The position numbers were made by a program, and so were the translations under genes. Shown here piece by piece: positions 1-60,065 of a DNA stretch of 60,065 nucleotides (positions within the stretch are counted from its first letter, which is position 1; each line of letters begins with the position of its first letter). This DNA is from Candidatus Andersenbacteria bacterium RIFCSPHIGHO2_02_FULL_46_16 (GTDB lineage Bacteria; Patescibacteriota; Andersenbacteria; UBA10190). Under the pieces are notes generated by a model. That model saw nothing but the letters and a program-made list of their open reading frames with translations. It was not told the DNA's origin and searched no databases. The stretch lies in NCBI GenBank assembly GCA_001817065.1, contig MHHQ01000032.1, forward strand, positions 1-60,065, given 5' to 3'.

Positions 1-243
1 TTGTGTTTATGTGTAAACACTACAAATGTATCAAATCCTGCGTATTTAGGCTTGGGGATGAAGAATTAAGTGCGATTGGCCTAGAGGGACACCAAAGCGA
101 GGGACTACTGGATCAGGTCCGAACCGCTTTGATTGAAGAAAAGTTGATTACAGTTGTTTCTCAAACAATTCAAACACCCGATGTTTGAATAGCGTTACAG
201 TATACAGACAGTTTCAGATGTTTTCTACGGAGCATGGCTGACC

Positions 244-268
244 CTATTAACCTATTAACTCTATTAAC
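244..268. repeat. three tandem copies of CTATTAAC in intergenic DNA
   Basis: Read directly: ctattaac-ctattaac-t-ctattaac. Confidence 0.6.
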
Positions 269-405
269 TAAACTAATTCAAGACAATTCACGTCATTTCA
301 CGTTTTAAAAAAATAGGACGTTTCCGGACCCGTTCCGGGTATACGAAAGAATTGTTTTTTCGGATAAAAGCAGCCTTTACTCACCTACATTATGGTAATT
401 GTTGT

Positions 406-450
406 AATCGTATCAATATGATACGATTAGAGCACTTAAATGATACGATA
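406..450. promoter_or_regulatory. candidate operator: 23-bp palindrome AATCGTATCA-ATA-TGATACGATT (406-428) plus a third half-site TGATACGAT (441-449)
   Basis: Perfect inverted repeat read from the sequence. It ends a few nt before the start codon of a gene whose product has an N-terminal wHTH-like region. Confidence 0.35.
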
Positions 451-455
451 ATCAT

Positions 456-1511
456 ATGAACAAATTACCTCAAAAACACCAAGATATAATAAATATTTTT
501 CTGGAAAAAGGAACTATTCAATCATCTGACGTGCATGCTGAAATCACTAAAATGGGAGGAGACACTTCTCTAGTTACGGTCAAAAGAGCCCTGTCCGAAA
601 TGGTCACCGCAGGCGTTTTGGCTACCACCGGTTCCGGCCGATCCACCAGTTACAACATTACCGCGCTAGGTAGAATATCAGCAGATATTGATGCCAAAAA
701 GTATTGTTCATCTGAGCCCGATCAAAGACTTGGTTTAGATCGTTTTAATTTTGATCTCATATCATCGCTGCCATTTGACCTTTTCACTGCCGATGAATTA
801 AAGATTTTAAATGACGCAACCACAGAATATTTCAAGAGAACGAAGGACTTGCCGGCAACAATCCAGCAAAAAGAATTGGCACGATTGATCATTGAATTAT
901 CATGGAAATCATCCAAAATGGAAGGCAACACGTATACTCTACTTGATACGGAAAAATTGATTTTAGAGAATAAAGAAGCGCTTGGGCATAGTAAGCAGGA
1001 GGCGCAGATGATTTTGAACCACAAAGATGCCTTTAACTATATTCATCAAAATGTAGCGCAATTTAAAACAATCACTAGAAAAAATCTGGAGGAGTTACAT
1101 GCTATTTTAGTTAAAGACTTGAGCGTGGGTTTGGGCTTACGGTCAAAACCAGTCGGTGTCACTGGGTCAAAATATCTTCCCCTGGATAATATTCACCAGA
1201 TCGCCGAAGCTGTTGAGAGTCTTGAAATGGCCGTGCCTAGAATGCTCACTCCCTATGCCAAAGCTCTTGTTGCTCTACTTGGTATTAGCTATATCCAGCC
1301 TTTTGAAGACGGCAACAAAAGAACTAGCCGGCTCATGGCCAATGCTTTGCTGTTATCTCATGGCCTCGCCCCTCTTTCGTACCGTAGCGTTGATGAAAGT
1401 GAATATCGCGAAGCCGTCTTGGTATTTTATGAATTGAATTCAATTATACCGCTAAAAAATATTTTTATTGGCCAGTATACATTTGCCGCTCAAAACTACG
1501 CGGCTAAATAA
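456..1511 (+). CDS. Fic/DOC family protein with N-terminal wHTH-like domain; degenerate active site
   Basis: Fic core IQPFEDGNKRTSR versus the canonical HxFx(D/E)GNGRxxR. An inhibitory-helix-like SxxxEG motif (SSKMEGN) lies upstream. Confidence 0.85.
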   Translation: MNKLPQKHQDIINIFLEKGTIQSSDVHAEITKMGGDTSLVTVKRALSEMVTAGVLATTGSGRSTSYNITALGRISADIDAKKYCSSEPDQRLGLDRFNFDLISSLPFDLFTADELKILNDATTEYFKRTKDLPATIQQKELARLIIELSWKSSKMEGNTYTLLDTEKLILENKEALGHSKQEAQMILNHKDAFNYIHQNVAQFKTITRKNLEELHAILVKDLSVGLGLRSKPVGVTGSKYLPLDNIHQIAEAVESLEMAVPRMLTPYAKALVALLGISYIQPFEDGNKRTSRLMANALLLSHGLAPLSYRSVDESEYREAVLVFYELNSIIPLKNIFIGQYTFAAQNYAAK

Positions 1512-1558
1512 AACTGTGGTTCTTGGATAGGGATCAGTTGCCAAGAACCAAGTCGAAC

Positions 1559-1591
1559 TGCTCGCGGGGTCTGACCCGAACCGACAACCTA
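1559..1591 (-). repeat. degenerate copy of the 3' end (T-arm + acceptor) of the tRNA-Asn gene at 36464-36496; att-like direct repeat
   Basis: 31/33 nt identical, same orientation. No matching 5' acceptor strand or D-arm nearby. Confidence 0.6.
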
Positions 1592-1793
1592 AATCGGGCT
1601 CATGATTCATGAGTTTAATGCTTTAAATATAGCTTAGTAAAGCTAATAAGTAAAGTTAATTTGCCCGCAAATTGCCAGTTTTTCTTGTCAGATTTCATGA
1701 ATTGCTATTGATCTGAGTAATGACTTATGTATAATGTCAACATAACGAGGTCCGAGGACACCTCCCGTTAGGAGGGGCTCTCTACAAGAGAGC

Positions 1794-2351
1794 TTACTCG
1801 TCAACCTGACCGCCCACTAGCTGGGCGGTTATTTTATGCCTCACTTTTTTCCAGAGAGGCGTTGCTTTTCCTTTCGGGTTGTCATAATATGCTCGGGTTA
1901 CGCCAGCCAGCGCGTCCGCCAAGCGAATACCAGGCGAAGATTCATCGCGCAGCGTCTTAAGCTTTTTCACTGAAATGCCTTTATCGCGCAGTACTTTCTT
2001 AAGGCGCAACTCAACCCAGCGCGGTTTTTTGCCATCAACATAGATGGCCTTGAAGTCCTTTTCGATAAGCAGATATTGGGCTGACCATTCGAGCGCTTCG
2101 TCAGGACGGATAGGGTTGCGAAAGACAGCAACCTTAACTTGGAATGGCAGCTTGGCTACATCAGTAAGGAATGCGGCGCGTAATTTCCATGGCAGGTCAG
2201 TCCACTTAAAATGGCTGATATTGTGCTTCTTTTCGATAGCAATAATGGCCTTTTCAATCGCCTCAACATTTTCAAACTCGATGTAGGCCATTGCGAATGA
2301 GGAATGATCAACAGATTTGTGAATGCCAGACTCATCAATGAAAATTACCAT
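1794..2351 (-). CDS. DUF3800 family protein
   Basis: N-terminal VIFIDESG motif typical of DUF3800. Confidence 0.65.
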   Translation of the reverse strand: MVIFIDESGIHKSVDHSSFAMAYIEFENVEAIEKAIIAIEKKHNISHFKWTDLPWKLRAAFLTDVAKLPFQVKVAVFRNPIRPDEALEWSAQYLLIEKDFKAIYVDGKKPRWVELRLKKVLRDKGISVKKLKTLRDESSPGIRLADALAGVTRAYYDNPKGKATPLWKKVRHKITAQLVGGQVDE

Positions 2352-2398
2352 ATACGAACATTAGCAATCATAGCCACATTGTATCATTGTAAGAGGTT

Positions 2399-4588
2399 AT
2401 GGTAACGCGAAATAGCAGCGATAAAGATAAAATAACGCTCTACCGGTCATATTTTCGGGGACGTACTGACGTGTATGCTCGATATTGGAGAAATACCGAG
2501 GGAAAGTCCGGCTACGCTCCAGCACTTGATGGAAAACAACGGCCCCTAGTCCTAACTGATGCTGTCATTAAAGGACATTTATTAGGCATTGAGCTTGTTG
2601 GCGTTTACCTCCTGCTTCCTAACAACACAACGTATTTTCTCGCCGTTGATTTCGATGGTGAGAACTGGCTCGACGATGCATTGGCCGTCCAGAATACGGC
2701 GCAAAAACATAAGCTACCATCTCTTCTGGAGCGATCAAAGTCCGGCAACGGCGGTCATGTCTGGTTCTTTTTCGAGAACGCAATCCCTGCCTGGAAAGCA
2801 CGACAGGTGGGCAAACATTTGATTGCCCAAGCCCAGTTGACAAATAGCAAGTCGTTTGATCGTCTTTTCCCGAGCCAAGACGAACATACTGGCAAGGGAC
2901 TTGGAAACCTTATTGCCCTGCCGCTGAATGGCAAATATGTAAAAGAAGGCGCGACCGTATTTATCGATAAGGCAGGTGAACCCCTATCAGATCAATGGCA
3001 AGCATTATCCTCATACAAGAAAATCGGCGAGGCCGCTCTTGATAGGCTATTGAGCAACATCAAGATCACACCACCGAAGCCAAAAGAAGAGAGAAATAAT
3101 AGTGAAGACGCCCAGTCCACGATTCAAACATCCTCCAAGCCTCAGGCAAAATTAGTGCTCGGTAATCAAATCTACATCCCGCAAGCGTTCTTGCCAGATA
3201 AGCTGTATAAATTTGCCAAGCAAAACTGCAACTTCACGAATCCGCAGTATTACGAAATGCAGCGAAAGGGATATTCAACCTGGAAAACACCTCGGAGAAT
3301 TTATACCATTGATGTTCATGACGAGGGCATATCATTACCAGATGGATTCCTGACGCAACTCCAAAGCTTTGCTAACGAACAAAATATCAAGCTCGATATA
3401 GACGATCAACGTATTGTCGGTAAATCAATTACGTTTCGCACGTCCCTTAAGCTTAGTCCAGAGCAACAAAAAGTAGCCGCACAACTATTGAAGCAGGACC
3501 GGGTCGTTCTCGAGGCACCGCCCGGCTTTGGCAAAAGTATTGTTGCGCTGTATTGCATCAAGCGCCGCCGGCAACCAGCGCTCGTAATCGTTCACCGTAA
3601 ATCCCTACTTCATCAGTGGCGCAAACTGACTGAACAATGGTTTGAGTTGGAGAAAGGCGAACTTGGGATTATTGGCGATAGTAAGTGGAACCCTGGCAGT
3701 AAGCTTACAATCGCCTCCTACCAAACTTTAGCCCGCCGAGGTGTTGAGGAAATTGCCGACCAGTTTGGATTTGTTGTCATTGACGAGTGCCACCACACGC
3801 CAGCGCATACGTTCACAAAAGTACTGAAGCTGTTACCGGCAAAATATGTGTTAGGGTTGACCGCGACGCCGATTCGCAAGGACAAGCTTGATAAATTGAT
3901 TCCACTGTATATAGGGCCCATTACAACAAGTAGCAGTAAACAGGCAGAAATTACTGCCGCAGAAGACATGAACAAAGTACCCATCCGTGTTCACCTGCCG
4001 CGAACAGAGTTTGTTGCCCCCGACAAAAACGTAACATTCAACCAGCTTGGCAAGTTGCTCATATCCAATGAGAATCGCAATCAACAAATTGTAAGTGATG
4101 TTATAAATGCAATGCGCACGGGCGCAAAGTGCTTAATCCTCACCGATCGAGTTGCTCATGAAGAGAATCTGTTAAAACTGATTCGCCAGCAAATGAAATA
4201 TGTACACGCCACTGCCATCTCTGGCCAACTACGAAAGAAAGAGCGGGAAAAGCTTCTGAAACGTATTAAGCAACCGCGCTTTCAGTTGCTCATCGCCACA
4301 GGAAAACTGGTCGGTGAAGGATTTGATTGGCCAGAACTTAACCACCTCTTCCTCACTTTTCCTATTTCATGGAAAGGACGCCTCACACAATACATCGGCC
4401 GAGTACAACGGAAGGCCGAAGGAAAAGAAGACGCTCACGTGTATGACTACGTCGACTATGAAGTTCCCATGCTTCGATTGATGTATTTTAAACGTTTGCG
4501 AACCTATCGCGAATTAGGCTTGGTACGACAAAAGATTCGCACCGTTAAGCAGCCAATTGACGTTAATCAGCTATCAATGCTCCATTAA
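2399..4588 (+). CDS. archaeo-eukaryotic primase-polymerase (AEP) domain fused to an SF2 (DEAH-like) helicase
   Basis: FRGRTDVYARYW...GKSGYAP, VDFDGE and SKSGNGGHVWFFF (AEP motifs). Then APPGFGKS (Walker A), VIDECHH (motif II) and LTATP (motif III). Confidence 0.85.
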   Translation: MVTRNSSDKDKITLYRSYFRGRTDVYARYWRNTEGKSGYAPALDGKQRPLVLTDAVIKGHLLGIELVGVYLLLPNNTTYFLAVDFDGENWLDDALAVQNTAQKHKLPSLLERSKSGNGGHVWFFFENAIPAWKARQVGKHLIAQAQLTNSKSFDRLFPSQDEHTGKGLGNLIALPLNGKYVKEGATVFIDKAGEPLSDQWQALSSYKKIGEAALDRLLSNIKITPPKPKEERNNSEDAQSTIQTSSKPQAKLVLGNQIYIPQAFLPDKLYKFAKQNCNFTNPQYYEMQRKGYSTWKTPRRIYTIDVHDEGISLPDGFLTQLQSFANEQNIKLDIDDQRIVGKSITFRTSLKLSPEQQKVAAQLLKQDRVVLEAPPGFGKSIVALYCIKRRRQPALVIVHRKSLLHQWRKLTEQWFELEKGELGIIGDSKWNPGSKLTIASYQTLARRGVEEIADQFGFVVIDECHHTPAHTFTKVLKLLPAKYVLGLTATPIRKDKLDKLIPLYIGPITTSSSKQAEITAAEDMNKVPIRVHLPRTEFVAPDKNVTFNQLGKLLISNENRNQQIVSDVINAMRTGAKCLILTDRVAHEENLLKLIRQQMKYVHATAISGQLRKKEREKLLKRIKQPRFQLLIATGKLVGEGFDWPELNHLFLTFPISWKGRLTQYIGRVQRKAEGKEDAHVYDYVDYEVPMLRLMYFKRLRTYRELGLVRQKIRTVKQPIDVNQLSMLH

Positions 4589-5032
4589 CCCCGCCAGCGC
4601 CTCATCGCCCTTAATTAACCGAACAAGCACAAGCTCCAATTGTGGCTGCTCATCAACTAAATCCACTAGCAACTGTCTAAGTTCTTTATTCGATAGGCCT
4701 GCAAGCAATGTTTCGATTGGCTCGATTTCGATAAAACGACCGGGGTCAGAAATCCATGTTAGCAGCAACGCCGCCACATGCTTGCAACGGCCAACGCCAT
4801 CCTCAAAAGGACAAGTACAAACAGCTCCCTTAATTGTCTTTGGTTTACAAATTACGCGGACACTGTAGCTTTCTTCAGATCGACCCAAGCATCCAGCCTT
4901 AAGCACCAACCCAGTCTTGCGAGGATTGAAAATGGCGCCGTCCCGGTGATACTCACACCCCCGCCCAAAGACCTTATCTCCCACCCAGCGTGCAATTTGT
5001 GCTTCAGTAATGTGCGGACCAGATATCACCAT
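4574..5032 (-). CDS. SWIM zinc-finger protein
   Basis: CTCPFEDGVGRCKHVAALLL matches the CxC...CxH SWIM signature. Confidence 0.75.
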   Translation of the reverse strand: MVISGPHITEAQIARWVGDKVFGRGCEYHRDGAIFNPRKTGLVLKAGCLGRSEESYSVRVICKPKTIKGAVCTCPFEDGVGRCKHVAALLLTWISDPGRFIEIEPIETLLAGLSNKELRQLLVDLVDEQPQLELVLVRLIKGDEALAGLMEH

Positions 5033-5038
5033 ACCACG

Positions 5039-6001
5039 CTACCAGTTCTTAGCCTCTTGAGGACGTGCCCCGATAATCTCATCAAACGTATCCTCCGCAT
5101 AGTCAGTAACCATATTGTCATGACGCAAAATGTGGGAGGCCGCCTCTGCGTAACGACGCTGCTGCTCCGCTTTGTCTTTAACGCCATCACGGACCAGCAA
5201 CAAGTACGCCTCAAGATGCTTGCAGGCCATCTCCTCGAACGTCTCCGGACCGCCACCAAACTGGTGGAGATATTCTTGGAATCCACGAAACGCCAGCCAC
5301 TCAAGCTGTAGCATAGTATCCAAATCAACTTCAGCTTTCCAAGCCCGGCTCACAATGCTATTAACAGCCCGGCCAGAAATATCGCCGGGGATACCTTTGC
5401 GATAGATCTTTCCAATCGTCTCCCGCTCCATTTCTTTGATGTACTGGTGTTGACTGCTAGCCGTCCCGAGCAGGCGACTCTCCAGAAATGTCTTTGTATC
5501 GGGTGATATTTTATATAGGTCGCGCAGCAAATCGTTTTGTTTTTCTTTTGTCAGCTGATGAAATTTTTCCTTAACGCCGGCCAAGCCGCGCTTCGGCTGG
5601 CTTATTTTGGCTTCCTTTTTGGATTTTTCTCGACGAGCAGCGGCAAGAGCTGCCTCAACCCACTCCACAAGCACTAAACGATCATCAAGGATATCAGCGG
5701 GGACTTCCCAGAATGAGGTCAGCTTCGTCTGCTTTCCCTGACGCTGATACGAGAACGGCTTGCTGCCGTGCTGCTCAAATTGAAGACGACTCGTGTTGTC
5801 AGCTTTAAAGTACAAAGTGCCACGATCAATTAAACCAAACATCACATCTCTTTGATATACACCGTGACCACCGAACATACGACGAAGCACTATCCCAGGC
5901 ACATCGCGCAAGAGATCAGTTACAACATAATCTGAAAAGCTTGATACTTGGGTTCCCATAGAATTATGATGACAAATTCCGTAATAAGATGACAGTATCA
6001 T
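5039..6001 (-). CDS. TfoX N-terminal-domain protein with an uncharacterised helical C-terminal half
   Basis: RRMFGGHGVYQRDVMFGLIDRGTLYFKAD resembles the TfoX_N signature. Confidence 0.6.
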   Translation of the reverse strand: MILSSYYGICHHNSMGTQVSSFSDYVVTDLLRDVPGIVLRRMFGGHGVYQRDVMFGLIDRGTLYFKADNTSRLQFEQHGSKPFSYQRQGKQTKLTSFWEVPADILDDRLVLVEWVEAALAAARREKSKKEAKISQPKRGLAGVKEKFHQLTKEKQNDLLRDLYKISPDTKTFLESRLLGTASSQHQYIKEMERETIGKIYRKGIPGDISGRAVNSIVSRAWKAEVDLDTMLQLEWLAFRGFQEYLHQFGGGPETFEEMACKHLEAYLLLVRDGVKDKAEQQRRYAEAASHILRHDNMVTDYAEDTFDEIIGARPQEAKNW

Positions 6002-6190
6002 TTGCCGTGCAGTTCGAATCCGATCCCCGGTAGGGAATATTTTCTACAGAACCGTAAACGGAGAAGTTAACGATCACAAAAACACCGCCTGGACTTAAGC
6101 GGTGATTCTGTGCCTTGTAAGGCTGTTTTGTTTGATTTGTTCTGGTGAACTCTCTTGGATAGAGTCCGGTTGACCAGAACAAAAATGATA

Positions 6191-6227
6191 CGCTCGCCAC
6201 TTGGGTTTCGAACCCAAAATGAGACAC
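6191..6227 (-). other. tRNA 3'-half-like fragment (T-arm TTGGG-TTCGAAA-CCCAA + acceptor GTGGCGA-G), no 5' half
   Basis: Hairpin and acceptor-like tail read on the minus strand. No complementary TCGCCAC within 100 nt. Confidence 0.3.
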
Positions 6228-6427
6228 TAAGGACGGAAAATAAGAGGGTTTTGAGGGGTGTTTGGGACGGTGTATAGAACCAAAAATGAGACAGTTTGAG
6301 ACACTATATAGGACATGCATAAAAGTGACTTTTCTGACGAGTTAACTGCTCCTACATCCTCCCAAAACTAGCCTTCCATGCTGTTATATGAAACAATACA
6401 GTCTTTAAAACGACTGTCTCATTTTTT
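6217..6427. repeat. dispersed AAAATGAGACA(C/G)T motif: 6217-6229, 6282-6295, partial 6297-6306, inverted 6414-6427
   Basis: Read directly in a 516-bp non-coding gap. Confidence 0.55.
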
Positions 6428-6517
6428 AGTCAGGATCTACGGATTAGTCGGACAGTAAAATCCTTCAAAAAAATAGCTGATCCTTCAGCTAGAGACAATT
6501 TTCAAAGAAGCTACTGT

Positions 6518-7093
6518 TCAATTAGCATTGTCCATTTTTACAACCGATAGATTCGAACCTCTTTTTTCTAACTCTATAATTGCTCCATTGCCAATCTTTT
6601 CAAATTCACCTAATTCAAGTATTTCTCGAAATATAGAACGAATGGGCCCACCGTGTGTTACTATCGCAATCGTTTCGAACTTATTACCAGTGATTTTTGA
6701 AAAACATCTCATAATGCGGTCTCTAAAGTGGCTATATGTTTCAGCGCCCTTGACTGGATTTTCTCTATTAACAAGAATCTCCCCTAGTTTTCTATATTCT
6801 TCTTCTGGCTGATTTTTACCAAGTTTGACGTATGCACCATAGATATCCTGCTCATTTAAGTCATTTTCAACCCTGACTTGACAGTTTAATTTGTCGCCAA
6901 GAATTTTAGATGTTTCGCGCGCGCGAACTTTAGAACTAGAGAAGATTATTTGGATTTTGCTCCCAATAAGTTTCTCCGCAATTTCTTCGGCTTCTTGCAA
7001 TCCCCTGTCAGTAAGATGGTCATCATAATCTCCATCATATTTTTGTTTTATGTCTGAGGTGCTTTCTCCGTGTCGAATAAGATATATTTTCAT
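6518..7093 (-). CDS. histidine phosphatase (phosphoglycerate mutase-like) family protein
   Basis: N-terminal LIRHGES motif. Confidence 0.85.
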   Translation of the reverse strand: MKIYLIRHGESTSDIKQKYDGDYDDHLTDRGLQEAEEIAEKLIGSKIQIIFSSSKVRARETSKILGDKLNCQVRVENDLNEQDIYGAYVKLGKNQPEEEYRKLGEILVNRENPVKGAETYSHFRDRIMRCFSKITGNKFETIAIVTHGGPIRSIFREILELGEFEKIGNGAIIELEKRGSNLSVVKMDNAN

Positions 7094-7285
7094 AGCAGTA
7101 ATAATGGCTCAAAGTTGGAGTAAAATTGCGTATAACATCTCAGTATGTTTTAAGTCTAATATTTTGTTAGTCTATCACAGCTTATATGCACTTTATTTAA
7201 TAGTGCCTTAAACTATCCCATTTCGAAATTAACCGAACTGAGCCCGCACGACCTTAGCGAACTTTCGACTGGACTTCACAAAACG

Positions 7286-7585
7286 TTGCGGCACACTGTG
7301 CTTCCTATGCGATTTGATAGCCCCGAGGCTGATCTAATATTCACGGCGCTGGGTAATAAAACCAGACGGCGGATACTTCAGCGATTATCCCAAAAACCAG
7401 CTCGATCAATCTCCGAACTTGCCCGGGCGTTTGGAATTTCGAACACGGCTGCTTCGAATCAGATCAAGATTCTAGAGCAGGCAGAGCTTGTTATTCGCTC
7501 ACAGCGAGGAAAATACAACCACGTTATCCTAGCGCCTGAAAGAACTTTGGAAATCCTACTAGCTATTGCTTCACAATTTTCTTAG
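7286..7585 (+). CDS. ArsR/SmtB-family HTH transcriptional regulator
   Basis: ALGNKTRRRILQRL...ISELARAFGISNTAASNQIKILEQAELV. Confidence 0.8.
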   Translation: MRHTVLPMRFDSPEADLIFTALGNKTRRRILQRLSQKPARSISELARAFGISNTAASNQIKILEQAELVIRSQRGKYNHVILAPERTLEILLAIASQFS

Positions 7586-7865
7586 AGATAGCTCCAGTAA
7601 ACAACCGGTAGGCTGGTCTATTTTCTTTTTTGTAGATGGTCCTAACTCCAAGCATTTCCTTACACTTTGGACACGATAGTTTAGATGAAGACGATGAATC
7701 ACCCTGTATTCTGTTCAAGTAAAGTCGTTTAAGAATACCCGGACCATCTTTCTGATAACGAAATAAATTATGACCACAACTGGCGCAGGATAACCGCAAC
7801 ATCCGCGAGTACCCTCCTCGAGCTTTTAGGAACTTATCGTTTCTCACCGTTTTTTTGAATAGCAA
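7563..7865 (-). CDS. hypothetical zinc-ribbon protein
   Basis: CASCG...CPKC cysteine pairs; no family recognised. Confidence 0.4.
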   Translation of the reverse strand: MLFKKTVRNDKFLKARGGYSRMLRLSCASCGHNLFRYQKDGPGILKRLYLNRIQGDSSSSSKLSCPKCKEMLGVRTIYKKENRPAYRLFTGAISKKIVKQ

Positions 7866-8361
7866 TTAATTGACGGATAATCATTTCATCCCAGGAGTTA
7901 ATATTCTCTCCGGTAAAATCAAACCACACTTTCATAAAATCGCTACGCTCTAGTGTCCGCAGTTTCCCTATTTCCGGATCTTGTAGATAGATATTGTCTT
8001 TATCTAATCCAACTACCACTGAATAGTGACCATCCGGCACTTCCGAATCGCCATAATCAGCCCGACCGCGGGTAAACCAGTCAACAATAACGGGCACTTT
8101 TTTATCAAGCCAGAGTTGGATATCTTCAAACGATGCTTCTTTCTGAATTTCTACTTTAAAACCATACCTTTCCGCTGCTTTTTTTATCGATTTATCATCC
8201 GTACCCAAGTCAGGATCTCGCCCACACTCTTTAGCCACCTCTGCCTCAGTTTTCTCCACGCCATAATACGCCAGCACCATCTTCAAACTGGCTGGACCGC
8301 AGTAGCCGCCATGCAACGTTTCCTGAAATGGTTGGACATTAAGTAAATTAATTTGATTCAT
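7834..8361 (-). CDS. papain-like (C39-like) cysteine peptidase domain protein
   Basis: [17 protein letters not shown] motif, later His (DGHYSVV). Confidence 0.6.
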
Positions 8362-8770
8362 ATTTTTGAAAACCTTGTTTTATTGTATCGCGCATTCTGT
8401 CCGAGACGGGCGCTAAGTCGGCTAGCTCTTCTAGCTTAATCCAACGAAAATCCTGATGTTCAAAACTTAAAACAACTTTATTGTCTGCTTTTAACTCGCA
8501 GATAAAGGCGGTCGCATGCCTGTTCCATCCCTTCTCATTAACAAACGAGTAGTCATAATATCGTTTTACGGGGCTAACTGCTAAACCCGTTTCTTCTTTA
8601 ACTTCTCGCACTACCGCATCCTCGGGCGTCTCTCCTGGCTCAACGCCTCCGCCTACCAATTCCCAATAGCACGGTAAGAAATCGTCATCGGCAGCGCGGT
8701 GAGCCACTAAGACTTTGTCATCCTTGACTATAAAAGCATCTGCGCTAGTTATAACATTATCTTCGACCAT
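8348..8770 (-). CDS. NUDIX hydrolase
   Basis: Nudix box [24 protein letters not shown]. Confidence 0.9.
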
Positions 8771-8824
8771 ATGCTCATAAAACTACATTGCTCCTACGTG
8801 TTTATTAGGGTGAACTGTTCCATA

Positions 8825-9436
8825 TCAATTAAATCGTTTCCATGTCCCCTCCGTGATAACTTCCGGTTTTCCATCAACAACCTTCACAGCCGTTTGATCA
8901 TCTATGGCGTACAGGGGGGTTGTGATACCCCTTGCCACCTCATTAACTAATTCACCTGCTCTCGGAAAATACTGTGAGTTCATGTGAGGTACAACTAAAA
9001 AATCTACGAACCCTAAACCCTCATTAGTAGCGTCATCAATGATCGGCTCCTCATAAAGGCGCTGCATCTCTTTTTCACGAAGATTAGGGGCAACAACCAT
9101 ACTGCCTGCGCTAACGCCAACATAAACACGCGTTGTTAGTAGCGCAGGAAGAATGGTATCTAAACCTGATTTCCTGATCTGATCTATAAGATAGGACGTA
9201 TTGCCACCGCCCACCATAATCACATCAGCTTTTTCTAAACGGGACTGCCATACATCCCGTGATACGGCTGCAATGTCTACAATGTCCACTTCTTTAAAAC
9301 CAAGTTCATTGCATTTTGATAAATCGTTAATCAGCCATGACTTGTCCCCTTCAACTTTCGTACTAATTTCATCATCCCCAAAAGGCGCTGGAATGCCTTG
9401 CCAGCAACCGCTACCAAGAAAAGTAAGCTTCATCAT
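8825..9436 (-). CDS. S51 peptidase E-like (class I glutamine amidotransferase fold) protein
   Basis: ADVIMVGGGNTSYL and GVSAGS motifs. Confidence 0.7.
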   Translation of the reverse strand: MMKLTFLGSGCWQGIPAPFGDDEISTKVEGDKSWLINDLSKCNELGFKEVDIVDIAAVSRDVWQSRLEKADVIMVGGGNTSYLIDQIRKSGLDTILPALLTTRVYVGVSAGSMVVAPNLREKEMQRLYEEPIIDDATNEGLGFVDFLVVPHMNSQYFPRAGELVNEVARGITTPLYAIDDQTAVKVVDGKPEVITEGTWKRFN

Positions 9437-9500
9437 AGAACTTAGGTTGATCTATAGCTTAAGATTAGACGAAAACAGGCCATTATGACACGCTCATTCT

Positions 9501-10316
9501 ATGATTATTGACGCACATACTCACATCGGAGACATGGGTAAAGATGACCGTGTGGTGACCGTAGCTGATTTACTCGAGTCAATGGATGACGCGCATATTG
9601 ATATGTCTTTAATTCTCGCGAATGACATTATCGTACCGAATGATTGGCACGGCGTGACCGCTGATGATGTTCTAACCCAACGTGCAGAAAATGAGCGGAT
9701 AAAAGTAATCGGCAATATTTCCATCAGCCGAGATATCAAAGCTCAACTCATGCAACTCCAATCCCATATTGAAACTGGAGCCATCGTTGGGATTAAGATG
9801 TATCCTGGCTACGAAAACTTCGACTCCACAGACAAACGATTAATGCCGGTGTATGAGTTCTGCCAGAAATTGCATGTCCCCGTTATACTTCACACAGGAT
9901 TTCTCCTGCAGGGATCTTCTGGTATTCAAGAACAAGCTCATCCTAACAGTATTGGCAAGATTGCTACACTTTTTCCCGAGATCACCATAGTAATGGCTCA
10001 CTTTGGCAATCCTTGGACAATCGAGGCGGCTAAGATCATTGCACAACATCAAAACGTATATGCCGATCTTTCTGGGTTTTTTACGGAATATGATGAGCAT
10101 ATCTCATTAGATGAAAAGGCTGATTTTCAACAAAAAATGAAAGAATTTGTTCATATTACTGGCAATCTAAAAAAATGCCTTTTTGGTACTGATTGGCCGC
10201 TCTATAGCCAGAAGGAATACCTGGCGGCAATGCAAGAATTGCCGATGAATGATGAAGAGCGCGAGCTGGTGTTTTCGAAAAATGCGATTAAGGTATTTGG
10301 TCTCGAAAAGGAGTGA
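9501..10316 (+). CDS. metal-dependent amidohydrolase (TIM barrel)
   Basis: N-terminal IIDAHTHIG; later HTG and AHFG His motifs. Confidence 0.8.
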   Translation: MIIDAHTHIGDMGKDDRVVTVADLLESMDDAHIDMSLILANDIIVPNDWHGVTADDVLTQRAENERIKVIGNISISRDIKAQLMQLQSHIETGAIVGIKMYPGYENFDSTDKRLMPVYEFCQKLHVPVILHTGFLLQGSSGIQEQAHPNSIGKIATLFPEITIVMAHFGNPWTIEAAKIIAQHQNVYADLSGFFTEYDEHISLDEKADFQQKMKEFVHITGNLKKCLFGTDWPLYSQKEYLAAMQELPMNDEERELVFSKNAIKVFGLEKE

Positions 10317-11238
10317 TGGTGTATTTCTTTAATATCAGACAGGGACGATAGCCTTTTTTAGCTTCCCTTAATCCGGGCAGCCCAGCATCCTGCTCAAGGT
10401 TCAGGTAGCGACAACCACGAGCTGCTAGCGCTCGGGCTGTTTCCTGTCTCAAAAAAGGATAGATTCCTATAAATGAAGTAGCATCCGCTTTTTCAAAATG
10501 CAAGAGTGCGTATGACATGCCAACTACTTCGCTGATAGAAAATCCAATTAACTGGTTATCAACAAATACACCAATGGTGACAAGTTGAAACGACTTAGCA
10601 CTTTCCAGAAGGCGCTGGAATGGAAGAAACTCATCGACCTTCTCTGGCTCAAAGCCTTTCTGTTTTGCCCAGAACGAAAACAGTTCTTGGATCATCATTT
10701 GAACGTTGGGATTACCTAAATCACACTCATTCATGGTTGATCGATAAAGCTTGTGGAAACGATTTACAAAATTCTTCTTCCCTCGCAGTGAGCGACCTCC
10801 ATATGTCATGAGTTCGGGAATCGATAGAATATAATCAAAATTATTTGGGTCTTCCTTAATCGTAAACTGATCTGCTCTAATTCCTTGAATGCATTCCTCG
10901 GGTACTAAACGTAAAGTCTGCTTCTGGCCCTCACCATCAATAAAATCAAATAACTGGCCAAGGGCTTTTTGAGATATTTGATGGCCAAGAAATGAGTAAA
11001 AAGGCTCACCAGTAAAGTAGTCAGTAAATTTCACTATGAGGTTTTTATCGAGTTGGGAGAACTGCATCCCATTCTTTACATTCCAAATCCATAAACTGGT
11101 AAAATTGTAGTCTGAGTAAGGCAAAAAATCTTGCGTAAAGGATTCAATCGCAGACCGGTCTGCGAGCTCTATTTTTTTGAAATTTGGAAATTGAGGAATC
11201 ACGTTCGTCATACTATGGCAGTAATCACTATTTTTCAA
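10288..11238 (-). CDS. DUF2156 (MprF C-terminal, aminoacyl-tRNA transferase-like) domain protein, paralog 1
   Basis: FPNFKKIEL...PYSDYNFTSLWIWN...GEPFYSFLG; clear paralog of 23590-24498. Confidence 0.7.
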   Translation of the reverse strand: MKNSDYCHSMTNVIPQFPNFKKIELADRSAIESFTQDFLPYSDYNFTSLWIWNVKNGMQFSQLDKNLIVKFTDYFTGEPFYSFLGHQISQKALGQLFDFIDGEGQKQTLRLVPEECIQGIRADQFTIKEDPNNFDYILSIPELMTYGGRSLRGKKNFVNRFHKLYRSTMNECDLGNPNVQMMIQELFSFWAKQKGFEPEKVDEFLPFQRLLESAKSFQLVTIGVFVDNQLIGFSISEVVGMSYALLHFEKADATSFIGIYPFLRQETARALAARGCRYLNLEQDAGLPGLREAKKGYRPCLILKKYTITPFRDQIP

Positions 11239-11289
11239 ATAATTCGCTTTTCACTAGCCTAATGGCAGCTAATAAGGTAGTTTCAAAAA

Positions 11290-12366
11290 ATGAACGATAC
11301 CCCACCCATTGTGAATTCTTTTAATGAATGGGACCCCTTGGAGGAGGTTATTGTTGGCGTTATTGAGGGATCCACCATACCTGAATGGCATGTGACCCTT
11401 GAAGCAACTATGCCAAAAGAGCACCAAAACCTATTTCGCCAAAATGGCGGAAAATTATTCCCGGAGAGTCAAATATCTGCAGCTAAAAAAGAACTAGATG
11501 ATTTCTGCCACATACTAGAATCAGAAGGAGTTACTGTTCGCCGGCCTGATTCAACTTACTTTAATAAGCCATATTCTTCTCCGGAATGGACTGCTCAAGG
11601 TGGCTTCTATGCGGCGATGCCGAGAGACATATTACTAGTGATAGGTAATGAAATAATCGAATCTCCTATGGCGTGGAGATCCAGATACTTTGAGATTGTA
11701 GCCTACCGCTCTCTTCTAAAGGATTACTTTGAGAAGGGAGCAAAGTGGAGTGCGGGACCTAAGCCCTTGCTGAGTGACAGGCTTTATAATTATGACTACG
11801 GTAAAGACCCTAACCAGGATAAGTTAGAATACGCAATCACTGAACACGAACCTGTCTTTGATGCGGCCGATTTTCTACGGTGCGGAAAAGATGTCTTTGT
11901 GCAACAAAGCAATGTTACCAATCGGTTAGGTATTGAATGGTTACAAAGACACTTAGGGAGCACATACAGGATTCATACATTGCAGTTTGAAGACCAGCAT
12001 CCCATGCATATTGATGCAACTATTATGCCATTGGCCCCTGGTAAACTTCTCATCAATCCCGATAGAGTAAAGGAAATCCCTCCCATGTTTAAAGGCTGGG
12101 ATATTTTGCCTGCGCCTCGACCAGCTATCCCAGATGAACAACTGCTTTACTTTACAAGTAAATGGATCAGCATTAATGTTTTAATGCTTGATGAGAAAAG
12201 AGTGATTGTGGAGAAAAACGAACTACCATTAATAAGTTCCCTCAAACAGTGGGGATTTAAGGTAATCCTTTGTAGTTTCCGTAATTTTAATACATTTGGT
12301 GGCTCATTTCATTGCGCCACAGTAGACATAAGACGAAGAGGTACCCTCCAATCATATTTTGATTAG
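11290..12366 (+). CDS. amidinotransferase (glycine/inosamine amidinotransferase family)
   Basis: NEWDPLEEVIVG N-terminus and C-terminal GGSFHCATVDIRR (catalytic Cys). Confidence 0.85.
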   Translation: MNDTPPIVNSFNEWDPLEEVIVGVIEGSTIPEWHVTLEATMPKEHQNLFRQNGGKLFPESQISAAKKELDDFCHILESEGVTVRRPDSTYFNKPYSSPEWTAQGGFYAAMPRDILLVIGNEIIESPMAWRSRYFEIVAYRSLLKDYFEKGAKWSAGPKPLLSDRLYNYDYGKDPNQDKLEYAITEHEPVFDAADFLRCGKDVFVQQSNVTNRLGIEWLQRHLGSTYRIHTLQFEDQHPMHIDATIMPLAPGKLLINPDRVKEIPPMFKGWDILPAPRPAIPDEQLLYFTSKWISINVLMLDEKRVIVEKNELPLISSLKQWGFKVILCSFRNFNTFGGSFHCATVDIRRRGTLQSYFD

Positions 12367-12390
12367 TTCGAGACGCTTAAATTTACCAGA

Positions 12391-13596
12391 TCAAATTTTT
12401 CCAATTGCTCTCTCCAGTAAATCAATATCTCTTGTAACACAAATCCGTGTCCAAGAGCCTTCAATCATAGGATCAAGCATAAATGCCTCACTAGGATAAC
12501 TGGCTAAGCCTTTGTTCATATATTCCTTTACAAAATCTGATGCGGGAAGATCTTTGTAGTAGCGAAAGAAAACGCTATTACCGCCGTCGGGAGGAATGAC
12601 GTCTTTTATTTTCGGGTGACTCTTTAGTTTAGTAACTATACGTTTGTTGTACCGTTCTTGTAGGTTTCTATTATGCAAAATTGTTTCCGCATAGTCTGCA
12701 ATTTCTTGCTCTGAATAATACTTCAGATCAGCGTGTTTGGTTCCTGAAATTTCCTTGTAGCGTAATGCAATATCGAGAAGAAGTAGATAGTCTGAGATAA
12801 TGCCATTAGAAATATTTCTGACCATTTGAATTCTTTCAATGCTGGGGAGCAGTCTCTTGTCACCCACACAGTAACCGCAACGAATTCCAGTCATCCCTGG
12901 TCTATCTTTAGACGGACCAAAAAACTTTACATAGTTTTTATAGCTCCCATTGACCTCAGCGATATGGATTGGTTGTTTATCACTATACAGAGAATCAATA
13001 TAGATTTCATCAGACAATATGAAAAAATCATAGCGATGCGATAGCTTTACTAATTCAGCAACCCATTCACGAGAGAATGATTTACCTGTTGGGTTATTGG
13101 GATTAGAGAAAAGGACGGCCGCCGTTCTTCCATTCACAGCATTCTCTAGCTGCTCAACTGTCGGCAAATAATCATTATCACGTAAAGAATGGATTATAGT
13201 AGGTACTCCTTTCGCACTTTCAACCACGGAATGAAATATGGGGTACTCCGGCGAAAACAATATAACTTCTCGCTTATTATCGTCTAAGTTAAACACTGCT
13301 TGAAGCACAGGATATATAAGATTGCTAACCCCGCTTCCAATAAACGAAAAAGGTTGATCGCTTATGTTGCTTCGAGCTAGATACTTTTCATACTCAATCA
13401 CCAATTCTCTCAGGCGTTTAATGCCACCAAAGTCAGAATACGTTAGCCTGTGGTATTCAAATACCAAGTCAATGGCGCGTTTAAAGATTATGGGCATTTT
13501 AAATACGCGTGTATCATAGTCCATCCATTCCAGCCGTTCTAAGTCTTCAAATTCAAGAAATTTCTTCTCGTAGTCAAACATCCTTTTATAAATCAT
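12391..13596 (-). CDS. PLP-dependent aminotransferase, class I/II
   Basis: NPNNPTG and SKDRPGMTGIRCGY (PLP-Lys) motifs. Confidence 0.8.
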   Translation of the reverse strand: MIYKRMFDYEKKFLEFEDLERLEWMDYDTRVFKMPIIFKRAIDLVFEYHRLTYSDFGGIKRLRELVIEYEKYLARSNISDQPFSFIGSGVSNLIYPVLQAVFNLDDNKREVILFSPEYPIFHSVVESAKGVPTIIHSLRDNDYLPTVEQLENAVNGRTAAVLFSNPNNPTGKSFSREWVAELVKLSHRYDFFILSDEIYIDSLYSDKQPIHIAEVNGSYKNYVKFFGPSKDRPGMTGIRCGYCVGDKRLLPSIERIQMVRNISNGIISDYLLLLDIALRYKEISGTKHADLKYYSEQEIADYAETILHNRNLQERYNKRIVTKLKSHPKIKDVIPPDGGNSVFFRYYKDLPASDFVKEYMNKGLASYPSEAFMLDPMIEGSWTRICVTRDIDLLERAIGKI

Positions 13597-13610
13597 ATGG
13601 GAATAGCAAA

Positions 13611-14015
13611 TTATACATTCTTTTCAAACACGAAACCACGCCGAATTATTTTGACCTTAAATTTTCTGAGATCATACGTCGAAAACTCTCTTTTAATGGT
13701 ATCAATCGCAACTTTTGTTTTTGCCCATGTACTGCATGTAAAAAGGTCAATGGCGATATATTTCTCCTCCGGCCACGTATGAAAGGCAAGGTGAGATTCT
13801 GAAAGCAGATAAAAACCAGTCAATCCAAATCCTTTAAACTCATGAAATTCTTTTTTGATAACACTAAGTTGTGCACGGTGAACAACATTATCGATTTTCT
13901 GCCCGAATGTTGGTGAATAGTATAGTTCCTCTGGATAGTCCCCCAAAAAGATCTCAATCAGGGTATGATATCCGCGATTTTGATTATTTCTTCTCTTAGA
14001 AAAGATCTCTAACAT
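13611..14015 (-). CDS. speD: S-adenosylmethionine decarboxylase proenzyme (pyruvoyl, class 1)
   Basis: LSESHLAFHTWPE self-processing/active-site motif. Confidence 0.85.
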   Translation of the reverse strand: MLEIFSKRRNNQNRGYHTLIEIFLGDYPEELYYSPTFGQKIDNVVHRAQLSVIKKEFHEFKGFGLTGFYLLSESHLAFHTWPEEKYIAIDLFTCSTWAKTKVAIDTIKREFSTYDLRKFKVKIIRRGFVFEKNV

Positions 14016-14901
14016 AGCTGGCTGATTCTAAGCTTTTATTTTGGAAATTTGGGACAGTGAAAATGGATCGGAGATTCCGTGGAGTGATGAATTTTAGATC
14101 CATCTTGGAATTCATGAGTTTTTTAAATTGCCCTTCAGTCATATCTACGGGATTCAAGTGCTGATTGTTAGTGGCAAGCAAGAATCCCCAAGAACACTCA
14201 AAGAATGGTATATACGCCCGATAAGAAAAGACCTTAGTAAAAATATTTTGCATGAGTTTACTCATGGCTAAATGCTTGTGGTAGTGTATTTCGGTTAGCT
14301 CGGAAGAGTGCATAGCCAATATGCCGTTCGATTTTAACCTTCTTTTAATTAGTTCATAAAAATCAGCTTGTTTGTGAGCTTCCACCGCGCCAAGATTGAA
14401 AAAGTTGACATCAGTAATATCTGAAATTATCACATCGTATTGATTGTCTGTTCCTTTAAGGAAATCGCCTGCGTTTTTAAATTGTAAATGCACTTTCGGG
14501 TGGTTATACGAATTGTGATGCATTTCCTTAAGATGATTTTGAAATAGCTGAACTGCCTGACGATCAACATCAATAGCATCAATATTTTTGATAAATTCGT
14601 ACTTTAGTAACTCTCGCAAAGAAGCGCCCTCGCCAGCACCTAATACCAATATACGAAAATGGTCTGTGCGCTGGCTACAAACCATTGCAGGATGTACCAG
14701 ACATTCATGGTATATCCATTCATCTTTAACCGCGCTCTGTGGTATACCATCGATAAATAAGCACAATCCATAATCAAAGAGATCATAAATCTCTATCTTC
14801 TGAAAAGGTGTCTGCTCTTGCACTATAACTTCTTTAACCCGATGGCGGATTATCTCATTTGTACAGTAGGCATCTTCAGCCCATTCTTGCCGTAATAACA
14901 T
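13996..14901 (-). CDS. speE: spermidine synthase-like aminopropyltransferase
   Basis: ILVLGAGEGASLRELLK, DVIISD; N-terminal beta-hairpin domain (QKIEIYD). Confidence 0.8.
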   Translation of the reverse strand: MLLRQEWAEDAYCTNEIIRHRVKEVIVQEQTPFQKIEIYDLFDYGLCLFIDGIPQSAVKDEWIYHECLVHPAMVCSQRTDHFRILVLGAGEGASLRELLKYEFIKNIDAIDVDRQAVQLFQNHLKEMHHNSYNHPKVHLQFKNAGDFLKGTDNQYDVIISDITDVNFFNLGAVEAHKQADFYELIKRRLKSNGILAMHSSELTEIHYHKHLAMSKLMQNIFTKVFSYRAYIPFFECSWGFLLATNNQHLNPVDMTEGQFKKLMNSKMDLKFITPRNLRSIFTVPNFQNKSLESASYVRDLF

Positions 14902-14903
14902 TG

Positions 14904-15908
14904 CTAGTAGCTAGAATGAGGGTTAGCTCCAGTAATTGGTCGTGTCTGGAATATGTAGAGGTTCTTATCAGAAAAGGACCATTCAATGTCCTGAGGAGCT
15001 TGCATGACCTTTTCAATTCTTGATGCCGTTTTAGCAACAATCATAATCGCTTCTCCCGTGAGTTTTTGATTCTTCTGTTCTTCTTTATCTATATTCTTTT
15101 GTAGTTTCTTCCCTTTGTAACTAATGAGTTTTTTATTTTGAGAACCTTCCTCGATATCGATAATTATTCCTTTTCTCTTGTCGATCCAATATCTATCTGG
15201 TGTTACATCACCATGAACTAAAAGTTCACCAAGTCCCCAGATGGCTTCAATAACAATCAGATTGGAATCATGACTACCTGGATCTTTCGTAAAACATACC
15301 CCAGATACTTCACTATTGATCATTTGCTGAACAATCACGGCCATATCACTGGCAAAAGGCAAATTATGTTTATACGCGTACATCAACGCTCGGGGGGTGT
15401 AGAGAGATGCCCAACATTTCTTAATATGCTGCATGAGACCACTTGCATTGATAAAGGTGTAGGTATCGAATTCTCCTGCCCACGAGTGAGATTCTTGATC
15501 CTCGGAGGTCGCTGAGGATCGTACAGCTACATAGTTAGCATCAAGTTCTTGAAAAGCGGCATTAATTTCTTCCTCACCATGATGAGAAATTTCCAATTCT
15601 TCCACAAGTTCTCGTAAATTTTGAGACACGTAATCTACATTTTTCATTTTTGAATCTCGTAGCTCGGTAAGATGGCGATGTATTTTTCTATCTAATCCAT
15701 TTGAGGTTCTGATATCACTCAAAACTGTGGAAAGAACGACAAATCCATTCGGAACATCGATATGGTTAGTTACTAACGTTCCTAGGTTCAAGGCTTTGCC
15801 ACCTATCTTCTTTACGTCGAATTTATGTGCCTGCGCTAATGGTATAGTTACTTTTGCCATATCACATTGCCAATTAGATAATCGAAACCTTTGCATTAGT
15901 AGCATCAA
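14904..15908 (-). CDS. PEP/pyruvate-binding (PPDK_N, ATP-grasp) domain protein
   Basis: KIGGKALNLG, AVRSSATSED motifs. Confidence 0.8.
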   Translation of the reverse strand: MMLLMQRFRLSNWQCDMAKVTIPLAQAHKFDVKKIGGKALNLGTLVTNHIDVPNGFVVLSTVLSDIRTSNGLDRKIHRHLTELRDSKMKNVDYVSQNLRELVEELEISHHGEEEINAAFQELDANYVAVRSSATSEDQESHSWAGEFDTYTFINASGLMQHIKKCWASLYTPRALMYAYKHNLPFASDMAVIVQQMINSEVSGVCFTKDPGSHDSNLIVIEAIWGLGELLVHGDVTPDRYWIDKRKGIIIDIEEGSQNKKLISYKGKKLQKNIDKEEQKNQKLTGEAIMIVAKTASRIEKVMQAPQDIEWSFSDKNLYIFQTRPITGANPHSSY

Positions 15909-17043
15909 CCAGCAATTGCATGCCAGTTTTCAAGATCTTCGTTGCATAGGATGTTCCAACAATGCACGGTATCTTCATTTCTCGAGCAATTAAGGCTGCG
16001 TGAGAAGTTATGCCGCCTTCATCCGTAACGATAGCTGCTACATCTTTAAATACTGGGACTAGGTCTGGTGATGTCATAGGAGCCACTAATATACTGCCCT
16101 TCTCAAAGTCCTCTATAAATTTTCCATATTCCTCAGGAGTAGCAATAGAGGGCAACACCACGGCTTTGCCGATAACTTTTCCAGGATAAGCGGTCGAGCC
16201 TATAATCATATGTTCAGCTTGGCTGGGTAAAAAGGAGTTTCTAAAATCAGTAAATTGCCTACCAATAATTTCATTAACTTCAGTACCTTTGACGTGGAAA
16301 GCAAAGGAGTCCTTACGCTCATTTACAGTGTTGATATCAGGCTTTGTATTATTTAAGAGTAGATCTTTAAGTTCTCGGTAGTTAAGACTCGAAACTTGGG
16401 TCATCGCCAGATAGGATCTTCGGGCTGTTTCTTCCAGCAGAGCATCAGCGTAACGAGATGTGATTAAACTGTCTCGTTTTGCTTCAAATCGCTTCTTTGA
16501 TATCTCACCTAGAAGTTGGATTATGTGCTGAATCTCCTGATCAAGCGTCATACGCACTTCACCCCCCACTAATAGCTGAGCTTTTAGATACTCCTTTTTC
16601 TCCTTGTTCTTCTCCTGCTTATCTAAGAATTGGTCTACTTTCTTCTCAAGTAAGTCCAGATAATGCGGTTCTGTATAGCGATAGGAATACAAGAATCGCT
16701 TCATTAAGTTGAACAGTTCTTGATATAAAGCTAATAGGGCGCTATTGCTTGTTTTTTTGAGTGCTTGTTTTGAATAATGTTTCCTTTTCGCCTCTGTTTC
16801 TTTGGCGATATCCAAAAGATTTTTCTCAACATCAACATATTTATCTTGGACGAATAGAGACTCGCCAACCTTTCTTATCGTATCGATCTCTTGAGGAGTA
16901 GCATAGGCGCTGAGTTGGGTATGTTCGTACACTAGCACTCCTTCTTTTTGAAAATACGTTGGAGCAACCACGTTTTCTGTCCAGAGAAAGTCGATATAAC
17001 TTTCTCTCCAAAGAAAAACATATTCTTCTGCTGCCTTTTTCAT
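15874..17043 (-). CDS. protein with C-terminal PEP-utilising (swivelling phospho-His) domain
   Basis: GGITSHAALIAREMKIPCIVG. Confidence 0.8.
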   Translation of the reverse strand: MKKAAEEYVFLWRESYIDFLWTENVVAPTYFQKEGVLVYEHTQLSAYATPQEIDTIRKVGESLFVQDKYVDVEKNLLDIAKETEAKRKHYSKQALKKTSNSALLALYQELFNLMKRFLYSYRYTEPHYLDLLEKKVDQFLDKQEKNKEKKEYLKAQLLVGGEVRMTLDQEIQHIIQLLGEISKKRFEAKRDSLITSRYADALLEETARRSYLAMTQVSSLNYRELKDLLLNNTKPDINTVNERKDSFAFHVKGTEVNEIIGRQFTDFRNSFLPSQAEHMIIGSTAYPGKVIGKAVVLPSIATPEEYGKFIEDFEKGSILVAPMTSPDLVPVFKDVAAIVTDEGGITSHAALIAREMKIPCIVGTSYATKILKTGMQLLVDATNAKVSII

Positions 17044-18149
17044 AAATGTTGTGTTCGTACAATAAATTTCAGTTGGTTCGTTCTAACCAAATTAAACACA
17101 TCATAATTAGTCTCGGAAACTTTCTCGATTATTTTTCTTGATTGAGAGGCTGATATCTGATCAATATTAAGGTCGATATAAGCAACTCCTTCCTTAATAC
17201 TCACCTTTATCTTGTATGGCAGGACATGCCCTAAGACTTCTTGCAGAATTCCTTGCATGTTTTCTTGTCTGATTTTTACCCCATCTATCAGATAATGGGT
17301 TTTGCCAACCCGGCCACGTAGAATTAAGCGAGGATCCGTTAAACCACAGGAACATTTATCTCGCAGAATTTTTCCGGCATCGCCAGTGCAATACCGAATA
17401 ACAGGCTGTGCCTGACACATTAAATTAGTCATCACGATCTCGCCAAAGCTTCCATCAGGAATCAGTTTGTCACTTTTCAGAGACTTGATTTCCAAATAGA
17501 CTTTATCCTCGCGATAGTGATAGCCATTATGGTTTTTGCATTCCACGCCAATTACTCCTTCTGTCAGACCATAAGCATCAAATATCTCTGCATGATATAT
17601 TTTCTCTAACTTCGCTCTTTGTTTTTCGGTCATGGGTTCACCTGTAGTCTCTAGAATTTTGAAGTTCATCTTAGATAATATGTCGGCATATTCTTCAAGC
17701 TTTGAGGGCAGTGTGGAGATCACTGTTGGAGCAGTAGCATCCAACACTTCAGCAATTGCTTCTTTAGACCTTAAATCTATCGGTATTACAGAGTTACCAG
17801 CTGCAATATGACCAAGGCACGTAAGCGGTCCAACAGCCCAGAAAGAGTGATCCATCAGAACTGCCACTGTTTCGCCCCCAGCAATTCCTTCCACTTCACA
17901 AAACCATTTAATGTAATCAGCAGTATTTCGAATATCGCTTGAGTTGGAATAAAGTGCTTTAGGCTTCTTGGTTGTGCCACTCGTAAAATATACGCGTAAG
18001 TCATTCTCAAATCTGAAAAGTAATTCATTAATTTTTGTTTCAAGCACAGCCTCGCGCATGAAAGGCAAAGACCGTAAAAGAGTCGTGAAGTTCTTGCCCA
18101 AAACCCGCTCTCTCGCCTTATTTTCAATTTCGTTTAAAATCTGATTCAT
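17040..18149 (-). CDS. adenylate-forming enzyme, phenylacetate-CoA ligase / F390 synthetase-like
   Basis: FTSGTTKKPK; YGLTEG; PaaK-like size. Confidence 0.75.
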   Translation of the reverse strand: MNQILNEIENKARERVLGKNFTTLLRSLPFMREAVLETKINELLFRFENDLRVYFTSGTTKKPKALYSNSSDIRNTADYIKWFCEVEGIAGGETVAVLMDHSFWAVGPLTCLGHIAAGNSVIPIDLRSKEAIAEVLDATAPTVISTLPSKLEEYADILSKMNFKILETTGEPMTEKQRAKLEKIYHAEIFDAYGLTEGVIGVECKNHNGYHYREDKVYLEIKSLKSDKLIPDGSFGEIVMTNLMCQAQPVIRYCTGDAGKILRDKCSCGLTDPRLILRGRVGKTHYLIDGVKIRQENMQGILQEVLGHVLPYKIKVSIKEGVAYIDLNIDQISASQSRKIIEKVSETNYDVFNLVRTNQLKFIVRTQHL

Positions 18150-19540
18150 ACTCCCGAGCTTCTAAATTTTCTTAGATCACGAATTTCGACTTTTTTCTCT
18201 TGCGGTGGAGCATCCTTATTCATTGCTTGGATAATAATCGCTACGTTTGCATATCCTTCAAACATGACATCATTGAAATCCAACGATAACGTCCTGATAG
18301 CTTGGATTATCTCTTTAGTTAAAAGTTTTTTCTGCCTTTGTGTTGATACATCTTTTTCATTAAAGAAAACAGTAAATTCTATCAGATCTTTGCCGCCATT
18401 ATCGTCTTTGATCACAACATCACACTTTTGAATTTTGAGCTTGAGTCTGTCCAAAGCTTGTTCTACTTGATACGTATGGAGATTCACTCCTCCTGATATT
18501 TCGTAGTAGTCACTGTCTCTACCAGTCCACTGTAGTCTTGGCCAATCACTTCCGCATCTACATTTCTGGTAGTGAACCTTGCCACGATCTCCAACCTTAT
18601 ACCGAATAAGAGGAATTGCTTCCGAGGTTAAATTTGTTAATAAAATGGAACCCTCCAACTCGGTTGGTAAATAATTTTGAGGTTCAACCACTTCCACCAA
18701 TATTTGGTTAGGGTCAAAATGGTAGCCACATTGATACTGACACTCCATACCAACAAAACACTCGCTTGACCCATATGATGCCAGGAGATCAATATTGTAC
18801 TTGTCTTTATAGTAACCCCTTAGCTCGTCTGAAACGCGATCTCCTGAAATTATGACCTTCTCAATCGGTATTAGACTATCTTCCTCAATCGAACTTTCGA
18901 TAAACTTCAGAATACTAGGTGTTGTGGCTATTACATTAATATTCATTTGTTTAGCCTGATTCCATATATACCGCATGACATATTGGTCATTGCTAAGACC
19001 AGCGGGGAGAACATTGGACTCTAAAATATGAAAAGCATGCTGGGAAGAATGGCCAGCAGCCCAGGGGCCAAACGGTAATGCAATCCACACACTGTCAAAC
19101 TTCGTAATATTAGCAAGCCGGTAACAATTCGCGCGATATTCATTTCGGTCACGCCATTCTTTCTTGGTTACTGGAATAACTTTTGGCTTTTCGGTAGTGT
19201 CTCCAGTCAAAAAATAATAAGCGATATTATTCCGCTTAATAGACACGTTATTGTTTTCCAATAGTGACTTGTCAGCTGGTTTAAGTTTGAAGAAATCATC
19301 CCAACTAGCCGAACCCGCATCCCATATTCCTTTCCAGATCTGTTGATAATAACTAGAATTTTCGTGGGCTGCTTTCACCAATGACCATACGCTGGACAGA
19401 AGATGATCCTGATATGTTGTTTCGGATCTTAAATCAATATTCCTGTCACTTAATAAAATATCGTCCATAAGGCTAAAACTTGCATAGAATGTGGAATTTG
19501 GCAATATTGGCATACTATATAAAACCTGATATAGTCCCAA
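18146..19540 (-). CDS. second PaaK/F390 synthetase-like adenylate-forming enzyme (ATG at 19513 is the likelier start)
   Basis: LTGDTTEKPK, YGSSEC, RYKVGD motifs. Confidence 0.7.
   Translation of the reverse strand: MGLYQVLYSMPILPNSTFYASFSLMDDILLSDRNIDLRSETTYQDHLLSSVWSLVKAAHENSSYYQQIWKGIWDAGSASWDDFFKLKPADKSLLENNNVSIKRNNIAYYFLTGDTTEKPKVIPVTKKEWRDRNEYRANCYRLANITKFDSVWIALPFGPWAAGHSSQHAFHILESNVLPAGLSNDQYVMRYIWNQAKQMNINVIATTPSILKFIESSIEEDSLIPIEKVIISGDRVSDELRGYYKDKYNIDLLASYGSSECFVGMECQYQCGYHFDPNQILVEVVEPQNYLPTELEGSILLTNLTSEAIPLIRYKVGDRGKVHYQKCRCGSDWPRLQWTGRDSDYYEISGGVNLHTYQVEQALDRLKLKIQKCDVVIKDDNGGKDLIEFTVFFNEKDVSTQRQKKLLTKEIIQAIRTLSLDFNDVMFEGYANVAIIIQAMNKDAPPQEKKVEIRDLRKFRSSGV
19514..19535. promoter_or_regulatory. 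inverted repeat ACTATAT-N8-ATATAGT in the short divergent intergenic region
   Basis: Read directly between divergent starts 19513 (-) and 19551 (+). Confidence 0.3.
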
Positions 19541-19550
19541 AGATTACCAT

Positions 19551-20021
19551 ATGCATATCTATGTCACATCCGGCACGGGAACTGGCTCTACTCCATTAGC
19601 TGCGTTTGATGCGGCAGTTATGGCAGCCAGTGAATCAAACCATAATATGATTTATCTTTCTTGCTTTATTCCCCCCGGCAGTGTGATAGTACGTGCTCAA
19701 AACCCTCTTTTACTTAAGTCCTGGGGTCAGCGAATTTATGTTGTGATGTCGCGTCAAGATACCTCTGAGCTAGGACAGGAAGCTTGGGCTAGCCTGGGTT
19801 GGGTACAAGATCAGAGTGGGCGAGGAATGTTTGTTGAGCATCATGGAGGCAGTAAGGAGACTGTCCACAATGCCATTCAAGCCACTCTAAAGTTTATGAT
19901 TACAAGCCGTAAAATGGACTTTGGCCCAATTGAATATGAATTTACAGGTATCAAATGTGAAGACCAGCCAGTATGCGCCATAACAATGGCGGTGTACAAA
20001 ATTGAAAATTGGGAAAGTTAG
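19551..20021 (+). CDS. pdaD: pyruvoyl-dependent arginine decarboxylase family protein (Ser-Cys at the processing site)
   Basis: TSGTGTGSTPLAAFDAA...YLSCFIPPGS aligns with the ...ISSIMPPG self-cleavage region of PvlArgDC. Confidence 0.75.
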   Translation: MHIYVTSGTGTGSTPLAAFDAAVMAASESNHNMIYLSCFIPPGSVIVRAQNPLLLKSWGQRIYVVMSRQDTSELGQEAWASLGWVQDQSGRGMFVEHHGGSKETVHNAIQATLKFMITSRKMDFGPIEYEFTGIKCEDQPVCAITMAVYKIENWES

Positions 20022-20074
20022 TTCGGTAGCCTTAGATTAACTCTTTTTAGCACACCTTCCTTAGGCAGAGAGAA

Positions 20075-20551
20075 TTACTGAGAACTTTTTTCTTGTAAGT
20101 CTCTAATCTTTTTCTCTGCACCAGCGATATCTATAACTCCCTTCGCAACTGTAAATACATCCTCGGGAGTAGTTTTTGCTTTGACGATATAGTCAGCCGC
20201 CTGTAAGTCTCTTGCCCGGTCATGATCCTGCTTAGTGTCTAAGTTGGAGAAAATAATAACTGGAATATCTCTTATCTCCGGATCACCCTTCAACATAATC
20301 AAAAAGTTGAACCCGTGGTTCTTATCAACTTCGGTAACAGGTGTGTTTGGTTCTTTGCCAAGGATAAGGTCAAGCAGGATCACATCAGGTTTTTGCTCTC
20401 GGGCAATTTTATCGCCCTCGACTGTGTTTATAGCAGTAAGAAAAGTAATTTCCTCATGGGTACGAGCTGTCATCTCATACAGCTTAAGCAACATCGGATC
20501 GTCATCAATCATAAGGATCTTCCTTTTTGCTACACTTTTGGAATCAGTCAT
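20075..20551 (-). CDS. response regulator, receiver domain only
   Basis: ILMIDDD...PDVILLDL... Confidence 0.85.
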   Translation of the reverse strand: MTDSKSVAKRKILMIDDDPMLLKLYEMTARTHEEITFLTAINTVEGDKIAREQKPDVILLDLILGKEPNTPVTEVDKNHGFNFLIMLKGDPEIRDIPVIIFSNLDTKQDHDRARDLQAADYIVKAKTTPEDVFTVAKGVIDIAGAEKKIRDLQEKSSQ

Positions 20552-20577
20552 TGGTATTAGTTTAAAAATTATGAATA

Positions 20578-20982
20578 TTAAGAGGTCTGATTACTAAGGA
20601 ACTGATGAACACGCTCAACAATTTCTCGAGGCAGAAATTTTGCTTTCAAAATATAGTCAGCTGCTCCTAGCCGTTTTACTTCCTCCGCCATATCTCTTTC
20701 CCGTTTATTAGACAGGATAATTACCGGAATTTTTGCAGTTTCGGGATCTCCTTTAATTTTCTTCAAAACCTCTAGGCCGTCGAGATCTAATGTTCCCTCT
20801 AAAATAAGATCGAGCAATACGACATCAGGATGCTCTTTCTTTACAGTATCTATTCCTTCCTGAGCTGTAGCCACTGCTTTGAAATTGTTATACCCCAACT
20901 GTTTAAACTGAAAATCATACATGAAGCGATGCTGCTTGTTATCTTCTATCATCAGTATTTTAGAATCTGTGATTTCAGGCAT
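20578..20982 (-). CDS. response regulator, receiver domain only
   Basis: ILMIEDN...PDVVLLDL...K. Confidence 0.85.
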   Translation of the reverse strand: MPEITDSKILMIEDNKQHRFMYDFQFKQLGYNNFKAVATAQEGIDTVKKEHPDVVLLDLILEGTLDLDGLEVLKKIKGDPETAKIPVIILSNKRERDMAEEVKRLGAADYILKAKFLPREIVERVHQFLSNQTS

Positions 20983-20992
20983 AGGATTACGG

Positions 20993-22399
20993 CTAACGAG
21001 GTTGCTGTAAAGGAAGGGTTACCCTAACCGTGGTTCCTTTGCCAACCCCCTCACTCTCCAGCATAACACGTCCGTTATGTTCTTCGACAATCTTTTTGAT
21101 AATGAAGAGGCCTAAACCGCTGCCATCGGTAAACATTCGTTCTGACCGTTGCCCACGTACAAATTTGCCAAATAGTTTCGGTATTTCTACCGGATCAACG
21201 CCCATACCCGTATCCGTAATGGCGACTTCGATTTCATTGCCCATGAGAGTAGCTTTTACGGTCACGCCGCCTTTCTCGGTGTATTTTTCAGCGTTATCAA
21301 TAATGTTCAGAAACACCTGGCGTAAATATGCTGGATCAGCTTCTACCTTTGGCAACGGCTGGTCAGGCGTATTAAACACCAAGGATAATCCTTTTTTGTC
21401 GTAACTCAGTTTCAGAGTATTTACTGCTTCATCAATAATAGTTTCAACTTGGACTGATTCTATCTTAAAGTTAAGGCTGCCTCCTTCCAGCTCCATTGCA
21501 TCAAGCAGATCATTAACAATACTGTTGAGTTGAGTAGCACCACTGAACATGTTTTGTTGCAGCTCTCGGCGCTCTTCGGTGGGAAGCTTGTCAAATTCTC
21601 CTTTAGCCTGCATTTCCAATAATCCACGCAGGCTAGTAAGAGGAGTCCGTAATTGATGAGACGCTATATGCAAGAATTCGGTCTTGATATCCATTAATTC
21701 CTTCAGATGCTTATTAGCGCTACTTAACTGTCTAGTGGTGCGCTGCAAATCTTCATAAATTTTTGCCTTATACATAGCTAGCGAAGTGAGACTGACCACG
21801 CCCTCAATCGATTCATGTTCGTATTTACTTAATTCATGAAGATTTCGATCAGAGCTGAATGTAAGTTCGCCTAAGGCCTTCTGTTCAAAGAAGAGTGGAT
21901 ATATGACGGAGCTCTGTATTCTACCCATTACACTTTCGGCATCTGAATCCTTAAGCTGTTGCGTTAATTCACTTGGAAAAACACCGTCGATTGCTTTAAC
22001 AAAGACAGGCTCCCGTTGTGCTCCTGAAAGGATATGAACTGAAGCAAGAGAACTCGTTACTGGTGCTTGAAGAGTGCGCGGTGCAAAGTCATTTAGCGTA
22101 GCAGCTAGCTCGGGCTCAGAAGAAGCTAGAGCCAACCATTTCAATGTGTTAGTTTTCTCGTCAACGATGGCTACTGATACTATCTCGTAACTAAATTCAA
22201 CAGCAATAGCTAACACAATCTCTCTTGCCATATTGTCCATGCCAAGAGCAGAGAGCGATATTTCATCTAGTTTTCTCAGTAGGTCAAGCGTCTTAATACG
22301 CACTGCCAATTCCGCATTGCGTTTGTATAGCTCGCGATTAACCTCTTGAACATCTTCTGAGGTACCTTCAGTCTTGTCCTGATCTTCGGATGCTGTCAT
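20993..22399 (-). CDS. cytoplasmic sensor histidine kinase
   Basis: H-box ASHQLRTPL; N, G1 (DTGMG) and G2 (GSGLGL) boxes; no TM segment. Confidence 0.9.
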   Translation of the reverse strand: MTASEDQDKTEGTSEDVQEVNRELYKRNAELAVRIKTLDLLRKLDEISLSALGMDNMAREIVLAIAVEFSYEIVSVAIVDEKTNTLKWLALASSEPELAATLNDFAPRTLQAPVTSSLASVHILSGAQREPVFVKAIDGVFPSELTQQLKDSDAESVMGRIQSSVIYPLFFEQKALGELTFSSDRNLHELSKYEHESIEGVVSLTSLAMYKAKIYEDLQRTTRQLSSANKHLKELMDIKTEFLHIASHQLRTPLTSLRGLLEMQAKGEFDKLPTEERRELQQNMFSGATQLNSIVNDLLDAMELEGGSLNFKIESVQVETIIDEAVNTLKLSYDKKGLSLVFNTPDQPLPKVEADPAYLRQVFLNIIDNAEKYTEKGGVTVKATLMGNEIEVAITDTGMGVDPVEIPKLFGKFVRGQRSERMFTDGSGLGLFIIKKIVEEHNGRVMLESEGVGKGTTVRVTLPLQQPR

Positions 22400-22431
22400 A
22401 GAGAGCAGTTACCAATTCATACGCCCTCTAG

Positions 22432-22710
22432 CTATCGAAGAGCAGTTGGCAACTGGTCTTCAGGAATTTTTGCAATATAAGGACGGACAGCGTCTCGACA
22501 TACATCGCGAGACAACTGACCAAAAAGTCGTTCGTAGCGTCCAACAAGTGATTCAAGAACTGCTTTCACATCACCTTCTACATAGACCATGTGCGCAGTT
22601 GAATCAAGTCGTAAACCGGGAACTTTTCCAGCTTCTTTCCAAGCTATAGGACCAATAATGAGTTCCTGTTCTTTAATGATTTGAGTTGCAACTCGGTCTT
22701 TAATATCCAT
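22432..22710 (-). CDS. hypothetical protein
   Basis: ORF packed 3 nt from its upstream neighbour; no motif recognised. Confidence 0.4.
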   Translation of the reverse strand: MDIKDRVATQIIKEQELIIGPIAWKEAGKVPGLRLDSTAHMVYVEGDVKAVLESLVGRYERLFGQLSRDVCRDAVRPYIAKIPEDQLPTALR

Positions 22711-22713
22711 AGT

Positions 22714-23541
22714 CTAACTTTCATCAATCTTCTTAAACGTAACCCCCAACTGAATCAACCCTATAGCCATCAAGCAATATGAGACAAAATACATGTAGTC
22801 ATTTACCCCGCCCACATACCACTGTTCATTGCTGGCTTCATACAAGAATATAAAATCAGAAAAATATTGGACTATCAGAGCAACTAACAAAAAAGACATT
22901 GGTTCTCTCATCATTCCACCGAGTGCCTTTCTTGACGCCAGAAAAGCAATGGTTGCAATTGAAACGTATATTGCTTGCCCAAAGGGATAACCTAAATCAA
23001 GAAATACTTTCAGGGGTTGGCTCCAGTCAAATTCATATCCTCGCAAAAATAAGATATAGGAAAGACCTAATAGAATAAGAGGGATAATAATCGCTTGCGC
23101 CTGTCCCACTAAGGATCGCAACGAAAAATTAACTCTCAGAACTCGCGCAAGGAGTAGCACACCATATAGATAGAAAATGACGCTGCCAAAATACCCAACA
23201 TCTCCCATAGAAGGGTACGGAACTTCTATTCCTAAAACATATATATAATAAGCGTATGCTGCTTGACCGAACGTTTGTGCAAGTAATCCTAAAGAGAGAA
23301 CAAATAATGAACGACCAATAATACTCTTTAACCCCCCCCATTTATTCGAGATCAATAAACCAACTACGCCTCCAATTAACGAAATCCAAGGATAAATCAA
23401 AGTAAAGGCATTATTCTCAAAACCACTTGTTAAGTCTCTCCAGTAGATGGTGACCCACCATAAAGATAAGACAATAAACACACTCAGAATAAAACGGGCT
23501 ATCCAGCTTCCTTGAATCGTTTCAGAAAAACCCTTCCACAT
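22714..23541 (-). CDS. polytopic membrane protein (about 8 TM)
   Basis: Repeated hydrophobic spans. Confidence 0.6.
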   Translation of the reverse strand: MWKGFSETIQGSWIARFILSVFIVLSLWWVTIYWRDLTSGFENNAFTLIYPWISLIGGVVGLLISNKWGGLKSIIGRSLFVLSLGLLAQTFGQAAYAYYIYVLGIEVPYPSMGDVGYFGSVIFYLYGVLLLARVLRVNFSLRSLVGQAQAIIIPLILLGLSYILFLRGYEFDWSQPLKVFLDLGYPFGQAIYVSIATIAFLASRKALGGMMREPMSFLLVALIVQYFSDFIFLYEASNEQWYVGGVNDYMYFVSYCLMAIGLIQLGVTFKKIDES

Positions 23542-23589
23542 ACTAAAATAATAGCACTGGAATGCTTATAATGTCACTTTTTGTTAATT

Positions 23590-24498
23590 TTAATCAGTAG
23601 AGATACTGCTAATTACATATTTCCTCAAAAAACATACTGGCCTAAAGGCGGTTTTAGAATACCTTAACCCTGAAACCCCTAGATCTTGCTCGTAATTCAG
23701 CAGTGCACAACCCCGTGATATTAAAGCATCAGCAGTCGCTTGCATTAAGTAGGAATAAACTCCAGAAAAGTTGATATTAGCTTTTACAAAATGAGATATT
23801 GCATACCTACTAGTAAGCACTTCATTGATAGAAAATGCTACCGGTGACTTATCTACCAGTACGCCTATACTGATTAATTGAAAACTGTTCGTGGGGAATA
23901 ACAAGCGGGCCATAGCATCTTCTTCATTATCCAGTCGATAGCCTTTATTTTTTTCCCACTGCTGATTTAATTCTTGAACTATTTCCCGATCGCTTACCTT
24001 GGTTAAATCAAGAGCTACTACTTCAATGTTTTTATATTTCCGAGTAAAGCGATTCTTCATGTTACGCTGCTGCTCATAGCTACTGCCTTTGTACTCTCGC
24101 AACTTTTCCAAATCGTAGATGTAATCAAAATTACCTGGATCTTCGCTAACGGTGAAAGGATTAATTTTAACTCCTTTAATAGAATCTTCTGGTATAAGCA
24201 TTAGTGATGGAAGACGCCCCTCACTTATTACAAAAGCTATCAAACTCTCAATTGTGCTGTTAACATCGTGCCCCCCTAAAAATGAATAAAAAGGCTCGCC
24301 CGTAATATAATCATTAAACTTAATAACTAAGTTCTTATTAAGAAATGAAAAACAAGCTTCACCCTTCGTGTCCCAACTCCACAGGCTTGTAAAATTATAA
24401 TCAGAATAAGGAGGATATTGTTTTGTAAAATCCTCGATAACTTTCTTATCGGTAATTTCAAGTTTCTTAAACGTAGGAAATTCAGGAATCATTGCCAT
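23590..24498 (-). CDS. DUF2156 (MprF C-terminal-like) domain protein, paralog 2
   Basis: FPTFKKLEI...PYSDYNFTSLWSWD...GEPFYSFLG. Confidence 0.7.
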   Translation of the reverse strand: MAMIPEFPTFKKLEITDKKVIEDFTKQYPPYSDYNFTSLWSWDTKGEACFSFLNKNLVIKFNDYITGEPFYSFLGGHDVNSTIESLIAFVISEGRLPSLMLIPEDSIKGVKINPFTVSEDPGNFDYIYDLEKLREYKGSSYEQQRNMKNRFTRKYKNIEVVALDLTKVSDREIVQELNQQWEKNKGYRLDNEEDAMARLLFPTNSFQLISIGVLVDKSPVAFSINEVLTSRYAISHFVKANINFSGVYSYLMQATADALISRGCALLNYEQDLGVSGLRYSKTAFRPVCFLRKYVISSISTD

Positions 24499-24544
24499 TA
24501 TTTAAGGGTAACACTTAGGACTACAGTCATAAACACATGTTATG

Positions 24545-24581
24545 AAAAAACCTGAGGGCTCGAATGCGAACCGCTCAGGTT
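24545..24581 (-). terminator. rho-independent terminator
   Basis: Minus strand AACCTGAG-loop-CTCAGGTT followed by TTTTTT, just downstream of 24596-24997. Confidence 0.6.
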
Positions 24582-24595
24582 GACTCTCGCTTTGA

Positions 24596-24997
24596 TCATC
24601 CCGACTCCATGATCACAATGGCGACGATGGCCAAAATGATACCCGCCCACTTCTGAGCAGAAATATCCTCATGGAATACAAGATTGCTCACCGCAATGAT
24701 GAAAATGCAGTTTGAGAGCAAGAAAAGAATCACGCAGTGAGCCAGGGGACCCTTTTTCAACATGAGTAGAAAGAGGGTGAGGGCTACTACCCAAGACAGA
24801 TAGCCGCTTGCGATCAACCACCATTTCCCACCATGCTTAGCCCACTGGTTCAAAAGCGCATCACCAATACCTCCTACAAGCCCCGCCGAGATTGCCAGAA
24901 GATAGAATGCCCATCGAGGCATATCCATGGTAGATCTCCCGTTTTTGGTGCCAAATAAGAAAGAACGAACTGACTCCGCACAATACATGAGTCCCAT
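24596..24997 (-). CDS. small 4-TM transporter (SMR/EamA-half-like); likely start is the internal Met (MDMPRW...)
   Basis: Four hydrophobic helices, about 110 aa core. Confidence 0.5.
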   Translation of the reverse strand: MGLMYCAESVRSFLFGTKNGRSTMDMPRWAFYLLAISAGLVGGIGDALLNQWAKHGGKWWLIASGYLSWVVALTLFLLMLKKGPLAHCVILFLLSNCIFIIAVSNLVFHEDISAQKWAGIILAIVAIVIMESG

Positions 24998-25030
24998 TGA
25001 AGTGTCAATGGCCGTTGTGGTAAAAAATGC

Positions 25031-25390
25031 CTACCCTCGCTCTACTATCGTCGATTTGACACTCTGTGCTTGAAAATAAGTTTTTGAGAATTCTTCGGCT
25101 TTATTAGCATCAAAATCTTTACAGCTGAGTATATCAATAAAAGCTCGATTGCCGACCTCGTCTAAATGAACCGTCACGGAGGAGGTTTCAATAAATTGCA
25201 TGGCAGAGTACCCCTCAAGGTCACCTTGCCCAAATCGCTCAACGTAACATTCTCCTTGAGCAACCATATCAACTACGGTAACGACTTCGACTACGAATCG
25301 TTTTAGTCCTTCAGGGCTAATTAATTTGTCATGGTCACACCCAGCCAGATCAATGGCCAAGGACTTACCCCATGGCTTAATTTTATCCAT
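25031..25390 (-). CDS. S-adenosylmethionine decarboxylase-related (pyruvoyl) family protein, second copy
   Basis: FIETSSVTVHLDE...DILSC resembles the ES(S/H)..H processing motif. Confidence 0.55.
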   Translation of the reverse strand: MDKIKPWGKSLAIDLAGCDHDKLISPEGLKRFVVEVVTVVDMVAQGECYVERFGQGDLEGYSAMQFIETSSVTVHLDEVGNRAFIDILSCKDFDANKAEEFSKTYFQAQSVKSTIVERG

Positions 25391-25402
25391 GTATTAAATA
25401 TA

Positions 25403-25594
25403 CTAAAAATCGTTTATAAAAACACATATATCTGGATCAACAAGGCTACATCGTACGAATACCAGTACCAAACGCTCAGCTAAAAGACCTCCGTCAGTGC
25501 CTGTACCAGCAATTACTACGGTAGCCTGCGACAATCTTTCCTGTTCAGTAGGAGAGATAAGTCCAATATTTCGGCTGAATCTTGAATCATCCAT
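25403..25594 (-). pseudogene. N-terminal fragment of a ThiF/MoeB/E1-like adenylyltransferase
   Basis: RFSRNIGLI...VVIAGTGTDGG (Rossmann GxGxxG), terminated after 63 aa. Confidence 0.5.
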
Positions 25595-25805
25595 TTACTA
25601 TTAGCGTACTACTTAATAAGTACTACTTCTATTTATTTTGATTGTTTTCGTTCTTTTGCTTCTTCTGCCGTTTGTGGATTATTTCTTGCCGCACTAAATC
25701 AAATATCCGATTATATGCCGGTTGCAAACTAGCCTTAGCTTCAGGAGTATCTTCAAAATGGAAAGTAACTTTAGGAATTTTGATTTTCCGACGCATAACA
25801 ATAAC

Positions 25806-26711
25806 TTATTTTCCTCTTATACGGTCAACTTCCATTTGAATCCACTCATCTCCGGCAGCTTCAACTTCTTCATCGCTAAAAGGAATATCTGTCCACTCAA
25901 CTTCTCGATCATCTCCCCTTGCACACTGATCGGCTATTTTCTTTTCGATTGCGTTTATAAAACGGATAGTATTCGAAATATTATTAAAAATGAGAACGCT
26001 CTCGTTATCATTTAGGATCGGATTATCATGAGCAAAACTTTGGTTATTGCGTACGCCATTAAATGCTTCAAGGACTGAAATAGATGACTTCAAAATTCTC
26101 TCTGTCATTTCCGACTCAATCAGATTGTTTTCTTTCAAAAATTTTACATATCCACCAAACAAGCTATGTAATGGGACTTTTTTGTCATAGGAAATGGAAT
26201 GCTTTTCACTAAGCTCTCTAATATGCTTAACAACGAACGTGTGTAAACGATCCAGTGCGCCCGCAGGCTCATTATTTTCGATGCTCTCTCTAATTGATTT
26301 TGCCAACAACGAAAATGTTTCATCATCTGAGTTAGGCATAATTACATCAATATTTTCTATAGGACTATCTTTTTTCAAGCGCTCTAAAATTTTAAGACAG
26401 GCATCATAATATTCAGCCTTTGGATTCGACTCTGGAACCAACCTATTTATTTTGTTTGTAGATGCCCAATAATTCAATAGTTGTTCAAGAAATTTTGCGA
26501 CCAAAAAGTTTGGCTCTTTATCCCAGAATGCCCGTAATCGGTTAGCCTTTGATCCACTCCCATAGTTATATTTCTCGTCGTAGATTTCTACTCCCGTATG
26601 TTCAAGAACAAATTGCTCAAAAGTTCGATTACTAAAATCGATAACATATCCACTATTCATCCCAAATAGCTTCTCAAATTTTAGCTTTTCAATGCTTGAC
26701 AGGTCAGACAT
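25806..26711 (-). CDS. abortive-infection-like protein (Abi_C-type C-terminal domain)
   Basis: NGVRNNQSFAHDN resembles the Abi_C RN..aHG signature; the N-terminus resembles AbiJ-related N-domains. Confidence 0.5.
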   Translation of the reverse strand: MSDLSSIEKLKFEKLFGMNSGYVIDFSNRTFEQFVLEHTGVEIYDEKYNYGSGSKANRLRAFWDKEPNFLVAKFLEQLLNYWASTNKINRLVPESNPKAEYYDACLKILERLKKDSPIENIDVIMPNSDDETFSLLAKSIRESIENNEPAGALDRLHTFVVKHIRELSEKHSISYDKKVPLHSLFGGYVKFLKENNLIESEMTERILKSSISVLEAFNGVRNNQSFAHDNPILNDNESVLIFNNISNTIRFINAIEKKIADQCARGDDREVEWTDIPFSDEEVEAAGDEWIQMEVDRIRGK

Positions 26712-26717
26712 GGCGAC

Positions 26718-27278
26718 TTAGTTAACAAACCCAGTGAGTCTCTTAACCCCTTCTCTTATCTCTGGCAGCAGAGGATTTTCCGGCCAAGCCGACTCAAGAG
26801 CTTTTACTAACTTTTGCTGCTGAGCTAACTTCTCTTCCTTCGGCGCGTTGAATTTTTCAAACACCACATCACCTTGTTCCTCCCCATCATGAACAAGCTC
26901 CAACAGATTGTGCAGCACATCAGCTGATTTAAGCAGCAAAGCATCATGATTCATATCTTTTATATGGCCAAGCGCAATACGCTTGCGCGTCTCCCACGGC
27001 AGACCTTTATCTTCTTCTGTCACTGCCTTAACCAAATCCGCAACCGGTTCACCAAATTGTTCTTGTACATCATCCAGCTCAACATCACTATCCTCCACAA
27101 CATCATGAAGAATACCGGCGACTATTACGTCTTCACTGGCACCAACTTGCGAAAGAATTAATGCAACTGTTAGCGGATGTGTAATATAGGGAATATCCTT
27201 ACCTTTGCGTGTCTGTCCATCATGAGCCGTTATGGCAAAACGAATAGCCTTTTGGATTTTTCCACTATAGGCAATCAT
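26718..27278 (-). CDS. HD-domain hydrolase (RelA/SpoT-type HD_4)
   Basis: FAITAHDGQTRKG...PYITHPLTVA...ILHDVVEDS. Confidence 0.8.
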   Translation of the reverse strand: MIAYSGKIQKAIRFAITAHDGQTRKGKDIPYITHPLTVALILSQVGASEDVIVAGILHDVVEDSDVELDDVQEQFGEPVADLVKAVTEEDKGLPWETRKRIALGHIKDMNHDALLLKSADVLHNLLELVHDGEEQGDVVFEKFNAPKEEKLAQQQKLVKALESAWPENPLLPEIREGVKRLTGFVN

Positions 27279-27283
27279 GTGTG

Positions 27284-29971
27284 TTATTTGGAAAACAACC
27301 TAACAACTTCATCAAAATTTTTGAGCCTGTCCTTTTGCCATTCCTCCTGCTTTATATACAAAGCTTTATAAACCATCCTGGTTTGTCTGTTATTCACGTC
27401 TTCACACCAATTTTGTAGTCGTTCAAATTTCAGTTTATCATCTTCCTCTTCACGCCCTTTTGTCTCAACTATATAAACCGTCCTATCGTCAGTTTTTACA
27501 AAGAAATCGGGGTAATAGGTGGCGATAAAGCCCTGTGAATTTTTATACTCGATCCGTAGCGCACTGGCCTCTTTATTCTGGAAATTTTTTGAGAAGGAAA
27601 TTACATCATCACAATTTTCAATAAAGTCGGAGAACGTCAGTTCATAATCGCTATCACCAACAATCTTATTAAACACTGACTTTTTAGGAATTAGATAAGA
27701 CTTATCATTCACCACAAACGGTCGTGCATCACTGATCTTGATATAGTTCTTTATTTGAGTATCACCCATGTCCTGAACCGTCAGGTCGTTTATTGCCTGC
27801 TTGAATGAGTCCTTAATGAGGTGAATATATTCAACTTCCGACAGATTTCTCAAAGTATTCAGATCCGACAACTCCACCGGCTCATCAAACATGTTATTCT
27901 GTACAAATTCCTTTACTTTGCCAAATAGAATGTCGTAGCAACCAAACAAGCGCAGTTCTCGCATAATTGCTTGCGCGAAAAAGCCGATGACACTTTGATA
28001 GTCAGGTTCAATATCTCCACTCAATATGGTTGTATGATGAGTTACTTCATCCACGACATCTTTAAACACAATCTCTCTTTTTTCCTCATCAGAAAACGAC
28101 TTTACTTTGACTTTGGCATTACCAAAAGTAGCAACATTCAGTTCGGCTAGATTTTTATACTCCCGTTGTATTCTGGGTGACATTACTGGTAGCTCAATAT
28201 CCAGCTTGGATATATCCTTCTTAGGATTATCTTTGTCCACTTCAATAACCATAGGCGCGATTGGCTTTGCGCCAACGCCCATTGCTTTCTTTTCCAAAAT
28301 CACACCTTCACCCTTTATTGATTCAACGAAATCCATAAATGCTGGCGTGCCGACCACGCTCACATATTCTTCAACAGTATCGTCTCCAAAAAACATTCTT
28401 CTTAAACCTCGGCCTAATGTTTGTTCTGGTAAGATTTTTGATTCAGCGGCGTATGGTCTTAAACCCACAATGGTCGTGACATTCTTCACATCCCAACCTT
28501 CTTTTAACATCATGACAGAAATAATTACTTTATATGGACTTTCCCAACTATCTATGTTGTTGGCTAACTTCCTCAATATATCCAACTCCTCCTTATTCTT
28601 ACCGCTAACAGTTTCAGAAATTTCACCACTCTTATTAGTATGAATGGTTAAAACGGCATCCTTTAAATCCGCAAAGCTGGTTTCAATGTATTGAGCCACT
28701 TCATCACAATTCTTGGTATCATCCGTCATGATGAAAAGAATTGATTTTTTGCCTATAGGCTTAAGCGTCTCATACGTTTTGCGCCACTCTTCGATACCCA
28801 GATTGATGTAATCTCGGTATTTTTCACTAAACAACGGGCTTTGATTTTCTTTGAGTTTTCCGCGACTGGCCGCATCTGGCACAACTGGATTTTTTACAAT
28901 TCTCTGATGAATGGCCTCTACTAATGGATAGTCAGAAATTGTTTGCACAAAGATTGAACCATCATTTTTCTTTGGCGTTGCCGTAACATCTAACTGTAAA
29001 GCTAAGCCCGATCCTTTTTGTTTTAACCTGTTATCAATATCCAGGATGGACTTAAACCACGCCATCTTCTCGTCATGGATGTGATGTGCCTCATCATTAA
29101 TAACAATCAGCTCATCAATATCTCTTACGATCATACCGAGATCAACAGTCGAATCATTAGTTTTTGTCACGGGCTCATGACCCAAAAAGTATGCGGACGT
29201 ATCTTCATCATCCAGCCTCGGCTCTCTGACATCGCCTTCAAATACTCTGTGTATATTCGTCAAAAATATATTGCCTGTGTCAGACACATTCCTCAAGTTA
29301 TCTTGTAGATGTAGCGTGACTTGAAAATCATCCTGCCAATTTTGACCTTGATATCCATTATCCGGCAAAACTGGATCACTAAAAAATATCTTTAAGCCTT
29401 CAAAATCATTCTTGATTCTTTCGAAGACAATTACATTCGGCGTTATCAAAAGGAAGTTCTTAGCCAACTGAGAGTCCTGCTCGTATTTCTTATGAAAATA
29501 TGCCCAAGTAATCACCAGACTCATAACCTTTGTCTTGCCGGCACCAGTTGCCATTTTTATAACAAAACGCAACCAATCTTCAATAAACATGCCGGCACTC
29601 AATGCGCCTGTGGAGTTGTAGCGTATGAGATCATATTTATCTTTTACCTTTGCTACTTCGTACAACCAGACGACTGTTTCTAATGCTTCCCTTTGCGCAA
29701 AGTAATATCTAAAATGCGACGCAACACCTTCGTGATCGTACAAAACATGCTCTTCTTTAAACCACCAGTTAAGAAGTGCTTTTGATGTCTCACTCGCACC
29801 TTCATACTGTTTACCTCGCCATTCTTTTACCTTCTTGCGAAGCTCTGCCACAAGCGGTGGTAACAATTTATCATAGCCCTTTTCACGTAAATCTTCAGCT
29901 GCCGGAAACCACCGGATGCTCGGATCTAGTATCGCGTATGGGTCTTTGGGGAAATCTTTGTGGAGAGCCAT
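27284..29971 (-). CDS. res: type III restriction enzyme, Res subunit
   Basis: ATGAGKT, NDEAHH, C-terminal PDF...VETKG nuclease motif. Confidence 0.85.
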   Translation of the reverse strand: MALHKDFPKDPYAILDPSIRWFPAAEDLREKGYDKLLPPLVAELRKKVKEWRGKQYEGASETSKALLNWWFKEEHVLYDHEGVASHFRYYFAQREALETVVWLYEVAKVKDKYDLIRYNSTGALSAGMFIEDWLRFVIKMATGAGKTKVMSLVITWAYFHKKYEQDSQLAKNFLLITPNVIVFERIKNDFEGLKIFFSDPVLPDNGYQGQNWQDDFQVTLHLQDNLRNVSDTGNIFLTNIHRVFEGDVREPRLDDEDTSAYFLGHEPVTKTNDSTVDLGMIVRDIDELIVINDEAHHIHDEKMAWFKSILDIDNRLKQKGSGLALQLDVTATPKKNDGSIFVQTISDYPLVEAIHQRIVKNPVVPDAASRGKLKENQSPLFSEKYRDYINLGIEEWRKTYETLKPIGKKSILFIMTDDTKNCDEVAQYIETSFADLKDAVLTIHTNKSGEISETVSGKNKEELDILRKLANNIDSWESPYKVIISVMMLKEGWDVKNVTTIVGLRPYAAESKILPEQTLGRGLRRMFFGDDTVEEYVSVVGTPAFMDFVESIKGEGVILEKKAMGVGAKPIAPMVIEVDKDNPKKDISKLDIELPVMSPRIQREYKNLAELNVATFGNAKVKVKSFSDEEKREIVFKDVVDEVTHHTTILSGDIEPDYQSVIGFFAQAIMRELRLFGCYDILFGKVKEFVQNNMFDEPVELSDLNTLRNLSEVEYIHLIKDSFKQAINDLTVQDMGDTQIKNYIKISDARPFVVNDKSYLIPKKSVFNKIVGDSDYELTFSDFIENCDDVISFSKNFQNKEASALRIEYKNSQGFIATYYPDFFVKTDDRTVYIVETKGREEEDDKLKFERLQNWCEDVNNRQTRMVYKALYIKQEEWQKDRLKNFDEVVRLFSK

Positions 29972-29973
29972 GA

Positions 29974-30861
29974 TTATGATTTAGATATAGTAAAATCTCC
30001 AATTAAAACCTCGCCACATTCATTAAAAATCCCAACTCTTTTACCAAACATTGGTGGGTTTGTGATCTCTCCTAAAAAGTCACCATCCTTGAACATCTTC
30101 GCCTTTTCACTAGTAAACTCAACACGCACCCTGTGCCATTGATTATCTATTGTTCTCGTACCAAGAATTTTATTAAACCTCCAGTTTACACCCGGCCCCC
30201 CGTCCTTAATAAGGAATGCATCGGAATCTGCTGTTCTACCTTCAAATCGAGCCATATGCCAATTATCTTGTTTATCATCACAGAAAAAGACAATGTTCAA
30301 AACTGAATTCGGGGAAAGATATATATCACATTCAACAGTCCCCCTATCAATCTCCAAATCTTTAGCTATGAGGAAGCTATTAGTGGCCTGGGCGGGGTTT
30401 GCCATTGTGAGCTGAAGTCGTGGATGCCCCATATCAGAAAACAAAGAAGGTTGTCCAGTCTTTATATCCCACCTAGAAGCATCAATTGTATTTTTAGAGC
30501 TTGTAAAATTATCAGAAAATATACTAGAAGGTGAAGATAGACGATAACCACGTTTATCGCTACTAAAAAAGCTCATAAAAACAATTAAAGAGACTATTAG
30601 CCACAACCATTTCACGGGGCTTTGGGCATAAAGGAATGCAATGGAAATAACAAAAATAGTGAACCTCGTGTAGGGATGCATTATTTTGGATAATAACCAC
30701 TGTAAAACATTAGCCAATTTTGGATTTTGTCGATACAACCAATATTTAAATGGCTTAATTACCCAGTACACAAAAATGGTTATAATTATTGTAGCTATTA
30801 AAGTGCCCAGTGCGTTAGCTAGAGCGCTACTCCAAAACGCCTGATCTGTAAAATCGATCAT
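29974..30861 (-). CDS. membrane-anchored protein with C-terminal concanavalin-A/LamG-like (DUF1080-like) beta-sandwich
   Basis: 3-4 N-terminal TM helices. The C-terminal pattern ...WHRVRVEFTSEKAKMFKDGDFLGEI is typical of this fold (weak). Confidence 0.45.
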   Translation of the reverse strand: MIDFTDQAFWSSALANALGTLIATIIITIFVYWVIKPFKYWLYRQNPKLANVLQWLLSKIMHPYTRFTIFVISIAFLYAQSPVKWLWLIVSLIVFMSFFSSDKRGYRLSSPSSIFSDNFTSSKNTIDASRWDIKTGQPSLFSDMGHPRLQLTMANPAQATNSFLIAKDLEIDRGTVECDIYLSPNSVLNIVFFCDDKQDNWHMARFEGRTADSDAFLIKDGGPGVNWRFNKILGTRTIDNQWHRVRVEFTSEKAKMFKDGDFLGEITNPPMFGKRVGIFNECGEVLIGDFTISKS

Positions 30862-32981
30862 ATATTTACCTCGATTACTTTTGTCGTATCGTTTCCAAAA
30901 ATATCCACTACCTTTACAGCAACTTTATAAGTTCCTCTAGTCACTTCCTTAGATACGGAAGTGAGTTCAAGATTTCTATTCTTTTTTGTACGAAAACTCT
31001 GCCATTCATTATCAAATATATAGTCGCCAGTCCAAACTTCTTTTTCCTGCCCATTTTCTAGGATTGTTATTATTTCTTTCCTATCCGCAAAATTGAAATC
31101 CACCGCCCAATAATCAATCCAATCGCTCCACTTTTTAGTTAAAACTTCTTTTTCGACAAGATCGGTTTTCTTGTCTTTTGATATTTTCACCACTTGTCCA
31201 TTTTCTACTATCACTTTTACTCCCCCCGGCCGCAAAGTTTCGACTATTTCGCCCGCGTCGTCTTGATTATAGAAAACAGAAAAGTCAATCAGCTTGATTG
31301 AAAGCTCCTTTTTATTCACCCGCCCTTTCACAATCGGCTTTGCTTCAATAAACGCCACATCATAAAACTTCACTTGTCCTTTTTCTACCGCTTTCCTGTC
31401 GAATACTTCTCTTGGAATTATTCTAAAAGCAATATCGACGCCCTGATCCTTATACTGCGAAAAATCAAGCCCCATCTCGTAGTCAAAGCCCAAAACATCA
31501 ATCTTAGTGATTCCCTTCTCTTTGCACTCTGTCACAATATCTTGCACCAGTTTTAAAGAAACGGGAGTATTGATAGGTCCTACCGCGACAAGGCGATCTC
31601 TTTTCTTACCGATAACATTTACAAAAGATCCTACCGGCTCCGCTTTATACGCAGAAAGTATGAGTTTTACAAATTCTTTCTCTTTCCTTTCGGCTTGTTT
31701 TGATTTTTCTTCCGCTCGCAAATTGTCATTTGTTGCAAGGAAACTTTCTCTTTCGTATCTTCCGACATTCAAAATTTCAAATGCTCGAAAGTTCTTGCCA
31801 GCCTTTTTGAGCTCTCTCTGCACGCCGATTAGTCGTTTACGTGAAGTATGAATCCCAAATTTCCCCAAATCAGAGCCAATCCACTTTCTTCCTAATTTTT
31901 CTGCTACTCCCAACGTTGTGCCAGAACCACAGAAAAAGTCAGCGATGAGGTCGCCTTCGTTTGAAGAAGCTTCAATGATTCTCTCAAGTAGTTCTGTGGG
32001 TTTTTGAGTCGGATAATCGATACGCTCATCGGCGCTTGCATTGATATGTTGAATTGGCCATACATCACCAACTCGTTTACCACCCTCGTTCAGATATACT
32101 TTATATGCCTCTTTTCCGGCACGTTTTTGCCATCGAAACCATTTACCGCTTTCGTCCTGTTTATAATGAGAATCTTTTGTTCCGGCAGTCTCACTATATG
32201 CCTCACGCTGTTCGTTGAAAATCCATTTGCTGGATTTCGTGAACCAGTAAATATTGTCGTGAAGCGTTTGATAGCTATTACTGTTGGCAGTATAGCGTCT
32301 GTAGTACCAAATAATTTCATTTCTAAAATTATCTTTTCCAAATATCTCATCTAGGCACATTCTCATAAAACTATTCACTCTCCAATCGCAATGTACATAA
32401 ATACTTCCATCTTCCGCGAGCAAATCGTGCATGAGTTTTAACCGTTCATAAATCATCGCAATAAAACTATCCGCGCCTTTGCCCCAAGTGTCACGATAGG
32501 CGATTTCTTCTATAACTGACGGCTTTTTGGTAAAGCTTTCTTCGTCCTCGCCATCGCCGATTTTTATATCCATCGAAAAATCCGCCCCGACATCAAACGG
32601 CGGGTCAATGTAAATTAATTTCAATCCACCTTGTGCTTCTATTTCTTTGCGGAGCGGTCCATTCTTGAGGGAAGAAAGAATCAGCTTATTGTCTCCCCAG
32701 ATAAGTTTATTCGTCCATCCAGAAATCTGCCTTCCCGACATATCAAAAAGCGAACCCTGCGGATTCCCAAATTTACCATCACTTCTCGGCTCGTCTATTT
32801 GTTCAATAACCTGAAAAGGCAAGACGACATTCGTTACCTCATTTGTTTTTCCGTTCCAAACCAGCTCGACTTCTCGGTCATCATCAAAAAGCAAAAAGCG
32901 ATACTTTTCCGGAAGCGGCTTTCCGGCTTCCAAAAATTTTGCAATATCTCTTTTCTCGTTATCAGTAAGCTTCATAGTCAC
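30858..32981 (-). CDS. mod: type III R-M Mod DNA methyltransferase (beta-class N6A/N4C)
   Basis: IYIDPPF (motif IV) before DFFCGSGTT (motif I). Confidence 0.85.
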   Translation of the reverse strand: MTMKLTDNEKRDIAKFLEAGKPLPEKYRFLLFDDDREVELVWNGKTNEVTNVVLPFQVIEQIDEPRSDGKFGNPQGSLFDMSGRQISGWTNKLIWGDNKLILSSLKNGPLRKEIEAQGGLKLIYIDPPFDVGADFSMDIKIGDGEDEESFTKKPSVIEEIAYRDTWGKGADSFIAMIYERLKLMHDLLAEDGSIYVHCDWRVNSFMRMCLDEIFGKDNFRNEIIWYYRRYTANSNSYQTLHDNIYWFTKSSKWIFNEQREAYSETAGTKDSHYKQDESGKWFRWQKRAGKEAYKVYLNEGGKRVGDVWPIQHINASADERIDYPTQKPTELLERIIEASSNEGDLIADFFCGSGTTLGVAEKLGRKWIGSDLGKFGIHTSRKRLIGVQRELKKAGKNFRAFEILNVGRYERESFLATNDNLRAEEKSKQAERKEKEFVKLILSAYKAEPVGSFVNVIGKKRDRLVAVGPINTPVSLKLVQDIVTECKEKGITKIDVLGFDYEMGLDFSQYKDQGVDIAFRIIPREVFDRKAVEKGQVKFYDVAFIEAKPIVKGRVNKKELSIKLIDFSVFYNQDDAGEIVETLRPGGVKVIVENGQVVKISKDKKTDLVEKEVLTKKWSDWIDYWAVDFNFADRKEIITILENGQEKEVWTGDYIFDNEWQSFRTKKNRNLELTSVSKEVTRGTYKVAVKVVDIFGNDTTKVIEVNI

Positions 32982-32986
32982 AATTG

Positions 32987-33349
32987 CTATAATACATTTA
33001 GGTACTTAACAAAGAGATAAAGCAATACAAAATTACCCGCGTGGTACATGATACGATGCTGCCACTCTATGCGATTATCCGTTTTTTTACGTTTATCCTT
33101 ATCTTCGATTACTTCACTCTTAATCTCCTTGTGTATGCTGCGTAAATCTTTCTCAAAGTACCTCCATATCATTCCAGCCGTAGCATATAAGAAGAGTGCC
33201 CATATCTCATGGAAGTGTTGCCCTGTAACTAAGGAAATAAATACCAATACACTGGCAACAAAAATAATTAAAAAATATGGTGGCTTATCTTCGAGTAGCT
33301 TTCCGACATGATCCATAAATGCTTCAAACGACCCCATAATCAACTCCAA
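32987..33349 (-). CDS. small membrane protein (3 TM)
   Basis: Hydrophobic spans; overlaps its upstream neighbour. Confidence 0.45.
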   Translation of the reverse strand: MELIMGSFEAFMDHVGKLLEDKPPYFLIIFVASVLVFISLVTGQHFHEIWALFLYATAGMIWRYFEKDLRSIHKEIKSEVIEDKDKRKKTDNRIEWQHRIMYHAGNFVLLYLFVKYLNVL

Positions 33350-33672
33350 TACATCTTTACATCTGAAATCTGCTGTCTAATCTCATCACGGACAGCCTCG
33401 GCTTGTTTTGATAAAATCCACCGCTTGTCCCGCCCTCCCTGTACTTTGTCGAGATAGCCGTTGCGGTAAAGTGCGCCTAGGACAGCACCGGCTGCCTTGC
33501 CTTCAACGAAGTATTCAATTTTCTTCACCACGTCAGAGGTATTAAAGGAATCTTTTCTTAACTGCAAAATCGCGTACAAGGCTCTTTGTTGAGTTTCCGG
33601 AAGTTCATGAACCTTCTTTATTTCTTTGGTCATAAAATCATCTTCGCGCACCACAACTACCTTGTCAACCAC
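33340..33672 (-). CDS. small protein, possibly wHTH
   Basis: Size and helix pattern only. Confidence 0.35.
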   Translation of the reverse strand: MVDKVVVVREDDFMTKEIKKVHELPETQQRALYAILQLRKDSFNTSDVVKKIEYFVEGKAAGAVLGALYRNGYLDKVQGGRDKRWILSKQAEAVRDEIRQQISDVKMYWS

Positions 33673-33679
33673 TATTTAT

Positions 33680-34231
33680 TCACACCCCATGGGCCAAAAC
33701 CTTCAAGCCATTAATTCCTTCATAAAAAACCTTTGCCCATAAGTAGCGGTCAAAATTCCGCAGTGAACACCCTACTTCTATTGCCCTCTCTTTACATATT
33801 TGATTGTATGCCAAATAGGCTAATAAATTTTCTGACGGATTGCTTAGTACCACCTGACCAAGTGACTTGAGCGAAACTATGGCACGGTAATCAACTACTG
33901 TAAAATCATCCGGATAACATACAGCCAGAATGGCTGACGCCATCGGTAAACCAATAAATGAAATCTCAATTAGGAGTTTCACCTTATCCTCCAACGTTGG
34001 TTCTTTGGTTAAAGCAGCCGTTAAATCATGTACAGTGACGCCTTTAAGTAATAAACCTTGCTTAACCTTGGTTTTTGCCCGATTTGATTTCCAAATGACG
34101 ATTGCAAAGAATTCCTCCGGTTCAAGATAACCTCGGGATCGAAAATTCTCTGTGACCGTATTGAAAAGATAATCCTCAATAAAATAGTATTTGATAAAAT
34201 CTGCCTCTTTCCATTTATTAATCTCACTCAT
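33680..34231 (-). CDS. hypothetical protein, possible OGG/HhH-glycosylase-like fold (start taken at MSEINKW)
   Basis: FFAIVIWKSNR... and GLPMASAILAVCYPDDFTVVDYR recall OGG-fold proteins; weak. Confidence 0.35.
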   Translation of the reverse strand: MSEINKWKEADFIKYYFIEDYLFNTVTENFRSRGYLEPEEFFAIVIWKSNRAKTKVKQGLLLKGVTVHDLTAALTKEPTLEDKVKLLIEISFIGLPMASAILAVCYPDDFTVVDYRAIVSLKSLGQVVLSNPSENLLAYLAYNQICKERAIEVGCSLRNFDRYLWAKVFYEGINGLKVLAHGV

Positions 34232-35339
34232 CTTGTTCAGCCTCCAGAACATTCTTAATCCATAAACAAACCTCAAAGAATTTGCTCCGAGCTTCTTTGT
34301 CCGCCATGGTATTGAGGGACAGCTTAAACGCGCCGTTACCATCAACTTTATTCACATCAACCGTCGCATCCTTAATCAATTTCAAGCGTTCCAATATCTC
34401 CGCTCGCTTCCCTCGCTTGTCAAAAGGCGACGGGCAGTAATCACCCTGATGCCATGCATTCCATGAAACCAACGCATCTCCTGTAACTGAAAACGGATAG
34501 AATTTCTTTCCATCCTTGGAATCAAAACCAAGAACGAAAGAACCGCTTTGGTTAGTCATCCAGTAAATCCCGATATCATTGCTCTCTGCCCAATCAATAA
34601 TCTGTCGCGCGGCAGTCACTGCTTCTTCTCCGGATTCTGCTAAGCGCAGTTTAAATGAATCCCAGTCCCATTGCCTGCCAAGAGATTTCTTGGTGGGTAT
34701 GTCTTTTTTAACCTCGGCTCCGAATATACGAGGGATGATAATTTCGTAGGTGTCGTGCTTGTAGTACTCGAGCTCAACGGCATAAATATCAAACTGACTG
34801 TTTTGATTAACGTAGATGATCAAATCCTTAAGCCGGTCATCCAACTTATCCATCAATACGACGAAGTGGAAGATACCATCATTTAGATTAGAACGAACTG
34901 TATTTATTAAGGATTCAGTTTCCTCGTTCGGTAGTTGAAAAAAATCCTGAATTTTTTCCTGCGCTCTTGAGCCAAACACTTTTTGGGTGTGCTCATCGAG
35001 AATAGCAATGAATTCGTTAAAATTATTCGAGTGTTTCCAGAGAGCTGCCCCATAATCAAGCGCTTGGGCGATAACAGTACGCTTATCCGAATTTTTATAA
35101 AGTTTCGTCTCGATAATGTAAAGCTCACCATCAGCATCAATGCCAATCGCATCAATAGGACCGCTGGTAGTAGGAAATTCACGGGCTAAAGTTAGGAGAC
35201 GGATGTCTTCCTTAATATCATAGAGCGGGATGCTGTCCGGGTTTTCGTAAATATATTGTTGCAGACGATCTTCCTGATCAAAGGAAGATTTATCTACCTT
35301 GACTGCTTTCTGACCGTTTTGTGAGATGACAATTGCCAT
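34224..35339 (-). CDS. NucS/DUF91-like PD-(D/E)xK nuclease domain protein with a C-terminal extension
   Basis: EDRLQQYIYENPDSI...GPIDAIGIDADGELYIIETK. Confidence 0.6.
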   Translation of the reverse strand: MAIVISQNGQKAVKVDKSSFDQEDRLQQYIYENPDSIPLYDIKEDIRLLTLAREFPTTSGPIDAIGIDADGELYIIETKLYKNSDKRTVIAQALDYGAALWKHSNNFNEFIAILDEHTQKVFGSRAQEKIQDFFQLPNEETESLINTVRSNLNDGIFHFVVLMDKLDDRLKDLIIYVNQNSQFDIYAVELEYYKHDTYEIIIPRIFGAEVKKDIPTKKSLGRQWDWDSFKLRLAESGEEAVTAARQIIDWAESNDIGIYWMTNQSGSFVLGFDSKDGKKFYPFSVTGDALVSWNAWHQGDYCPSPFDKRGKRAEILERLKLIKDATVDVNKVDGNGAFKLSLNTMADKEARSKFFEVCLWIKNVLEAEQDE

Positions 35340-35372
35340 TGTGCTTATATAGTTTTCAGGTGTCAGGCACTT

Positions 35373-36023
35373 TTATATCTTTACCTTTGCGTCTCCACTA
35401 AAAACCAAGTGTGTCATATCCCAGTATAGGGTACTCAAAAGGGCTGTATCGGCTTTTGAAGTTTCGCTTGTAATTAACTTCCTGATATTTTTCCGAAATG
35501 CCTGGCGGCTATTATTACAAGCTGCTGAGACTGTATTGCCTTTAAGTAAAGAAATTGGAACTTGGGTAGCTGGTTCAAGAAATTTTTTGGCTACTTCATC
35601 ATGATGAGGCTTAGTCTGTTTGTCTCGATCCGTGTAGAAAATAAAATCGGTATTGTAGCCAACAAAAGCCTTAGCTCCCTGGTGCACACTTTCTGGACCA
35701 AGCTCGTTTGCAGCTTGGCAAGATAGGGCATACGTTACAGTATCTTGCAAAATCTTGGCGTTATCATCACTCCGAACAATAGCTACATTGTCCTGTCCAC
35801 AAACTTGATTACTACTGCCATGACCATTGAGAAAGATAAGATCAGGTTTAACTTTGCGCACAATACTTTCAAAATATTTCTTACAGGCACGTTTATTTTT
35901 TAAATCAGTGACTGAATGCCCTTTTTGTTGGACTTCATTGCTGAATTTTCCTGCATAGTAAGAAAGGTAGCGGGTAGTTAAGTCATGATTGGGACGAGTA
36001 ACTACAATCCGCTTAGTCGTCAT
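35373..36023 (-). CDS. hypothetical protein; possible clan CD (caspase/gingipain-like) His-Cys fold
   Basis: LIFLNGHGS followed 34 residues later by YALSCQAA, each after a hydrophobic strand. Confidence 0.3.
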   Translation of the reverse strand: MTTKRIVVTRPNHDLTTRYLSYYAGKFSNEVQQKGHSVTDLKNKRACKKYFESIVRKVKPDLIFLNGHGSSNQVCGQDNVAIVRSDDNAKILQDTVTYALSCQAANELGPESVHQGAKAFVGYNTDFIFYTDRDKQTKPHHDEVAKKFLEPATQVPISLLKGNTVSAACNNSRQAFRKNIRKLITSETSKADTALLSTLYWDMTHLVFSGDAKVKI

Positions 36024-36237
36024 AAAGAGCGCCTTCTTTTAATGCCCGCAAAAAACTCATTTCAACCTCGATAATCTTCTGTCCGACGCGATCGCCTTCT
36101 TCCACATGCTGGATAAGCTCATCTCTTTTATAACTACCGTCAGCTCCAATAGAAATCTCGCGATCAGCGGGTATAGCGCGTAACCGCGCCACAACCAGCT
36201 CTTTTATATCGTCTTGGGTTTCTTCTGGCACGATCAA
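36013..36237 (-). CDS. hypothetical small protein (74 aa)
   Basis: ORF overlapping its downstream neighbour. Confidence 0.4.
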   Translation of the reverse strand: MIVPEETQDDIKELVVARLRAIPADREISIGADGSYKRDELIQHVEEGDRVGQKIIEVEMSFLRALKEGALYDD

Positions 36238-36242
36238 TAAGT

Positions 36243-36422
36243 TTAAATAATTTCCAGGTTAGCTAGCTTTTCTAGAATTTGTCGGCCGCTTTCTGTGTCT
36301 TCAACAATCTCAAGATTGGCTACTCTCCACGTAATAGGCTCACCGTCCAAGACAACCACGACTTGGTCTCGTACATTAAGTGGCAAGTTGGCGTAGACTT
36401 TAAAAAATCTTTCCTTATCCAT
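36243..36422 (-). CDS. hypothetical small protein (59 aa, below the ORF-track cutoff): MDKERFFKVYANLPLNVRDQVVVVLDGEPITWRVANLEIVEDTESGRQILEKLANLEII
   Basis: Translated by hand; its stop lies 5 nt before the next start. Confidence 0.35.
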   Translation of the reverse strand: MDKERFFKVYANLPLNVRDQVVVVLDGEPITWRVANLEIVEDTESGRQILEKLANLEII

Positions 36423-36503
36423 GTAATAGGTAACTATTTTTAGTTAAAGAATATTTGACCATTTGCTCGCGGGGTCGGACTCGAACCGACAACCTAGTGG
36501 TTA

Positions 36504-37050
36504 CATGTAACCCATTATTTTCATAATGGCATGGACTATCTCATTCACCACACCTCTTTTGAGACATGGCGACCGGGCGCTTATGTAGGATTATTGTTGG
36601 GACTCACCTACTAGTCTCTACACCTTCCGAAAAACTAATACCCTTTTCGGCTTGGCTCGGGATTACCAGTTAAGGCTTCCCCGAATTCACCCAGTTATTC
36701 GATCCGCCTCTCGACGGAAAGCTGCGTTATACCAGCATGCAACTCTCTGTGACAATTAGCGCAAACAATTATGCACTTATCAACCTCTGCCTTGACTCTC
36801 ACCCACGAACGAGTTAATCCACTCAATCCCAATCCAAATTTCTTACTCGATTCGTCAATGTGGTGAAAGTCCAAACCAGCTGCACATTTATTATAGCCAC
36901 ACAGCATACATGCTCCGCCTTTGTATTCAACAGCCATAGCCTTAATCTTTCGTCGCCTCTTAGCCACAGCTTGTTTTATATACTCAGCACGGTCAGCATA
37001 AGTTCTTGTCTCTGGCATACACTTCATAGTATACCCGATCAACTTAATAC
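36504..37050 (-). ncRNA. group I intron, IC3-like (Azoarcus/cyanobacterial tRNA-intron type)
   Basis: Strings AAUUCGGGGAAGCCUUAA, CCCGAGCCAAGCC and GAAGGUGUAGAGACUAG, with P7 GACUA/UAGUC, a GAAA-capped hairpin and a terminal G. The 5' exon ends in U. Confidence 0.75.
36695..37027 (-). CDS. intron-encoded HNH endonuclease (ATG at 37027; alternative TTG at 37042)
   Basis: GGACMLCGY...FHHID...VCANCHRELH. Confidence 0.8.
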   Translation of the reverse strand: MKCMPETRTYADRAEYIKQAVAKRRRKIKAMAVEYKGGACMLCGYNKCAAGLDFHHIDESSKKFGLGLSGLTRSWVRVKAEVDKCIIVCANCHRELHAGITQLSVERRIE

Positions 37051-37217
37051 ACAGCCACTTGCTCTGCCATTGAGCTACCCGCGAATAAGGCCTGTTTCCA
37101 GGCCTGTCTCTGAATTATTGCTAACCCAGATATTTTTTAAAACTGTAAAGAACACACCTAAATAAATAGGTGTGTCAATTGTGGCTAATAAACTGGAAAA
37201 ATTCAAGCTCTAGGCCA

Positions 37218-38657
37218 TTAAAACTGGAAATAGATGAATTCTCGCCCCATCACCGGCGCATTCTCCGACATAAACACGTACAGCGCAACAAACAAGACTG
37301 CCGCACCATATACCATTTGATTGATCCGCGGCAACTTCAGCCAGAACAATAAATCCCTCCGTCGCCACTGCATAACCTGCGTTAGCAGCACAATCGCTAT
37401 TACCAGAGAAAAATATAAAACTTTATCGCTAAAGCCGGTCTTAATCTCCCAACTGGAAAACATCGCCAGCAGCATCTCGCCCGCCTGGCCCATAGACCTC
37501 GCCCGAAAAAACAGCCAGCCGATTGCCGCCAAGTGAAAAAATATGATCATCTTCCCAACCTACCATACCCGATACCTGTTCAACGTCTCTCCCCAAGCCT
37601 GTGGCCAAAACCGCTCCATCGCCCGATGCACAATCAAGAGCAATCCTTGGTAACCTCCCCATACCACAAACGTCCAAGCCGCCCCATGCCACAATCCTCC
37701 AAGCAGCATCGTAATCATCAAGTTCCGCTGTGTCTTCCCCCACCCGTGCCGATTGCCGCCGAGCGGAATATATAGATAATCCTTCAACCAAGTCGATAAA
37801 CTGATATGCCACCTCTGCCAAAACTCGCGCGCATTGCGGGAAAAGTATGGCAAATTAAAATTCAACATCAGCTCAAACCCCATCAGTTTCGCCAAGCCCC
37901 TGGCTATATCCGTGTACCCGGAAAAATCGCCGTAGATCTGCCAGGCAAAAGCGTACAACGCCAACCATACTTGCGGCCCGTTATATGGCCCGCCCGCAAA
38001 CACTGGCTCAACCAGCGTCGCCAAACTGTCCGCCACAATGACCTTCTTAAATAAACCCCAGCCAATCAAATACATCCCCTCAAAAACTTTCTGGTCGCTC
38101 AGCCGGCGCGGCCTCATCACTTGCGGTAATAATGATGTCGCCCGCTCGATCGGTCCCGCCACCAGCTGCGGAAAGAAAGCGACGAACAGGGCAAAATCAG
38201 TTAATTTTCTGGCCGGCTTAAGCTGACGACGATAAATATCGATCGTATAGCTCATCGTCTGGAACGTATAAAAGGAAATACCCACCGGCAATATGACATG
38301 CAGCGTGAACCCCTCCACCTGCCAGCCAAAGACGCTCACCAGCTCCACTAAACTATCATTGAAAAAATTGAAGTATTTAAAGAAGCCTAGAATCAGCAGA
38401 CTGGAGCCCATGCTCACCCACAATAGAATTTTTCGTCGCCGCGGCGTTTTGGCTTGATCTATTTTCAAACCAATCACATAATCGATGCCCGTCGACAGCC
38501 ATATCAGGGACAAGAACCGCCAATCCCATGACCCGTAAAAAATATAACTGGCGGCCAGTAGTAAATAATTCTGCCAGCGGTGCGATAAACATAAGTACAA
38601 CAAATACACAACGCTGAAAAACAAAAAGAACTCACTGGTGTTAAAAAACAGCGCCAT
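37218..38657 (-). pseudogene. MBOAT family O-acyltransferase (AlgI/DltB-like) interrupted by one in-frame TAG (37560-37562)
   Basis: ORFs 37560-38657 and 37218-37550 are in the same frame, and together they make a full-length MBOAT. The conserved RWHISLSTW...GGN region is in the first part. Confidence 0.7.
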
Positions 38658-38760
38658 TATATTTTTTCAATTCTATATGATGATAAACACATCTATGCAC
38701 CCTAGCCGGTTTTTATTCATTTGATAAGTCACGCAAACATCTTTAGTTTAAAAAGATTCT

Positions 38761-39963
38761 ATGCTAAGCACCCATTCACTACCGCACCTGCCTCCCGCTC
38801 GTTTTTGGTATCTGCCCTCCTTCTTTCTTTTCGTCATCGGCACCATCCTCGCCTTAGCTCAAAGTCCCCTGCCTGCTGCCTTAATTTTTCTTTTTATCCT
38901 CCTGGCCATCGCCCTTGTTTCTCGCTATTCGCCCCACCAACCACAAACCTCTGCCCATTCCGCATTTCATTTCCTTCTCATGGCACTGTTTTGCATCGCC
39001 CTTCCCTATCTGATCGAACTTACCCTGCGACTGAACGACACCAGCCGGCACCTTCCCCCCAACGGCATAGTTAACAGCACCTTATACACCTTCGGCCATG
39101 TCATCACCAACAATTCATACGGTTTCCGTGAACGGGAATTCGCCGTCCCTAAACCTCCCAACACCTACCGGATAATGGTACTGGGCGACTCTATGTCCTG
39201 GGGGGTCGGCGTACCTGTTAATGAACGCTACTCCAACTTTCTCGAAGATCTCTTGAATCAAAGCTCTCCTCCCCTTCATTTCGAAGTCCTTAACTTTGCT
39301 ACCCAAGCTGGCAACATTGCCGAGGAACTAGCCACCCTGCAAAAATATATTGATGTGGCGGAGCCGGACCAAATTGTCATTGGCTTTAATTTCGATGACA
39401 TCGATTCGGCCGACAACGTCATCGATCCAGAAAGCCGCCACTTAGCCGCCGAGTACAACCACCTCATCGATCCTTATTTAACTAAACTTCGCTTATATTA
39501 TCTTAGCGGCCAAACGGTTAAAGCCATCAAACAAGCCGCTACCCTGACCGGCTACATCCCCAATCAAACCGTTGAAGTACAACGACAACTCGCCGCCCAA
39601 AATGAAAATTTAGCCTCTTTTCAAAACACTCTCCAGCAAATTAAAGCTCTTTCCGACTCTCGCCGCCTTCCCCCGCCTATACTTGCGATTCTCGAACGCG
39701 GTCTCTATGCCGATCGTCCCACCGACTATGCTAATCCCGAGTCAGCCTTGCAAGCTATAATTGATCAACAAATTTTAGCGGAAAAAACTGCCCAGTCTGT
39801 CGGCTTTATCACCCAGCATCACCGTGAAGACATTGCCTCAGAGCTCAACAATCAAATTCTCTCCGTCAACGCAATCGACCATCACCCTTCCGTCGCCCTC
39901 CATCAGCTCTACGCTACTAAACTGCATACATCCGTCTTGGCAAATATGTCCTATGTCAGATAA
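38761..39963 (+). CDS. membrane-anchored SGNH/GDSL hydrolase-acyltransferase
   Basis: RIMVLGDSMSWGVG block I motif after N-terminal TM helices. Confidence 0.7.
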   Translation: MLSTHSLPHLPPARFWYLPSFFLFVIGTILALAQSPLPAALIFLFILLAIALVSRYSPHQPQTSAHSAFHFLLMALFCIALPYLIELTLRLNDTSRHLPPNGIVNSTLYTFGHVITNNSYGFREREFAVPKPPNTYRIMVLGDSMSWGVGVPVNERYSNFLEDLLNQSSPPLHFEVLNFATQAGNIAEELATLQKYIDVAEPDQIVIGFNFDDIDSADNVIDPESRHLAAEYNHLIDPYLTKLRLYYLSGQTVKAIKQAATLTGYIPNQTVEVQRQLAAQNENLASFQNTLQQIKALSDSRRLPPPILAILERGLYADRPTDYANPESALQAIIDQQILAEKTAQSVGFITQHHREDIASELNNQILSVNAIDHHPSVALHQLYATKLHTSVLANMSYVR

Positions 39964-41938
39964 TAATCAAATGGACAAACCAACTCTTTTTTCTCCGCCC
40001 AAAAGCTTTTCCGATGAGGCGAACATTACCGACGAAACTATCTACCAATCATCCGCCGCTAACCCCGAGAAATATTGGGCCGAGTGGGCTCAGCAGCTGC
40101 ATTGGTTTACCCCTTGGCACACTATCTTAGACTGGCAGCCGCCCCACGCTCGCTGGTTTGATGGCGGCACGCTTAACGCCTCGGTTAATTGCCTTGATCG
40201 TCACCTCTCTCCCCGTGCCCATCAACCTAATCTTTCCGACCATACCGCCATCCTCTGGGAAGGTGAACCCGGCGATGAGCGGCGTCTCACTTACCAAGAG
40301 CTACATCAACAAGTTAATTGCTTCGCCTCCGTCCTCCAGCAATTAAACATTAAGCCAAGCGATCGTGTGGTTATTTATCTTCCCATGTTGCCGGAATTAA
40401 TCATCGCTTGCTTAGCCTGCGCTCGTATCGGTGCAATTCATAGTGTTGTTTTCGCCGGCCTGGGTATCGATTCTCTCAGTCAGCGCATCAATGACCTGGC
40501 AGCAACTTTAGTCATCACCGCCGACTACAGCTGGCGCCGCGGCAAAAAACTGTTTCTAAAAAATACCGTCGACCGTAGCCTTAAAAACTGCCCTTCTGTT
40601 AAAAAAATTATTACTGTCACACGCGATCCTAACCAGTCCACTCCTACCTGTCACCTCTCCCCCAAACGAGATTTAATCTGGCATAAACTAATGTCCGCCG
40701 CCACCAACCACTACCCTCCCTCCCATCAAGCTGCCGAGGATATTCTCTTTGTCCTTTACACCTCCGGCACCACTGGCCGTCCTAAAGGTATCGTCCACAC
40801 AACCGGCGGATATTTAACTCAAGTTTACGCCACTACTAAATGGATACTGGACTTAAAACCCACCGACGTTTATTGGTGCACCGCGGATATCGGTTGGATT
40901 ACCGGCCATAGCTATGTCATCTATGGTCCCTTAATGTGTGGGGCGACAGTTTTTATGTACGAAGGAGCGTTTGATTTTCCCAACCAAACCCGCGTCTGGC
41001 AAATGATTGACCGTTATAAGATCTCTGTTTTTTACACCGCTCCTACCGCCATCCGCCAATTTATCCAGTGGGGGAAAAATTTGCCTGCCCTATCCGACTT
41101 AACCTCCCTGCGGTTACTTGGTTCGGTCGGTGAACCTATCAACCCTTCTACCTGGCACTGGTACCATCATTATATCGGCAGAGAGCGCTGTCCCATCGTT
41201 GATACCTGGTGGCAAACTGAAACCGGGGCTATTATGATTGCTCCCCTTCCCGGACTGACCAAATTGCCTCCGGGTTCAGCGACTCAACCTTTCCCCGGCA
41301 TCTCCACGGCCGTGCTAAATTCCGCCGGCCATTCGCTTCCGCCTAACCAGTCAGGTTCATTAGCAATCACCCAACCCTGGCCGTCCATGTTACGCGGCAT
41401 TTGGCATGACGAAGCAAGGTATCGCGACAATTATTGGTCCCAGTGGCATAACCAATCCTACTTTACAGGTGACGGTGCAAGACTTGACCAACAACACAAC
41501 TTTTGGTTGCTCGGCCGCATCGACGACGTCATCCAAGTCGCCGGCCATCGCATCAGTTCAACGGAAATAGAAAACGCATTAGTCAGTCACGCTGCTGTCA
41601 CTGAAGCAGCCGTTGTCAGTAAACCAGATGAGCTAAAAGGTGAAGCCGTTGTGGCCTTTGTCACTCTCCTGCCCAATCGCCGCCCCTCCCCTGCCTTAAT
41701 TAAAAGCATTACTAAGCGTGTTGCTGATCGTGTCGGACCAATCAACAAACCCGCTCAAATTATCTTCACGCCCCAGCTGCCTAAAACTCGCTCGGGAAAA
41801 ATTATGCGCCGTCTCTTACGTAATATTGCCGCCCACCAGCCTCTCGGCGATACCGCCACCCTAGCCGATCCCGCCGTTATCAGTCATCTGACCCAAGCGA
41901 CCAACTCTCCCTCTTCTAAATCCGCCCGGCACAAATAG
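39953..41938 (+). CDS. acs: acetyl-CoA synthetase
   Basis: YTSGTTGRPKG, WWQTETG, PKTRSGKIMRR. Start set at MSDNNQ because the upstream extension overlaps the previous gene. Confidence 0.9.
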   Translation: MSDNNQMDKPTLFSPPKSFSDEANITDETIYQSSAANPEKYWAEWAQQLHWFTPWHTILDWQPPHARWFDGGTLNASVNCLDRHLSPRAHQPNLSDHTAILWEGEPGDERRLTYQELHQQVNCFASVLQQLNIKPSDRVVIYLPMLPELIIACLACARIGAIHSVVFAGLGIDSLSQRINDLAATLVITADYSWRRGKKLFLKNTVDRSLKNCPSVKKIITVTRDPNQSTPTCHLSPKRDLIWHKLMSAATNHYPPSHQAAEDILFVLYTSGTTGRPKGIVHTTGGYLTQVYATTKWILDLKPTDVYWCTADIGWITGHSYVIYGPLMCGATVFMYEGAFDFPNQTRVWQMIDRYKISVFYTAPTAIRQFIQWGKNLPALSDLTSLRLLGSVGEPINPSTWHWYHHYIGRERCPIVDTWWQTETGAIMIAPLPGLTKLPPGSATQPFPGISTAVLNSAGHSLPPNQSGSLAITQPWPSMLRGIWHDEARYRDNYWSQWHNQSYFTGDGARLDQQHNFWLLGRIDDVIQVAGHRISSTEIENALVSHAAVTEAAVVSKPDELKGEAVVAFVTLLPNRRPSPALIKSITKRVADRVGPINKPAQIIFTPQLPKTRSGKIMRRLLRNIAAHQPLGDTATLADPAVISHLTQATNSPSSKSARHK

Positions 41939-41970
41939 ACCACAGCAGCTACCCTCCCCCTGAGTCGCCA

Positions 41971-43023
41971 TCAAACTGCTAATTTCATCTGTTGTGCTGC
42001 CTCTGCCACCACACTCTCTAACACATCAAAATGCCAATCGTCTCTGGCAATGGAATTTGACGTAAAGATTGGTACACCATCCGCGGCAAAAGATTCTATT
42101 GTCTCCGCTCGAGCTACGTTATGAGTTATCACCCCTGCTACTTGATCAATCCCGCTCTGCCGTAACTGCGCTATAGCCGCTGCAAACGTCTTGCCCGTAC
42201 TAATAATGTCATCCACAATAATGTGCTGTTTGTTCGTTTCATAAAACCCCTTAGGCATTTCCACCACTACCTCGGTGGCTGAACGACGCTGCTTATTCAT
42301 GACCAGATAAGACACCTTAAGTAGCGCTGCCAAATTACGCACCCTATTTTCCGCTCCCCGGTCCGGCGCCACCAAGACAACTTCTGTAAATTTTTCCTGC
42401 AAGAACAAAGCGATCGTCGCACGAAGTGACAGCTCGCTAACTTTTACTTCTCCCAAATATGGTCGCAGCACACTGTTGGCGCAGTGTAGGTCAATTGTCC
42501 ATAGTTCTCGTACCTGATTTTTTATCGCTGCCAGCATCGGCTCAGCACTTGTTACCACTCGCTCATTTCCCCACGGCAACGAACGAGCATAAGGGAAATA
42601 GGGCAGAACCAATCTTATCCCTGCCCGATTATATAAGACTTCGCAGCAGTGCCGTCAACCATAAAATTTGCGCATCCAGTGATTCCTGCCGGGAGAATTG
42701 GTAATACAGAGAAACATCATCTTCTCTCGCATCACCGGTTAAATGCATAGCTATGGAAGTCACATTATGAAATGCCACAAATATAGTGACGGGCCCTGTC
42801 GGCGCTGCACCCCCACCCGACGGCTTCGGCCTGCCAGGCGGGCAGCCTGCAGGCGCTCGGTGGGGGTCCCCCGCGCCGCCACCCGTTTATTTAAGAGTGG
42901 CATTTCATAATGTGACATCTATACTTCTCCGTCCGGAAAAACCTCGTGCTCTAATATCGCCACCCGAGCGCTCAACCGGTCAGCTAGCCTACGCGACTCT
43001 GACGTATTGCCAATAACCAACAT
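41971..43023 (-). pseudogene. prs: ribose-phosphate pyrophosphokinase, disrupted by a MITE and a frameshift
   Basis: N-terminus MLVIGNTSESRRLADRL...FPDGEV (43023-42922), then the insertion. The gene resumes VTSIAMHLTGDAREDDVSLYYQ...ALLRSL, shifts frame near 42630, then continues YNRAGIRLVLPYFPYARS...IIVDDIISTGKT. Confidence 0.75.
42759..42916. mobile_element. 158-bp MITE-like insertion, perfect 20-bp TIRs GTCACATTATGAAATGCCAC, GC-rich core
   Basis: TIRs at 42759-42778 and 42897-42916 read directly; the element interrupts the prs reading frame. Confidence 0.7.
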
Positions 43024-43089
43024 AGGAAACTAATTTATTTATTTTTTCTCTAACACCCGTCACTTGACCAGCCAGCCATACTCCATCAC

Positions 43090-43953
43090 TTACGGTTGTT
43101 CTTCCTCTGACGGTAACATTTGTAAGGCACCGACCGCTCCTCGATCTACCAGCACATCTTGAATCACTACTGGCTCTAGCGGATTATCTTGGGCATCCCT
43201 TTCCACCATCGATATTTTATCCACCACATCCATGCCTGCTTCTACAATTCCAAATGGCGTGTGTTTACCTTGCAGTGGCGGAGTTGACTGCGCCGTGATG
43301 ATAAAAAATTGGCTGCCGTTACTATCCGGACCGGAATTGGCCATGGCCAATATGCCTCTTTGCATCGGGAAAGACTCAAGCGACGTCGTATAACGATAAC
43401 CTTGTGCCTCATAGAATTGCTGCAAGGTCATATTCTTCGCCTCCTCGGGCAACTGTGCTGCCTGAGCGGGACCAACGGCGTCCGCTAGTAATTGTTTATC
43501 CAAACCATAACTCTGGGCATTAATCTCATCCTCAAACTGATAGCCCGGGCCTCCGGTACCATGCTTTGTCCGCTGCGATTGATCCTTCGAAAAAGGATCG
43601 CCGCCCTGAATCATGAAATCCGGAATTACCCGATGCCAAGTCGTTCCATCGTAAAAATTGTTCTCCGCCAGTTCAACAAAATTCCCCACTGTTTTCGGCG
43701 CACGACTACCGTCCAGCGCCAGCTTAATATCACCCAGCGATGTCTTCAATGTCACTCTCACCACCTGCTTAAGTGGTTGGACATCCTTTATTCCTGACGG
43801 CTTAGGCGGCCACGCTATCGTGTTGTCCACCGGACTACTGGCTGGCGGTAAATCTGTGTTCGTTGGTTTATTAGGATCAGGTCTAAATAAATATACCCCG
43901 CCCCCCGCCACTACCAACGCTAATAATATTATTAAAATGTGTGTTAGTTTCAT
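43090..43953 (-). CDS. cyclophilin-type peptidyl-prolyl isomerase with N-terminal TM anchor
   Basis: WHRVIPDFMIQGGDP, SNGSQFFI. Confidence 0.9.
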   Translation of the reverse strand: MKLTHILIILLALVVAGGGVYLFRPDPNKPTNTDLPPASSPVDNTIAWPPKPSGIKDVQPLKQVVRVTLKTSLGDIKLALDGSRAPKTVGNFVELAENNFYDGTTWHRVIPDFMIQGGDPFSKDQSQRTKHGTGGPGYQFEDEINAQSYGLDKQLLADAVGPAQAAQLPEEAKNMTLQQFYEAQGYRYTTSLESFPMQRGILAMANSGPDSNGSQFFIITAQSTPPLQGKHTPFGIVEAGMDVVDKISMVERDAQDNPLEPVVIQDVLVDRGAVGALQMLPSEEEQP

Positions 43954-44060
43954 CTAGGTATATAAACATAAATATTGCCAACTATACAACCTCGTACTGT
44001 CCATCCACCCCAGCCAACGCAAAAATAAGCCGGCCAGCATTAACCACACAGCCTAATAAA

Positions 44061-45431
44061 TTAATAATCTCGCAACTTCTTAACTTTATGATGATCCCTG
44101 ATTTTCTCCAGTGCCTTAGCTTCAATCTGTCTGATTCTTTCTCTCGTTACATCGAACTCGCGCCCTACTTCCTCTAACGTATGGCTCATCCCATCCTTTA
44201 AACCAAAACGCATCTCTAATATTTTCTGCTCGCGCGGCGTGAGGTCTGACAGGATCTCCATCACGTGCTCCTGCAAAATCTCCCGGCCGGCCGCTTGTTG
44301 CGGTGTTACCGCCTCTTCGTCTTCAATGAAATTCTTCAGCGCTGAGTCTTCTTCGTCATCGCCGACCGAGGCATCGATCGATACCGTTTCCTGCGAAATT
44401 CTCATGATGTGCCGCACTTTTTCTACCGGCAGTTCCATCTCAGCCGCAATTTCTTCCGGCAGGGGATCCCGTCCCAAATCTTGCAGCAGCCGTCTTTGCA
44501 CCTGCGAAAACTTATTGATTGTTTCCACCATATGCACTGGAATCCTGATTGTTCTCGACTGGTCAGCCAAAGCTCGCGTGATAGCTTGCCGAATCCACCA
44601 CGTCCCGTATGTAGAAAACTTATATCCCCGTCGATAATCGAACTTCTCGACCGCCCTGAACAATCCCATATTCCCCTCCTGAATCAAGTCCAACAAAGAC
44701 AAATTCTTGCGGCCGGTATATTTCTTCGCAATCGATACCACCAACCGCAGGTTTGCTTCTGCTAGCCTTTTGCGTGCTTCTGCATCCCCCTGTTCGATGC
44801 GCTTAGCCAGTTCCACTTCCTCATCCGCTGTCAGTAGCGGTACCTTACCAATTTCCCGCAAATACATCTGGACCGAATCACTGGAAATATTGCTGACATC
44901 AATCAGATTATCTAATTGCTTACTCTCATATTCCCGTTTCTTGGGTTTATTCGGCAAGGCATCCGGCATGCTGTAATCAATCAAGCTGTCCCGTGGCTCT
45001 TCTACTCTAATGCCCCGATCTTCTAGCTCTGAATAAATCGCTTCCAAGCCTTCAATGTTTTCTTCAATATTAGGCAGGGCATGTAATATTTCCTCTTCAG
45101 TCACAAAACTGGTTTGCCCCCCTTTTCTCAGCAATGCCACCACTGCCTCCAGCTTAACCACTTCGGCTGCCGGTATTCTTACTCCAGCCATGTCCCTGGT
45201 CCGCCCCTTCCGCCCTTTATGCAAAGCTTTCTTCGTTTTCTTACCCTTACCTGACTGTCCTTTGTTATTATTAACTAGCCTTCGCGCCTTCGTTTTGTTA
45301 GACACCTTTTTCTGACTAGTTGTCTTTATGCTCTTCACCTGTGCTTTAGCTACCACTCGACGCCCATGCCTATTCCCAGCCGCATTGTGATGCCCGCGCT
45401 TATTTTTAATATTTCTCTTTTTGCCTGGCAT
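44061..45431 (-). CDS. rpoD: RNA polymerase sigma-70 factor with basic N-terminal extension
   Basis: Region 2 [18 protein letters not shown]; region 4 [20 protein letters not shown]. Confidence 0.95.
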
Positions 45432-45470
45432 TGTGTCTAATACTGCATTGTACCCTAATTAATAAATCAC

Positions 45471-47228
45471 TTATAGGCTCACTTGGGATAGTTCCTGTCT
45501 TAAATCCTTAAACTTTCTTAATAACTCATTCCTTTCCTCAGTACCATCAGCTGCCAACTTCCGCTGCATAGTCGCCAGCTCACGTTCTAAAAAGTTTCGC
45601 TTAACCTTCCTAACCAAAGTCATTGCTTCCTTCTCAATACTTTCTTGTGAGTGTTGCGCCAATTCTTCACTCAAACGACGCAATCCTTCAGCCAAAGCTA
45701 ATTGATCAGCCGGTATCTTTTCTATCAATTGATCTGCTGTTAATTGGACCGCTATTTTATCCCCCGCCACCAGCCCATGAACTACGTTATACAACGCTTT
45801 TAGGTTATCAACAAGTATATATTCCTCCTTGACCTCATCCAGCACCATTTGCCTCACCGCCGGCCAGGCTAGCACAATACCCATTAACTGCTGCTCCGGT
45901 GAGATTAAAATATGCCTATTTGCCTCCGCCGGTTCATTTGCTGGCATTCCATACCCGCCCTGCTTCGCAGTTTGATCTAGTCTATCAATAACCATATATT
46001 CCGGCACATGTAAAATTTGCGCAATTTCCTGCACCATCTCCCCCAGATGCACCGGATTGGCTACCGCTTTTGCTATAGGTAATAACTCATCCAGACAACC
46101 TTCTATATCTCGCCCCTCGCTATGCTCCAGCCGATTCATTAAAGCCATGATAATTGATTGCGGTTCCCCAATGAGTTTCAGTAATTGCTCCTTATCAGCC
46201 AAAGCCATATCGGCCGGATCCGCACCACCCGGTAGCAAAATTAAACCGACTTTCATCCCTGCCGTCAATGCGTCCAGTGTGGCTGTTGTCGCTGCTTTCA
46301 CTCCAGGCGCATCCCCATCAAACAAAAAATGCAGATCATCAGTCAGTCGGCTGATTTGTCTTAGCGCTTCCTCCGTGAAAGCTGTACCGGAGCTGGCTAC
46401 TACATTTTTAATGCCGCTTTGCACCAGCATCACCACATCCATATACCCCTCCACTACAATGCAGGGTTGGCGCTGCCGCAAATTTTCCTTCGCCCGATTC
46501 AGGTTATAAACTATCCTTCTCTTCTCGTACAAACTCGTTTCTGGGGAATTGACATATTTACCCTCCTCACCGGTCGCGTGCCACGGTACAATTCTTCCCC
46601 CGAAAGCCACCACCCTATCCTGCAAATCCTCGATCGGAAAAATAATCCGTCCCCTAAACCGATCATACAACGTCCCTCGCGCACTCTCTCCCGCTACACC
46701 GGCCTCCAGCATTTCCCGCGGACTATAACCTTTGTGCCGCAAAAAATTCTGCAGAATATCCCAGCTCTTTGGAGCATAGCCAATACTAAATAATCTCATC
46801 GTCTCCTCCGTTACTCCTCGTTTTGCCAAGTACTCCTTGCTCTTTTTTCCAACTGACTGATTAATTAAAAGCTCATGATAAAACCGCGCCGTCAGCTCCA
46901 GTAGTTCATACAACCGCTGCCTTTTGTCACTGCTTCCCTTCGGCTGCTTTTTTAGCTCCACTCCTGCTCGGGCTGCCAGCATCTGCAAAGCCTCCCGAAA
47001 CTCAATTTGCTCGATAGTCTGAACAAAAGTTATTACATCCCCGCCTTTATTACACCCAAAACAGTGCCAAATCCCTTTACTTGGACTAACAATAAAAGAC
47101 GGTGTTTTCTCCTGGTGAAACGGGCACAACCCCTTAAAATGTTGGCCGACTTTTTTCAAAACCACCCGTTCTCCGACGATTTCCGCAATATCTAGCCGGT
47201 CTTTAATTATTTCCACTTCGTCACCCAT
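45471..47228 (-). CDS. dnaG: DNA primase
   Basis: Zinc ribbon CPFHQEKTPSF...CFGC; Toprim EGYMDV. Confidence 0.95.
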   Translation of the reverse strand: MGDEVEIIKDRLDIAEIVGERVVLKKVGQHFKGLCPFHQEKTPSFIVSPSKGIWHCFGCNKGGDVITFVQTIEQIEFREALQMLAARAGVELKKQPKGSSDKRQRLYELLELTARFYHELLINQSVGKKSKEYLAKRGVTEETMRLFSIGYAPKSWDILQNFLRHKGYSPREMLEAGVAGESARGTLYDRFRGRIIFPIEDLQDRVVAFGGRIVPWHATGEEGKYVNSPETSLYEKRRIVYNLNRAKENLRQRQPCIVVEGYMDVVMLVQSGIKNVVASSGTAFTEEALRQISRLTDDLHFLFDGDAPGVKAATTATLDALTAGMKVGLILLPGGADPADMALADKEQLLKLIGEPQSIIMALMNRLEHSEGRDIEGCLDELLPIAKAVANPVHLGEMVQEIAQILHVPEYMVIDRLDQTAKQGGYGMPANEPAEANRHILISPEQQLMGIVLAWPAVRQMVLDEVKEEYILVDNLKALYNVVHGLVAGDKIAVQLTADQLIEKIPADQLALAEGLRRLSEELAQHSQESIEKEAMTLVRKVKRNFLERELATMQRKLAADGTEERNELLRKFKDLRQELSQVSL

Positions 47229-47272
47229 CTTCTATAGTATTCACACTTACCGTATTCAATACAACGCTCCTT

Positions 47273-47821
47273 TCAATTGCTATTGTACTGTTCAATAAAA
47301 CTGCAGGGATCCTGCCACCATTTTGTCTTTGTTCTAAACTCTTCGATCCTTTTGTAGCCGGGCAAAACCACATCCCGCCAGGGACCACAGTAAATACCAA
47401 AATGTAAATGCGCTATTTCCCACCAGCCATTCTCCGGCGTCAATCGTTCTGCCACCACACCTAAAGTCTGTCCGCCGATTACAAAATCTCCTGTATTCAC
47501 CCGCAAATTCATTAGATGCCCGTAAACCGAATAGAATGTTTGAAAACCAGCACCATCTAGCTGATCGTTATTATGTCCCACCACCACTAACCCGCCCCAA
47601 TTCTTTTTCTTTTCACTCCCCGGACGTATCTCTGACCAAACTACTTCGCCATCCCCGATCGCCTTAACTTCCGTACCCACCACAGCCTGCACATCATCTC
47701 CTAAATGAGTAGCCCACAATAATATTTTGCGCCTCACTCGATCACGGAAATGATAACCGCCCACTTCATAGGGATCCACGGGTAGATTTAATTTAGGAGG
47801 AGAAGGGTATGCCATATGCAC
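47273..47821 (-). CDS. M23 family metallopeptidase
   Basis: HLGDD (HxxxD) and HLHFG (HxH). Confidence 0.8.
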   Translation of the reverse strand: MHMAYPSPPKLNLPVDPYEVGGYHFRDRVRRKILLWATHLGDDVQAVVGTEVKAIGDGEVVWSEIRPGSEKKKNWGGLVVVGHNNDQLDGAGFQTFYSVYGHLMNLRVNTGDFVIGGQTLGVVAERLTPENGWWEIAHLHFGIYCGPWRDVVLPGYKRIEEFRTKTKWWQDPCSFIEQYNSN

Positions 47822-47933
47822 TATCTACACTAAAATCATGCGTATTGCTATCCAGTTAACCTGCCTCATATTCATTCTCCCAGCATAAGACTCTGCCCGA
47901 TAAAGACAAACCTTATCTATCGCTAGAATATTT

Positions 47934-48794
47934 TTATTTTTGACAAACCGGACAATACACCGTACCGCGTCCACCGATCTTAACTCTCTTTAAAATCGTC
48001 TTGCATCGCACACACAGTTTCCCCGACCTGCCATATACTTTTAGCATTCTAACAAATTTACCCTCGCCGCCTAAGCCGTCCCGATAGCTATTAAATGTGG
48101 TTCCCCTTGCCGCGATTGCTCTTTTCAAAACATTAATGGCCGCTTTATGTAGTTTTACAATTTCCCTGTCTGTCACCTTATCCGCTCGGCGCATCGGCCG
48201 CACCCCCGCTAAAAAACATAGCTCATCTACATATATGTTACCCAGTCCAGCCACCCCCCGTTGATCTAATAAGACATTTTTCAAAGACGTTTTCCGTCCC
48301 CGTACCAGCCGTCGCAGCTTATCCGGCGTAAAGGCTTTGGATAACGGCTCTACCCCAAACCGCTTCACGACTTGTTCTAGCTGCTTGGCATTGACCAGCC
48401 GCATGTAACCAAACTGTCGCATATCATTAAAAAACAATCTCGCTCCATCCCCAAAAACTATCACCACGTGCGTGTACTTGTTAGGCAGTTCATCCCGCTT
48501 AACCCGCGGCTGACCATGACCGCCTCCTACTAATGTTTGTTTACTTTGATAGATCATCTGGCCAGTCATCTTCATATGTACCAACAACGACTTGTCGTCA
48601 GTCATTGAGAAAATTAGCAGCTTGCCCCGCCGCTTCACCCCCTGCACCAGTAATCCCCTCAAGTTTCGTTTAAACAGAGAAGTGCTGCCCCGCACCATTT
48701 TCTCCTTATTAACACTCACGTTTTTTACCCACTGACCACGTAGCAGCCGGTGTAAATCACGCCGCACAGTCTCCACCTCGGGTAATTCAGGCAT
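47934..48794 (-). CDS. mutM: formamidopyrimidine-DNA glycosylase
   Basis: MPELPEVE N-terminus, C-terminal CxxC...CxxC zinc finger. Confidence 0.95.
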   Translation of the reverse strand: MPELPEVETVRRDLHRLLRGQWVKNVSVNKEKMVRGSTSLFKRNLRGLLVQGVKRRGKLLIFSMTDDKSLLVHMKMTGQMIYQSKQTLVGGGHGQPRVKRDELPNKYTHVVIVFGDGARLFFNDMRQFGYMRLVNAKQLEQVVKRFGVEPLSKAFTPDKLRRLVRGRKTSLKNVLLDQRGVAGLGNIYVDELCFLAGVRPMRRADKVTDREIVKLHKAAINVLKRAIAARGTTFNSYRDGLGGEGKFVRMLKVYGRSGKLCVRCKTILKRVKIGGRGTVYCPVCQK

Positions 48795-49265
48795 ATAAAC
48801 TTGTTAACCTAACTTGATCCAACATAATAAAAAGTTAATCACCCCCCACTATACGAAAAACGCGTCTGGCCGTCCAACTGTCTCCTGCCTTACCCCGCGC
48901 TGGCTCTCTGCACTTCTTTCCCACTCCAGCATCCACGGCGTACGGCGTGAGTTCAACCTATTGTGTTATAAACTATTCAGTACGCAGTTAACTGTGGCAG
49001 AAAAAACCGTGATCGGTATTAATATTTTTTTGCTGTTCATCCTGCTCTTTATTCTTACCGCGCATTTTATAGTCGTAAAAAGTGGCATCGATCTTCGTAG
49101 CCGCCTTTCTCCTTCCCCCTACACCGCCCCAACAAAGCCTGACGCATCGAATAATGAGATCGATCCGTCATTGGACTCCAGGACTGACCCGCTAGTCGAC
49201 GTACCCCAACCAACCAAAGAGGAGGAAGTTAGTGCCGATCAACCGCGCGCATTAGACAATTAGAA

Positions 49266-50495
49266 AAGGTTACCGAAACCATCTCGTAACAACTCCTGCT
49301 ACCCGCGTCTAGCAATGTTAAAGATCTTACTCACCAGCGTATCAATTTCTTTGCGTAACACCAATGGGTTCAAGACTTCTTTTAAGGCAGTGAGCTCAGC
49401 TTTCACCTCATCACTAATCCTCTCGTCCGCCAGCGCGCGTTGGTACGGCGTCTGTGGTATGTCATACGTCCGGATATACCGTGAGCCAACTCGCTTCTTG
49501 GCAACACACTTCATCGTGGGCTGAAAGAAGTTCACAAACAAGCGCCAGGGTCCGGCATAGAGTTCGTTCATGAGCGTGATGGCTGCTGCCGTTTCAATAC
49601 GCGTGTACCCCAGGACTTTTCTAACTACCGTGTAATTCTTCTGCTCGATATGCGCATTGTCGTTTTTGTGATTGGGCCGTGAGCGGGTGAGCGCAATACC
49701 CTCGACATCACACCACGCTTTGCAGTGCCAGTTAATGAATTCGCTGCCAGTATCAGGATCCAATCCCAGCAGTGTCCAAGGCAGCCGCTCCCAAATGGTC
49801 TTAATACTTTCTAATGTCCGTTGCTGTCCCTTGTTTAATTGAGCCGTACATTCCGCCCACGTCGTCGTAATATCGGTGTAATTGACCGTGTAAGCCATGT
49901 TTCCGAGCAAGGTTGAGCCGCAGTGGACGACGGTATCAATCTCTCCAAAACCAGGGGCGGGATTATTCCAGGGTCCGCGACGAATGGGGATGATCTCTTT
50001 TAACTGAGATGGTTTGGTGGTGCTCTTCCCGCGGGGGTGCCGGGCTTTCTTGAAGCCGGCGATCCGATCTTTCATAGTGCCCATACTCATGTGCCGCAGT
50101 AGCCTAGTTGTTGCCGGAGTGTGCCGCCACATGCCGTCGCGCATGAGCGGTTCCAGGTAATCGGGGATGATTGGCTTAAGCCGCTCCGCACACAGCATAC
50201 CGCTCATCTCCCAAAGTTCTTCTAGGGCAGCTGTTACGGCGGGGCCGTACCTGGTTTTAGGGCCACGTTTACGAGATGGGCGGAGCGGATCTCTCATCTG
50301 CTCACGCTTCAAAGCACGCAGTACCGCTTTGCGGTGCATACCGGTATTGGCAGCTAATTCATCAAGGATTTTGGTTTTCGTGTGTTTGTCTGCCCCGAGG
50401 TAACGCTTCAGGGCGGCGCGTAAAAGTTCTTGTTTGGTAGTCATCGTCATAGGCTGACGATGGTAACAGGAATTACTGTCTAACCGAGAGAGCTA
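49266..50495. mobile_element. IS element with imperfect terminal inverted repeats (AAGGTTACCG core)
   Basis: AAGGTTACCGaAaCcaTCTCG at 49266-49286 versus the reverse complement at about 50475-50495 (10 core bp perfect, about 17/21 overall). Confidence 0.6.
49299..50450 (-). CDS. DDE (rve-type integrase core) transposase
   Basis: GEIDTV..., LDPDTGSEF..., NAHIEQKN (D, D, E) with an N-terminal HTH. Confidence 0.8.
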   Translation of the reverse strand: MTMTTKQELLRAALKRYLGADKHTKTKILDELAANTGMHRKAVLRALKREQMRDPLRPSRKRGPKTRYGPAVTAALEELWEMSGMLCAERLKPIIPDYLEPLMRDGMWRHTPATTRLLRHMSMGTMKDRIAGFKKARHPRGKSTTKPSQLKEIIPIRRGPWNNPAPGFGEIDTVVHCGSTLLGNMAYTVNYTDITTTWAECTAQLNKGQQRTLESIKTIWERLPWTLLGLDPDTGSEFINWHCKAWCDVEGIALTRSRPNHKNDNAHIEQKNYTVVRKVLGYTRIETAAAITLMNELYAGPWRLFVNFFQPTMKCVAKKRVGSRYIRTYDIPQTPYQRALADERISDEVKAELTALKEVLNPLVLRKEIDTLVSKIFNIARRG

Positions 50496-50526
50496 CGGTA
50501 ACCTTACTTACATCTCACCACCGTCT

Positions 50527-51618
50527 CTAAGTTTCTGCTCCAATTCGCTTATTCTCTGCTTCAATATAGCCCCTTATCTCTACAGGAGCCTTTACTAACA
50601 GTATTTCTGTCCACAGGTACGCTAACATGGATTCCGCCCCTCTATGCTTATTGACCCCGACAGTAAATAAGCCATCGTAACTAGCACCTTCTTTAATATC
50701 AGCCAGCGCCACCTTGCCCGTATTATGACCAAAAAACCATAGATACGGCGCTGCAACCTGCTCATCTGAAACGCGATCAGGATAAAGCCTGTAATAATCT
50801 AAAAGCCAATCAAACATTAACCCTGCTTCAATTGGCTGCTGATTATTCAATGATGGCTTACCGGCCTTCGCATACCAGCCATCGCTGCCAATCGGAATAA
50901 ACATATTATCGCGTATAGTAGAAGCAATTAAAAAACTGGCACCTTCTTCCAAGATGATGTCCTGTATGTTCCCATCAGGCTTCGGAGTTAATCTCAATAA
51001 AGCGTGTAAAAACAAGGCATTAGCATAAGTCATAACCGGCTCAAACCACGGCCATGTTGATGCTGCATTGCTCTGCCATAAACCCACTAAAGCCTTATAA
51101 CCTTTTTCTTGCAACCCCCTCACATACTTTGGCGCTTCACCAGCTTCAACAAACGCGGACCAAGCTATCAACGTTTCCGCCCATGCTCGTGGTGCGGTAA
51201 ATCTGCCTACTCGTTCCACCAAACTATCCAACATTTGCCTTGCCTCCCTGCAGCGCTGCACGTTCGTATCATGAATAATTACTTCAACACAGCAGCGTGC
51301 CACGCGCGCATACATGTCTTCCGATTCAGATTTCCTCGGTAGCCAGCGTCCGTCAACGTCCCGAAAGTTAATATAACTGCCTGGAGTGACCTGTGCATCA
51401 CGCAAAAACTGCCAACACGCCGCCAAAAAATTTTCTGCTTCCAACCGTTGCGAACCGGTTAATAAAGGCACCAGATGTACCAATAATTGAACTGCCCGCG
51501 CGTTGTCATCCGTGCAATATCCCTCGGACAATAAAGGATTATACGTATCAGCATGCTGGTATAATCCGTAAGACCCCATCAATCTGCTAAAATGCTTCAA
51601 CGAGAAATGAGCTTGCAT
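50527..51618 (-). CDS. hypothetical protein, possibly an alpha/alpha-barrel glycan-active enzyme
   Basis: No motif recognised; placed next to the GT4/GH130 genes. Confidence 0.4.
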   Translation of the reverse strand: MQAHFSLKHFSRLMGSYGLYQHADTYNPLLSEGYCTDDNARAVQLLVHLVPLLTGSQRLEAENFLAACWQFLRDAQVTPGSYINFRDVDGRWLPRKSESEDMYARVARCCVEVIIHDTNVQRCREARQMLDSLVERVGRFTAPRAWAETLIAWSAFVEAGEAPKYVRGLQEKGYKALVGLWQSNAASTWPWFEPVMTYANALFLHALLRLTPKPDGNIQDIILEEGASFLIASTIRDNMFIPIGSDGWYAKAGKPSLNNQQPIEAGLMFDWLLDYYRLYPDRVSDEQVAAPYLWFFGHNTGKVALADIKEGASYDGLFTVGVNKHRGAESMLAYLWTEILLVKAPVEIRGYIEAENKRIGAET

Positions 51619-51684
51619 AATACTACCGAGTATGGTAAATATAATTAGTTATATTGTCAAGCTACCACAACGTTTAGATTTCCC

Positions 51685-52935
51685 ATGCGCAGCATACAAC
51701 ACATTCTCACCCGCCAACAGAAACCACTAAATGTCATTTATGTATCCTCATACATCCCTCGTAAGTGTGGTATTGCTACTTACACTAAAGATCTGACTAA
51801 TGCGATCAATCTCATAAACTCTCATTCACTCGCGGAACTTCTTGTCGTTACCCCTTCGCATGAACATGATCTTCTAGACTATCCATGGGAAGCTAAATAC
51901 AAAATTAGACGAGACAACCTGGCTGACTATATAGCTGCGGCGGAATACGTCAACTCATCCCATGCCGACCTTGTGATGTTAGAACATGAGTTTGGTTTGT
52001 TTGGTGGCGAGTCCGGCGAATTCATTGTCCACTTCGCTGAAGCTCTCAATAAACCTCTCATCACTACTTTTCATACCGTACCTTCGAAGTACACTAGTGC
52101 GATGGCTAAAGTTTTACGAAGACTTGGTAAAAAATCAAGTGCCGTTACCGTCATGATGGATAATGTCGCCGATGAGTTAATCGGCCACTATCACATACCC
52201 CAGCGCAAAGTCGTCATTATCCCGCATGGAGTACCAGACTTACCTTTCAATTCGACCGAAAAGTATAAAGCGAAAAGGCGGCTCAGCGGCCGAATAGTTT
52301 TGGGTAACATCAACCTGCTTCATCACAACAAAGGTATTGAGTATGCCCTGGAAGCTGTCGCGTCAATTGCGCAGCACCATCCCGAAGTAATTTATGTCTG
52401 TATCGGTCAAACCCACCCCGAGGTCTTGCGGAAAGAAGGGGAGACCTATCGTAATTATCTAAAAAAACGTGTCCGTGAATTGAACATTAAAAAAAATGTT
52501 TTATTTATCAATAAATACTTGTCATTAAAAGAGCTTACCGAATGGCTTAAACTTATTGATATTTACATCACGCCCTATCTGGATCCCCAGCAAATTGCAT
52601 CTGGCGCGTTGGCGTACGCTATTGGCGCAGGCAAAGCTTGTGTTTCTACTCCCTATTTATATGCCAAAGAAGTCTTAGCCGATGGACGAGGCCTATTAGT
52701 ACCATGGCGAGACTCAGTCGCCTTAGCCAATACCGTCAATGAACTGTTAAGCAACCCTACTAAAAAACTGGAGATCGAAAGGAATGCTTATCAATACGGC
52801 CGTCTCATGACCTGGTCGCATGTTGGCAGTCAGCACCTAAATCTTTTCCACACTATTCTAGCCAGGACACCGCTTAAGCTGCCAGCAGTTTCTGATATAC
52901 CCCAAGATATCCCTCAACCATCTTCTCCACACTAA
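51685..52935 (+). CDS. GT4 family glycosyltransferase
   Basis: GT-B pattern; C-terminal E..G..LVP region. Confidence 0.75.
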   Translation: MRSIQHILTRQQKPLNVIYVSSYIPRKCGIATYTKDLTNAINLINSHSLAELLVVTPSHEHDLLDYPWEAKYKIRRDNLADYIAAAEYVNSSHADLVMLEHEFGLFGGESGEFIVHFAEALNKPLITTFHTVPSKYTSAMAKVLRRLGKKSSAVTVMMDNVADELIGHYHIPQRKVVIIPHGVPDLPFNSTEKYKAKRRLSGRIVLGNINLLHHNKGIEYALEAVASIAQHHPEVIYVCIGQTHPEVLRKEGETYRNYLKKRVRELNIKKNVLFINKYLSLKELTEWLKLIDIYITPYLDPQQIASGALAYAIGAGKACVSTPYLYAKEVLADGRGLLVPWRDSVALANTVNELLSNPTKKLEIERNAYQYGRLMTWSHVGSQHLNLFHTILARTPLKLPAVSDIPQDIPQPSSPH

Positions 52936-53881
52936 AATTATCCGCCACGTGCCTTCGGCAAGTTTCTCGATCAATCGACTTTATCCGACCAACCGCCGTC
53001 ACCGCTTCTTCCAAGGTTTGTACTAAAAATCCCGTAGCGCCGTCTTTAATTATTTCCGGCATACTGCCACGCGTCATAGCAATAACCGGCGTACCGCATG
53101 CCATCGCTTCAACCGGTGCTAGACCAAAAGGTTCATCAAAGTTAATTAAATGCAGCAACGCAATCGCATCTCCCAGTAGACGATCTCGCTCCTTTGGCCC
53201 CGCGTTTCCCACATAACGAATCTGCTGACCGTCAATCAATGGCTTTATTTCCTCCTCAAAATACTTCTTCTCCGGCGTAATCCCGGCCAACACTAAAGGC
53301 AGTTTCGTCTGCAATGCCACCTCAATCGCTTCCCGCGCTCCTTTGTCATGACTTATCCGACCAAAAAAAACCAAATACTGACCTGGTTCACTTTTGAAGG
53401 TAAATTGATTTAGATCAATGCCATGATATACCGTGGCGGCATATTTCAATTCCGGATGACGATCAGCAGTACTAATTGACACATATGCTACCCGATCATT
53501 GTATTTTTTATATGCAGGCAATATCTCTGCTGAGGAAAGACCATGAATAGTCGTCACCACCGGTACCGACACCAGACGACTATAAGTCAATGGTTGCCAA
53601 TCGTAGTGACTGTGAATTAGATCAAACTCATTCGCATGTTCAAAGGCTTCAGCTATATGCAAAACCTCCCAAACGCGAGCTCCTAGTGTACGCCCCTCTC
53701 CTACCGTGTCGGCGATAGCATGCAGCCGGCCCTTAGTTAGTGAATCACGACTAGCAAAAAGTGTGACATCCACGCCTTGCTTAACCAAACCTTCGGTAAT
53801 CAACGAAGCCACCAGCTCCCATGGACCATAGTGCTGCGGTGGTGTGCGCCAATGTATCGGCGCTAACATTGCTACTCGCAT
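52874..53881 (-). CDS. GT4 family glycosyltransferase
   Basis: MRVAMLAP...PPQHYGPWE; EPFGLAPVEAMACGTPV. Confidence 0.85.
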   Translation of the reverse strand: MRVAMLAPIHWRTPPQHYGPWELVASLITEGLVKQGVDVTLFASRDSLTKGRLHAIADTVGEGRTLGARVWEVLHIAEAFEHANEFDLIHSHYDWQPLTYSRLVSVPVVTTIHGLSSAEILPAYKKYNDRVAYVSISTADRHPELKYAATVYHGIDLNQFTFKSEPGQYLVFFGRISHDKGAREAIEVALQTKLPLVLAGITPEKKYFEEEIKPLIDGQQIRYVGNAGPKERDRLLGDAIALLHLINFDEPFGLAPVEAMACGTPVIAMTRGSMPEIIKDGATGFLVQTLEEAVTAVGRIKSIDRETCRRHVADNFSVEKMVEGYLGVYQKLLAA

Positions 53882-53882
53882 T

Positions 53883-54866
53883 TCACCAAATATCTTTTAA
53901 AGGTAAGACAGCTCGCCCCGTCACATAATCCGCTGCCCCATAGTAAATCCACAACTCATCATTCTTGACTACTGCTCCGCAAGAATAAACCACATTTGGC
54001 ACATACCCTTTCTTCTCCCAAGCCCTTTCTGGTTCGAGAATAGGACTAGAGTACCAAAGTAGCTTTGTCGGAGCATATCGATCCAGCAGCATCAAACCCA
54101 ACCGATAATGTCCTTGCTGATCAACCGCATGATATATCAAGAGATACCCTTGTTCACAAATTATTGGCTGTGAGCCCAAGCCAATCTTGTTCGATTGCCA
54201 CACTTCCGGTACCGGCCAAGTAATGGTTTGTGTATCGAACCAACTCATAAAATCATAAGTAAACGCCAACTTAAGCTCATGACGCTGCCGATAATAAAGA
54301 CCGAATGCTCCATTAATCTTTTCCGGCAACAGACAGCCATTCTTCGCTGGCACTTCTGGCAAAATTACATCATGCCGCACAAAACTTTTGAAATCTTTAG
54401 TCGTATGCATAGCGATCCTGACCCGCCATGGAATATAGTCCATCACCCCGCTAATATCCGAAACCGTACCCACCGCATGATATGAAGCAGCTGTATGAAC
54501 AATATAGTAAGTTCCATCAATCTCGGTAATACGAGGGTCTTCTATCCCTAACCGCTCATCCATATCCGTCGGATCTGTGTCGACCGCCGGTAATTCATAG
54601 CGGGTGAAATGGACACCATCATCACTCTTCGCTATACCTAATCGTGAAATTCTAAACTCGTCATAGGCGCGATAAATTAAAACTACTTTGTTATCATAAA
54701 TAGCTACCCCAGGATTAAAAGTGCCTTTCTTTTCCCACCAATACTGATTACCCTGACGTGGAGCAATAATCGGCTCATCCGGCTCCCGTTGCGCCTTTGG
54801 CAATACACGATAAGTCGCTGCTTCAGCTTTCCCTTCTTCCTTTAATTCTCCTGGATCAAAAGCCAT
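53883..54866 (-). CDS. GH130 family glycoside phosphorylase/hydrolase (DUF377)
   Basis: FNPGVAIYDNKVVLIYRA, EDPRITEIDG, YYGAAD. Confidence 0.8.
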   Translation of the reverse strand: MAFDPGELKEEGKAEAATYRVLPKAQREPDEPIIAPRQGNQYWWEKKGTFNPGVAIYDNKVVLIYRAYDEFRISRLGIAKSDDGVHFTRYELPAVDTDPTDMDERLGIEDPRITEIDGTYYIVHTAASYHAVGTVSDISGVMDYIPWRVRIAMHTTKDFKSFVRHDVILPEVPAKNGCLLPEKINGAFGLYYRQRHELKLAFTYDFMSWFDTQTITWPVPEVWQSNKIGLGSQPIICEQGYLLIYHAVDQQGHYRLGLMLLDRYAPTKLLWYSSPILEPERAWEKKGYVPNVVYSCGAVVKNDELWIYYGAADYVTGRAVLPLKDIW

Positions 54867-55021
54867 TAACTCATATTAACAATCTCAAGGTGCTTAGCAA
54901 CTACCCATCCCCCTTGGGGAAAAGGCCAGCACTCCCCATCCACTACCTGACTTATCGCTAACTTTGCTGCCAAATAATCAACACCCCTTCAATGCGTGCT
55001 GACGAAAATATTTTATTCCCA

Positions 55022-56359
55022 CTAAGCAATCACTTGTGGTATCACATCCCGTTTAAGCAACCAAGCCAAGATTATTGGCGGCACCACTGTGCTGACAATA
55101 ATCATAATCACGATAACCGAAAACAAATCGTCTGTTACCACTCCCAATGACCGGCCGATGGTGGCGAAAATAAGTCCTACCTCGCCGCGCGGCACCATTC
55201 CCCAACCCACTAGCCATTTCCTAACATCGCCAGCTACTGCTCCGGCTACAATTTTCCCAGCGAAGGCTACTACCGTAATTCCTAACGCAACCAGTAAAAC
55301 CGGACCATTCATCAGCGTTTCCAATTTAACTCCCATACCCGTCACGATGAAGAAGATAGGTACCAAGAAATAACCCAGTGGCTCAATTAGTGATTCGATA
55401 TTTCGCTCACCTTTGAAAAACCGAAAGTGAACCGGATCTAGCACTAGTCCTGCCGCAAACGCACCCACAATCGGCGCCAAACCGATCAAGCTAGCTATCC
55501 AAGCCAAAATTAAGCCAAAACTAATAGCTAATGTAAACTTCATGCCGCTGCCACTATGAATCCGGGAAAAAAGCTGGCCTAATCGAGGCGCAATTATTTG
55601 CCCTAGCACAATAGAGCCCACCAAAAAAAGGACTGCTTTCCCCGTAATTATACTGATCGCTCCAACACTGATAGCACCCACTGTCACAATAGCTGAAACT
55701 ACCGCGAGTATTATCAATCCCAAGACATCATCAATCACCGCTGCCCCTAATACTATCTGCGCTTCAGGCAAATCAAGCTTTTTCAAATCCTGAAAAACAC
55801 GCGCTGTGATTCCCACCGATGTGGCCGTCAACGCAGCCCCCAAAAACAGATAAGCGCTCGATGATAATCCCGGCATCAGCCACGGCCCCACCACATACGT
55901 TCCCAAAACAAATGGCACCACCACGCCAACACAAGCCACCAAGAATGCCCGAACCCCGACTGCGCCTAACTTCTTAATATTGGATTCCAAACCAATCTGA
56001 AACAACAGAATTACAACACCCAATTCAGCCAAGAAAGCAATAATCGGATCATGCATGATTGGCTCAAACATATGCAAACCCAGCATACCCAGGTTTCCTA
56101 ACACCACCCCGGCTAGCAATTCTCCCAGCACCGCTGGCTGCCCAAAACGTTCTACCAAACTGGAAAACTTAGCCACTAATAAAAGGATTGCAATCCACAG
56201 GAAAATTACCGCCGACGCCCCATGCGCGGGAGTGGACCCATCCTCGGGCAGAGAAAACGCGGCCGCCATGGCCAGCACTACCAATATTATTCCCAAATAA
56301 AACAATACTAGCGAACGCGAACCTACTTTACTTTGCGTAATCGAATCCAGTGACTTCAT
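55022..56359 (-). CDS. cation:proton antiporter (CPA2 family)
   Basis: About 12 TM; Kef/NapA-like LGELLAGVVLG N-terminus. Confidence 0.85.
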   Translation of the reverse strand: MKSLDSITQSKVGSRSLVLFYLGIILVVLAMAAAFSLPEDGSTPAHGASAVIFLWIAILLLVAKFSSLVERFGQPAVLGELLAGVVLGNLGMLGLHMFEPIMHDPIIAFLAELGVVILLFQIGLESNIKKLGAVGVRAFLVACVGVVVPFVLGTYVVGPWLMPGLSSSAYLFLGAALTATSVGITARVFQDLKKLDLPEAQIVLGAAVIDDVLGLIILAVVSAIVTVGAISVGAISIITGKAVLFLVGSIVLGQIIAPRLGQLFSRIHSGSGMKFTLAISFGLILAWIASLIGLAPIVGAFAAGLVLDPVHFRFFKGERNIESLIEPLGYFLVPIFFIVTGMGVKLETLMNGPVLLVALGITVVAFAGKIVAGAVAGDVRKWLVGWGMVPRGEVGLIFATIGRSLGVVTDDLFSVIVIMIIVSTVVPPIILAWLLKRDVIPQVIA

Positions 56360-56447
56360 TTAAATAACTAATTTTCGAATTACATTAGCGTAGACGGATA
56401 AATGAGATTGTCAATAATCACAATTATTTCTTTCTTCCCCGCCAATA

Positions 56448-56470
56448 TAAAAAGACGGACCATGTCCGCC
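56448..56470 (-). terminator. rho-independent terminator
   Basis: Minus strand GGCGGAC-ATG-GTCCGTC followed by TTTTTAT. Confidence 0.5.
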
Positions 56471-56605
56471 TACGCCCACCATCGGCGGGGCGAAAGCGGG
56501 ACAGATGAGTCAAGAACCAAATTGTAACAAGGTATCGAGGAGTTTTGAAAAGGTTCTTTGAGCGGGGGTTCAAAAGGCATGTCTCGTGTCTTATTTCAGG
56601 GAAAA

Positions 56606-56652
56606 ATGTTACAGAATGTTACAGTATAAAAAAGGAAGTCCAACTGTAACAT
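56606..56652. repeat. ATGTTACAG x2 direct (56606-56614, 56616-56624) + CTGTAACAT inverted (56644-56652)
   Basis: Read directly; a further TTGTAACAA lies at about 56522. Confidence 0.5.
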
Positions 56653-56663
56653 TTGATAATCTT

Positions 56664-57017
56664 CTACTTTATTTGCTCAACGCTCTGAATAGCATCAACT
56701 ATTCTCTGATTCAGCTCTTGTATTTGCTGCTCTAATTGGGGATGTTCGGCTTGCTTGCCAATCGCAATAACATTTTCATTGCGCCACACAAAATGAACCA
56801 AGCTCTCGGCAGCCACACCAAAGACCAGAGCATTTTTCTTTGCTTCATCAACTAAACCATCTTCGTTACGAAGATACGACTCTAGAAAAGCTTGTCCAAT
56901 TTCTGGATTTTTTCGGAGTTCAGACCATAATTTGGCAGCATCTTGACCAAGGAAACCAGCACCTTCAAATTCCCAATCAACAAACCGAACCGTGGATTCC
57001 CCCTCTTTAAAACCCAA
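56664..57017 (-). pseudogene. C-terminal fragment of an APH/choline-kinase-type phosphotransferase
   Basis: NILLGFKEGESTVRFVDWEFEG matches the N..(I/V)DWE region. The upstream frame closes with TAA and no HGD region is present. Confidence 0.55.
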
Positions 57018-57278
57018 TAAAATATTTTTAGTTGCCGCGGCGCGTCGAAGCGGAATTTACCCGCCATAGCGTCAGCGCAGGTGGGGCCTTCTTATCCCAA
57101 CGCGAATAACTCAATGTCATTCGCTCCTCTGCCTCGCAAAAATTCTTTTGGCTGCGGTGTTTTTTGGACAAAGGTCGAACTGAAATTGTCAGGTTAAACA
57201 AGAAAATATGGACGCCATGAATTAAAAAAGCCGATGAACATCAAGTATCCACCAACTTACACAGATTACTAAAACAAC

Positions 57279-58181
57279 TTACGCGTTGAGAGCCGAGGCC
57301 AGAATACCGCACAGTTGATCAACAGTGTGTTGATTGTTACCGACCACCAAGATGTCGTAATCCTCAATGGCACGTGGAGACACCTCAAGCAAATTGCGAT
57401 CTTCGGTCATACGAAATGCACGAGCAGCTCCACCAGCATTGCGAACCAGTTGAACACCCAACACATCTTGTGGCCCACCGATGGCGGACGTGATTGCACC
57501 TGCCATCTTATCATTCCCCTGGGCTAGAACAGCCTGGTGAAGACCGTTTGAGCCTGGCAGCAGCAGCCGATACGCGGACAATTCAATAAGTAGCTTGCCA
57601 GCCTGCTCGTTGGTCAGAATTTGGCGACCGGAGCGCTTAAAGCCCTGCGGCAAATCTAGACAGACCGCCGCGTTGTCGGACAAAGCTCCTTGCCACACCG
57701 TAATCTGACGCTCATTGCGAAACTGCCTGATAGTGAAGTCCCACGTTGCCGCATAAGATTGTCCGCTTCGAGTGTACCAGAGACGACCCGATGCCGGCTC
57801 GCCAATAGTACAGGCTAGCACGTGCTTGGTCTTAGTATCATAGGCGCCGAGAATGACTGTCGAAGTGGGCAGACCAATAGTAAAAGCTAGGGTGCCGTCG
57901 ATGGGATCGCCGTAAATGGTCACAACAGACTCTTCGTGTGAGGCACCGACGTCTTCAATGATGATGCGAACACTGGGAAAGTTATCACGAATATGAGCGC
58001 GCAGCACCTCACCACATTCACGGTCAACGACCGTGAGAAACGTATTGTCAGCACCCTTGATCGAAGCTTCCCCAATAGTCTTGTCGCGCAGTTGGTAGGC
58101 TCGAACAATATTCATACCATCGATGACAGCTTTGACACTCATCTGCTCGAATAGAGGAATATCGAACTGAGACATGGTCAA
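57279..58181 (-). CDS. inositol monophosphatase/FBPase-like family protein
   Basis: GDPIDGT motif. Confidence 0.7.
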   Translation of the reverse strand: MTMSQFDIPLFEQMSVKAVIDGMNIVRAYQLRDKTIGEASIKGADNTFLTVVDRECGEVLRAHIRDNFPSVRIIIEDVGASHEESVVTIYGDPIDGTLAFTIGLPTSTVILGAYDTKTKHVLACTIGEPASGRLWYTRSGQSYAATWDFTIRQFRNERQITVWQGALSDNAAVCLDLPQGFKRSGRQILTNEQAGKLLIELSAYRLLLPGSNGLHQAVLAQGNDKMAGAITSAIGGPQDVLGVQLVRNAGGAARAFRMTEDRNLLEVSPRAIEDYDILVVGNNQHTVDQLCGILASALNA

Positions 58182-58479
58182 CCTCCATAAAATTGCTGAG
58201 AGAACAAAAGAAGAACTGAACCATGAAATTTACGGTAAATAAAATGTTTTGTAAAGCTGCTCGTCTGCCGAACCAAATCTAGAACTGCATTGCTATGTTA
58301 CGAGAGCTGGTTTAGATACAAATTTAGGAATTAAAGATTGTTCTGTCCATCCTCTCAAATATCACTCTACCGAACCACATAAAATCGCAGGATTATTGAA
58401 CGGCAAAGCGGATAAGGCTATTGCTGACGCTATCAAAATTACTTGGCGGAGACGGGAGGACGCTTCGACAAGCTCAGCA

Positions 58480-58779
58480 TTACTTCCCACCCCCACTTTC
58501 AACAAGCCTAGAGCTTTTGCTTAATGCAATCAATGTTTGCTTGTCACTAGCTATGAGCGCTTTCTTCTTTGCGATAGACCAGCCTTTAACTTGTTTTTCT
58601 CGTTCTTTTGCCTTAGCGGGGCTTGAATATTGCTCTGTGCATACAAGCTGAAGATCAGAAAACTTCTTCGTGTAAAGTGAATACCCTGCTTGATGCTCAC
58701 TTATTCTTCTGACCACGTTATCGATGTATCCCACGTAAAAAGCTTTCTGATCGCAAAGAAGAATATAGACAACCCACAT
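58480..58779 (-). CDS. GIY-YIG nuclease superfamily protein (UPF0213-like)
   Basis: VVYILLCDQKAFYVGYIDNVVRRISEH. Confidence 0.8.
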   Translation of the reverse strand: MWVVYILLCDQKAFYVGYIDNVVRRISEHQAGYSLYTKKFSDLQLVCTEQYSSPAKAKEREKQVKGWSIAKKKALIASDKQTLIALSKSSRLVESGGGK

Positions 58780-58803
58780 ACATCTATTATGGCGTCAGCC
58801 CTG

Positions 58804-58827
58804 AGCCTGCCTGCCGGCAGGCAGGCT
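58804..58827. repeat. perfect 24-bp GC-rich palindrome AGCCTGCCTGCCGGCAGGCAGGCT
   Basis: Read directly, 25 nt upstream of the GIY-YIG start. Confidence 0.8.
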
Positions 58828-58957
58828 TGTCGAAGGGCGGGCTATGTGAGTTAGGTACCCGTACAGTTTAGTGTGTTGACGCTTTTATCGGAGGTCAAAT
58901 CGGAACAGGATTTGAGGCATGTGGGTTGGATTTCTGAGTTGCACGGTCTTAGTGTAA

Positions 58958-59920
58958 TTATTGCACTTCATCAGCTCGACCCATCCTATACATGCTTCGT
59001 CCAGTCTCTCCCAGTTCTATCTTCTTTAATTCCTCTCCGCGTATCGCTACCACATAATTTTCCTGTTCTGGATAATTGAAAGACACAACCCTCACCAAGG
59101 GTAAGTCATCGGCAGATAAGGGTTCTTTCCCATAAATTGAAAATATATGATTATCACCCTTCTTTTTAAATTCAAGATACAAAGAATCGATGCCGTATGC
59201 TTTATCAGCTAACAGAGAATTACGCAACGAACTACGGACAAATTCTTCTATGTTTCCCTTTTCTCCAGTATGGCCAATCATCACATAAGCATCATGCTCA
59301 AGAATACTTAATGCCTCGAGCCTGATATTCATTAATAGATCCGTAGCACACTCTGTTCTTCCTGTTTTTGCATTATATTTTATCTTGTCTGTTTCAAATT
59401 TACTGTAAGGGAATAATGGTTGCGTATATAATGGAGAATGATAACCAAATTTGTCTACCATTTTTTTATATTTACTGCTGTTTTTTTCGTCATGTTTTAC
59501 AAGTATATCTTGCATTGCAAATGCATTAGCAGAAATATCCCATCCAGACGCATCTAGTCTTCCACCCATAGCCCCAGTATCTCGCACAGCCCCTCTTAAT
59601 TCATTTTGCCGGTTTGCCATAGACGAATATCCAAGCCAACTCAAGTTTCGCGCAGCATCTGCCTTGCCTTTTTCTCTCACATCAAGTGCTTGGTACGCTT
59701 TTTTAGATAAGCCCCTATAAAAATCGTACGCGCCCGCAATAACGCGCTGGTTATGCCCATCATTCAATTTATCAATATCATGCCCATTCTCTGTATTGAT
59801 TCTAGTAAGGTTCGATAACACCTTCTCTATCGCTTCTTTTTCCGTGCTTTCTAAGCCATCTTCTGGTTTTTGCGGTGCGAATTCAGGTCCCCCGTTGAAT
59901 CTTGGAAGTTTTTCGCTCAT
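58958..59920 (-). CDS. hypothetical protein
   Basis: Long ORF, no motif recognised. Confidence 0.5.
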   Translation of the reverse strand: MSEKLPRFNGGPEFAPQKPEDGLESTEKEAIEKVLSNLTRINTENGHDIDKLNDGHNQRVIAGAYDFYRGLSKKAYQALDVREKGKADAARNLSWLGYSSMANRQNELRGAVRDTGAMGGRLDASGWDISANAFAMQDILVKHDEKNSSKYKKMVDKFGYHSPLYTQPLFPYSKFETDKIKYNAKTGRTECATDLLMNIRLEALSILEHDAYVMIGHTGEKGNIEEFVRSSLRNSLLADKAYGIDSLYLEFKKKGDNHIFSIYGKEPLSADDLPLVRVVSFNYPEQENYVVAIRGEELKKIELGETGRSMYRMGRADEVQ

Positions 59921-60065
59921 ATATTCAGAATAACATACTTATGGGCTTTTGAGGCATACGGGTCTGCCGATAATAAATACTCGCTGCGGTGTTTTTTGAT
60001 TGATGTTCGAACATTTTTTGACGAAAATCCGAATTCCGAAATTTAAAATCCAATCGCTCGGGCGG

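What the first reader, a model, noticed from the sequence alone, without database searches (positions are those of the whole stretch)
10288..25594. Arginine/SAM-derived guanidino-polyamine-like biosynthetic cluster with activation, condensation and tRNA-dependent transferase genes
Within 15 kb the cluster encodes:
- pyruvoyl arginine decarboxylase
- AdoMet decarboxylase (plus a second divergent copy)
- a SpeE-like aminopropyltransferase
- an amidinotransferase
- a class I/II aminotransferase
- two PaaK/F390-synthetase-like adenylating enzymes
- a split PPDK_N + PEP-utilising phospho-His pair (the architecture of PpsA, rifampicin phosphotransferase and PigC-type enzymes)
- two paralogous DUF2156 (MprF C-terminal-like) proteins bracketing the cluster
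- a small 4-TM transporter
- an embedded histidine kinase + two receiver proteins + an 8-TM protein

Genes 13611-19540 overlap or abut one another (13996-14015, 15874-15908, 17040-17043, 18146-18149).

ArgDC + AdoMetDC + aminopropyltransferase is the established route to N1-aminopropylagmatine, as in Thermus. Here no agmatinase or ureohydrolase is present, and an amidinotransferase is. The product therefore probably keeps or gains guanidino groups and is then acylated or aminoacylated.

I do not recognise this gene combination as a described pathway. It is also surprising in what looks like a reduced genome.
Basis: partly seen in the sequence, partly recalled or inferred. Interest (0 to 1): 0.8.

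Follow-up and report, generated by a model that had tools for sequence, protein, structure and literature searches.

The report
Guanidino-polyamine conjugate gene cluster in CPR
A tiny-genome groundwater bacterium (Candidatus Andersenbacteria) carries a conserved, undescribed 16-kb gene cluster. It probably makes and exports an acylated or aminoacylated guanidino-polyamine, and it is built from two gene modules that each recur elsewhere in the Candidate Phyla Radiation.

Summary
The "amidinotransferase" is a clear AGAT/HsvA/SxtG-type enzyme (E about 1e-125). The SpeE-like protein is closest to the Thermus agmatine aminopropyltransferase.

The interval is not one homogeneous pathway. It is two separately conserved modules, interleaved.

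- **Module A:** two PaaK-like ligases, a split rifampin-phosphotransferase-like dikinase and a class-I aminotransferase, with or without Amidohydro_2. It occurs alone in Saccharibacteria and Wildermuthbacteria. In six loci AdoMetDC + SpeE fill one fixed slot. In five loci it also carries the amidinotransferase and a rare Ser→Cys pyruvoyl arginine decarboxylase.
- **Module B:** a free-standing DUF2156, a 7/8-TM protein, a 92-aa protein and a histidine kinase, often with an EamA transporter and an arginine-type decarboxylase. It is CPR-wide (≥259 loci).

The modules are joined in at least three different gene orders, which argues for a functional link.

The best reading is a phevamine-like guanidino-polyamine conjugate. 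The product, the acyl unit and the kinase substrate are all inferred. I found no described pathway that matches.

The parts
9501..10316 (+). Amidohydro_2 metal-dependent hydrolase/decarboxylase-family protein.
   Evidence: Pfam PF04909 E 1e-32. N-terminal HxH motif seen in the sequence. Orthologues at 42% identity sit between PPDK_N and the aminotransferase in L007 and L014. Conserved next to DUF2156a in L012.
10288..11238 (-). DUF2156a, a free-standing homologue of the MprF C-terminal aminoacyl-tRNA transferase domain (double GNAT).
   Evidence: PF09924 E 3.8e-25. 79% orthologue in L012 and 47% in L098, adjacent to module A. An NJ tree places a and b as an Andersenbacteria-specific duplication.
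11290..12366 (+). L-arginine amidinotransferase of the AGAT/HsvA/SxtG type.
   Evidence: PDB phmmer hits SxtG 4.5e-126, HsvA 1.2e-125 and AGAT 2e-122, full length. The C-terminal FHCATVDIRRRGTLQSYF motif carries the catalytic Cys. Co-occurs with module A in the window, L012, L098, L259 and the ERR12035939 contig.
12391..13596 (-). Class-I PLP aminotransferase, the most conserved member of module A.
   Evidence: PF00155 E 6e-27. Best NCBIfam hit is GntC at 131 bits, far below its 415-bit cutoff. 47-59% identical orthologues in L007, L010, L014, L015 and L098.
13611..14015 (-). Bona fide class-1 S-adenosylmethionine decarboxylase (AdoMetDC1).
   Evidence: TIGR03330 83.8 bits against a 75.65 cutoff. 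Motif LSESHLAFHTWPEE includes the Pro that is diagnostic of true AdoMetDC.
13996..14901 (-). Aminopropyltransferase, closest to the Thermus triamine/agmatine aminopropyltransferase.
   Evidence: PF01564 E 1e-30. The best PDB hit is T. thermophilus SpeE 1UIR/3ANX at E 1e-44; the next best is 1.5e-30.
14904..15908 (-). PPDK_N ATP-grasp subunit of a split dikinase. The true start is probably near 15860.
   Evidence: PF01326 E 3.5e-79. Aligns to the N-terminal 300 residues of PpsA, Rph, PigC and RedH models. Gene callers give 318 aa.
15874..17043 (-). Substrate-binding helical domain plus phospho-His swivel domain subunit of the split dikinase.
   Evidence: PF00391 E 5e-26 at residues 313-383. His348 is invariant in 16 orthologues. 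AF2 pLDDT 91.5. Foldseek top hits are rifampin phosphotransferase RPH-Lm, E 1e-10. No PEP/pyruvate TIM-barrel domain.
17040..18149 (-). PaaK-like adenylate-forming ligase 2 (short form).
   Evidence: PF00501. The NCBIfam hit to DVU1553-family ligase (144 bits) is below its cutoff. PDB hits are PaaK 4R1L at 6e-23 and the PaaK-like ligases 6SIW and AjiA1 at 1e-13.
18146..19540 (-). PaaK-like adenylate-forming ligase 1. The start codon is uncertain; gene callers give 440-455 aa.
   Evidence: PF00501; PDB PaaK 4R1L at 3e-21.
19551..20021 (+). Pyruvoyl-type arginine decarboxylase homologue carrying Cys38 in place of the pyruvoyl-precursor Ser.
   Evidence: PF01862 E 4e-22. Alignment to M. jannaschii PvlArgDC shows that the beta chain ends at window S37 and that Ser53 corresponds to window Cys38. 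D35, N47 and E109 equivalents are conserved. Ser-Cys is conserved in L012, L098 and L259. Only 1 of 150 family representatives shares it.
20075..20551 (-). Stand-alone receiver protein RR2 (module B).
   Evidence: PF00072 E 3e-10, with no output domain.
20578..20982 (-). Stand-alone receiver protein RR1 (module B).
   Evidence: PF00072 E 6e-20.
20993..22399 (-). Soluble histidine kinase (module B).
   Evidence: HisKA + HATPase_c. Adjacent to orf92 in 58 of 78 CPR DUF2156 loci. The kinase core is 40% identical to the 7TM-HisKA kinase of L260.
22432..22710 (-). Conserved 92-aa protein of unknown function (module B).
   Evidence: No Pfam or NCBIfam hit. Present in 58-63 of 78-79 CPR DUF2156 loci.
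22714..23541 (-). Conserved membrane protein of about 8 TM helices, 7TM-receptor-like (module B).
   Evidence: No Pfam hit even at E<10. 422 homologues, 50-60% identical across CPR. AF2 pLDDT 87.5. Foldseek gives only weak GPCR/rhodopsin hits with TM-score 0.4-0.5 and no MprF hit. Adjacent to DUF2156 in 63-64 of 78-79 loci.
23590..24498 (-). DUF2156b, the CPR-wide module-B copy of the aminoacyl-tRNA transferase homologue.
   Evidence: PF09924 E 1.4e-25. The subfamily is found in at least 259 loci of GTDB species representatives.
24596..24997 (-). Half-size (4-TM) EamA/DMT transporter.
   Evidence: PF00892 E 1e-7. Weak ArnE hit. A full-length EamA (about 300 aa) occupies this position in 50 of 78 CPR loci.
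25031..25390 (-). AdoMetDC-fold paralogue of the neofunctionalised (Orn/Arg decarboxylase) type (module B).
   Evidence: PF02675 E 1.4e-16, but TIGR03330 scores only 34 bits against a 75.65 cutoff. Motif QFIETSSVTVHLDE lacks the AdoMetDC Pro. Same-type genes abut DUF2156 in L196, L203, L205 and L232 and never co-occur with PvlArgDC there.

Best explanation
The interval (better drawn as 9501-25390) is a composite small-molecule locus. It is made of two gene modules that are independently conserved in Patescibacteria and have become physically and, I infer, functionally coupled in the Andersenbacteria lineage.

**Module A.** It consists of two PaaK-like adenylating ligases, a two-subunit rifampin-phosphotransferase-like dikinase, a class-I aminotransferase, and Amidohydro_2 nearby. 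I read it as an assembly line that activates carboxylic acids and joins them to an amine.

In this lineage the amine would be made on site:
1. Arginine is decarboxylated to agmatine by the Ser→Cys PvlArgDC.
2. Agmatine is aminopropylated to N1-aminopropylagmatine by the Thermus-like SpeE, using decarboxylated AdoMet from AdoMetDC1.
3. The AGAT/HsvA-type amidinotransferase adds or moves an amidino group. That would give a bis-guanidine of the hirudonine or arcaine type, or an amidinated intermediate.

**Later steps.**
- The ligases then N-acylate the amine, with the acyl unit shaped by the aminotransferase.
- A DUF2156 enzyme adds an aminoacyl residue from aminoacyl-tRNA.
- The dikinase phosphorylates a hydroxyl or enol of the intermediate or product.
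- The EamA protein exports the product.
- The 7/8-TM protein, the 92-aa protein, the histidine kinase and the receivers sense and regulate.

**Shown versus inferred.** Shown: family identities, conservation of catalytic residues, gene order, co-conservation and module structure. Inferred: every substrate, the order of steps, the product and export.
For: **1. Family identities.**
- Amidinotransferase: E about 1e-125 to SxtG, HsvA and AGAT.
- SpeE: best match is the Thermus agmatine/triamine aminopropyltransferase.
- Most SpeE enzymes aminopropylate agmatine (PMC11107197).
- AdoMetDC1 scores above its equivalog cutoff and has an intact ESH...HTWPE motif.

**2. Co-conservation.**
- L012, a second Andersenbacteria species, has the whole block at about 80% identity with different flanks.
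- L098 has the order DUF2156, PvlArgDC, PaaK1, PaaK2, PEPut, PPDK_N, SpeE, AdoMetDC, AT, amidinotransferase at 40-64% identity.
- The ERR12035939 contig has module A inserted between DUF2156/orf275/orf92 and AdoMetDC2/EamA-like genes.
- L259 has amidinotransferase + AT + dikinase + PaaK x2 + PvlArgDC.

**3. A fixed slot for aminopropylation.** AdoMetDC + SpeE fill the same slot, between PPDK_N and AT, in six loci. These include Saccharibacteria L015, where they appear as an AdoMetDC-SpeE fusion plus a second SpeE, and L260.

**4. A marker of specialisation.** The rare Ser→Cys PvlArgDC is found only in the module-A-linked copies: the window, L012, L098 and L259. All 17 module-B-only copies are Ser-Ser, as are 140 of 150 family representatives.

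**5. Operon structure.** Overlapping or abutting genes on one strand.

**6. Precedents.**
- Phevamine A is amidinospermidine + Val + Phe, made by HsvA plus two ligases (PMC6187163).
- Aminoacyl-tRNA-dependent GNAT-fold transferases act on small-molecule amines (PMC12945691).
- Free-standing DUF2156 enzymes are aminoacyl-tRNA-dependent (PMC8913301).

**7. Dikinase fold.** Closest to rifampin phosphotransferase, with no PEP/pyruvate domain.
Against: - **Core occurs alone.** Module A's core appears without any polyamine, ArgDC, amidinotransferase or DUF2156 gene in L007, L010, L013 and L014. Its chemistry therefore does not require a polyamine.
- **Module B is independent.** It is CPR-wide and almost always lacks module A. 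Adjacency here could be incidental or regulatory.
- **DUF2156 acceptors.** Every characterised DUF2156 enzyme in the paper I read (PMC8913301) aminoacylates lipids, not soluble amines.
- **PaaK-likes unresolved.** They score far below every equivalog cutoff and could be plain CoA ligases.
- **ArgDC may not mature.** The Ser→Cys change could prevent pyruvoyl formation.
- **Amidinotransferase acceptor unknown.** The family is about 65% identical across many phyla, and sequence does not separate HsvA-like from AGAT-like or SxtG-like specificity.
- **No chemical evidence.** None is available.
Confidence: 0.45

Rival explanations
1. Two or three unrelated functions lie side by side.

- **Module B:** an envelope and stress cassette. 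DUF2156 would aminoacylate membrane lipids as a free-standing MprF-like synthase. The decarboxylase plus EamA would form an arginine/agmatine acid-resistance or exchange system. Both would be governed by the 7/8-TM protein, orf92 and the histidine kinase.
- **Polyamine genes:** ordinary spermidine supply. The amidinotransferase would replace the missing aminopropylagmatine ureohydrolase by passing the amidino group of N1-aminopropylagmatine to ornithine, giving spermidine + arginine.
- **Module A core:** an independent product.
For: - Module B occurs in at least 259 CPR loci, nearly always without module A.
- All characterised DUF2156 enzymes act on lipids.
- The half-EamA has a weak ArnE (lipid-linked sugar flippase) hit.
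- Two non-homologous decarboxylases substitute for each other next to DUF2156/EamA: 17 + 17 loci, never both.
- Amidinotransfer is reversible through a Cys-amidino intermediate (established AGAT mechanism, from my own knowledge).
- No ureohydrolase was found in the window.
- The module A core occurs without polyamine genes.
Against: - Module A is found inserted inside module B, or abutting its DUF2156 and decarboxylase, in three different arrangements: the window/L012, the ERR12035939 contig and L098.
- AdoMetDC + SpeE always sit inside the module A operon at one fixed slot, in six loci including ones with no ArgDC. That is odd for a housekeeping pathway.
- The module-A-linked ArgDC is a distinct Ser→Cys lineage.
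- orf275 shows no structural match to the MprF flippase.
Confidence: 0.27
2. Module A is a salvage or catabolic route rather than a biosynthetic one. An aminotransferase, aryl-acid or acyl-CoA ligases, a phenylphosphate-synthase-like split dikinase and an Amidohydro_2 (de)carboxylase would process scavenged aromatic or other organic acids and amino acids. The polyamine genes would be passengers.
For: - The PaaK-likes are nearest to phenylacetate-CoA ligases.
- A split PPDK_N plus His-domain pair is the architecture of phenylphosphate synthase, and PF04909 includes reversible aromatic decarboxylases (both from my own knowledge).
- An aromatic ammonia-lyase lies 2-4 kb from module A in L260.
- CPR bacteria depend on scavenging.
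Against: - There are no oxidoreductases, thiolases or other downstream catabolic genes in any of the loci.
- The fixed insertion of AdoMetDC + SpeE, and the repeated linkage to amidinotransferase and ArgDC, fit construction rather than breakdown.
- The dikinase substrate domain resembles RPH, not PpsA.
Confidence: 0.12
3. The gene combination is a chance juxtaposition on a low-GC genomic island with no shared function.
For: The 6-36 kb region has GC 0.40, against 0.475 for the housekeeping genes at 36-58 kb. It also holds Abi_C, an HD protein and a type III restriction-modification system.
Against: - The block is conserved as a unit with different flanks in L012.
- It is conserved at 40-64% identity in L098.
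- The genes overlap as in an operon.
- PADLOC finds no defence-system match.
Confidence: 0.04

Closest known systems
Phevamine A pathway (hsvABC of Pseudomonas syringae and Erwinia amylovora)
   Same: An AGAT-family amidinotransferase (HsvA; window protein E 1.2e-125) puts a guanidino group on a polyamine. Two ATP-dependent ligases then attach carboxylate units (Val, Phe), giving a small cationic conjugate.
   Different: - hsv has two ATP-grasp ligases. This cluster instead has two PaaK-like ANL ligases and one or two DUF2156 aminoacyl-tRNA transferase homologues.
- hsv uses the cell's own spermidine. This cluster encodes ArgDC, AdoMetDC and SpeE itself.
- hsv has no split dikinase, aminotransferase, Amidohydro_2, transporter or sensor kinase.
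- The host is a CPR bacterium rather than a plant pathogen.
Thermus thermophilus / Thermococcus N1-aminopropylagmatine route to spermidine
   Same: Arginine decarboxylase, AdoMetDC and an agmatine-accepting aminopropyltransferase. The window SpeE's best solved relative is the Thermus enzyme. The pathway is described in PMC11107197.
   Different: - The defining last enzyme, aminopropylagmatine ureohydrolase (arginase fold), is absent from the window.
- An amidinotransferase is present instead.
- The genes are embedded in a ligase/dikinase operon.
MprF / aminoacyl-phosphatidylglycerol synthases and free-standing DUF2156 enzymes (ErgS)
   Same: The same DUF2156 double-GNAT domain. Free-standing versions exist and use aminoacyl-tRNA.
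   Different: - There is no fused flippase or TM domain.
- The adjacent 8-TM protein does not resemble the MprF membrane domain.
- The CPR subfamily is tied to a histidine kinase, a 92-aa protein and an arginine-type decarboxylase.
- The acceptor is unknown.
Rifampin phosphotransferase (RPH) / PigC-RedH type ATP-grasp + swivel-His dikinases; phenylphosphate synthase as a split precedent
   Same: ATP-grasp PPDK_N, a substrate-binding helical domain and a C-terminal phospho-His swivel domain. Foldseek top hits are RPH-Lm.
   Different: - It is split into two polypeptides.
- The substrate domain has no sequence-level relative in the PDB beyond about 60-90 residues next to the swivel domain.
- The substrate is unknown.
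- It belongs to a large CPR/DPANN family in which many His-domain paralogues accompany a single PPDK_N gene.
Neofunctionalised AdoMetDC homologues (SpeDA/SpeDC; Li et al. 2023, PMC10407285)
   Same: The window's second AdoMetDC copy lacks the Pro that is diagnostic of true AdoMetDC. It has Gln and Thr residues (QFIETSS) that may correspond to two of the four positions the paper gives as diagnostic for the ODC group. The paper reports such genes in CPR.
   Different: The published examples sit in spermidine or homospermidine clusters. Here, and in L196, L203, L205 and L232, the gene abuts DUF2156/EamA. Its substrate (Orn or Arg) was not determined.

Membership tests
Phevamine (hsv) biosynthetic system | HsvA-type arginine:polyamine amidinotransferase | tested here: met
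   E 1.2e-125 to HsvA (5wpi), with the catalytic Cys motif present. Scores to SxtG and AGAT are equally high, so the acceptor specificity is unresolved.
Phevamine (hsv) biosynthetic system | Two ATP-grasp amide ligases (HsvB, HsvC) | tested here: not met
   No ATP-grasp ligase is present in the cluster. The only ATP-grasp fold is the PPDK_N dikinase subunit.
Phevamine (hsv) biosynthetic system | Product is an amidinospermidine-amino acid conjugate | not testable with these tools
   Needs LC-MS of an expressing host.
N1-aminopropylagmatine route to spermidine | Arginine decarboxylase | tested here: inconclusive
   PF01862 scores 79 bits against a 22.7 cutoff, but NCBIfam scores 56 against 107. 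D35, N47 and E109 equivalents are present, yet the pyruvoyl-precursor Ser is Cys.
N1-aminopropylagmatine route to spermidine | AdoMetDC plus agmatine-accepting aminopropyltransferase | tested here: met
   TIGR03330 is above its cutoff. The best solved relative is the Thermus agmatine/triamine aminopropyltransferase. Activity on agmatine is inferred.
N1-aminopropylagmatine route to spermidine | Aminopropylagmatine ureohydrolase (arginase fold) | tested here: not met
   No arginase or agmatinase family hit among the window ORFs scanned (left flank). The rest of the genome could not be checked.
MprF-type aminoacyl-lipid synthase | DUF2156 synthase domain | tested here: met
   PF09924 scores 89 and 90 bits against a 27.5 cutoff.
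MprF-type aminoacyl-lipid synthase | Integral-membrane flippase/anchor domain | tested here: not met
   Both DUF2156 proteins are about 300 aa with no TM segment. The neighbouring 8-TM protein has no Foldseek match to MprF.
MprF-type aminoacyl-lipid synthase | Aminoacyl-tRNA donor and lipid acceptor | not testable with these tools
   Specificity cannot be read from sequence (PMC8913301).
RPH/PigC-type dikinase | PPDK_N ATP-grasp domain | tested here: met
   PF01326 scores 267 bits.
RPH/PigC-type dikinase | Swivel domain with catalytic His | tested here: met
   PF00391 scores 90 bits. His348 is invariant in 16 orthologues.
RPH/PigC-type dikinase | RPH-like substrate-binding domain preceding a C-terminal His domain, in one polypeptide | tested here: inconclusive
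   Foldseek top hits are RPH-Lm at E 1e-10 with TMq 0.42-0.49. However, the enzyme is split into two genes. NCBIfam scores (209 and 66 bits) are far below the Rph, PigC and RedH cutoffs of 999-1350.
PEP synthase / PPDK | C-terminal PEP/pyruvate-binding TIM-barrel domain | tested here: not met
   No such domain is present in either subunit.
Phenylacetate-CoA ligase PaaK | Equivalog-level similarity | tested here: not met
   TIGR02155 scores 82 and 69 bits against a 646 cutoff. The P-loop is present. The proteins belong to the PaaK-like clade of the ANL superfamily only.
AdoMetDC (for 25031-25390) | Equivalog score and conserved Pro after the processing site | tested here: not met
   34 bits against a 75.65 cutoff. 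The motif is HLDE instead of HTxPE.

The most novel reading that the evidence does not exclude
Patescibacteria possess a widespread, undescribed cassette: a free-standing DUF2156, a 7TM-like protein, a 92-aa protein, a histidine kinase, an EamA transporter and an arginine decarboxylase. It would use aminoacyl-tRNA to aminoacylate agmatine, or to build an agmatine-linked envelope or secreted molecule.

In the Andersenbacteria lineage this cassette has captured a ligase/dikinase module, aminopropyl transfer and amidino transfer. Together they would make a phevamine-like bis-guanidino polyamine conjugate that acts on the host cell during episymbiosis. The decarboxylase in this pathway would form its pyruvoyl cofactor from cysteine.
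Probability: 0.15. Interest if true: 0.85.

Novelty: new variant of a known kind. Interest (0 to 1): 0.62.

Why it matters
- **Unusual investment for a small genome.** CPR bacteria have very small genomes and are generally thought to have almost no specialised metabolism. A conserved cluster of 16-19 genes (about 16 kb) devoted to one cationic small molecule would be a large commitment. It is a candidate mediator of their episymbiotic lifestyle. Phevamine suppresses host immunity, and N1-aminopropylagmatine is reported to antagonise host mitochondrial function (PMC12749970 title).
- **New enzymology to test.**
  - A tRNA-dependent DUF2156 enzyme possibly acting on a soluble amine.
  - A split RPH-like dikinase.
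  - A Cys-type pyruvoyl decarboxylase.
  - An amidinotransferase that may stand in for a ureohydrolase.
- **A separate lead.** The CPR-wide DUF2156 / 7TM / kinase / decarboxylase cassette is a conserved, uncharacterised feature of a very large bacterial radiation.

Tried and rejected
- **orf275 as a detached HisKA_7TM sensor domain.** BLASTP against the 7TM kinases of L098 and L015 found nothing, and Pfam found nothing at E<10.
- **orf275 as an MprF-like flippase.** Foldseek gave only weak GPCR/rhodopsin hits and no MprF hit.
- **Riboswitch control (guanidine, SAM).** No Rfam hit in 8-27 kb.
- **Operon boundaries from promoter and terminator scans.** Counts were at chance level.
- **Anti-phage defence system.** No PADLOC hit apart from generic HATPase.
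- **Aminotransferase as a GntC equivalog.** 131 bits against a 415 cutoff, so rejected.
- **CYTH as a conserved partner.** The CYTH genes near module A in L007, L015 and L098 do not detect one another by tblastn.
- **DUF2156a as a distinct module-A-specific clade.** The NJ tree shows a and b as a recent lineage-specific duplication, with L098 as sister.
- **Single-sequence locus search with DUF2156a.** It found only 6 loci, so an alignment was needed.
- **Literature.** Searches for a described pathway with this gene set found none. The HsvA structure paper was not held, so acceptor-specificity residues could not be compared.

Full report
**Source and observation.** The window is a Rifle-aquifer metagenome contig, identical to GCA_001817175.1 MHHV01000067.1. 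It comes from Candidatus Andersenbacteria, a member of the CPR/Patescibacteria.

Pfam and NCBIfam reproduce their family assignments. The one weak call, the "amidinotransferase" with a Pfam ADI hit at E 0.005, was settled by a PDB sequence search. That search gave SxtG 4.5e-126, HsvA 1.2e-125 and human AGAT 2e-122 over the full length, with the C-terminal catalytic FHCAT motif.

Gene overlaps and gaps in the minus-strand operon are -20, +2, -35, -4 and -4 nt. The 35-nt overlap depends on a TTG start that gene callers do not use. No arginase-fold gene turned up among the window ORFs scanned. There is no tRNA gene and no riboswitch in 8-27 kb.

**Enzyme details.**
- **SpeE.** The SpeE-like protein's best solved relative by a wide margin is the Thermus thermophilus triamine/agmatine aminopropyltransferase (1e-44 against 1.5e-30 for the next hit). 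Published work shows that most spermidine synthases aminopropylate agmatine (PMC11107197).
- **AdoMetDC1.** It exceeds its equivalog cutoff and carries the ESH...HTWPE motif.
- **AdoMetDC2.** The second copy (25031-25390) scores 34 bits against a 75.65 cutoff and lacks the Pro that marks true AdoMetDCs. This places it with the neofunctionalised Orn/Arg decarboxylases described by Li et al. 2023.
- **PvlArgDC.** The homologue aligns to the M. jannaschii enzyme so that the beta chain ends at window Ser37 and the pyruvoyl-forming Ser53 corresponds to window Cys38. The D35, N47 and E109 equivalents are kept.
- **Dikinase His subunit.** The 389-aa PEP-utilizers protein has an invariant His348 and no PEP/pyruvate domain. 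Its AF2 model (pLDDT 91.5) has rifampin phosphotransferase as top Foldseek hits (E 1e-10; profile match). Together with the separate PPDK_N gene it forms a split RPH/PigC-type dikinase.
- **PaaK-likes.** Both sit well below all equivalog cutoffs. Their nearest structures are PaaK and PaaK-like ligases.

**Module A.** Orthologues of the His-domain subunit are rare. There are about 20 full-length relatives in 5.8 billion proteins and five loci among the 185,579 GTDB species representatives. Their contexts define a conserved core of PaaK1, PaaK2, PEPut and PPDK_N, usually with the class-I aminotransferase.

| Locus | Lineage or source | Filling the slot between PPDK_N and AT | Amidinotransferase + Ser→Cys PvlArgDC |
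|---|---|---|---|
| L007 | metagenome | Amidohydro_2 | no |
| L014 | Saccharibacteria | Amidohydro_2 | no |
| L010 | metagenome | none (AT divergent upstream) | no |
| L013 | Wildermuthbacteria | none seen | no |
| L100 | metagenome | none seen | no |
| L015 | Saccharibacteria | AdoMetDC-SpeE fusion + second SpeE | no |
| L260 | SRR22315508 | SpeE + AdoMetDC | no |
| L259 | SRR22387757 | none | yes |
| window, L012 | Andersenbacteria | SpeE + AdoMetDC | yes |
| ERR12035939 contig | Logan assembly | SpeE + AdoMetDC | yes (Cys not checked, no DNA) |
| L098 | metagenome | SpeE + AdoMetDC | yes |

Three conclusions follow.
- The core chemistry does not need polyamines.
- Aminopropyl transfer has been recruited repeatedly at one position.
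- The amidinotransferase and the ArgDC travel together with the core.

The module-A-linked ArgDC is a distinct lineage. Ser-Cys is conserved in the window, L012, L098 and L259. All 17 ArgDCs next to module-B-only DUF2156 genes are Ser-Ser. Only 1 of 150 family representatives shares the Cys.

**Module B.** A profile of the DUF2156 proteins found at least 259 loci in GTDB representatives, overwhelmingly CPR. I clustered the neighbours in the 78 best of these loci.

| Neighbour within 5 kb of DUF2156 | Loci (of 78) |
|---|---|
| orf275 (8-TM protein) | 63 |
| orf92 | 58 |
| Soluble histidine kinase | 58 |
| Full-length EamA | 50 |
| Receiver | 19 |
| PvlArgDC | 17 |
| AdoMetDC-fold decarboxylase | 17 |
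| Both decarboxylase types together | 0 |
| Either decarboxylase type | 34 |

Two unrelated pyruvoyl decarboxylases therefore substitute for each other beside DUF2156/EamA. This argues that a decarboxylated basic amino acid, most simply agmatine, belongs to this cassette's function.

orf275 has 422 homologues, all unnamed and 50-60% identical. Its confident AF2 model resembles 7TM receptors only weakly and does not resemble MprF. The window's genes from 20075 to 25390 (the two receivers, the kinase, orf92, orf275, DUF2156b, the half-EamA and AdoMetDC2) are therefore one copy of a CPR-wide cassette, not extras embedded in a biosynthetic cluster.

**Coupling of the two modules.** The modules are joined in at least three different arrangements.
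- In the window and L012, a duplicated DUF2156 flanks module A. The NJ tree shows that the a and b copies arose by a lineage-specific duplication.
- In the ERR12035939 contig, module A sits between DUF2156/orf275/orf92 on one side and AdoMetDC2/EamA-like genes on the other.
- In L098, a single DUF2156 and the ArgDC abut PaaK1.

The block is conserved with different flanks in L012. Its GC content is 0.40, against 0.475 for the neighbouring housekeeping genes. It lies beside Abi_C, an HD protein and type III restriction-modification genes. All this is consistent with a mobile island. PADLOC finds no defence match for the cluster itself.

**Mechanism.** The best-supported reading is a specialised polyamine-conjugate pathway.
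1. Arginine is converted to agmatine by the PvlArgDC.
2. Agmatine is converted to N1-aminopropylagmatine by SpeE with AdoMetDC1.
3. The amidinotransferase adds or transfers an amidino group.
4. The two PaaK-like ligases N-acylate the amine, using an acid shaped by the aminotransferase.
5. DUF2156 adds an aminoacyl residue from aminoacyl-tRNA.
6. The split dikinase phosphorylates an intermediate or the product.
7. The EamA protein exports the product.

The closest characterised analogue is phevamine A. There HsvA amidinates spermidine and two ATP-grasp ligases add Val and Phe (PMC6187163). Small-molecule aminoacylation by tRNA-dependent GNAT-fold enzymes has precedent. All substrates and the product are inferred.

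The main rival holds that module B is an envelope and stress cassette, with lipid aminoacylation plus an arginine/agmatine system. In that reading the polyamine genes supply spermidine, and the amidinotransferase substitutes for the absent ureohydrolase (aminopropylagmatine + ornithine giving spermidine + arginine). The characterised DUF2156 enzymes all act on lipids, which favours this rival. The fixed operon slot of SpeE/AdoMetDC and the interleaving of the modules count against it.

**Novelty and verdict.** No paper in the held library describes this gene combination or the CPR-wide DUF2156 cassette. All the enzyme families are known. The system is best filed as a new variant of a known kind, namely a guanidino-polyamine conjugate pathway of the phevamine type. 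It uses different ligation chemistry, makes its own polyamine and adds a dikinase.

Noticed in passing
L017-L091 and L103-L177 (for example L042, L044, L061, L049, L088): Of 70 CPR/DPANN loci of at least 15 kb, 43 carry 2-8 separate PEP-utilizers (His-swivel) genes but never more than one PPDK_N gene. This looks like a family of split dikinases in which one ATP-binding subunit serves many substrate-specific subunits.
   Followed up: partly
window 19551-20021 (residues S37-C38); L012, L098, L259 orthologues: This pyruvoyl arginine decarboxylase lineage has Cys instead of the pyruvoyl-forming Ser. The change is conserved down to 62% identity and is shared by only 1 of 150 family representatives. 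It implies either Cys-derived pyruvoyl formation or a changed function.
   Followed up: partly
window 25806-32981: A defence-type island lies directly beside the cluster: an Abi_C protein, an HD-domain protein, and a type III restriction enzyme (Res, 27284-29971) with its methylase (Mod, 30858-32981). The whole 6-36 kb stretch has GC 0.40, against 0.475 for the housekeeping genes at 36-58 kb.
   Followed up: partly
L015 5278-6894; L098 14127-15740; L260 4209-5855; L257 9084-10907: A 7TM-HisKA histidine kinase recurs next to module A, or next to the amidinotransferase in Berkelbacteria. The L260 and L098 copies are 37% identical over 534 aa. A ThiF-like protein (L098, L260; L257 is weaker, 35% over 110 aa) and an unknown protein of about 510 aa (L257, L260; 30% over 436 aa) recur nearby.
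   Followed up: partly
L260 16815-18380: An aromatic amino-acid ammonia-lyase (PF00221) lies 2-4 kb from module A with SpeE/AdoMetDC. It hints that the PaaK-like ligases might activate cinnamate-type aryl acids, as in plant phenolamides.
   Followed up: no
L258 1-9071: Another amidinotransferase (65% identical) sits in a different cluster. That cluster has Amidohydro_2, an APH-type kinase, a class-III aminotransferase, an AMP-binding ligase, an aldehyde dehydrogenase and a class-Ib aminoacyl-tRNA synthetase paralogue. The functional mix is analogous to the window cluster.
   Followed up: no
L093 6900-7452 and 7604-9937: The PvlArgDC ORF has an in-frame stop, so it is either a pseudogene or read with an alternative code. 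A 777-aa NB-ARC/STAND NTPase carries an orf275-like membrane domain.
   Followed up: no
window 8825-9436: A Peptidase_S51 protein (PepE/cyanophycinase-like; beta-Asp-Arg dipeptidase family) lies just outside the cluster. It is not conserved next to the cluster in L012.
   Followed up: partly
window 37560-41938: An MBOAT membrane O-acyltransferase, a weak GDSL-like protein and an acetyl-CoA synthetase lie together in the higher-GC part of the window.
   Followed up: no
L007 5040-5591; L015 6896-7474; L098 1221-1766: CYTH-domain genes lie near module A in three loci, but they are not detectably related to one another by tblastn.
   Followed up: yes

Follow-up and report, generated by a model that had tools for sequence, protein, structure and literature searches.

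Twelve minus-strand genes beside a tRNA-Asn gene in a Patescibacteria genome, previously suspected of forming a single defence operon, are probably a stack of independent units, among them a type III restriction–modification (R-M) pair, Mod and Res, that carries an embedded cargo gene. The parts of the cluster are found without the rest across other genomes, which argues that the twelve genes are not one machine, and in relatives of the pair the junction between mod and res is either empty or occupied by one of many unrelated genes. The genomes of Patescibacteria are tiny and few defence systems have been recognised in them, which makes those that they retain informative. The arrangement is best pictured as a tRNA-proximal patch of independently acquired units that would have been strung together by the genome's habitual tight, co-directional packing. 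Around the R-M core, the separate units would comprise a minimal caspase/CHAT-fold protease cassette, a PDC-S11-like nuclease, an OGG2-like HhH protein, a possible regulator, a small membrane protein, a small alarmone hydrolase and an Abi_C/HEPN predicted RNase.

Cluster layout and tRNA boundary

The window, that is, the whole stretch of 60,065 nucleotides analysed here, was checked for open reading frames, and all twelve ORFs of the original prediction were recovered at their coordinates between 25806 and 36422, every one of them on the minus strand. The features are as follows, in the direction of transcription.

36465..37084, minus strand: tRNA-Asn(GUU), the cluster boundary (Rfam and the ARAGORN intron option)
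37084-37051, minus strand: 5' exon of tRNA-Asn
37050-36504, minus strand: group I intron of tRNA-Asn, 547 nt (Rfam Intron_gpI, 57.3 bits, E 6e-12)
36695-37042: HNH ORF inside the group I intron
36503-36465, minus strand: 3' exon of tRNA-Asn
36243..36422, minus strand: g01, 59 aa, first cassette gene (conserved upstream of g03 homologues)
36013..36237, minus strand: g02, 74 aa, middle cassette gene (conserved between g01 and g03)
35373..36023, minus strand: g03, 216 aa, minimal caspase/CHAT-fold (clan CD) protein (dyad, AF2 model, Foldseek)
34224..35339, minus strand: g04, 371 aa, N-terminal PD-(D/E)xK (NucS/Cas4-like) nuclease domain (PADLOC, motif)
33680..34231, minus strand: g05, 183 aa, HhH protein, remotely OGG2-like (family profile against PDB)
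33340..33672, minus strand: g06, 110 aa, soluble (sub-threshold matches)
32987..33337, minus strand: g07, small membrane protein, 116-120 aa, directly upstream of mod (hydrophobicity)
30858..32981, minus strand: Mod, beta-class type III DNA methyltransferase (Pfam, PADLOC, motifs)
29974..30861, minus strand: g09, 295 aa, cargo in the slot between mod and res (position, AF2 model, Foldseek)
27284..29971, minus strand: Res, type III restriction subunit, SF2 ATPase with C-terminal PD..ExK nuclease (Pfam, PADLOC, motifs)
26718..27278, minus strand: g11, 186 aa, stand-alone SpoT-type HD hydrolase, a small alarmone hydrolase (Pfam, PDB matches)
25806..26711, minus strand: g12, 301 aa, C-terminal Abi_C (HEPN-type) domain (Pfam, motif)

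The cluster does begin at a tRNA end, as had been proposed. ARAGORN called no tRNA under default settings, and with its intron option returned tRNA-Asn (gtt) i(35,547), the only splice choice for this tRNA that obeys the U|...G| rule; the gene is split by the group I intron with its HNH ORF.

The four overlaps noted earlier are present: 11 nt between g02 and g03 (36013-36023), 8 nt between g04 and g05 provided that g05 starts at ATG 34231, 10 nt between g06 and g07 provided that g07 starts at TTG 33349, and 4 nt, ATGA, between Mod and g09 (30858-30861). Gaps between the genes measure 2 to 33 nt, so that junctions overall range from -11 to +33 nt. The tight packing is therefore real, but it is not distinctive. 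Across the window, 57 of 70 ORFs lie on the minus strand with a median same-strand gap of 10 nt, and the co-directional run that contains the cluster extends from 20075 to 38657, beyond the twelve genes. With co-directional packing being the norm here, a single system cannot be read from it alone. Judged from the 2-33 nt junctions, a single transcript common to the cluster genes is plausible; a promoter and terminator scan of the cluster gave a result no better than that for shuffled sequence. Downstream of g12 the string runs straight on into polyamine and lipid genes.

The type III pair and its relatives

Domain matches and motifs identify Mod and Res as a bona fide type III pair, in keeping with their first labels. 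Mod matches Pfam N6_N4_Mtase (2.1e-48) and PADLOC MTase_III (2.5e-120), and its motifs come in beta-class order, DPPF at 126 and then FCGSG at 350. Res matches Pfam ResIII (3.5e-16) and PADLOC REase_III (2.8e-18), with DEAH at 293, PDFF...VETK (PD..ExK) at 821-838 and a TnsA/RE_endonuc-like C-terminus. The mod gene comes first and res follows on the same strand, with the 888-nt g09 between them; in 28 close relatives the two are directly adjacent. In type III systems, Mod methylates an asymmetric site, which becomes hemimethylated, and Res cuts unmodified DNA in an ATP-dependent manner at inversely oriented sites. The core of the cluster is an intact pair, predicted by analogy with these established systems to be capable of Mod methylation and Res cleavage.

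Res has at least 574 close relatives, of which the best 80 were examined (68-89% identical Res; one genome per species, mostly fragmented metagenome-assembled genomes (MAGs), with ORFs called in this analysis). They come almost entirely from MAGs of Patescibacteria (CPR). Mod accompanies Res in 73 of these 80 loci. On the other side, g09, g04, g05, g06 and g12 occur in none, g11 in two, g07 in one, and g01-g03 together in one at a different position. Among the twelve genes, then, only Mod is co-inherited with Res and none of the ten others is, in the best 80 of at least 574 relatives. The related loci are flanked by serine recombinase, HTH_17/HTH_3, PDDEXK_1, DUF2779 and Replic_Relax genes. 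The Mod-Res lineage appears to spread horizontally among Patescibacteria, often in the company of a large serine recombinase, small HTH genes and PD-(D/E)xK nucleases.

The original prediction had allowed for either a composite system or several stacked ones, and independent occurrence of the unannotated genes had been named beforehand as the observation that would speak against the former. These genes are indeed found without one another and without the R-M pair, which favours stacking. An association of the unannotated genes survives in one part, since g01, g02 and g03 stay together. It is accordingly very improbable that all twelve genes form one composite, interdependent defence system in one operon, even though they are co-directional with short junctions and four overlaps, no junction holds a terminator-like site, and the identical twelve-gene order recurs in same-species contigs (L001-L005). 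That full order is conserved only within one species, the packing is a window-wide habit, and the parts are independently distributed over 80 Res, 13 cassette and 31 HD loci, as well as over those of g05, g04 and g12.

A variable cargo slot between mod and res

Ordinary type III systems had been taken to be mod-res pairs only. In this lineage that does not hold: among 73 loci the position between the two genes is empty in 28 and filled in 45. The filled slots hold co-directional cargo ORFs of at least 40 unrelated families, many of them without a known domain. The domains that could be recognised include AAA_15/OLD-TOPRIM, SLFN_AlbA_2+HATPase_c_4 (Schlafen), DUF3800, DUF4145, ClpP, PIN, Fic, NYN, HEPN and trypsin, and PADLOC matches among the cargo include Old, AriA, GajA and PtuA. 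In 52 of 74 loci, the slot is in a different state from the slot of the closest relative by Res, even where the two Res proteins are about 95% identical. Of the 45 filled loci, 19 have an ATGA overlap with the stop codon of mod, and mod ends in TGA in only one of the 28 empty ones. In this lineage the junction from the mod stop codon to the res start codon is a precisely bounded slot with fast turnover.

Defence genes embedded in multi-gene defence systems are a known phenomenon (PMC11411939; bioRxiv 10.1101/2024.01.29.577857; PMC12707154). The embedding survey, whose host systems were Hma, BREX, DISARM and type I R-M, looked for genes that lie inside a known multi-gene defence system, flanked by its genes and read in the same direction (bioRxiv 10.1101/2024.01.29.577857). 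The cargo gene g09 is placed in just this way: Mod and Res flank it, all three are on the minus strand, and it has an ATGA overlap with mod. Homologous Mod-Res pairs exist without an insert or with other ones.

The membrane-anchored ConA-like cargo protein

The start of g09 overlaps the mod stop codon (ATGA), and its end lies 2 nt ahead of the res start. Its description as a membrane lectin-fold protein agrees with the AF2 model (pLDDT 78.8), in which an N-terminal three-helix membrane anchor (helices 7-99) is followed by a C-terminal ConA-like beta-sandwich with 15 strands in residues 113-294. In Foldseek, the model matches GH16 and CBM66 (E ~1e-8), and TM (target) reaches 0.78. The window protein has no Pfam match at E <= 0.1, PF06439 included, and matches no PADLOC model; several homologues carry a precomputed PF06439 match, partly weak. 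The charge pattern is positive-inside, and this distribution predicts that the ConA-like domain faces the cytoplasm. The family is small, with 124 representatives among 1.84 billion proteins.

Homologues of g09 sit in diverse contexts. The Mod-g09-Res order is kept in L121 (Mod 53%, Res 71% identical), and a distant Res-g09-HD arrangement occurs in L123; others follow an MmeI-type methyltransferase beside GmrSD (L008), lie near a HinfI-type R-M system (L013), or form Fic-g09-RhuM (L120) and HEPN_Swt1-g09 (L131). Some adjoin an MFS transporter, a sigma factor or a phosphotransferase rather than defence genes (L015, L126), an observation that runs against a defence role. In view of its position and neighbours, and by comparison with PrrC, TgvAB, BrxU and the embedded candidates of Payne et al., the most likely role of g09 is that of an accessory protein in a second line of defence. 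It could be co-expressed with mod through translational coupling, sense an infection cue by its beta-sandwich and act at the membrane.

One could also suppose that the type III enzyme uses g09 as a third functional subunit or as its membrane tether, in which case g09 would not be independent cargo. The ATGA overlap with mod, the 2 nt to res, the conserved layout in L121 and the homologues that directly follow, or lie close to, a Res or another R-M methyltransferase (L008, L013, L123) would fit such a role. We consider it unlikely, given that the slot is empty in 28 close relatives and holds unrelated cargo in 45, and that homologues exist with no R-M gene nearby (L015, L120, L126, L131, L132).

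A three-gene cassette with a minimal caspase/CHAT fold

The possible His-Cys dyad first noticed in g03 is genuine: 33 sequences all have N66-G67-H68-G69 and C102, and the AF2 model (pLDDT 96.5) places His68 and Cys102 on a caspase fold. The top Foldseek matches in the PDB are SAVED-CHAT 8tl0 (E 8e-7), caspase-4, separase, gingipain and Craspase CHAT. No Pfam (CHAT included), NCBIfam, PADLOC or PHROG match was found for g03, nor did a profile search against PDB sequences return anything. One g03 homologue is named CHAT domain-containing in UniRef.

A g01 homologue lies directly upstream of the g03 homologue in 12 of the 13 loci of the g03 scan and in L045 (46-63% identity); the 13th locus, L111, has g02 and a partial g03 only, with no detectable g01. 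A g02 homologue stands between g01 and g03 in 10 of those cassette loci and a small ORF does so in the others. Homologues of g03 occur in Patescibacteria and in a small number of DPANN archaea, and housekeeping genes often surround them; the cassette loci are set among FtsEX/RF-2, sugar-nucleotide or arginine genes, and some adjoin AbiEii, Fic or ParE. The three genes g01-g02-g03 are thus a self-contained cassette found without the rest of the cluster.

The remaining flanking genes

The NucS-like reading of g04 stands for its PD-(D/E)xK domain, with PADLOC PDC-S11 at 3.9e-18 and PDC-S18 at 7.9e-9 and the motif D63..E77-T-K79, but less so for NucS, as NucS_C matches weakly (0.0087). The PDC-S11 match covers the N-terminal half rather than the full length (residues 8-216 of 371, against profile positions 10-193 of 358), and by these similarities g04 is a relative of the candidates PDC-S11 and PDC-S18. 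Its homologues (56-58% identity) were seen in two IMG/VR contigs without other cluster genes.

For g05, the suggested OGG/HhH fold is upheld as a remote match. The family (325 matches, some named 8-oxoguanine DNA glycosylase by JGI) gives a profile that hits PDB 9o02/3fhg/3knt at E 1.4e-4 to 4e-3, with GIGlpmASAiL...vvDyr aligned to OGG2 IKGLGMSEASHFL...IIDRH (E 1.4e-4, remote), and D114 is nearly invariant. Its homologues are solo genes in unrelated contexts, including beside NAD kinase and RecN-type genes. The g06 protein may be a winged-helix regulator, a weak call given that its Sar/MarR-type matches are all sub-threshold (NCBIfam 0.0082; PHROG transcription regulator 0.0067; PDB SarA homologue 0.7). 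The g07 protein has one strong hydrophobic segment (residues 21-39) and no match in family searches that included Pfam, PADLOC, NCBIfam and PHROG. A 37% identical g07 homologue recurs directly upstream of Mod in L032, which goes against a stack of independent units.

The HD hydrolase label of g11 is backed by HD_4 (1.2e-20, 74 bits against a cutoff of 27); the hydrolase domain alone covers the protein, with no synthetase domain, and small alarmone hydrolases in the PDB and MESH1 match at 1e-30 to 1e-18. In 31 loci with g11 homologues, g12 and g09 are absent and the neighbours are not conserved. On the other hand, g11 lies near a type III Res in three loci, namely the window, L086 (76-77%) and L123 (60% identity), and in L123 also beside a g09 homologue, so that there may be a looser functional link among g09, g11 and Res. 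Pfam likewise supports the Abi_C-type label of g12 (Abi_C 1.9e-11; 44.3 bits, cutoff 24), and no family was assigned to its N-terminal half. Abi_C is reportedly a HEPN family, and g12 contains R221-x6-H228 (RNNQSFAH, residues 221-228), an instance of the Rx4-6H pattern, from which it is predicted to be an RNase of Abi_C/HEPN type. A 55% identical homologue lies on an IMG/VR contig (L169) without an HD neighbour.

Not every unannotated gene of the cluster need be a defence gene: g05 and g11, widespread in Patescibacteria as solo genes among ordinary ones, may be housekeeping. There is an appreciable, though less than even, chance that most of the non-R-M genes are ordinary or selfish ones serving DNA repair, alarmone turnover or as a cellular protease cassette, and that they stand by chance in a co-directional string beside the tRNA. 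The g05 homologues by NAD kinase and RecN-type genes, the solo g11 homologues in 31 genomes, the everyday surroundings of the g01-g03 cassette and the continuation of the string past g12 all agree with this. It is countered by the PADLOC matches of g04, the Rx6H motif of the g12 Abi_C domain, the cassette loci beside AbiEii, Fic or ParE, the three loci with g11 beside Res, and a slot cargo rich in known defence domains.

Implications

Returning to stacked units with embedded cargo, we tentatively propose, as a possibility that still inclines to the doubtful side, that the mod-res junction is a dedicated cargo slot swapping dozens of accessory immune genes faster than Res diverges, and that g09 is a new single-gene anti-phage effector that supports restriction, for instance when DNA slips past it. 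On that view, the type III R-M loci of uncultured ultra-small bacteria would be a rich, untapped source of new defence genes, and the minimal CHAT cassette would add another new system. Independently of this proposal, a highly conserved, horizontally spreading type III R-M lineage carries a hypervariable cargo position, which takes guilt-by-embedding beyond type I R-M, BREX, DISARM and Hma into type III systems and into a phylum without cultured members. The 80 loci alone yield a candidate list of at least 40 cargo families, and two compact families are flagged: the 295-aa membrane-anchored ConA-like protein, and the 216-aa minimal caspase/CHAT-fold protein with two small partners. In such genomes, tight co-directional packing should not count as evidence for one system.

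Comparison with known systems

The R-M core resembles the type III systems EcoP15I/EcoP1I in its beta-class Mod with DPPF ahead of FxGxG, in the SF2 motifs and C-terminal PD..ExK of Res, and in having mod upstream of res on one strand; it differs by the unrelated 295-aa gene between them. Like SAVED-CHAT and Craspase TPR-CHAT, g03 has a caspase fold with an invariant His-Cys dyad in a GHG...SC arrangement, but it is only 216 aa long, lacks a sensor or repeat domain and a Pfam CHAT match, and always follows a pair of small ORFs (about 60 and 75 aa). With PADLOC PDC-S11/PDC-S18, single-gene candidates embedded in BREX, DISARM or type I R-M, g04 shares the N-terminal PD-(D/E)xK half, whereas its C-terminal half has no match to the PDC-S11 profile. 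The HD_4 domain and structure matches of g11 are those of small alarmone hydrolases (MESH1, bacterial SAH); it differs in following directly after Res, and neither an alarmone synthetase nor a toxSAS gene lies next to it.

The C-terminal 185 residues of g09 form a ConA-like beta-sandwich as in PF06439/DUF1080 (3-keto-disaccharide hydrolase-like) and GH16/CBM66. In contrast to these, g09 has an N-terminal multi-helix membrane anchor, its domain is predicted to be cytoplasmic, and its genomic context is one of defence and mobile genes, not of carbohydrate use. The closest parallels for the locus as a whole are PrrC (type IC EcoprrI locus), TgvAB (Vibrio cholerae type I R-M), BrxU (BREX) and the HEC/PDC candidates of the "guilt-by-embedding" study (Payne et al., 2024). 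Shared with these are cargo in the orientation of the host system, a slot that varies among homologous host systems, and a repertoire rich in OLD/AAA ATPases, HEPN, PIN, Fic and DUF4145-type domains. Here, however, the host system is type III and the host organisms are Patescibacteria, the slot is one exactly bounded junction, often ATGA-coupled to the mod stop codon, and the cargo is a membrane anchor with a ConA-like domain that matches no PADLOC model. By this analogy, Mod-Res with its cargo is a variant, in type III, of the known pattern of embedded defence genes, from which we infer the putative defence role of the cargo.

The type III restriction-modification pair and its relatives

In part the region is ordinary: a mobile type III restriction-modification (R-M) system beside a tRNA, accompanied by assorted Abi-, nuclease- and hydrolase-type genes. 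Less ordinary is that the R-M lineage has, between mod and res, a cargo slot with exact boundaries and rapid turnover, and in the window this slot holds a rare membrane-anchored ConA-like protein, g09. We call the junction between the mod stop and the res start the slot, and the genes that fill it cargo. The twelve genes are designated g01 to g12 in the order of reading, with Mod in eighth and Res in tenth place, as follows.

30858-32981, minus strand, Mod
29974-30861, minus strand, g09
27284-29971, minus strand, Res

Mod matches N6_N4_Mtase (2.1e-48) and the PADLOC model MTase_III (2.5e-120), with DPPF at 126 ahead of FCGSG at 350, while Res matches ResIII and REase_III and carries DEAH at 293 and PD..ExK at 821-838. 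No tandem repeats pointing to phase variation were found in mod, and a search for inverted repeats gave none of note.

Scanning one genome per species returned at least 574 Res relatives, of which the best 80 (L019-L098; L-numbers denote the loci or contigs compared) are 68-89% identical to Res of the window and belong almost all to Patescibacteria, in many different candidate lineages. Such conservation of the Res sequence across many lineages points to horizontal spread of the R-M pair. Several gene types recur in the related loci, including small HTH genes (HTH_17/MerR type, HTH_3) upstream of mod, PD-(D/E)xK and DUF2779/Cas4-like genes downstream of res, and Replic_Relax genes in the flanks. 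A large serine recombinase (Resolvase, Recombinase and Zn ribbon, 445-588 aa) lies downstream of Res in seven loci (L043, L047, L048, L050, L065, L089 and L094). It is also found beside g09 homologues in L015 and L018, the recombinase copy in L018, 67% identical, following the g09 homologue, and this recurrence suggests that the R-M pair and the g09 homologues share a type of mobile element. Rifle-aquifer metagenome scaffolds and NCBI assembly GCA_001817145.1 contain proteins identical to those of the window, and homologues of the accessory genes come nearly all from Patescibacteria MAGs, which makes the source organism a probable member of this phylum.

Stacked independent units rather than a composite system

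The original prediction left two readings, a composite system or several stacked systems sharing one transcript, the former to be given up if the genes occurred independently of one another elsewhere. The twelve proteins and their neighbours were compared by tblastn with the best 80 of the at least 574 Res loci. A Mod homologue was present in 73 of the 80, a g11 homologue in two, and a g07 homologue in one (L032), where it again lies directly upstream of Mod; g01, g02 and g03 occurred together in one (L045), ~2.3 kb downstream of Res. For g04, g05, g06, g09 and g12, the tblastn count was 0/80 each. Because only Mod widely accompanies Res, the composite reading falls by its own terms, and the region is a series of stacked independent units. 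The functions of the cargo and of the flanking units are putative.

Downstream of a 70% identical Res, positions 3730-6127 of L086 encode a 420-aa coiled-coil protein, a 302-aa protein and then a g11 homologue (76-77%). By eye, the 302-aa protein seems to have a NucS-type N-terminus, its BLAST comparison with g04 being not significant (E 0.15). These genes may be of the same kinds as those of the window, not orthologous in order.

The twelve minus-strand ORFs were indeed present from 36422 down to 25806, as predicted. Overlaps occur at g02/g03 (-11 nt), Mod/g09 (-4 nt), g04/g05 (-8 nt, taking ATG 34231 as the g05 start) and g06/g07 (-10 nt, or +2 with ATG 33337 as the g07 start), and the other junctions are gaps of 2 to 33 nt. 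Tight packing is usual in the window, where 57 of the 70 ORFs lie on the minus strand and same-strand gaps have a median of 10 nt (<=35 nt in 31/48), so that packing alone tells little about function. The co-directional run spans 20075 to 38657, beyond both cluster ends, and continues 3' of g12 with a 55-aa ORF, a 63-aa ThiF fragment, and AdoMet decarboxylase, EamA and LPG-synthase genes. Consensus scans gave 29 promoter sites against 30.9 in shuffled sequence, and 14 terminator sites against 9.0 ± 3.4, judged no better than shuffles; sites of either kind at the gene junctions of the cluster numbered zero. The junction spacing makes co-transcription of the twelve genes plausible. Similarity of the 63-aa ORF (25403-25594, minus strand) to ThiF/E1 enzymes is confined to their first ~50 residues, and its PADLOC E1-E2 matches are weak; it seems to be what is left of a decayed gene just 3' of the cluster.

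The cargo slot between mod and res

The slot was surveyed in the same best 80 of at least 574 Res relatives. In 28 related loci it is empty, with 0-6 nt from mod stop to res start, and in 45 it is filled by 430-2300 bp of co-directional ORFs, which fall into at least 40 families mutually without detectable similarity. Among 47 representative cargo proteins, Pfam domains included AAA_15/AAA_21/OLD-TOPRIM, SLFN_AlbA_2 with HATPase_c_4, DUF3800, DUF4145, ClpP/SDH proteases, PIN_12, PIN_8, Fic, NYN, RiboL-PSP HEPN, trypsin and Bro-N, and PADLOC returned Old, AriA, GajA, PtuA and AbiLi-type models. For 52 of 74 loci, the relative with the nearest Res has a different slot state, even in pairs with ~95% identical Res.

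Conservation at the DNA level covers the last ~45 nt of mod (protein end ..IFGNDTTKVIEVKI*) and the first ~25 nt of res, and these would be the sequences needed for cargo to be swapped by homologous recombination. In 19 of the 45 filled loci, with unrelated cargos, the mod stop is TGA and is overlapped by the ATG of the cargo (ATATGA), whereas a TGA mod stop is seen in only 1 of the 28 empty loci; thus, unrelated cargos share an exact, translationally coupled boundary. The ATGA junction is common to the window and L121.

The slot protein g09

No match to g09 of the window was returned by Pfam, NCBIfam, PHROG or PADLOC, while PF06439 is present in some of its homologues. An indexed search gave 20 matches, all of ~295 aa, and a profile search gave 124 representatives among 1.84 billion clusters, mostly of 290-340 aa. 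In the AF2 model (pLDDT 78.8), four helices lie at the N-terminus (7-99) and a beta-sandwich makes up the C-terminal part; Foldseek neighbours of the model are GH16 glucanases and CBM66 (E ~1e-8). Lys/Arg clusters recur across the family in the loop of residues 36-66 and C-terminal to the last hydrophobic helix, and by the positive-inside rule they would place the beta-sandwich in the cytoplasm. Homologues of g09 were found in the following contexts.

L121: Mod-g09-Res again (identities: Mod 53%, g09 70%, Res 71%)
L123: a distant type III-like Res (26%), then g09 (41%), then a g11-type HD protein (60%)
L007/L008: g09 directly 3' of a 1154-aa MmeI/Eco57I-type methyltransferase with a 4-nt overlap; GmrSD, DUF5677 and SNF2 helicase alongside
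L013: near an N6_N4 methyltransferase and a HinfI-type nuclease
L120: Fic-g09-RhuM
L131: HEPN_Swt1-g09
L132: with an M78-domain protein
L015, L018: adjoining the serine recombinase
L015, L126: adjoining MFS, sigma-factor or phosphotransferase genes

A single-protein scan of species-representative genomes found no g09, an alignment-based scan found one locus only, and the viral contigs scanned gave zero matches. We read g09 as a mobile single-gene unit, mostly amid R-M and other conflict genes, which is neither needed by nor confined to the R-M pair of the window.

The flanking units

The g01-g03 genes form a cassette. A 33-sequence alignment of g03 was too diverse for locus scanning, and a 14-sequence subset was used, yielding 13 loci; together with L045, all keep the cassette order and its small overlaps. 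g01 was detected in 13 of these 14 loci (absent in L111) and g02 in 11, and none of g04-g12 was found in any of them. Their neighbourhoods vary, from FtsEX/RF-2/M23 genes to sugar-nucleotide genes and to arginine genes beside AbiEii, Fic and ParE. The g03 model (pLDDT 96.5) has a caspase fold, the nearest solved structures being a SAVED-CHAT filament (8tl0), caspase-4, separase, gingipain and Craspase CHAT, and His68 and Cys102 are invariant in the 33-sequence alignment. Curated family models gave no match to g03, and a profile search of PDB sequences gave nothing significant; g01 and g02 had zero matches in Pfam, NCBIfam, PHROG and PADLOC. The g02-g03 part is present as well in MAGs of DPANN archaea (Nanoarchaeota and Diapherotrites; L111, proteins P0107/P0108), and the cassette is therefore common to ultra-small bacteria and ultra-small archaea.

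The N-terminal PD-(D/E)xK half of g04 matches the PADLOC candidates PDC-S11 and PDC-S18, which were themselves defined by embedding in other defence systems (bioRxiv 10.1101/2024.01.29.577857), and its homologues lie on two IMG/VR contigs without other cluster genes. The g05 family comprises at least 325 proteins of ~180 aa, found as solo genes in unrelated contexts, and its profile aligns to OGG2-type glycosylases (E 1.4e-4). All winged-helix matches of g06 are sub-threshold, and PDB sequence searches with g04 and g06 gave no significant match. The small membrane protein g07 has sub-threshold Pfam matches and none in NCBIfam, PHROG or PADLOC. A single g05-g06-g07 module was rejected, since g05 homologues stand alone and the g07 homologue upstream of Mod in L032 is not accompanied by g06.

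Downstream of Res, g11 is a stand-alone SpoT-type HD hydrolase, with small alarmone hydrolases and MESH1 as the closest solved structures. Its homologues in 31 genomes have non-conserved neighbours, with no Abi_C or g09 nearby; closer homologues have a type III Res nearby in L086 (76-77%) and L123 (60%), a loose association. g12 matches Abi_C above the curated cutoff and contains an Rx6H motif, a PDB sequence search giving no significant match. A toxin-antitoxin-like g11-g12 pair was rejected, as the 31 HD loci have no Abi_C neighbour and an HD gene is likewise missing next to a g12 homologue (55% identity) on a viral contig.

The tRNA end and a possible island

The predicted position of the cluster at a tRNA end holds, with the first gene starting 43 nt from the tRNA 3' end. 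ARAGORN called zero tRNA with default settings and one tRNA-Asn with introns allowed; the splice choice is the only one in which U precedes the 5' splice site and the intron ends in G. Rfam places a group I intron at 36512-36780 (57 bits). The features at this end and around a distal tRNA fragment are listed below.

37084-36465, minus strand, tRNA-Asn(GUU) with a 547-nt intron after position 34
36695-37042, minus strand, HNH-type ORF of 115 aa inside the group I intron
~1558-1592, minus strand, degenerate 33-nt copy of the tRNA-Asn 3' part, without the 5' half
456-1511, Fic protein beside the tRNA fragment
1794-2351, minus strand, DUF3800 beside the tRNA fragment
2399-4588, AEP-TOTE primase fused to an SF2 helicase, 729 aa (TOTE conflict system domain, 1.8e-70)

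The tRNA, intron and HNH ORF are arranged likewise in same-species contigs L001-L005. Absence of the HNH ORF from these contigs was considered and rejected, the 110-aa gene called there being that ORF. Earlier work has noted group I introns in CPR tRNAs (PMC8172020). The MBOAT gene at 37218-38657 (minus strand) is two ORFs (365 and 110 aa) in the window and a single 468-479 aa gene in L001 and L002; the split is possibly a frameshift or sequencing error.

The tRNA fragment is the sole copy, ~35 kb from the intact tRNA-Asn on the same strand, and could be a distal att remnant; within 20-38 kb, no direct repeat of the tRNA end was found. Most of the intervening stretch is lower in G+C than the sequence beyond the tRNA, and it contains polyamine, AMP-ligase and PEP-utilising genes. 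A classical integrase-bearing island from tRNA to fragment was rejected, the annotated genes there having yielded no integrase or recombinase domain. The low-G+C stretch also has two paralogous LPG_synthase_C genes (10288-11238 and 23590-24498) and two AdoMet decarboxylase genes (13611-14015 and 25031-25390). The genes at 456-4588 are of conflict type and form a second such patch, immediately at the tRNA fragment.

Comparison with known embedded defence genes

A literature search of limited extent turned up no account of a cargo slot between mod and res, nor of the R-M lineage in Patescibacteria. In a study of m4C type III systems, the only extra gene mentioned is a helicase-like one 5' of mod (PMC8259958). 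Genes embedded in defence operons are established. A guilt-by-embedding survey, the source of the PDC candidates now in PADLOC, covers Hma, BREX, DISARM and type I R-M, and its text does not name type III as a host system (bioRxiv 10.1101/2024.01.29.577857). PrrC lies inside the type IC EcoprrI locus (PMC12707154) and TgvAB inside a Vibrio cholerae type I R-M system (PMC11411939); unlike these type I cases, the host system here is type III.

Follow-up and report, generated by a model that had tools for sequence, protein, structure and literature searches.

The seven genes at 32987-36422 of the window (the whole 60,065-nt stretch of DNA analysed, apparently from the aquifer genome of a CPR/Patescibacteria bacterium) raise the question of whether genes packed so closely also work together. 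All seven ORFs were on the minus strand, with ends in the ORF list exactly at the limits that had been proposed for the module, and were spaced by -11 to +33 nt according to their ORF coordinates. They are numbered here from g1 (36243-36422) to g7 (32987-33349), and conserved homologues were found elsewhere for g1 to g6. The original prediction regarded them as one module combining a caspase-like protein, a nuclease and an OGG-like protein, and the strings on which it was built could all be located: LIFLNGHGS and YALSCQAA (His68 to Cys102, 34 residues apart), GPIDAIGIDADGELYIIETK, WKSNR and GLPMASAILAV.

The tight packing did not end at g7. It ran on through five further minus-strand genes (25806-32981), which encoded a Type III Mod (30858-32981; N6_N4_Mtase 2.1e-48, PADLOC MTase_III 2.5e-120), a 295-aa membrane protein (29974-30861), a Type III Res with a C-terminal endonuclease domain (27284-29971; ResIII 3.5e-16, REase_III 2.8e-18), an HD protein (26718-27278; HD_4 1.2e-20) and an Abi_C protein (25806-26711; Abi_C 1.9e-11). 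Together these genes form a co-directional array of defence genes 10.6 kb long, of which the seven make up the first 3.4 kb and which starts directly after an intron-containing tRNA-Asn gene. The Mod and Res of EcoP15I-like Type III restriction-modification (RM) systems were clearly recognizable directly downstream of g7, but outside 32987-36422. The gap between mod and res, filled by the 295-aa membrane protein here, held a 543-aa AAA_15/21 ATPase in locus L001 and a 205-aa protein in L120. The original prediction was silent on this continuation from Mod to Abi_C.

The split tRNA-Asn(GUU) gene at the start of the array (36465-37084, minus strand) was composed of a 5' exon (37084-37051), a group I intron (37050-36504; Rfam RF00028, 57.3 bits, E 6e-12, on 36512-36780) and a 3' exon (36503-36465). 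ARAGORN made no tRNA call on the raw window and called the spliced construct tRNA-Asn(gtt); only with this splice junction did the exon end in U and the intron in G. The intron carried an ORF for a 115-aa HNH homing endonuclease (36695-37042, minus strand; PHROG HNH endonuclease families 1.6e-28 and 2.6e-27), and the GC content stepped from ~41% to 46-50% near 37 kb.

The protease gene g3 (35373-36023) encoded 216 aa forming a single domain. Its AF2 model (pLDDT 96.7, pTM 0.93) had SAVED-CHAT (8tl0, E 2e-7, TMq 0.60) as best Foldseek match in the PDB, followed by caspase-11/-4/-1, separase, gingipain RgpB and C11 proteases, and the matches in PDB and BFVD were clan-CD proteases throughout, viral clostripain-like proteins included. 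The predicted catalytic residues His68 and Cys102 were invariant in 41 homologues, as were N66, G67, G69 and D142. By its modelled fold g3 is, with high confidence, a clan-CD caspase/CHAT-like protease, in agreement with the caspase-like assignment of the original prediction, and no Pfam CHAT or C14 match was obtained at E<=0.1. At E<=1e-30 the family comprised 406 representatives, and at E<=1e-3 it comprised 2593; the best 150 were all 164-246 aa long, mostly 202-224, without added domains.

Just upstream of g3, two acidic small proteins of 59 aa (g1, pI 4.58) and 74 aa (g2, 36013-36237) were encoded, neither having a Pfam or PDB match. In the homologue alignments F6, P14, R18, W32 and E38 were invariant in g1, and R18, G31 and G52 in g2. 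The g2 stop and g3 start overlapped by 11 nt in the window; the g2-g3 gap ranged from -20 to +5 nt in 19 loci, and the gaps within the triad from -26 to +5 nt across loci. The small proteins (pI 4.5-4.6) were opposite in charge to the basic protease (pI 9.4) in the window, and the family medians were 5.6-5.8 for the partners and 9.1 for the protease. No model for the triad was present in Pfam, NCBIfam, PHROG or PADLOC.

The nearest known relatives were the CHAT-type clan-CD proteases of prokaryotic immunity (SAVED-CHAT 8tl0; TPR-CHAT/Csx29 of Craspase, 7y84) and separase (5u1s). They have the caspase/hemoglobinase fold in common with g3, with His after one strand (NGHG) and Cys after the next (LSC), and the CHAT-type proteases, which were the best structural matches, are likewise encoded alongside dedicated small protein partners. 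In contrast, g3 consists of the 216-aa catalytic domain alone, without a SAVED, TPR or other sensor domain, there is no CRISPR, CBASS or gasdermin partner nearby, g1 and g2 fit no known family, and members of the g3 family are found essentially only in CPR and DPANN.

Linkage within the triad was strict. Co-occurrence was surveyed by profile searches over ~1.3 Mb of related loci, and HMMs found g1 and g2 accompanying g3 in 53 of 53 informative loci, with g1 upstream of g2-g3. All three were together in 53 of the 55 g3 loci, the two exceptions being one cut by a contig end and one divergent viral copy, and neither g1 nor g2 was seen without g3 among the surveyed loci. By tblastn, g3 was immediately preceded by g1 and g2 in practically every one of the 36 genome loci. 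A conserved fourth gene adjoining the triad was not found, and in the profile searches g1 and g2 were never alongside the nuclease g4 or the OGG-like g5 outside the window's own lineage.

The nuclease gene g4 (34224-35339, 371 aa) encoded a NucS-like PD-(D/E)xK core, so that the nuclease call of the original prediction held, followed by a variable C-terminal domain. D63, E77 and K79 were invariant in the homologue alignment, and the core bore the NucS_C-like signature D...ExK. NucS (2vld) and EndoMS (5gke) headed the Foldseek matches, followed by Exo5, AdnAB and Cas4; their TM scores were low (TMq 0.22), as the AF2 model is multi-domain (pLDDT 82, pTM 0.55). Against NucS profiles g4 scored far under the cut-offs, with 16.5 versus 24 bits for NucS_C in Pfam and 23 versus 216 bits in NCBIfam. 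PADLOC HMMs gave matches to PDC-S11 (3.9e-18) and PDC-S18 (7.9e-9). The first of these involved the N-terminal ~210 residues and covered only the first half of the profile (positions 10-193 of 358), the C-terminal 150 residues of g4 being a different, exchangeable domain, and PDC-S11 itself is a candidate system only. Relatives of g4 were found in >515 metagenome loci, many matching residues 1-225 to 1-294 only. The protein would be a DNA nuclease with a conserved core and an exchangeable C-terminal domain, often beside DNA methyltransferases or RM operons. The original statement that no named defence system was matched was only partly right, given the PDC-S11 match of g4 and an array that runs into a Type III RM system.

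The 183-aa protein of g5 (33680-34231), whose start was set at MSEINKW by homologues since the mechanical ORF begins earlier, was an Ogg2-like helix-hairpin-helix (HhH) protein. Its family profile matched archaeal Ogg2 structures (9o02 5e-4, 3fhg 2.6e-3, 3knt/3fhf ~7e-3; range 5e-4 to 8e-3), which bears out the OGG-like resemblance first noted from short strings; NCBIfam N-glycosylase/DNA lyase was matched at 0.005, and Pfam PF21790 'OGG' was sub-threshold on two homologues. The alignment spanned the HhH and the region of the conserved Asp that follows ~20 residues on in archaeal Ogg2 (3knt, 3fhg, 9o00), which is kept as D114. However, g5 GLPMASA stood opposite GMKEAS, so that the Schiff-base Lys was replaced by Pro, and across the family by Pro, Ala or Ser; g5 scored under every curated threshold, and its N-terminal IWKSNRAKTK (invariant K48 and K53) had no identifiable counterpart. 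The protein may be catalytically dead. An active g5 would work either as a monofunctional glycosylase or as a reader that flips bases. Phage defence is conferred by 'Dag' glycosylases of the HhH superfamily, which are reported beside restriction-type genes (bioRxiv 10.1101/2025.10.29.685425), as g5 often is, and by analogy its role would likely be akin to that of defence-associated HhH glycosylases attacking modified phage DNA. Homologues of g5 also occurred without g4, beside HNH, Mrr-type or DUF499/DUF1156 genes or among housekeeping genes.

The basic 110-aa protein of g6 (33340-33672) gave weak matches only (NCBIfam TIGR01889 Sar family 0.0082, PHROG transcriptional regulator 0.0067, SarA homologue 1p4x 0.7), and it is a probable winged-helix (MarR/SarA-like) regulator which sometimes accompanies g4. 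Homologues followed g4 in L008 and L047 (49%), and weaker ones were seen in L062, L090 and L127. The orphan g7 encoded a small membrane protein of 116-120 aa, described earlier as having three transmembrane segments; one strong segment stood (residues 26-42, Kyte-Doolittle 2.92), while the other two were weak (1.15 and 1.48).

Locus L008, a close relative with the order g1-g2-g3-g4-X-g6 followed by an RM system, showed where the units of the array meet. Between L008 and the window, the stretch from the 3' exon of the tRNA up to and including the spacer between g3 and g4 had 1 mismatch in ~1170 nt (99.9% DNA identity), while the flanking intron core was 90% and g4 80-86% identical. The L008 intron, otherwise homologous, lacked a 279-nt part belonging to the HNH ORF. 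An unrelated 197-aa gene (X) stood in place of g5, g6 was 93.7% identical (listed as 95% among the homologues), and g7 and the RM genes were not alignable. The near-identical triad block has moved recently between diverged lineages.

That the seven genes together make up a single new defence system of protease, nuclease and glycosylase-like protein, as originally proposed, could be argued from their common strand and short gaps, their location in a defence island and the partial order retained beside an RM system in L008. This reading is very improbable, and the co-occurrence counts largely refute it. The same packing takes in the five further downstream genes, and L008 differs exactly at the unit boundaries; it alone kept even a partial order, and synteny of the seven genes elsewhere largely failed. 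Across the 36 genomes and the 80 loci from metagenomes, the parts occurred independently: by tblastn none of the 36 other genome loci with the triad had g4 to g7 beside it, g5 was in 0 and the triad in 1 of 80 g4 metagenome loci, that one being the L008 contig, and no homologue of g7 was found in the fetched loci besides same-strain contigs. A smaller unit would consist of g4, a middle gene and g6, with the conserved nuclease and the wHTH regulator around a swappable 'sensor' slot, occupied by the OGG-like g5 here and by an unrelated ~200-aa protein Y in other loci; it would act alone or as an RM accessory, for example by cutting phage DNA where the middle protein had marked or processed sites. 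The window, L008 and L047 indeed had a common order of g4, a ~180-200-aa gene, g6 and an RM-type operon, with g4 77-81% and g6 49-95% identical and the middle gene exchanged. Furthermore, g4 and g5 overlapped by 8 nt, in L120 and L088 g4 immediately preceded Type III Mod-Res homologues, and MTase-like genes were within ~5 kb in 26 of 79 g4 loci. We nevertheless consider this cassette unlikely, as its support comes from three loci, two of them fairly close relatives, g5 was missing in all 80 sampled g4 loci and was found without g4, g6-like genes were in only ~5 of the 80 (2 of the 49 whose downstream sequence sufficed for a 2.5-kb check), and Y had no detectable fold or family.

For the triad itself, a physiological, non-defence role in ultra-small symbionts has to be weighed, such as the maturation or controlled proteolysis of two small proteins in connection with an episymbiotic way of life. 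Such a role is possible because several loci had housekeeping surroundings (L003: FtsX and peptidase M23; L005: sugar-nucleotide genes; other loci: UvrA/B and aminoacyl-tRNA synthetases). The triad was almost exclusively spread among ultra-small CPR bacteria and DPANN archaea, in separate bacterial and archaeal clades which suggest long residence, with a few archaeal sequences nested in the bacterial clade; lengths and architecture were uniform, and PADLOC gave no match. However, the distribution was patchy (36 matches in 185,579 species genomes by a pattern-limited scan), two copies (L014 and L016) were in one Roizmanbacteria genome assembly, g3 was split in L030, L042, L044 and L046, and the neighbours included toxin-antitoxin and defence genes (MNT/HEPN in 4 cases, Fic in 3, AAA_14-DUF4143 in 3, HicA in 2 and ResIII in 2). 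An archaeal virus carried a divergent g2- and g3-like pair, and the recent move of the triad block also speaks against a physiological role. We therefore hold a physiological role to be rather doubtful, though worth keeping in view. The patchy distribution together with horizontal transfer suggests a module of the conflict, addiction or abortive-infection type instead of a housekeeping one.

The array is probably a mosaic of separately travelling units, in which the triad g1-g2-g3 is a predicted proteolytic switch and a possible conflict module. Folds, catalytic residues, co-occurrence counts and recombination boundaries are shown by the analysis, and all biochemical activities and any part in defence are inferred from them. 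The tight packing and the g4/g5 overlap would still allow co-transcription and functional cooperation at this locus, despite the evolutionary separability of the parts. The triad would be a self-contained, translationally coupled unit of a cytosolic protease and two dedicated small acidic proteins, where g3 would bind, and probably cleave, one small partner, and the other may act as its inhibitor or adaptor. Of the units in the array, this triad is the noteworthy one, a hitherto undescribed cassette of three genes with a minimal caspase-like protease at its centre.

Seven ORFs, with outer limits exactly at 32987 and 36422, were found on the minus strand of the window together with every motif quoted in the original prediction. 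From 5' to 3' they were g1 (36243-36422, 59 aa), g2 (36013-36237, 74 aa), g3 (35373-36023, 216 aa), g4 (34224-35339, 371 aa), g5 (33680-34231, 183 aa when counted from MSEINKW), g6 (33340-33672, 110 aa) and g7 (32987-33349, 120 aa). g2 and g3 overlapped by 11 nt and g4 and g5 by 8 nt, while the remaining gaps were at most 33 nt. Dense packing on the same strand ran on past g7, so the interval makes up the first seven genes of a 10.6-kb, twelve-gene array. 3' of g7, all on the minus strand, came a Type III Mod gene (N6_N4_Mtase 2.1e-48; PADLOC MTase_III 2.5e-120), a membrane protein gene, a Type III Res gene (ResIII 3.5e-16; REase_III 2.8e-18), and then genes for an HD protein (HD_4 1.2e-20) and, last of all, an Abi_C protein (Abi_C 1.9e-11), these two occupying 25806-27278. 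The gene between mod and res varied among loci, being a 295-aa membrane protein in the window (29974-30861), a 543-aa AAA_15/AAA_21 ATPase in the related locus L001 (725-2356) and a 205-aa protein in another related locus, L120 (8330-8947). L001 belonged to a Patescibacteria MAG, and its Mod and Res were 83% identical to those of the window. The window DNA was identical to public aquifer contigs, including LCKH01000007.1 of GCA_001001305.1, and the nearest homologues of g3, g4, g5, Mod and Res came almost throughout from Patescibacteria/CPR. A promoter and terminator scan gave counts no higher than the shuffle level.

Genes packed tightly into a single operon-like array are easily mistaken for one system, and all seven genes had been proposed as a single defence module combining a protease, a nuclease, an OGG-like protein and small proteins. 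That proposal was unsupported, since the component families failed to co-occur across unrelated genomes. The g4 family was carried by more than 515 metagenome loci, and among the 80 sampled g5 was present in none, the g1-g2-g3 triad in one (the L008 contig) and g6-like genes in about five. Searched by tblastn, the 36 genome loci with g3 relatives had none of g4-g7 beside the triad. L008, a metagenome contig from JGI whose source organism is related to, yet distinct from, that of the window, shared part of the gene order and was compared with the window feature by feature. Identity was 86.6% upstream of the tRNA next to the triad and 90% in the group I intron core of that tRNA; from the tRNA 3' exon to the g3-g4 spacer there was one mismatch in about 1170 nt; g4 was 80-86% identical, g5 was replaced by an unrelated gene for a 197-aa protein (Y), g6 was 93.7% identical, and g7, Mod and Res were not alignable. 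Recombination breakpoints thus compared fell at unit borders and bounded the triad block at about 36503-35340. This is the identity pattern expected of separate, exchangeable units, and such explicit recombination boundaries define the true units of the array. As a whole, the interval forms a mosaic with which a defence island begins.

The tRNA in question, tRNA-Asn(GUU) (36465-37084, minus strand), had its anticodon loop split by a group I intron of 547 nt, within which lay an HNH homing-endonuclease ORF, and ARAGORN did not detect this tRNA in the raw window sequence. The L008 copy of the intron had no 279-nt HNH part. Group I introns have already been described in CPR tRNAs (PMC8172020). 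A low-GC block (38-43%) extended over about 10000-37000 of the window, between flanks of 46-51%; its right edge, near 37 kb, coincides with tRNA-Asn and may mark an island boundary or a hotspot of integration. The idea that the triad is a general tRNA-adjacent insertion was dropped, as an adjacent tRNA occurred in just 2 of 38 other loci.

The triad itself proved to be a unit. One genome per species was scanned with a 10-sequence alignment of the g3 family, and g3 relatives were located at 36 loci in Patescibacteria and DPANN archaea (Woesearchaeota, Iainarchaeum, Micrarchaeota, Nanoarchaeia, Altiarchaeota and Aenigmatarchaeota). In essentially all of these, tblastn placed g1 and g2 immediately 5' of g3. 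Profile HMMs of the three families, run on 1.28 Mb of fetched DNA, found g1, g2 and g3 together in 53 of 55 g3 loci, that is in 53 of the 53 informative ones; of the two exceptions, one contig begins inside the cassette and the other holds a divergent viral copy. Neither g1 nor g2 occurred in this DNA without g3, and a fourth gene conserved beside the triad was not found. The g1-g2 gap ranged from -26 to +5 nt across loci and the g2-g3 gap from -20 to +5 nt, so that strict co-occurrence, fixed order and coupled spacing all characterized g1-g2-g3.

A profile search with the g3 family against 1.84 billion representatives (clusters at 50% identity) returned 2593 members at E<=1e-3; stricter cut-offs left 1392 (E<=1e-10) and 406 (E<=1e-30). 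The family is thus large, and it is also uniform: its 150 top-scoring members were single-domain proteins whose length was nearly always about 202-224 aa, a few shorter entries being probably truncated. Several g3 genes were split. In one related locus (L044, 5759-8462) the parts encoding the N and C termini lay about 2 kb apart, which suggests an insertion; the splits at three others (L030, L042 and L046) look like frameshifts or pseudogenes.

The original prediction of a caspase fold for the 216-aa product of g3 was borne out. Its AlphaFold2 model (pLDDT 96.7, pTM 0.93) had a strand at 62-66 followed by His68 and a strand at 96-100 followed by Cys102, which is the catalytic His-then-Cys layout of clan CD, each residue standing after one of consecutive strands. 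N66, G67, H68, G69, C102 and D142 were invariant in an alignment of 41 homologues, in which R10, D14 and D142, the candidate S1 residues, were conserved. Against the PDB, 15 of the 16 Foldseek matches at E<=1e-3 were clan-CD proteases, the remaining one being an aminotransferase (1vjo, TMq 0.34). The best match was SAVED-CHAT 8tl0 (E 2e-7, TMq 0.60), and others included caspase-11, -4 and -1, separase 5u1s, RgpB 4ief (TMq 0.60), C11 proteases and Craspase TPR-CHAT 7y84. BFVD matches at E<=1e-3 were an uncharacterised Myoviridae protein and a clostripain-related C11 protease. A Pfam scan of g3 gave no match to CHAT (PF12770) or Peptidase_C14 at E<=0.1, so a significant HMM match to the CHAT domain was absent, and P0087 was the sole g3 homologue carrying the automatic UniRef name 'CHAT domain'. 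On the strength of the model, g3 is a predicted enzyme, a clan-CD protease outside the assigned families.

Nothing significant was obtained for g1, g2 or g3 in Pfam, NCBIfam, PHROG and PADLOC scans. When every member of these g1 and g2 families was scanned against Pfam, only scattered matches appeared, all at E>0.01, and PDB profile searches with g1 and g2 returned nothing meaningful. An N-terminal extension of g1 in an archaeal locus (L007), read by eye as AbrB/SpoVT-like, was dropped when Pfam gave no match. No transmembrane segment was found in g1, g2 or g3. The pI values in the window were 4.6 for g1, 4.5 for g2 and 9.4 for g3, with family medians of 5.8, 5.6 and 9.1.

Scanning IMG/VR for relatives of the g3 and g5 families found none, and a single distant g3 relative was found in GenBank phage records. 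It is encoded by BK063666.1 (33383-35075), an archaeal Caudoviricetes virus with the host given as Methanofastidiosa. This divergent protease scored 60.5 bits against the g3 family HMM, carried a C-terminal membrane anchor and was preceded by an overlapping 66-aa gene that was weakly g2-like (13.9 bits). About 1 kb upstream of the pair was a queuine tRNA-ribosyltransferase (DpdA-like) gene, of a kind typical of phages with 7-deazaguanine-modified DNA.

For g4, the proposal of a NucS-like nuclease was upheld at the level of the PD-(D/E)xK fold. D63, E77 and K79 were invariant in 38 homologues, giving the motif D63...E77-x-K79, and the best Foldseek matches of the g4 model (pLDDT 82) were NucS 2vld and EndoMS 5gke (probability 1.0 and 0.9, E about 5e-3, with low TM owing to the several domains of the model), followed by Exo5, AdnAB and Cas4 nucleases. 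Scores for NucS itself were below the cut-offs (Pfam NucS_C, 16.5 bits against 24; NCBIfam NucS, 23 bits against 216). NucS/EndoMS proteins carry a NucS_N half-barrel followed by a C-terminal nuclease, whereas the g4 core is N-terminal (about 50-100), with helical and C-terminal domains after it, and the Pfam scan gave no NucS_N match. Judged by sequence and model, g4 is a predicted PD-(D/E)xK nuclease and not a NucS orthologue. It also matched the PADLOC HMMs of PDC-S11, a candidate defence family, over residues 8-216 (PDLC04916, 3.9e-18, and four more PDC-S11 models), covering only positions 10-193 of the 358 of the profile; on anti-phage activity, the literature consulted mentioned PDC-S11 only in a correlative way.

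Within the g4 family the nuclease core (1 to about 225-294) was highly conserved and the C-terminal domain was exchanged between subfamilies. Of 79 g4 loci, 26 had a DNA methyltransferase-like gene no more than about 5 kb away, and in 17 of these loci it was upstream on the opposite strand. At two related loci (L120 and L088) g4 immediately preceded Type III Mod-Res homologues, those of L120 being 58% (Mod) and 67% (Res) identical to the window proteins. A set of three genes, one for an N6/N4 methyltransferase and two for proteins of 141 aa and about 470-500 aa, recurred beside g4-family genes (1971-4981 in the related locus L047, 454-4350 in L104 and 810-4015 in L120), and in L047 an integrase was also present. 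This set may be a mobile element carrying or abutting the g4 nuclease.

An OGG-like identity had been suggested for g5, and a 37-sequence profile supported it by matching, in the PDB, structures of archaeal Ogg2 glycosylase/lyases (9o02, 5e-4; 3fhg, 2.6e-3; 3knt/3fhf, about 7e-3). The alignment spanned the helix-hairpin-helix (HhH) and the catalytic Asp (GIGxPMASAIL...vvDyR vs GLGMKEASHFL...IIDRH), so the g5 family has the HhH-then-catalytic-Asp arrangement of Ogg2/HhH-GPD glycosylases, and D114 was kept in at least 90% of family sequences. The Schiff-base Lys of Ogg2 (in GMKEAS), in contrast, was replaced by Pro, Ala or Ser in 37 of 37 sequences. g5 scored below the curated threshold of NF002305 (16.3 bits against 183), and PF21790 'OGG-like' reached 24-25 bits against 27 on distant g5 homologues only. 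An active g5 would be expected to be monofunctional; an inactive one may be no more than a reader of flipped bases. Where g5 homologues were located without g4, their neighbours were HNH, Mrr-type or DUF499/DUF1156 genes, or else housekeeping genes. The 'Dag' proteins, members of the HhH superfamily, give protection from phages that have modified guanines (bioRxiv 10.1101/2025.10.29.685425) and offer a precedent for a defence role of a Lys-less HhH glycosylase-like protein. Brig1, of the UDG family, is reported to be a defence glycosylase (PMC11078745).

The window shared with L008 and L047 the order g4, a gene for about 180-200 aa, g6 and a restriction-modification-type operon, with the middle gene swapped. 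Y occupied the middle position, between g4 and g6, in L008 (2801-3394) and L047 (7115-7723), the two copies being 48% identical; it had no Pfam or NCBIfam match and none in PDB sequence and profile searches. By eye, its LLGLNVS string is faintly MUG/UDG-motif-like, and database searches gave nothing. g6 had weak MarR/SarA-type matches only and accompanied g4 in a minority of loci, and of the three hydrophobic segments of g7 one was strong and the others weak. These three loci hint at a nuclease cassette, g4-[g5 or Y]-g6, with an exchangeable middle component. That the exchangeable slot might hold a sensor of DNA lesions or DNA modifications, in a cassette attached to restriction-modification operons, is a weaker reading than the one offered below for the triad.

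The triad is the most interesting part of the interval, with a known kind of enzyme as its catalytic domain, the undescribed partners g1 and g2, and an unusual distribution. Any activity, substrate or defence role of g1-g7 is one that we infer. The products of g1, g2 and g3 would be made together and form a complex, in which the protease would act on its small partners or be restrained by them. One small acidic partner might hold the minimal stand-alone CHAT-like protease in check, and processing of the other might trigger a response; Arg18, invariant in both g1 and g2, is a candidate cleavage site. The triad would be mobile and behave as a conflict or addiction element. We tentatively consider it possible, though rather unlikely, that it is an unrecognised kind of protease-based conflict system, for immunity or addiction, of the ultra-small CPR bacteria and DPANN archaea and, in divergent form, of at least one archaeal virus.

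Another explanation, of doubtful probability in our judgement, is that g3 and its partners form a physiological protease related to lifestyle rather than to defence. The 141 ORFs neighbouring the triad included MNT/HEPN (4), Fic (3), AAA_14-DUF4143 (3), HicA (2) and ResIII (2) genes, and also UvrA/B, aminoacyl-tRNA synthetase and sugar-nucleotide genes. In the g3 tree the CPR clade stood apart from the DPANN clade, with a few archaeal sequences within the bacterial clade, and one Roizmanbacteria MAG held two copies of the triad. A literature search on CHAT or caspase proteins in CPR or DPANN found nothing relevant.

Much of microbial diversity lies in the CPR bacteria and DPANN archaea, and to our knowledge there is little experimental knowledge of how they handle viruses and regulate proteins. 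Few caspase-fold proteases are as small as the g3 core, which is always paired with two uncharacterised partner proteins. The triad offers a compact and tractable entry point, since its three proteins are small and soluble and the choice of catalytic mutants is clear. If it is a proteolytic immune or addiction switch, CHAT/caspase-based immunity would reach a minimal form without a sensor domain.
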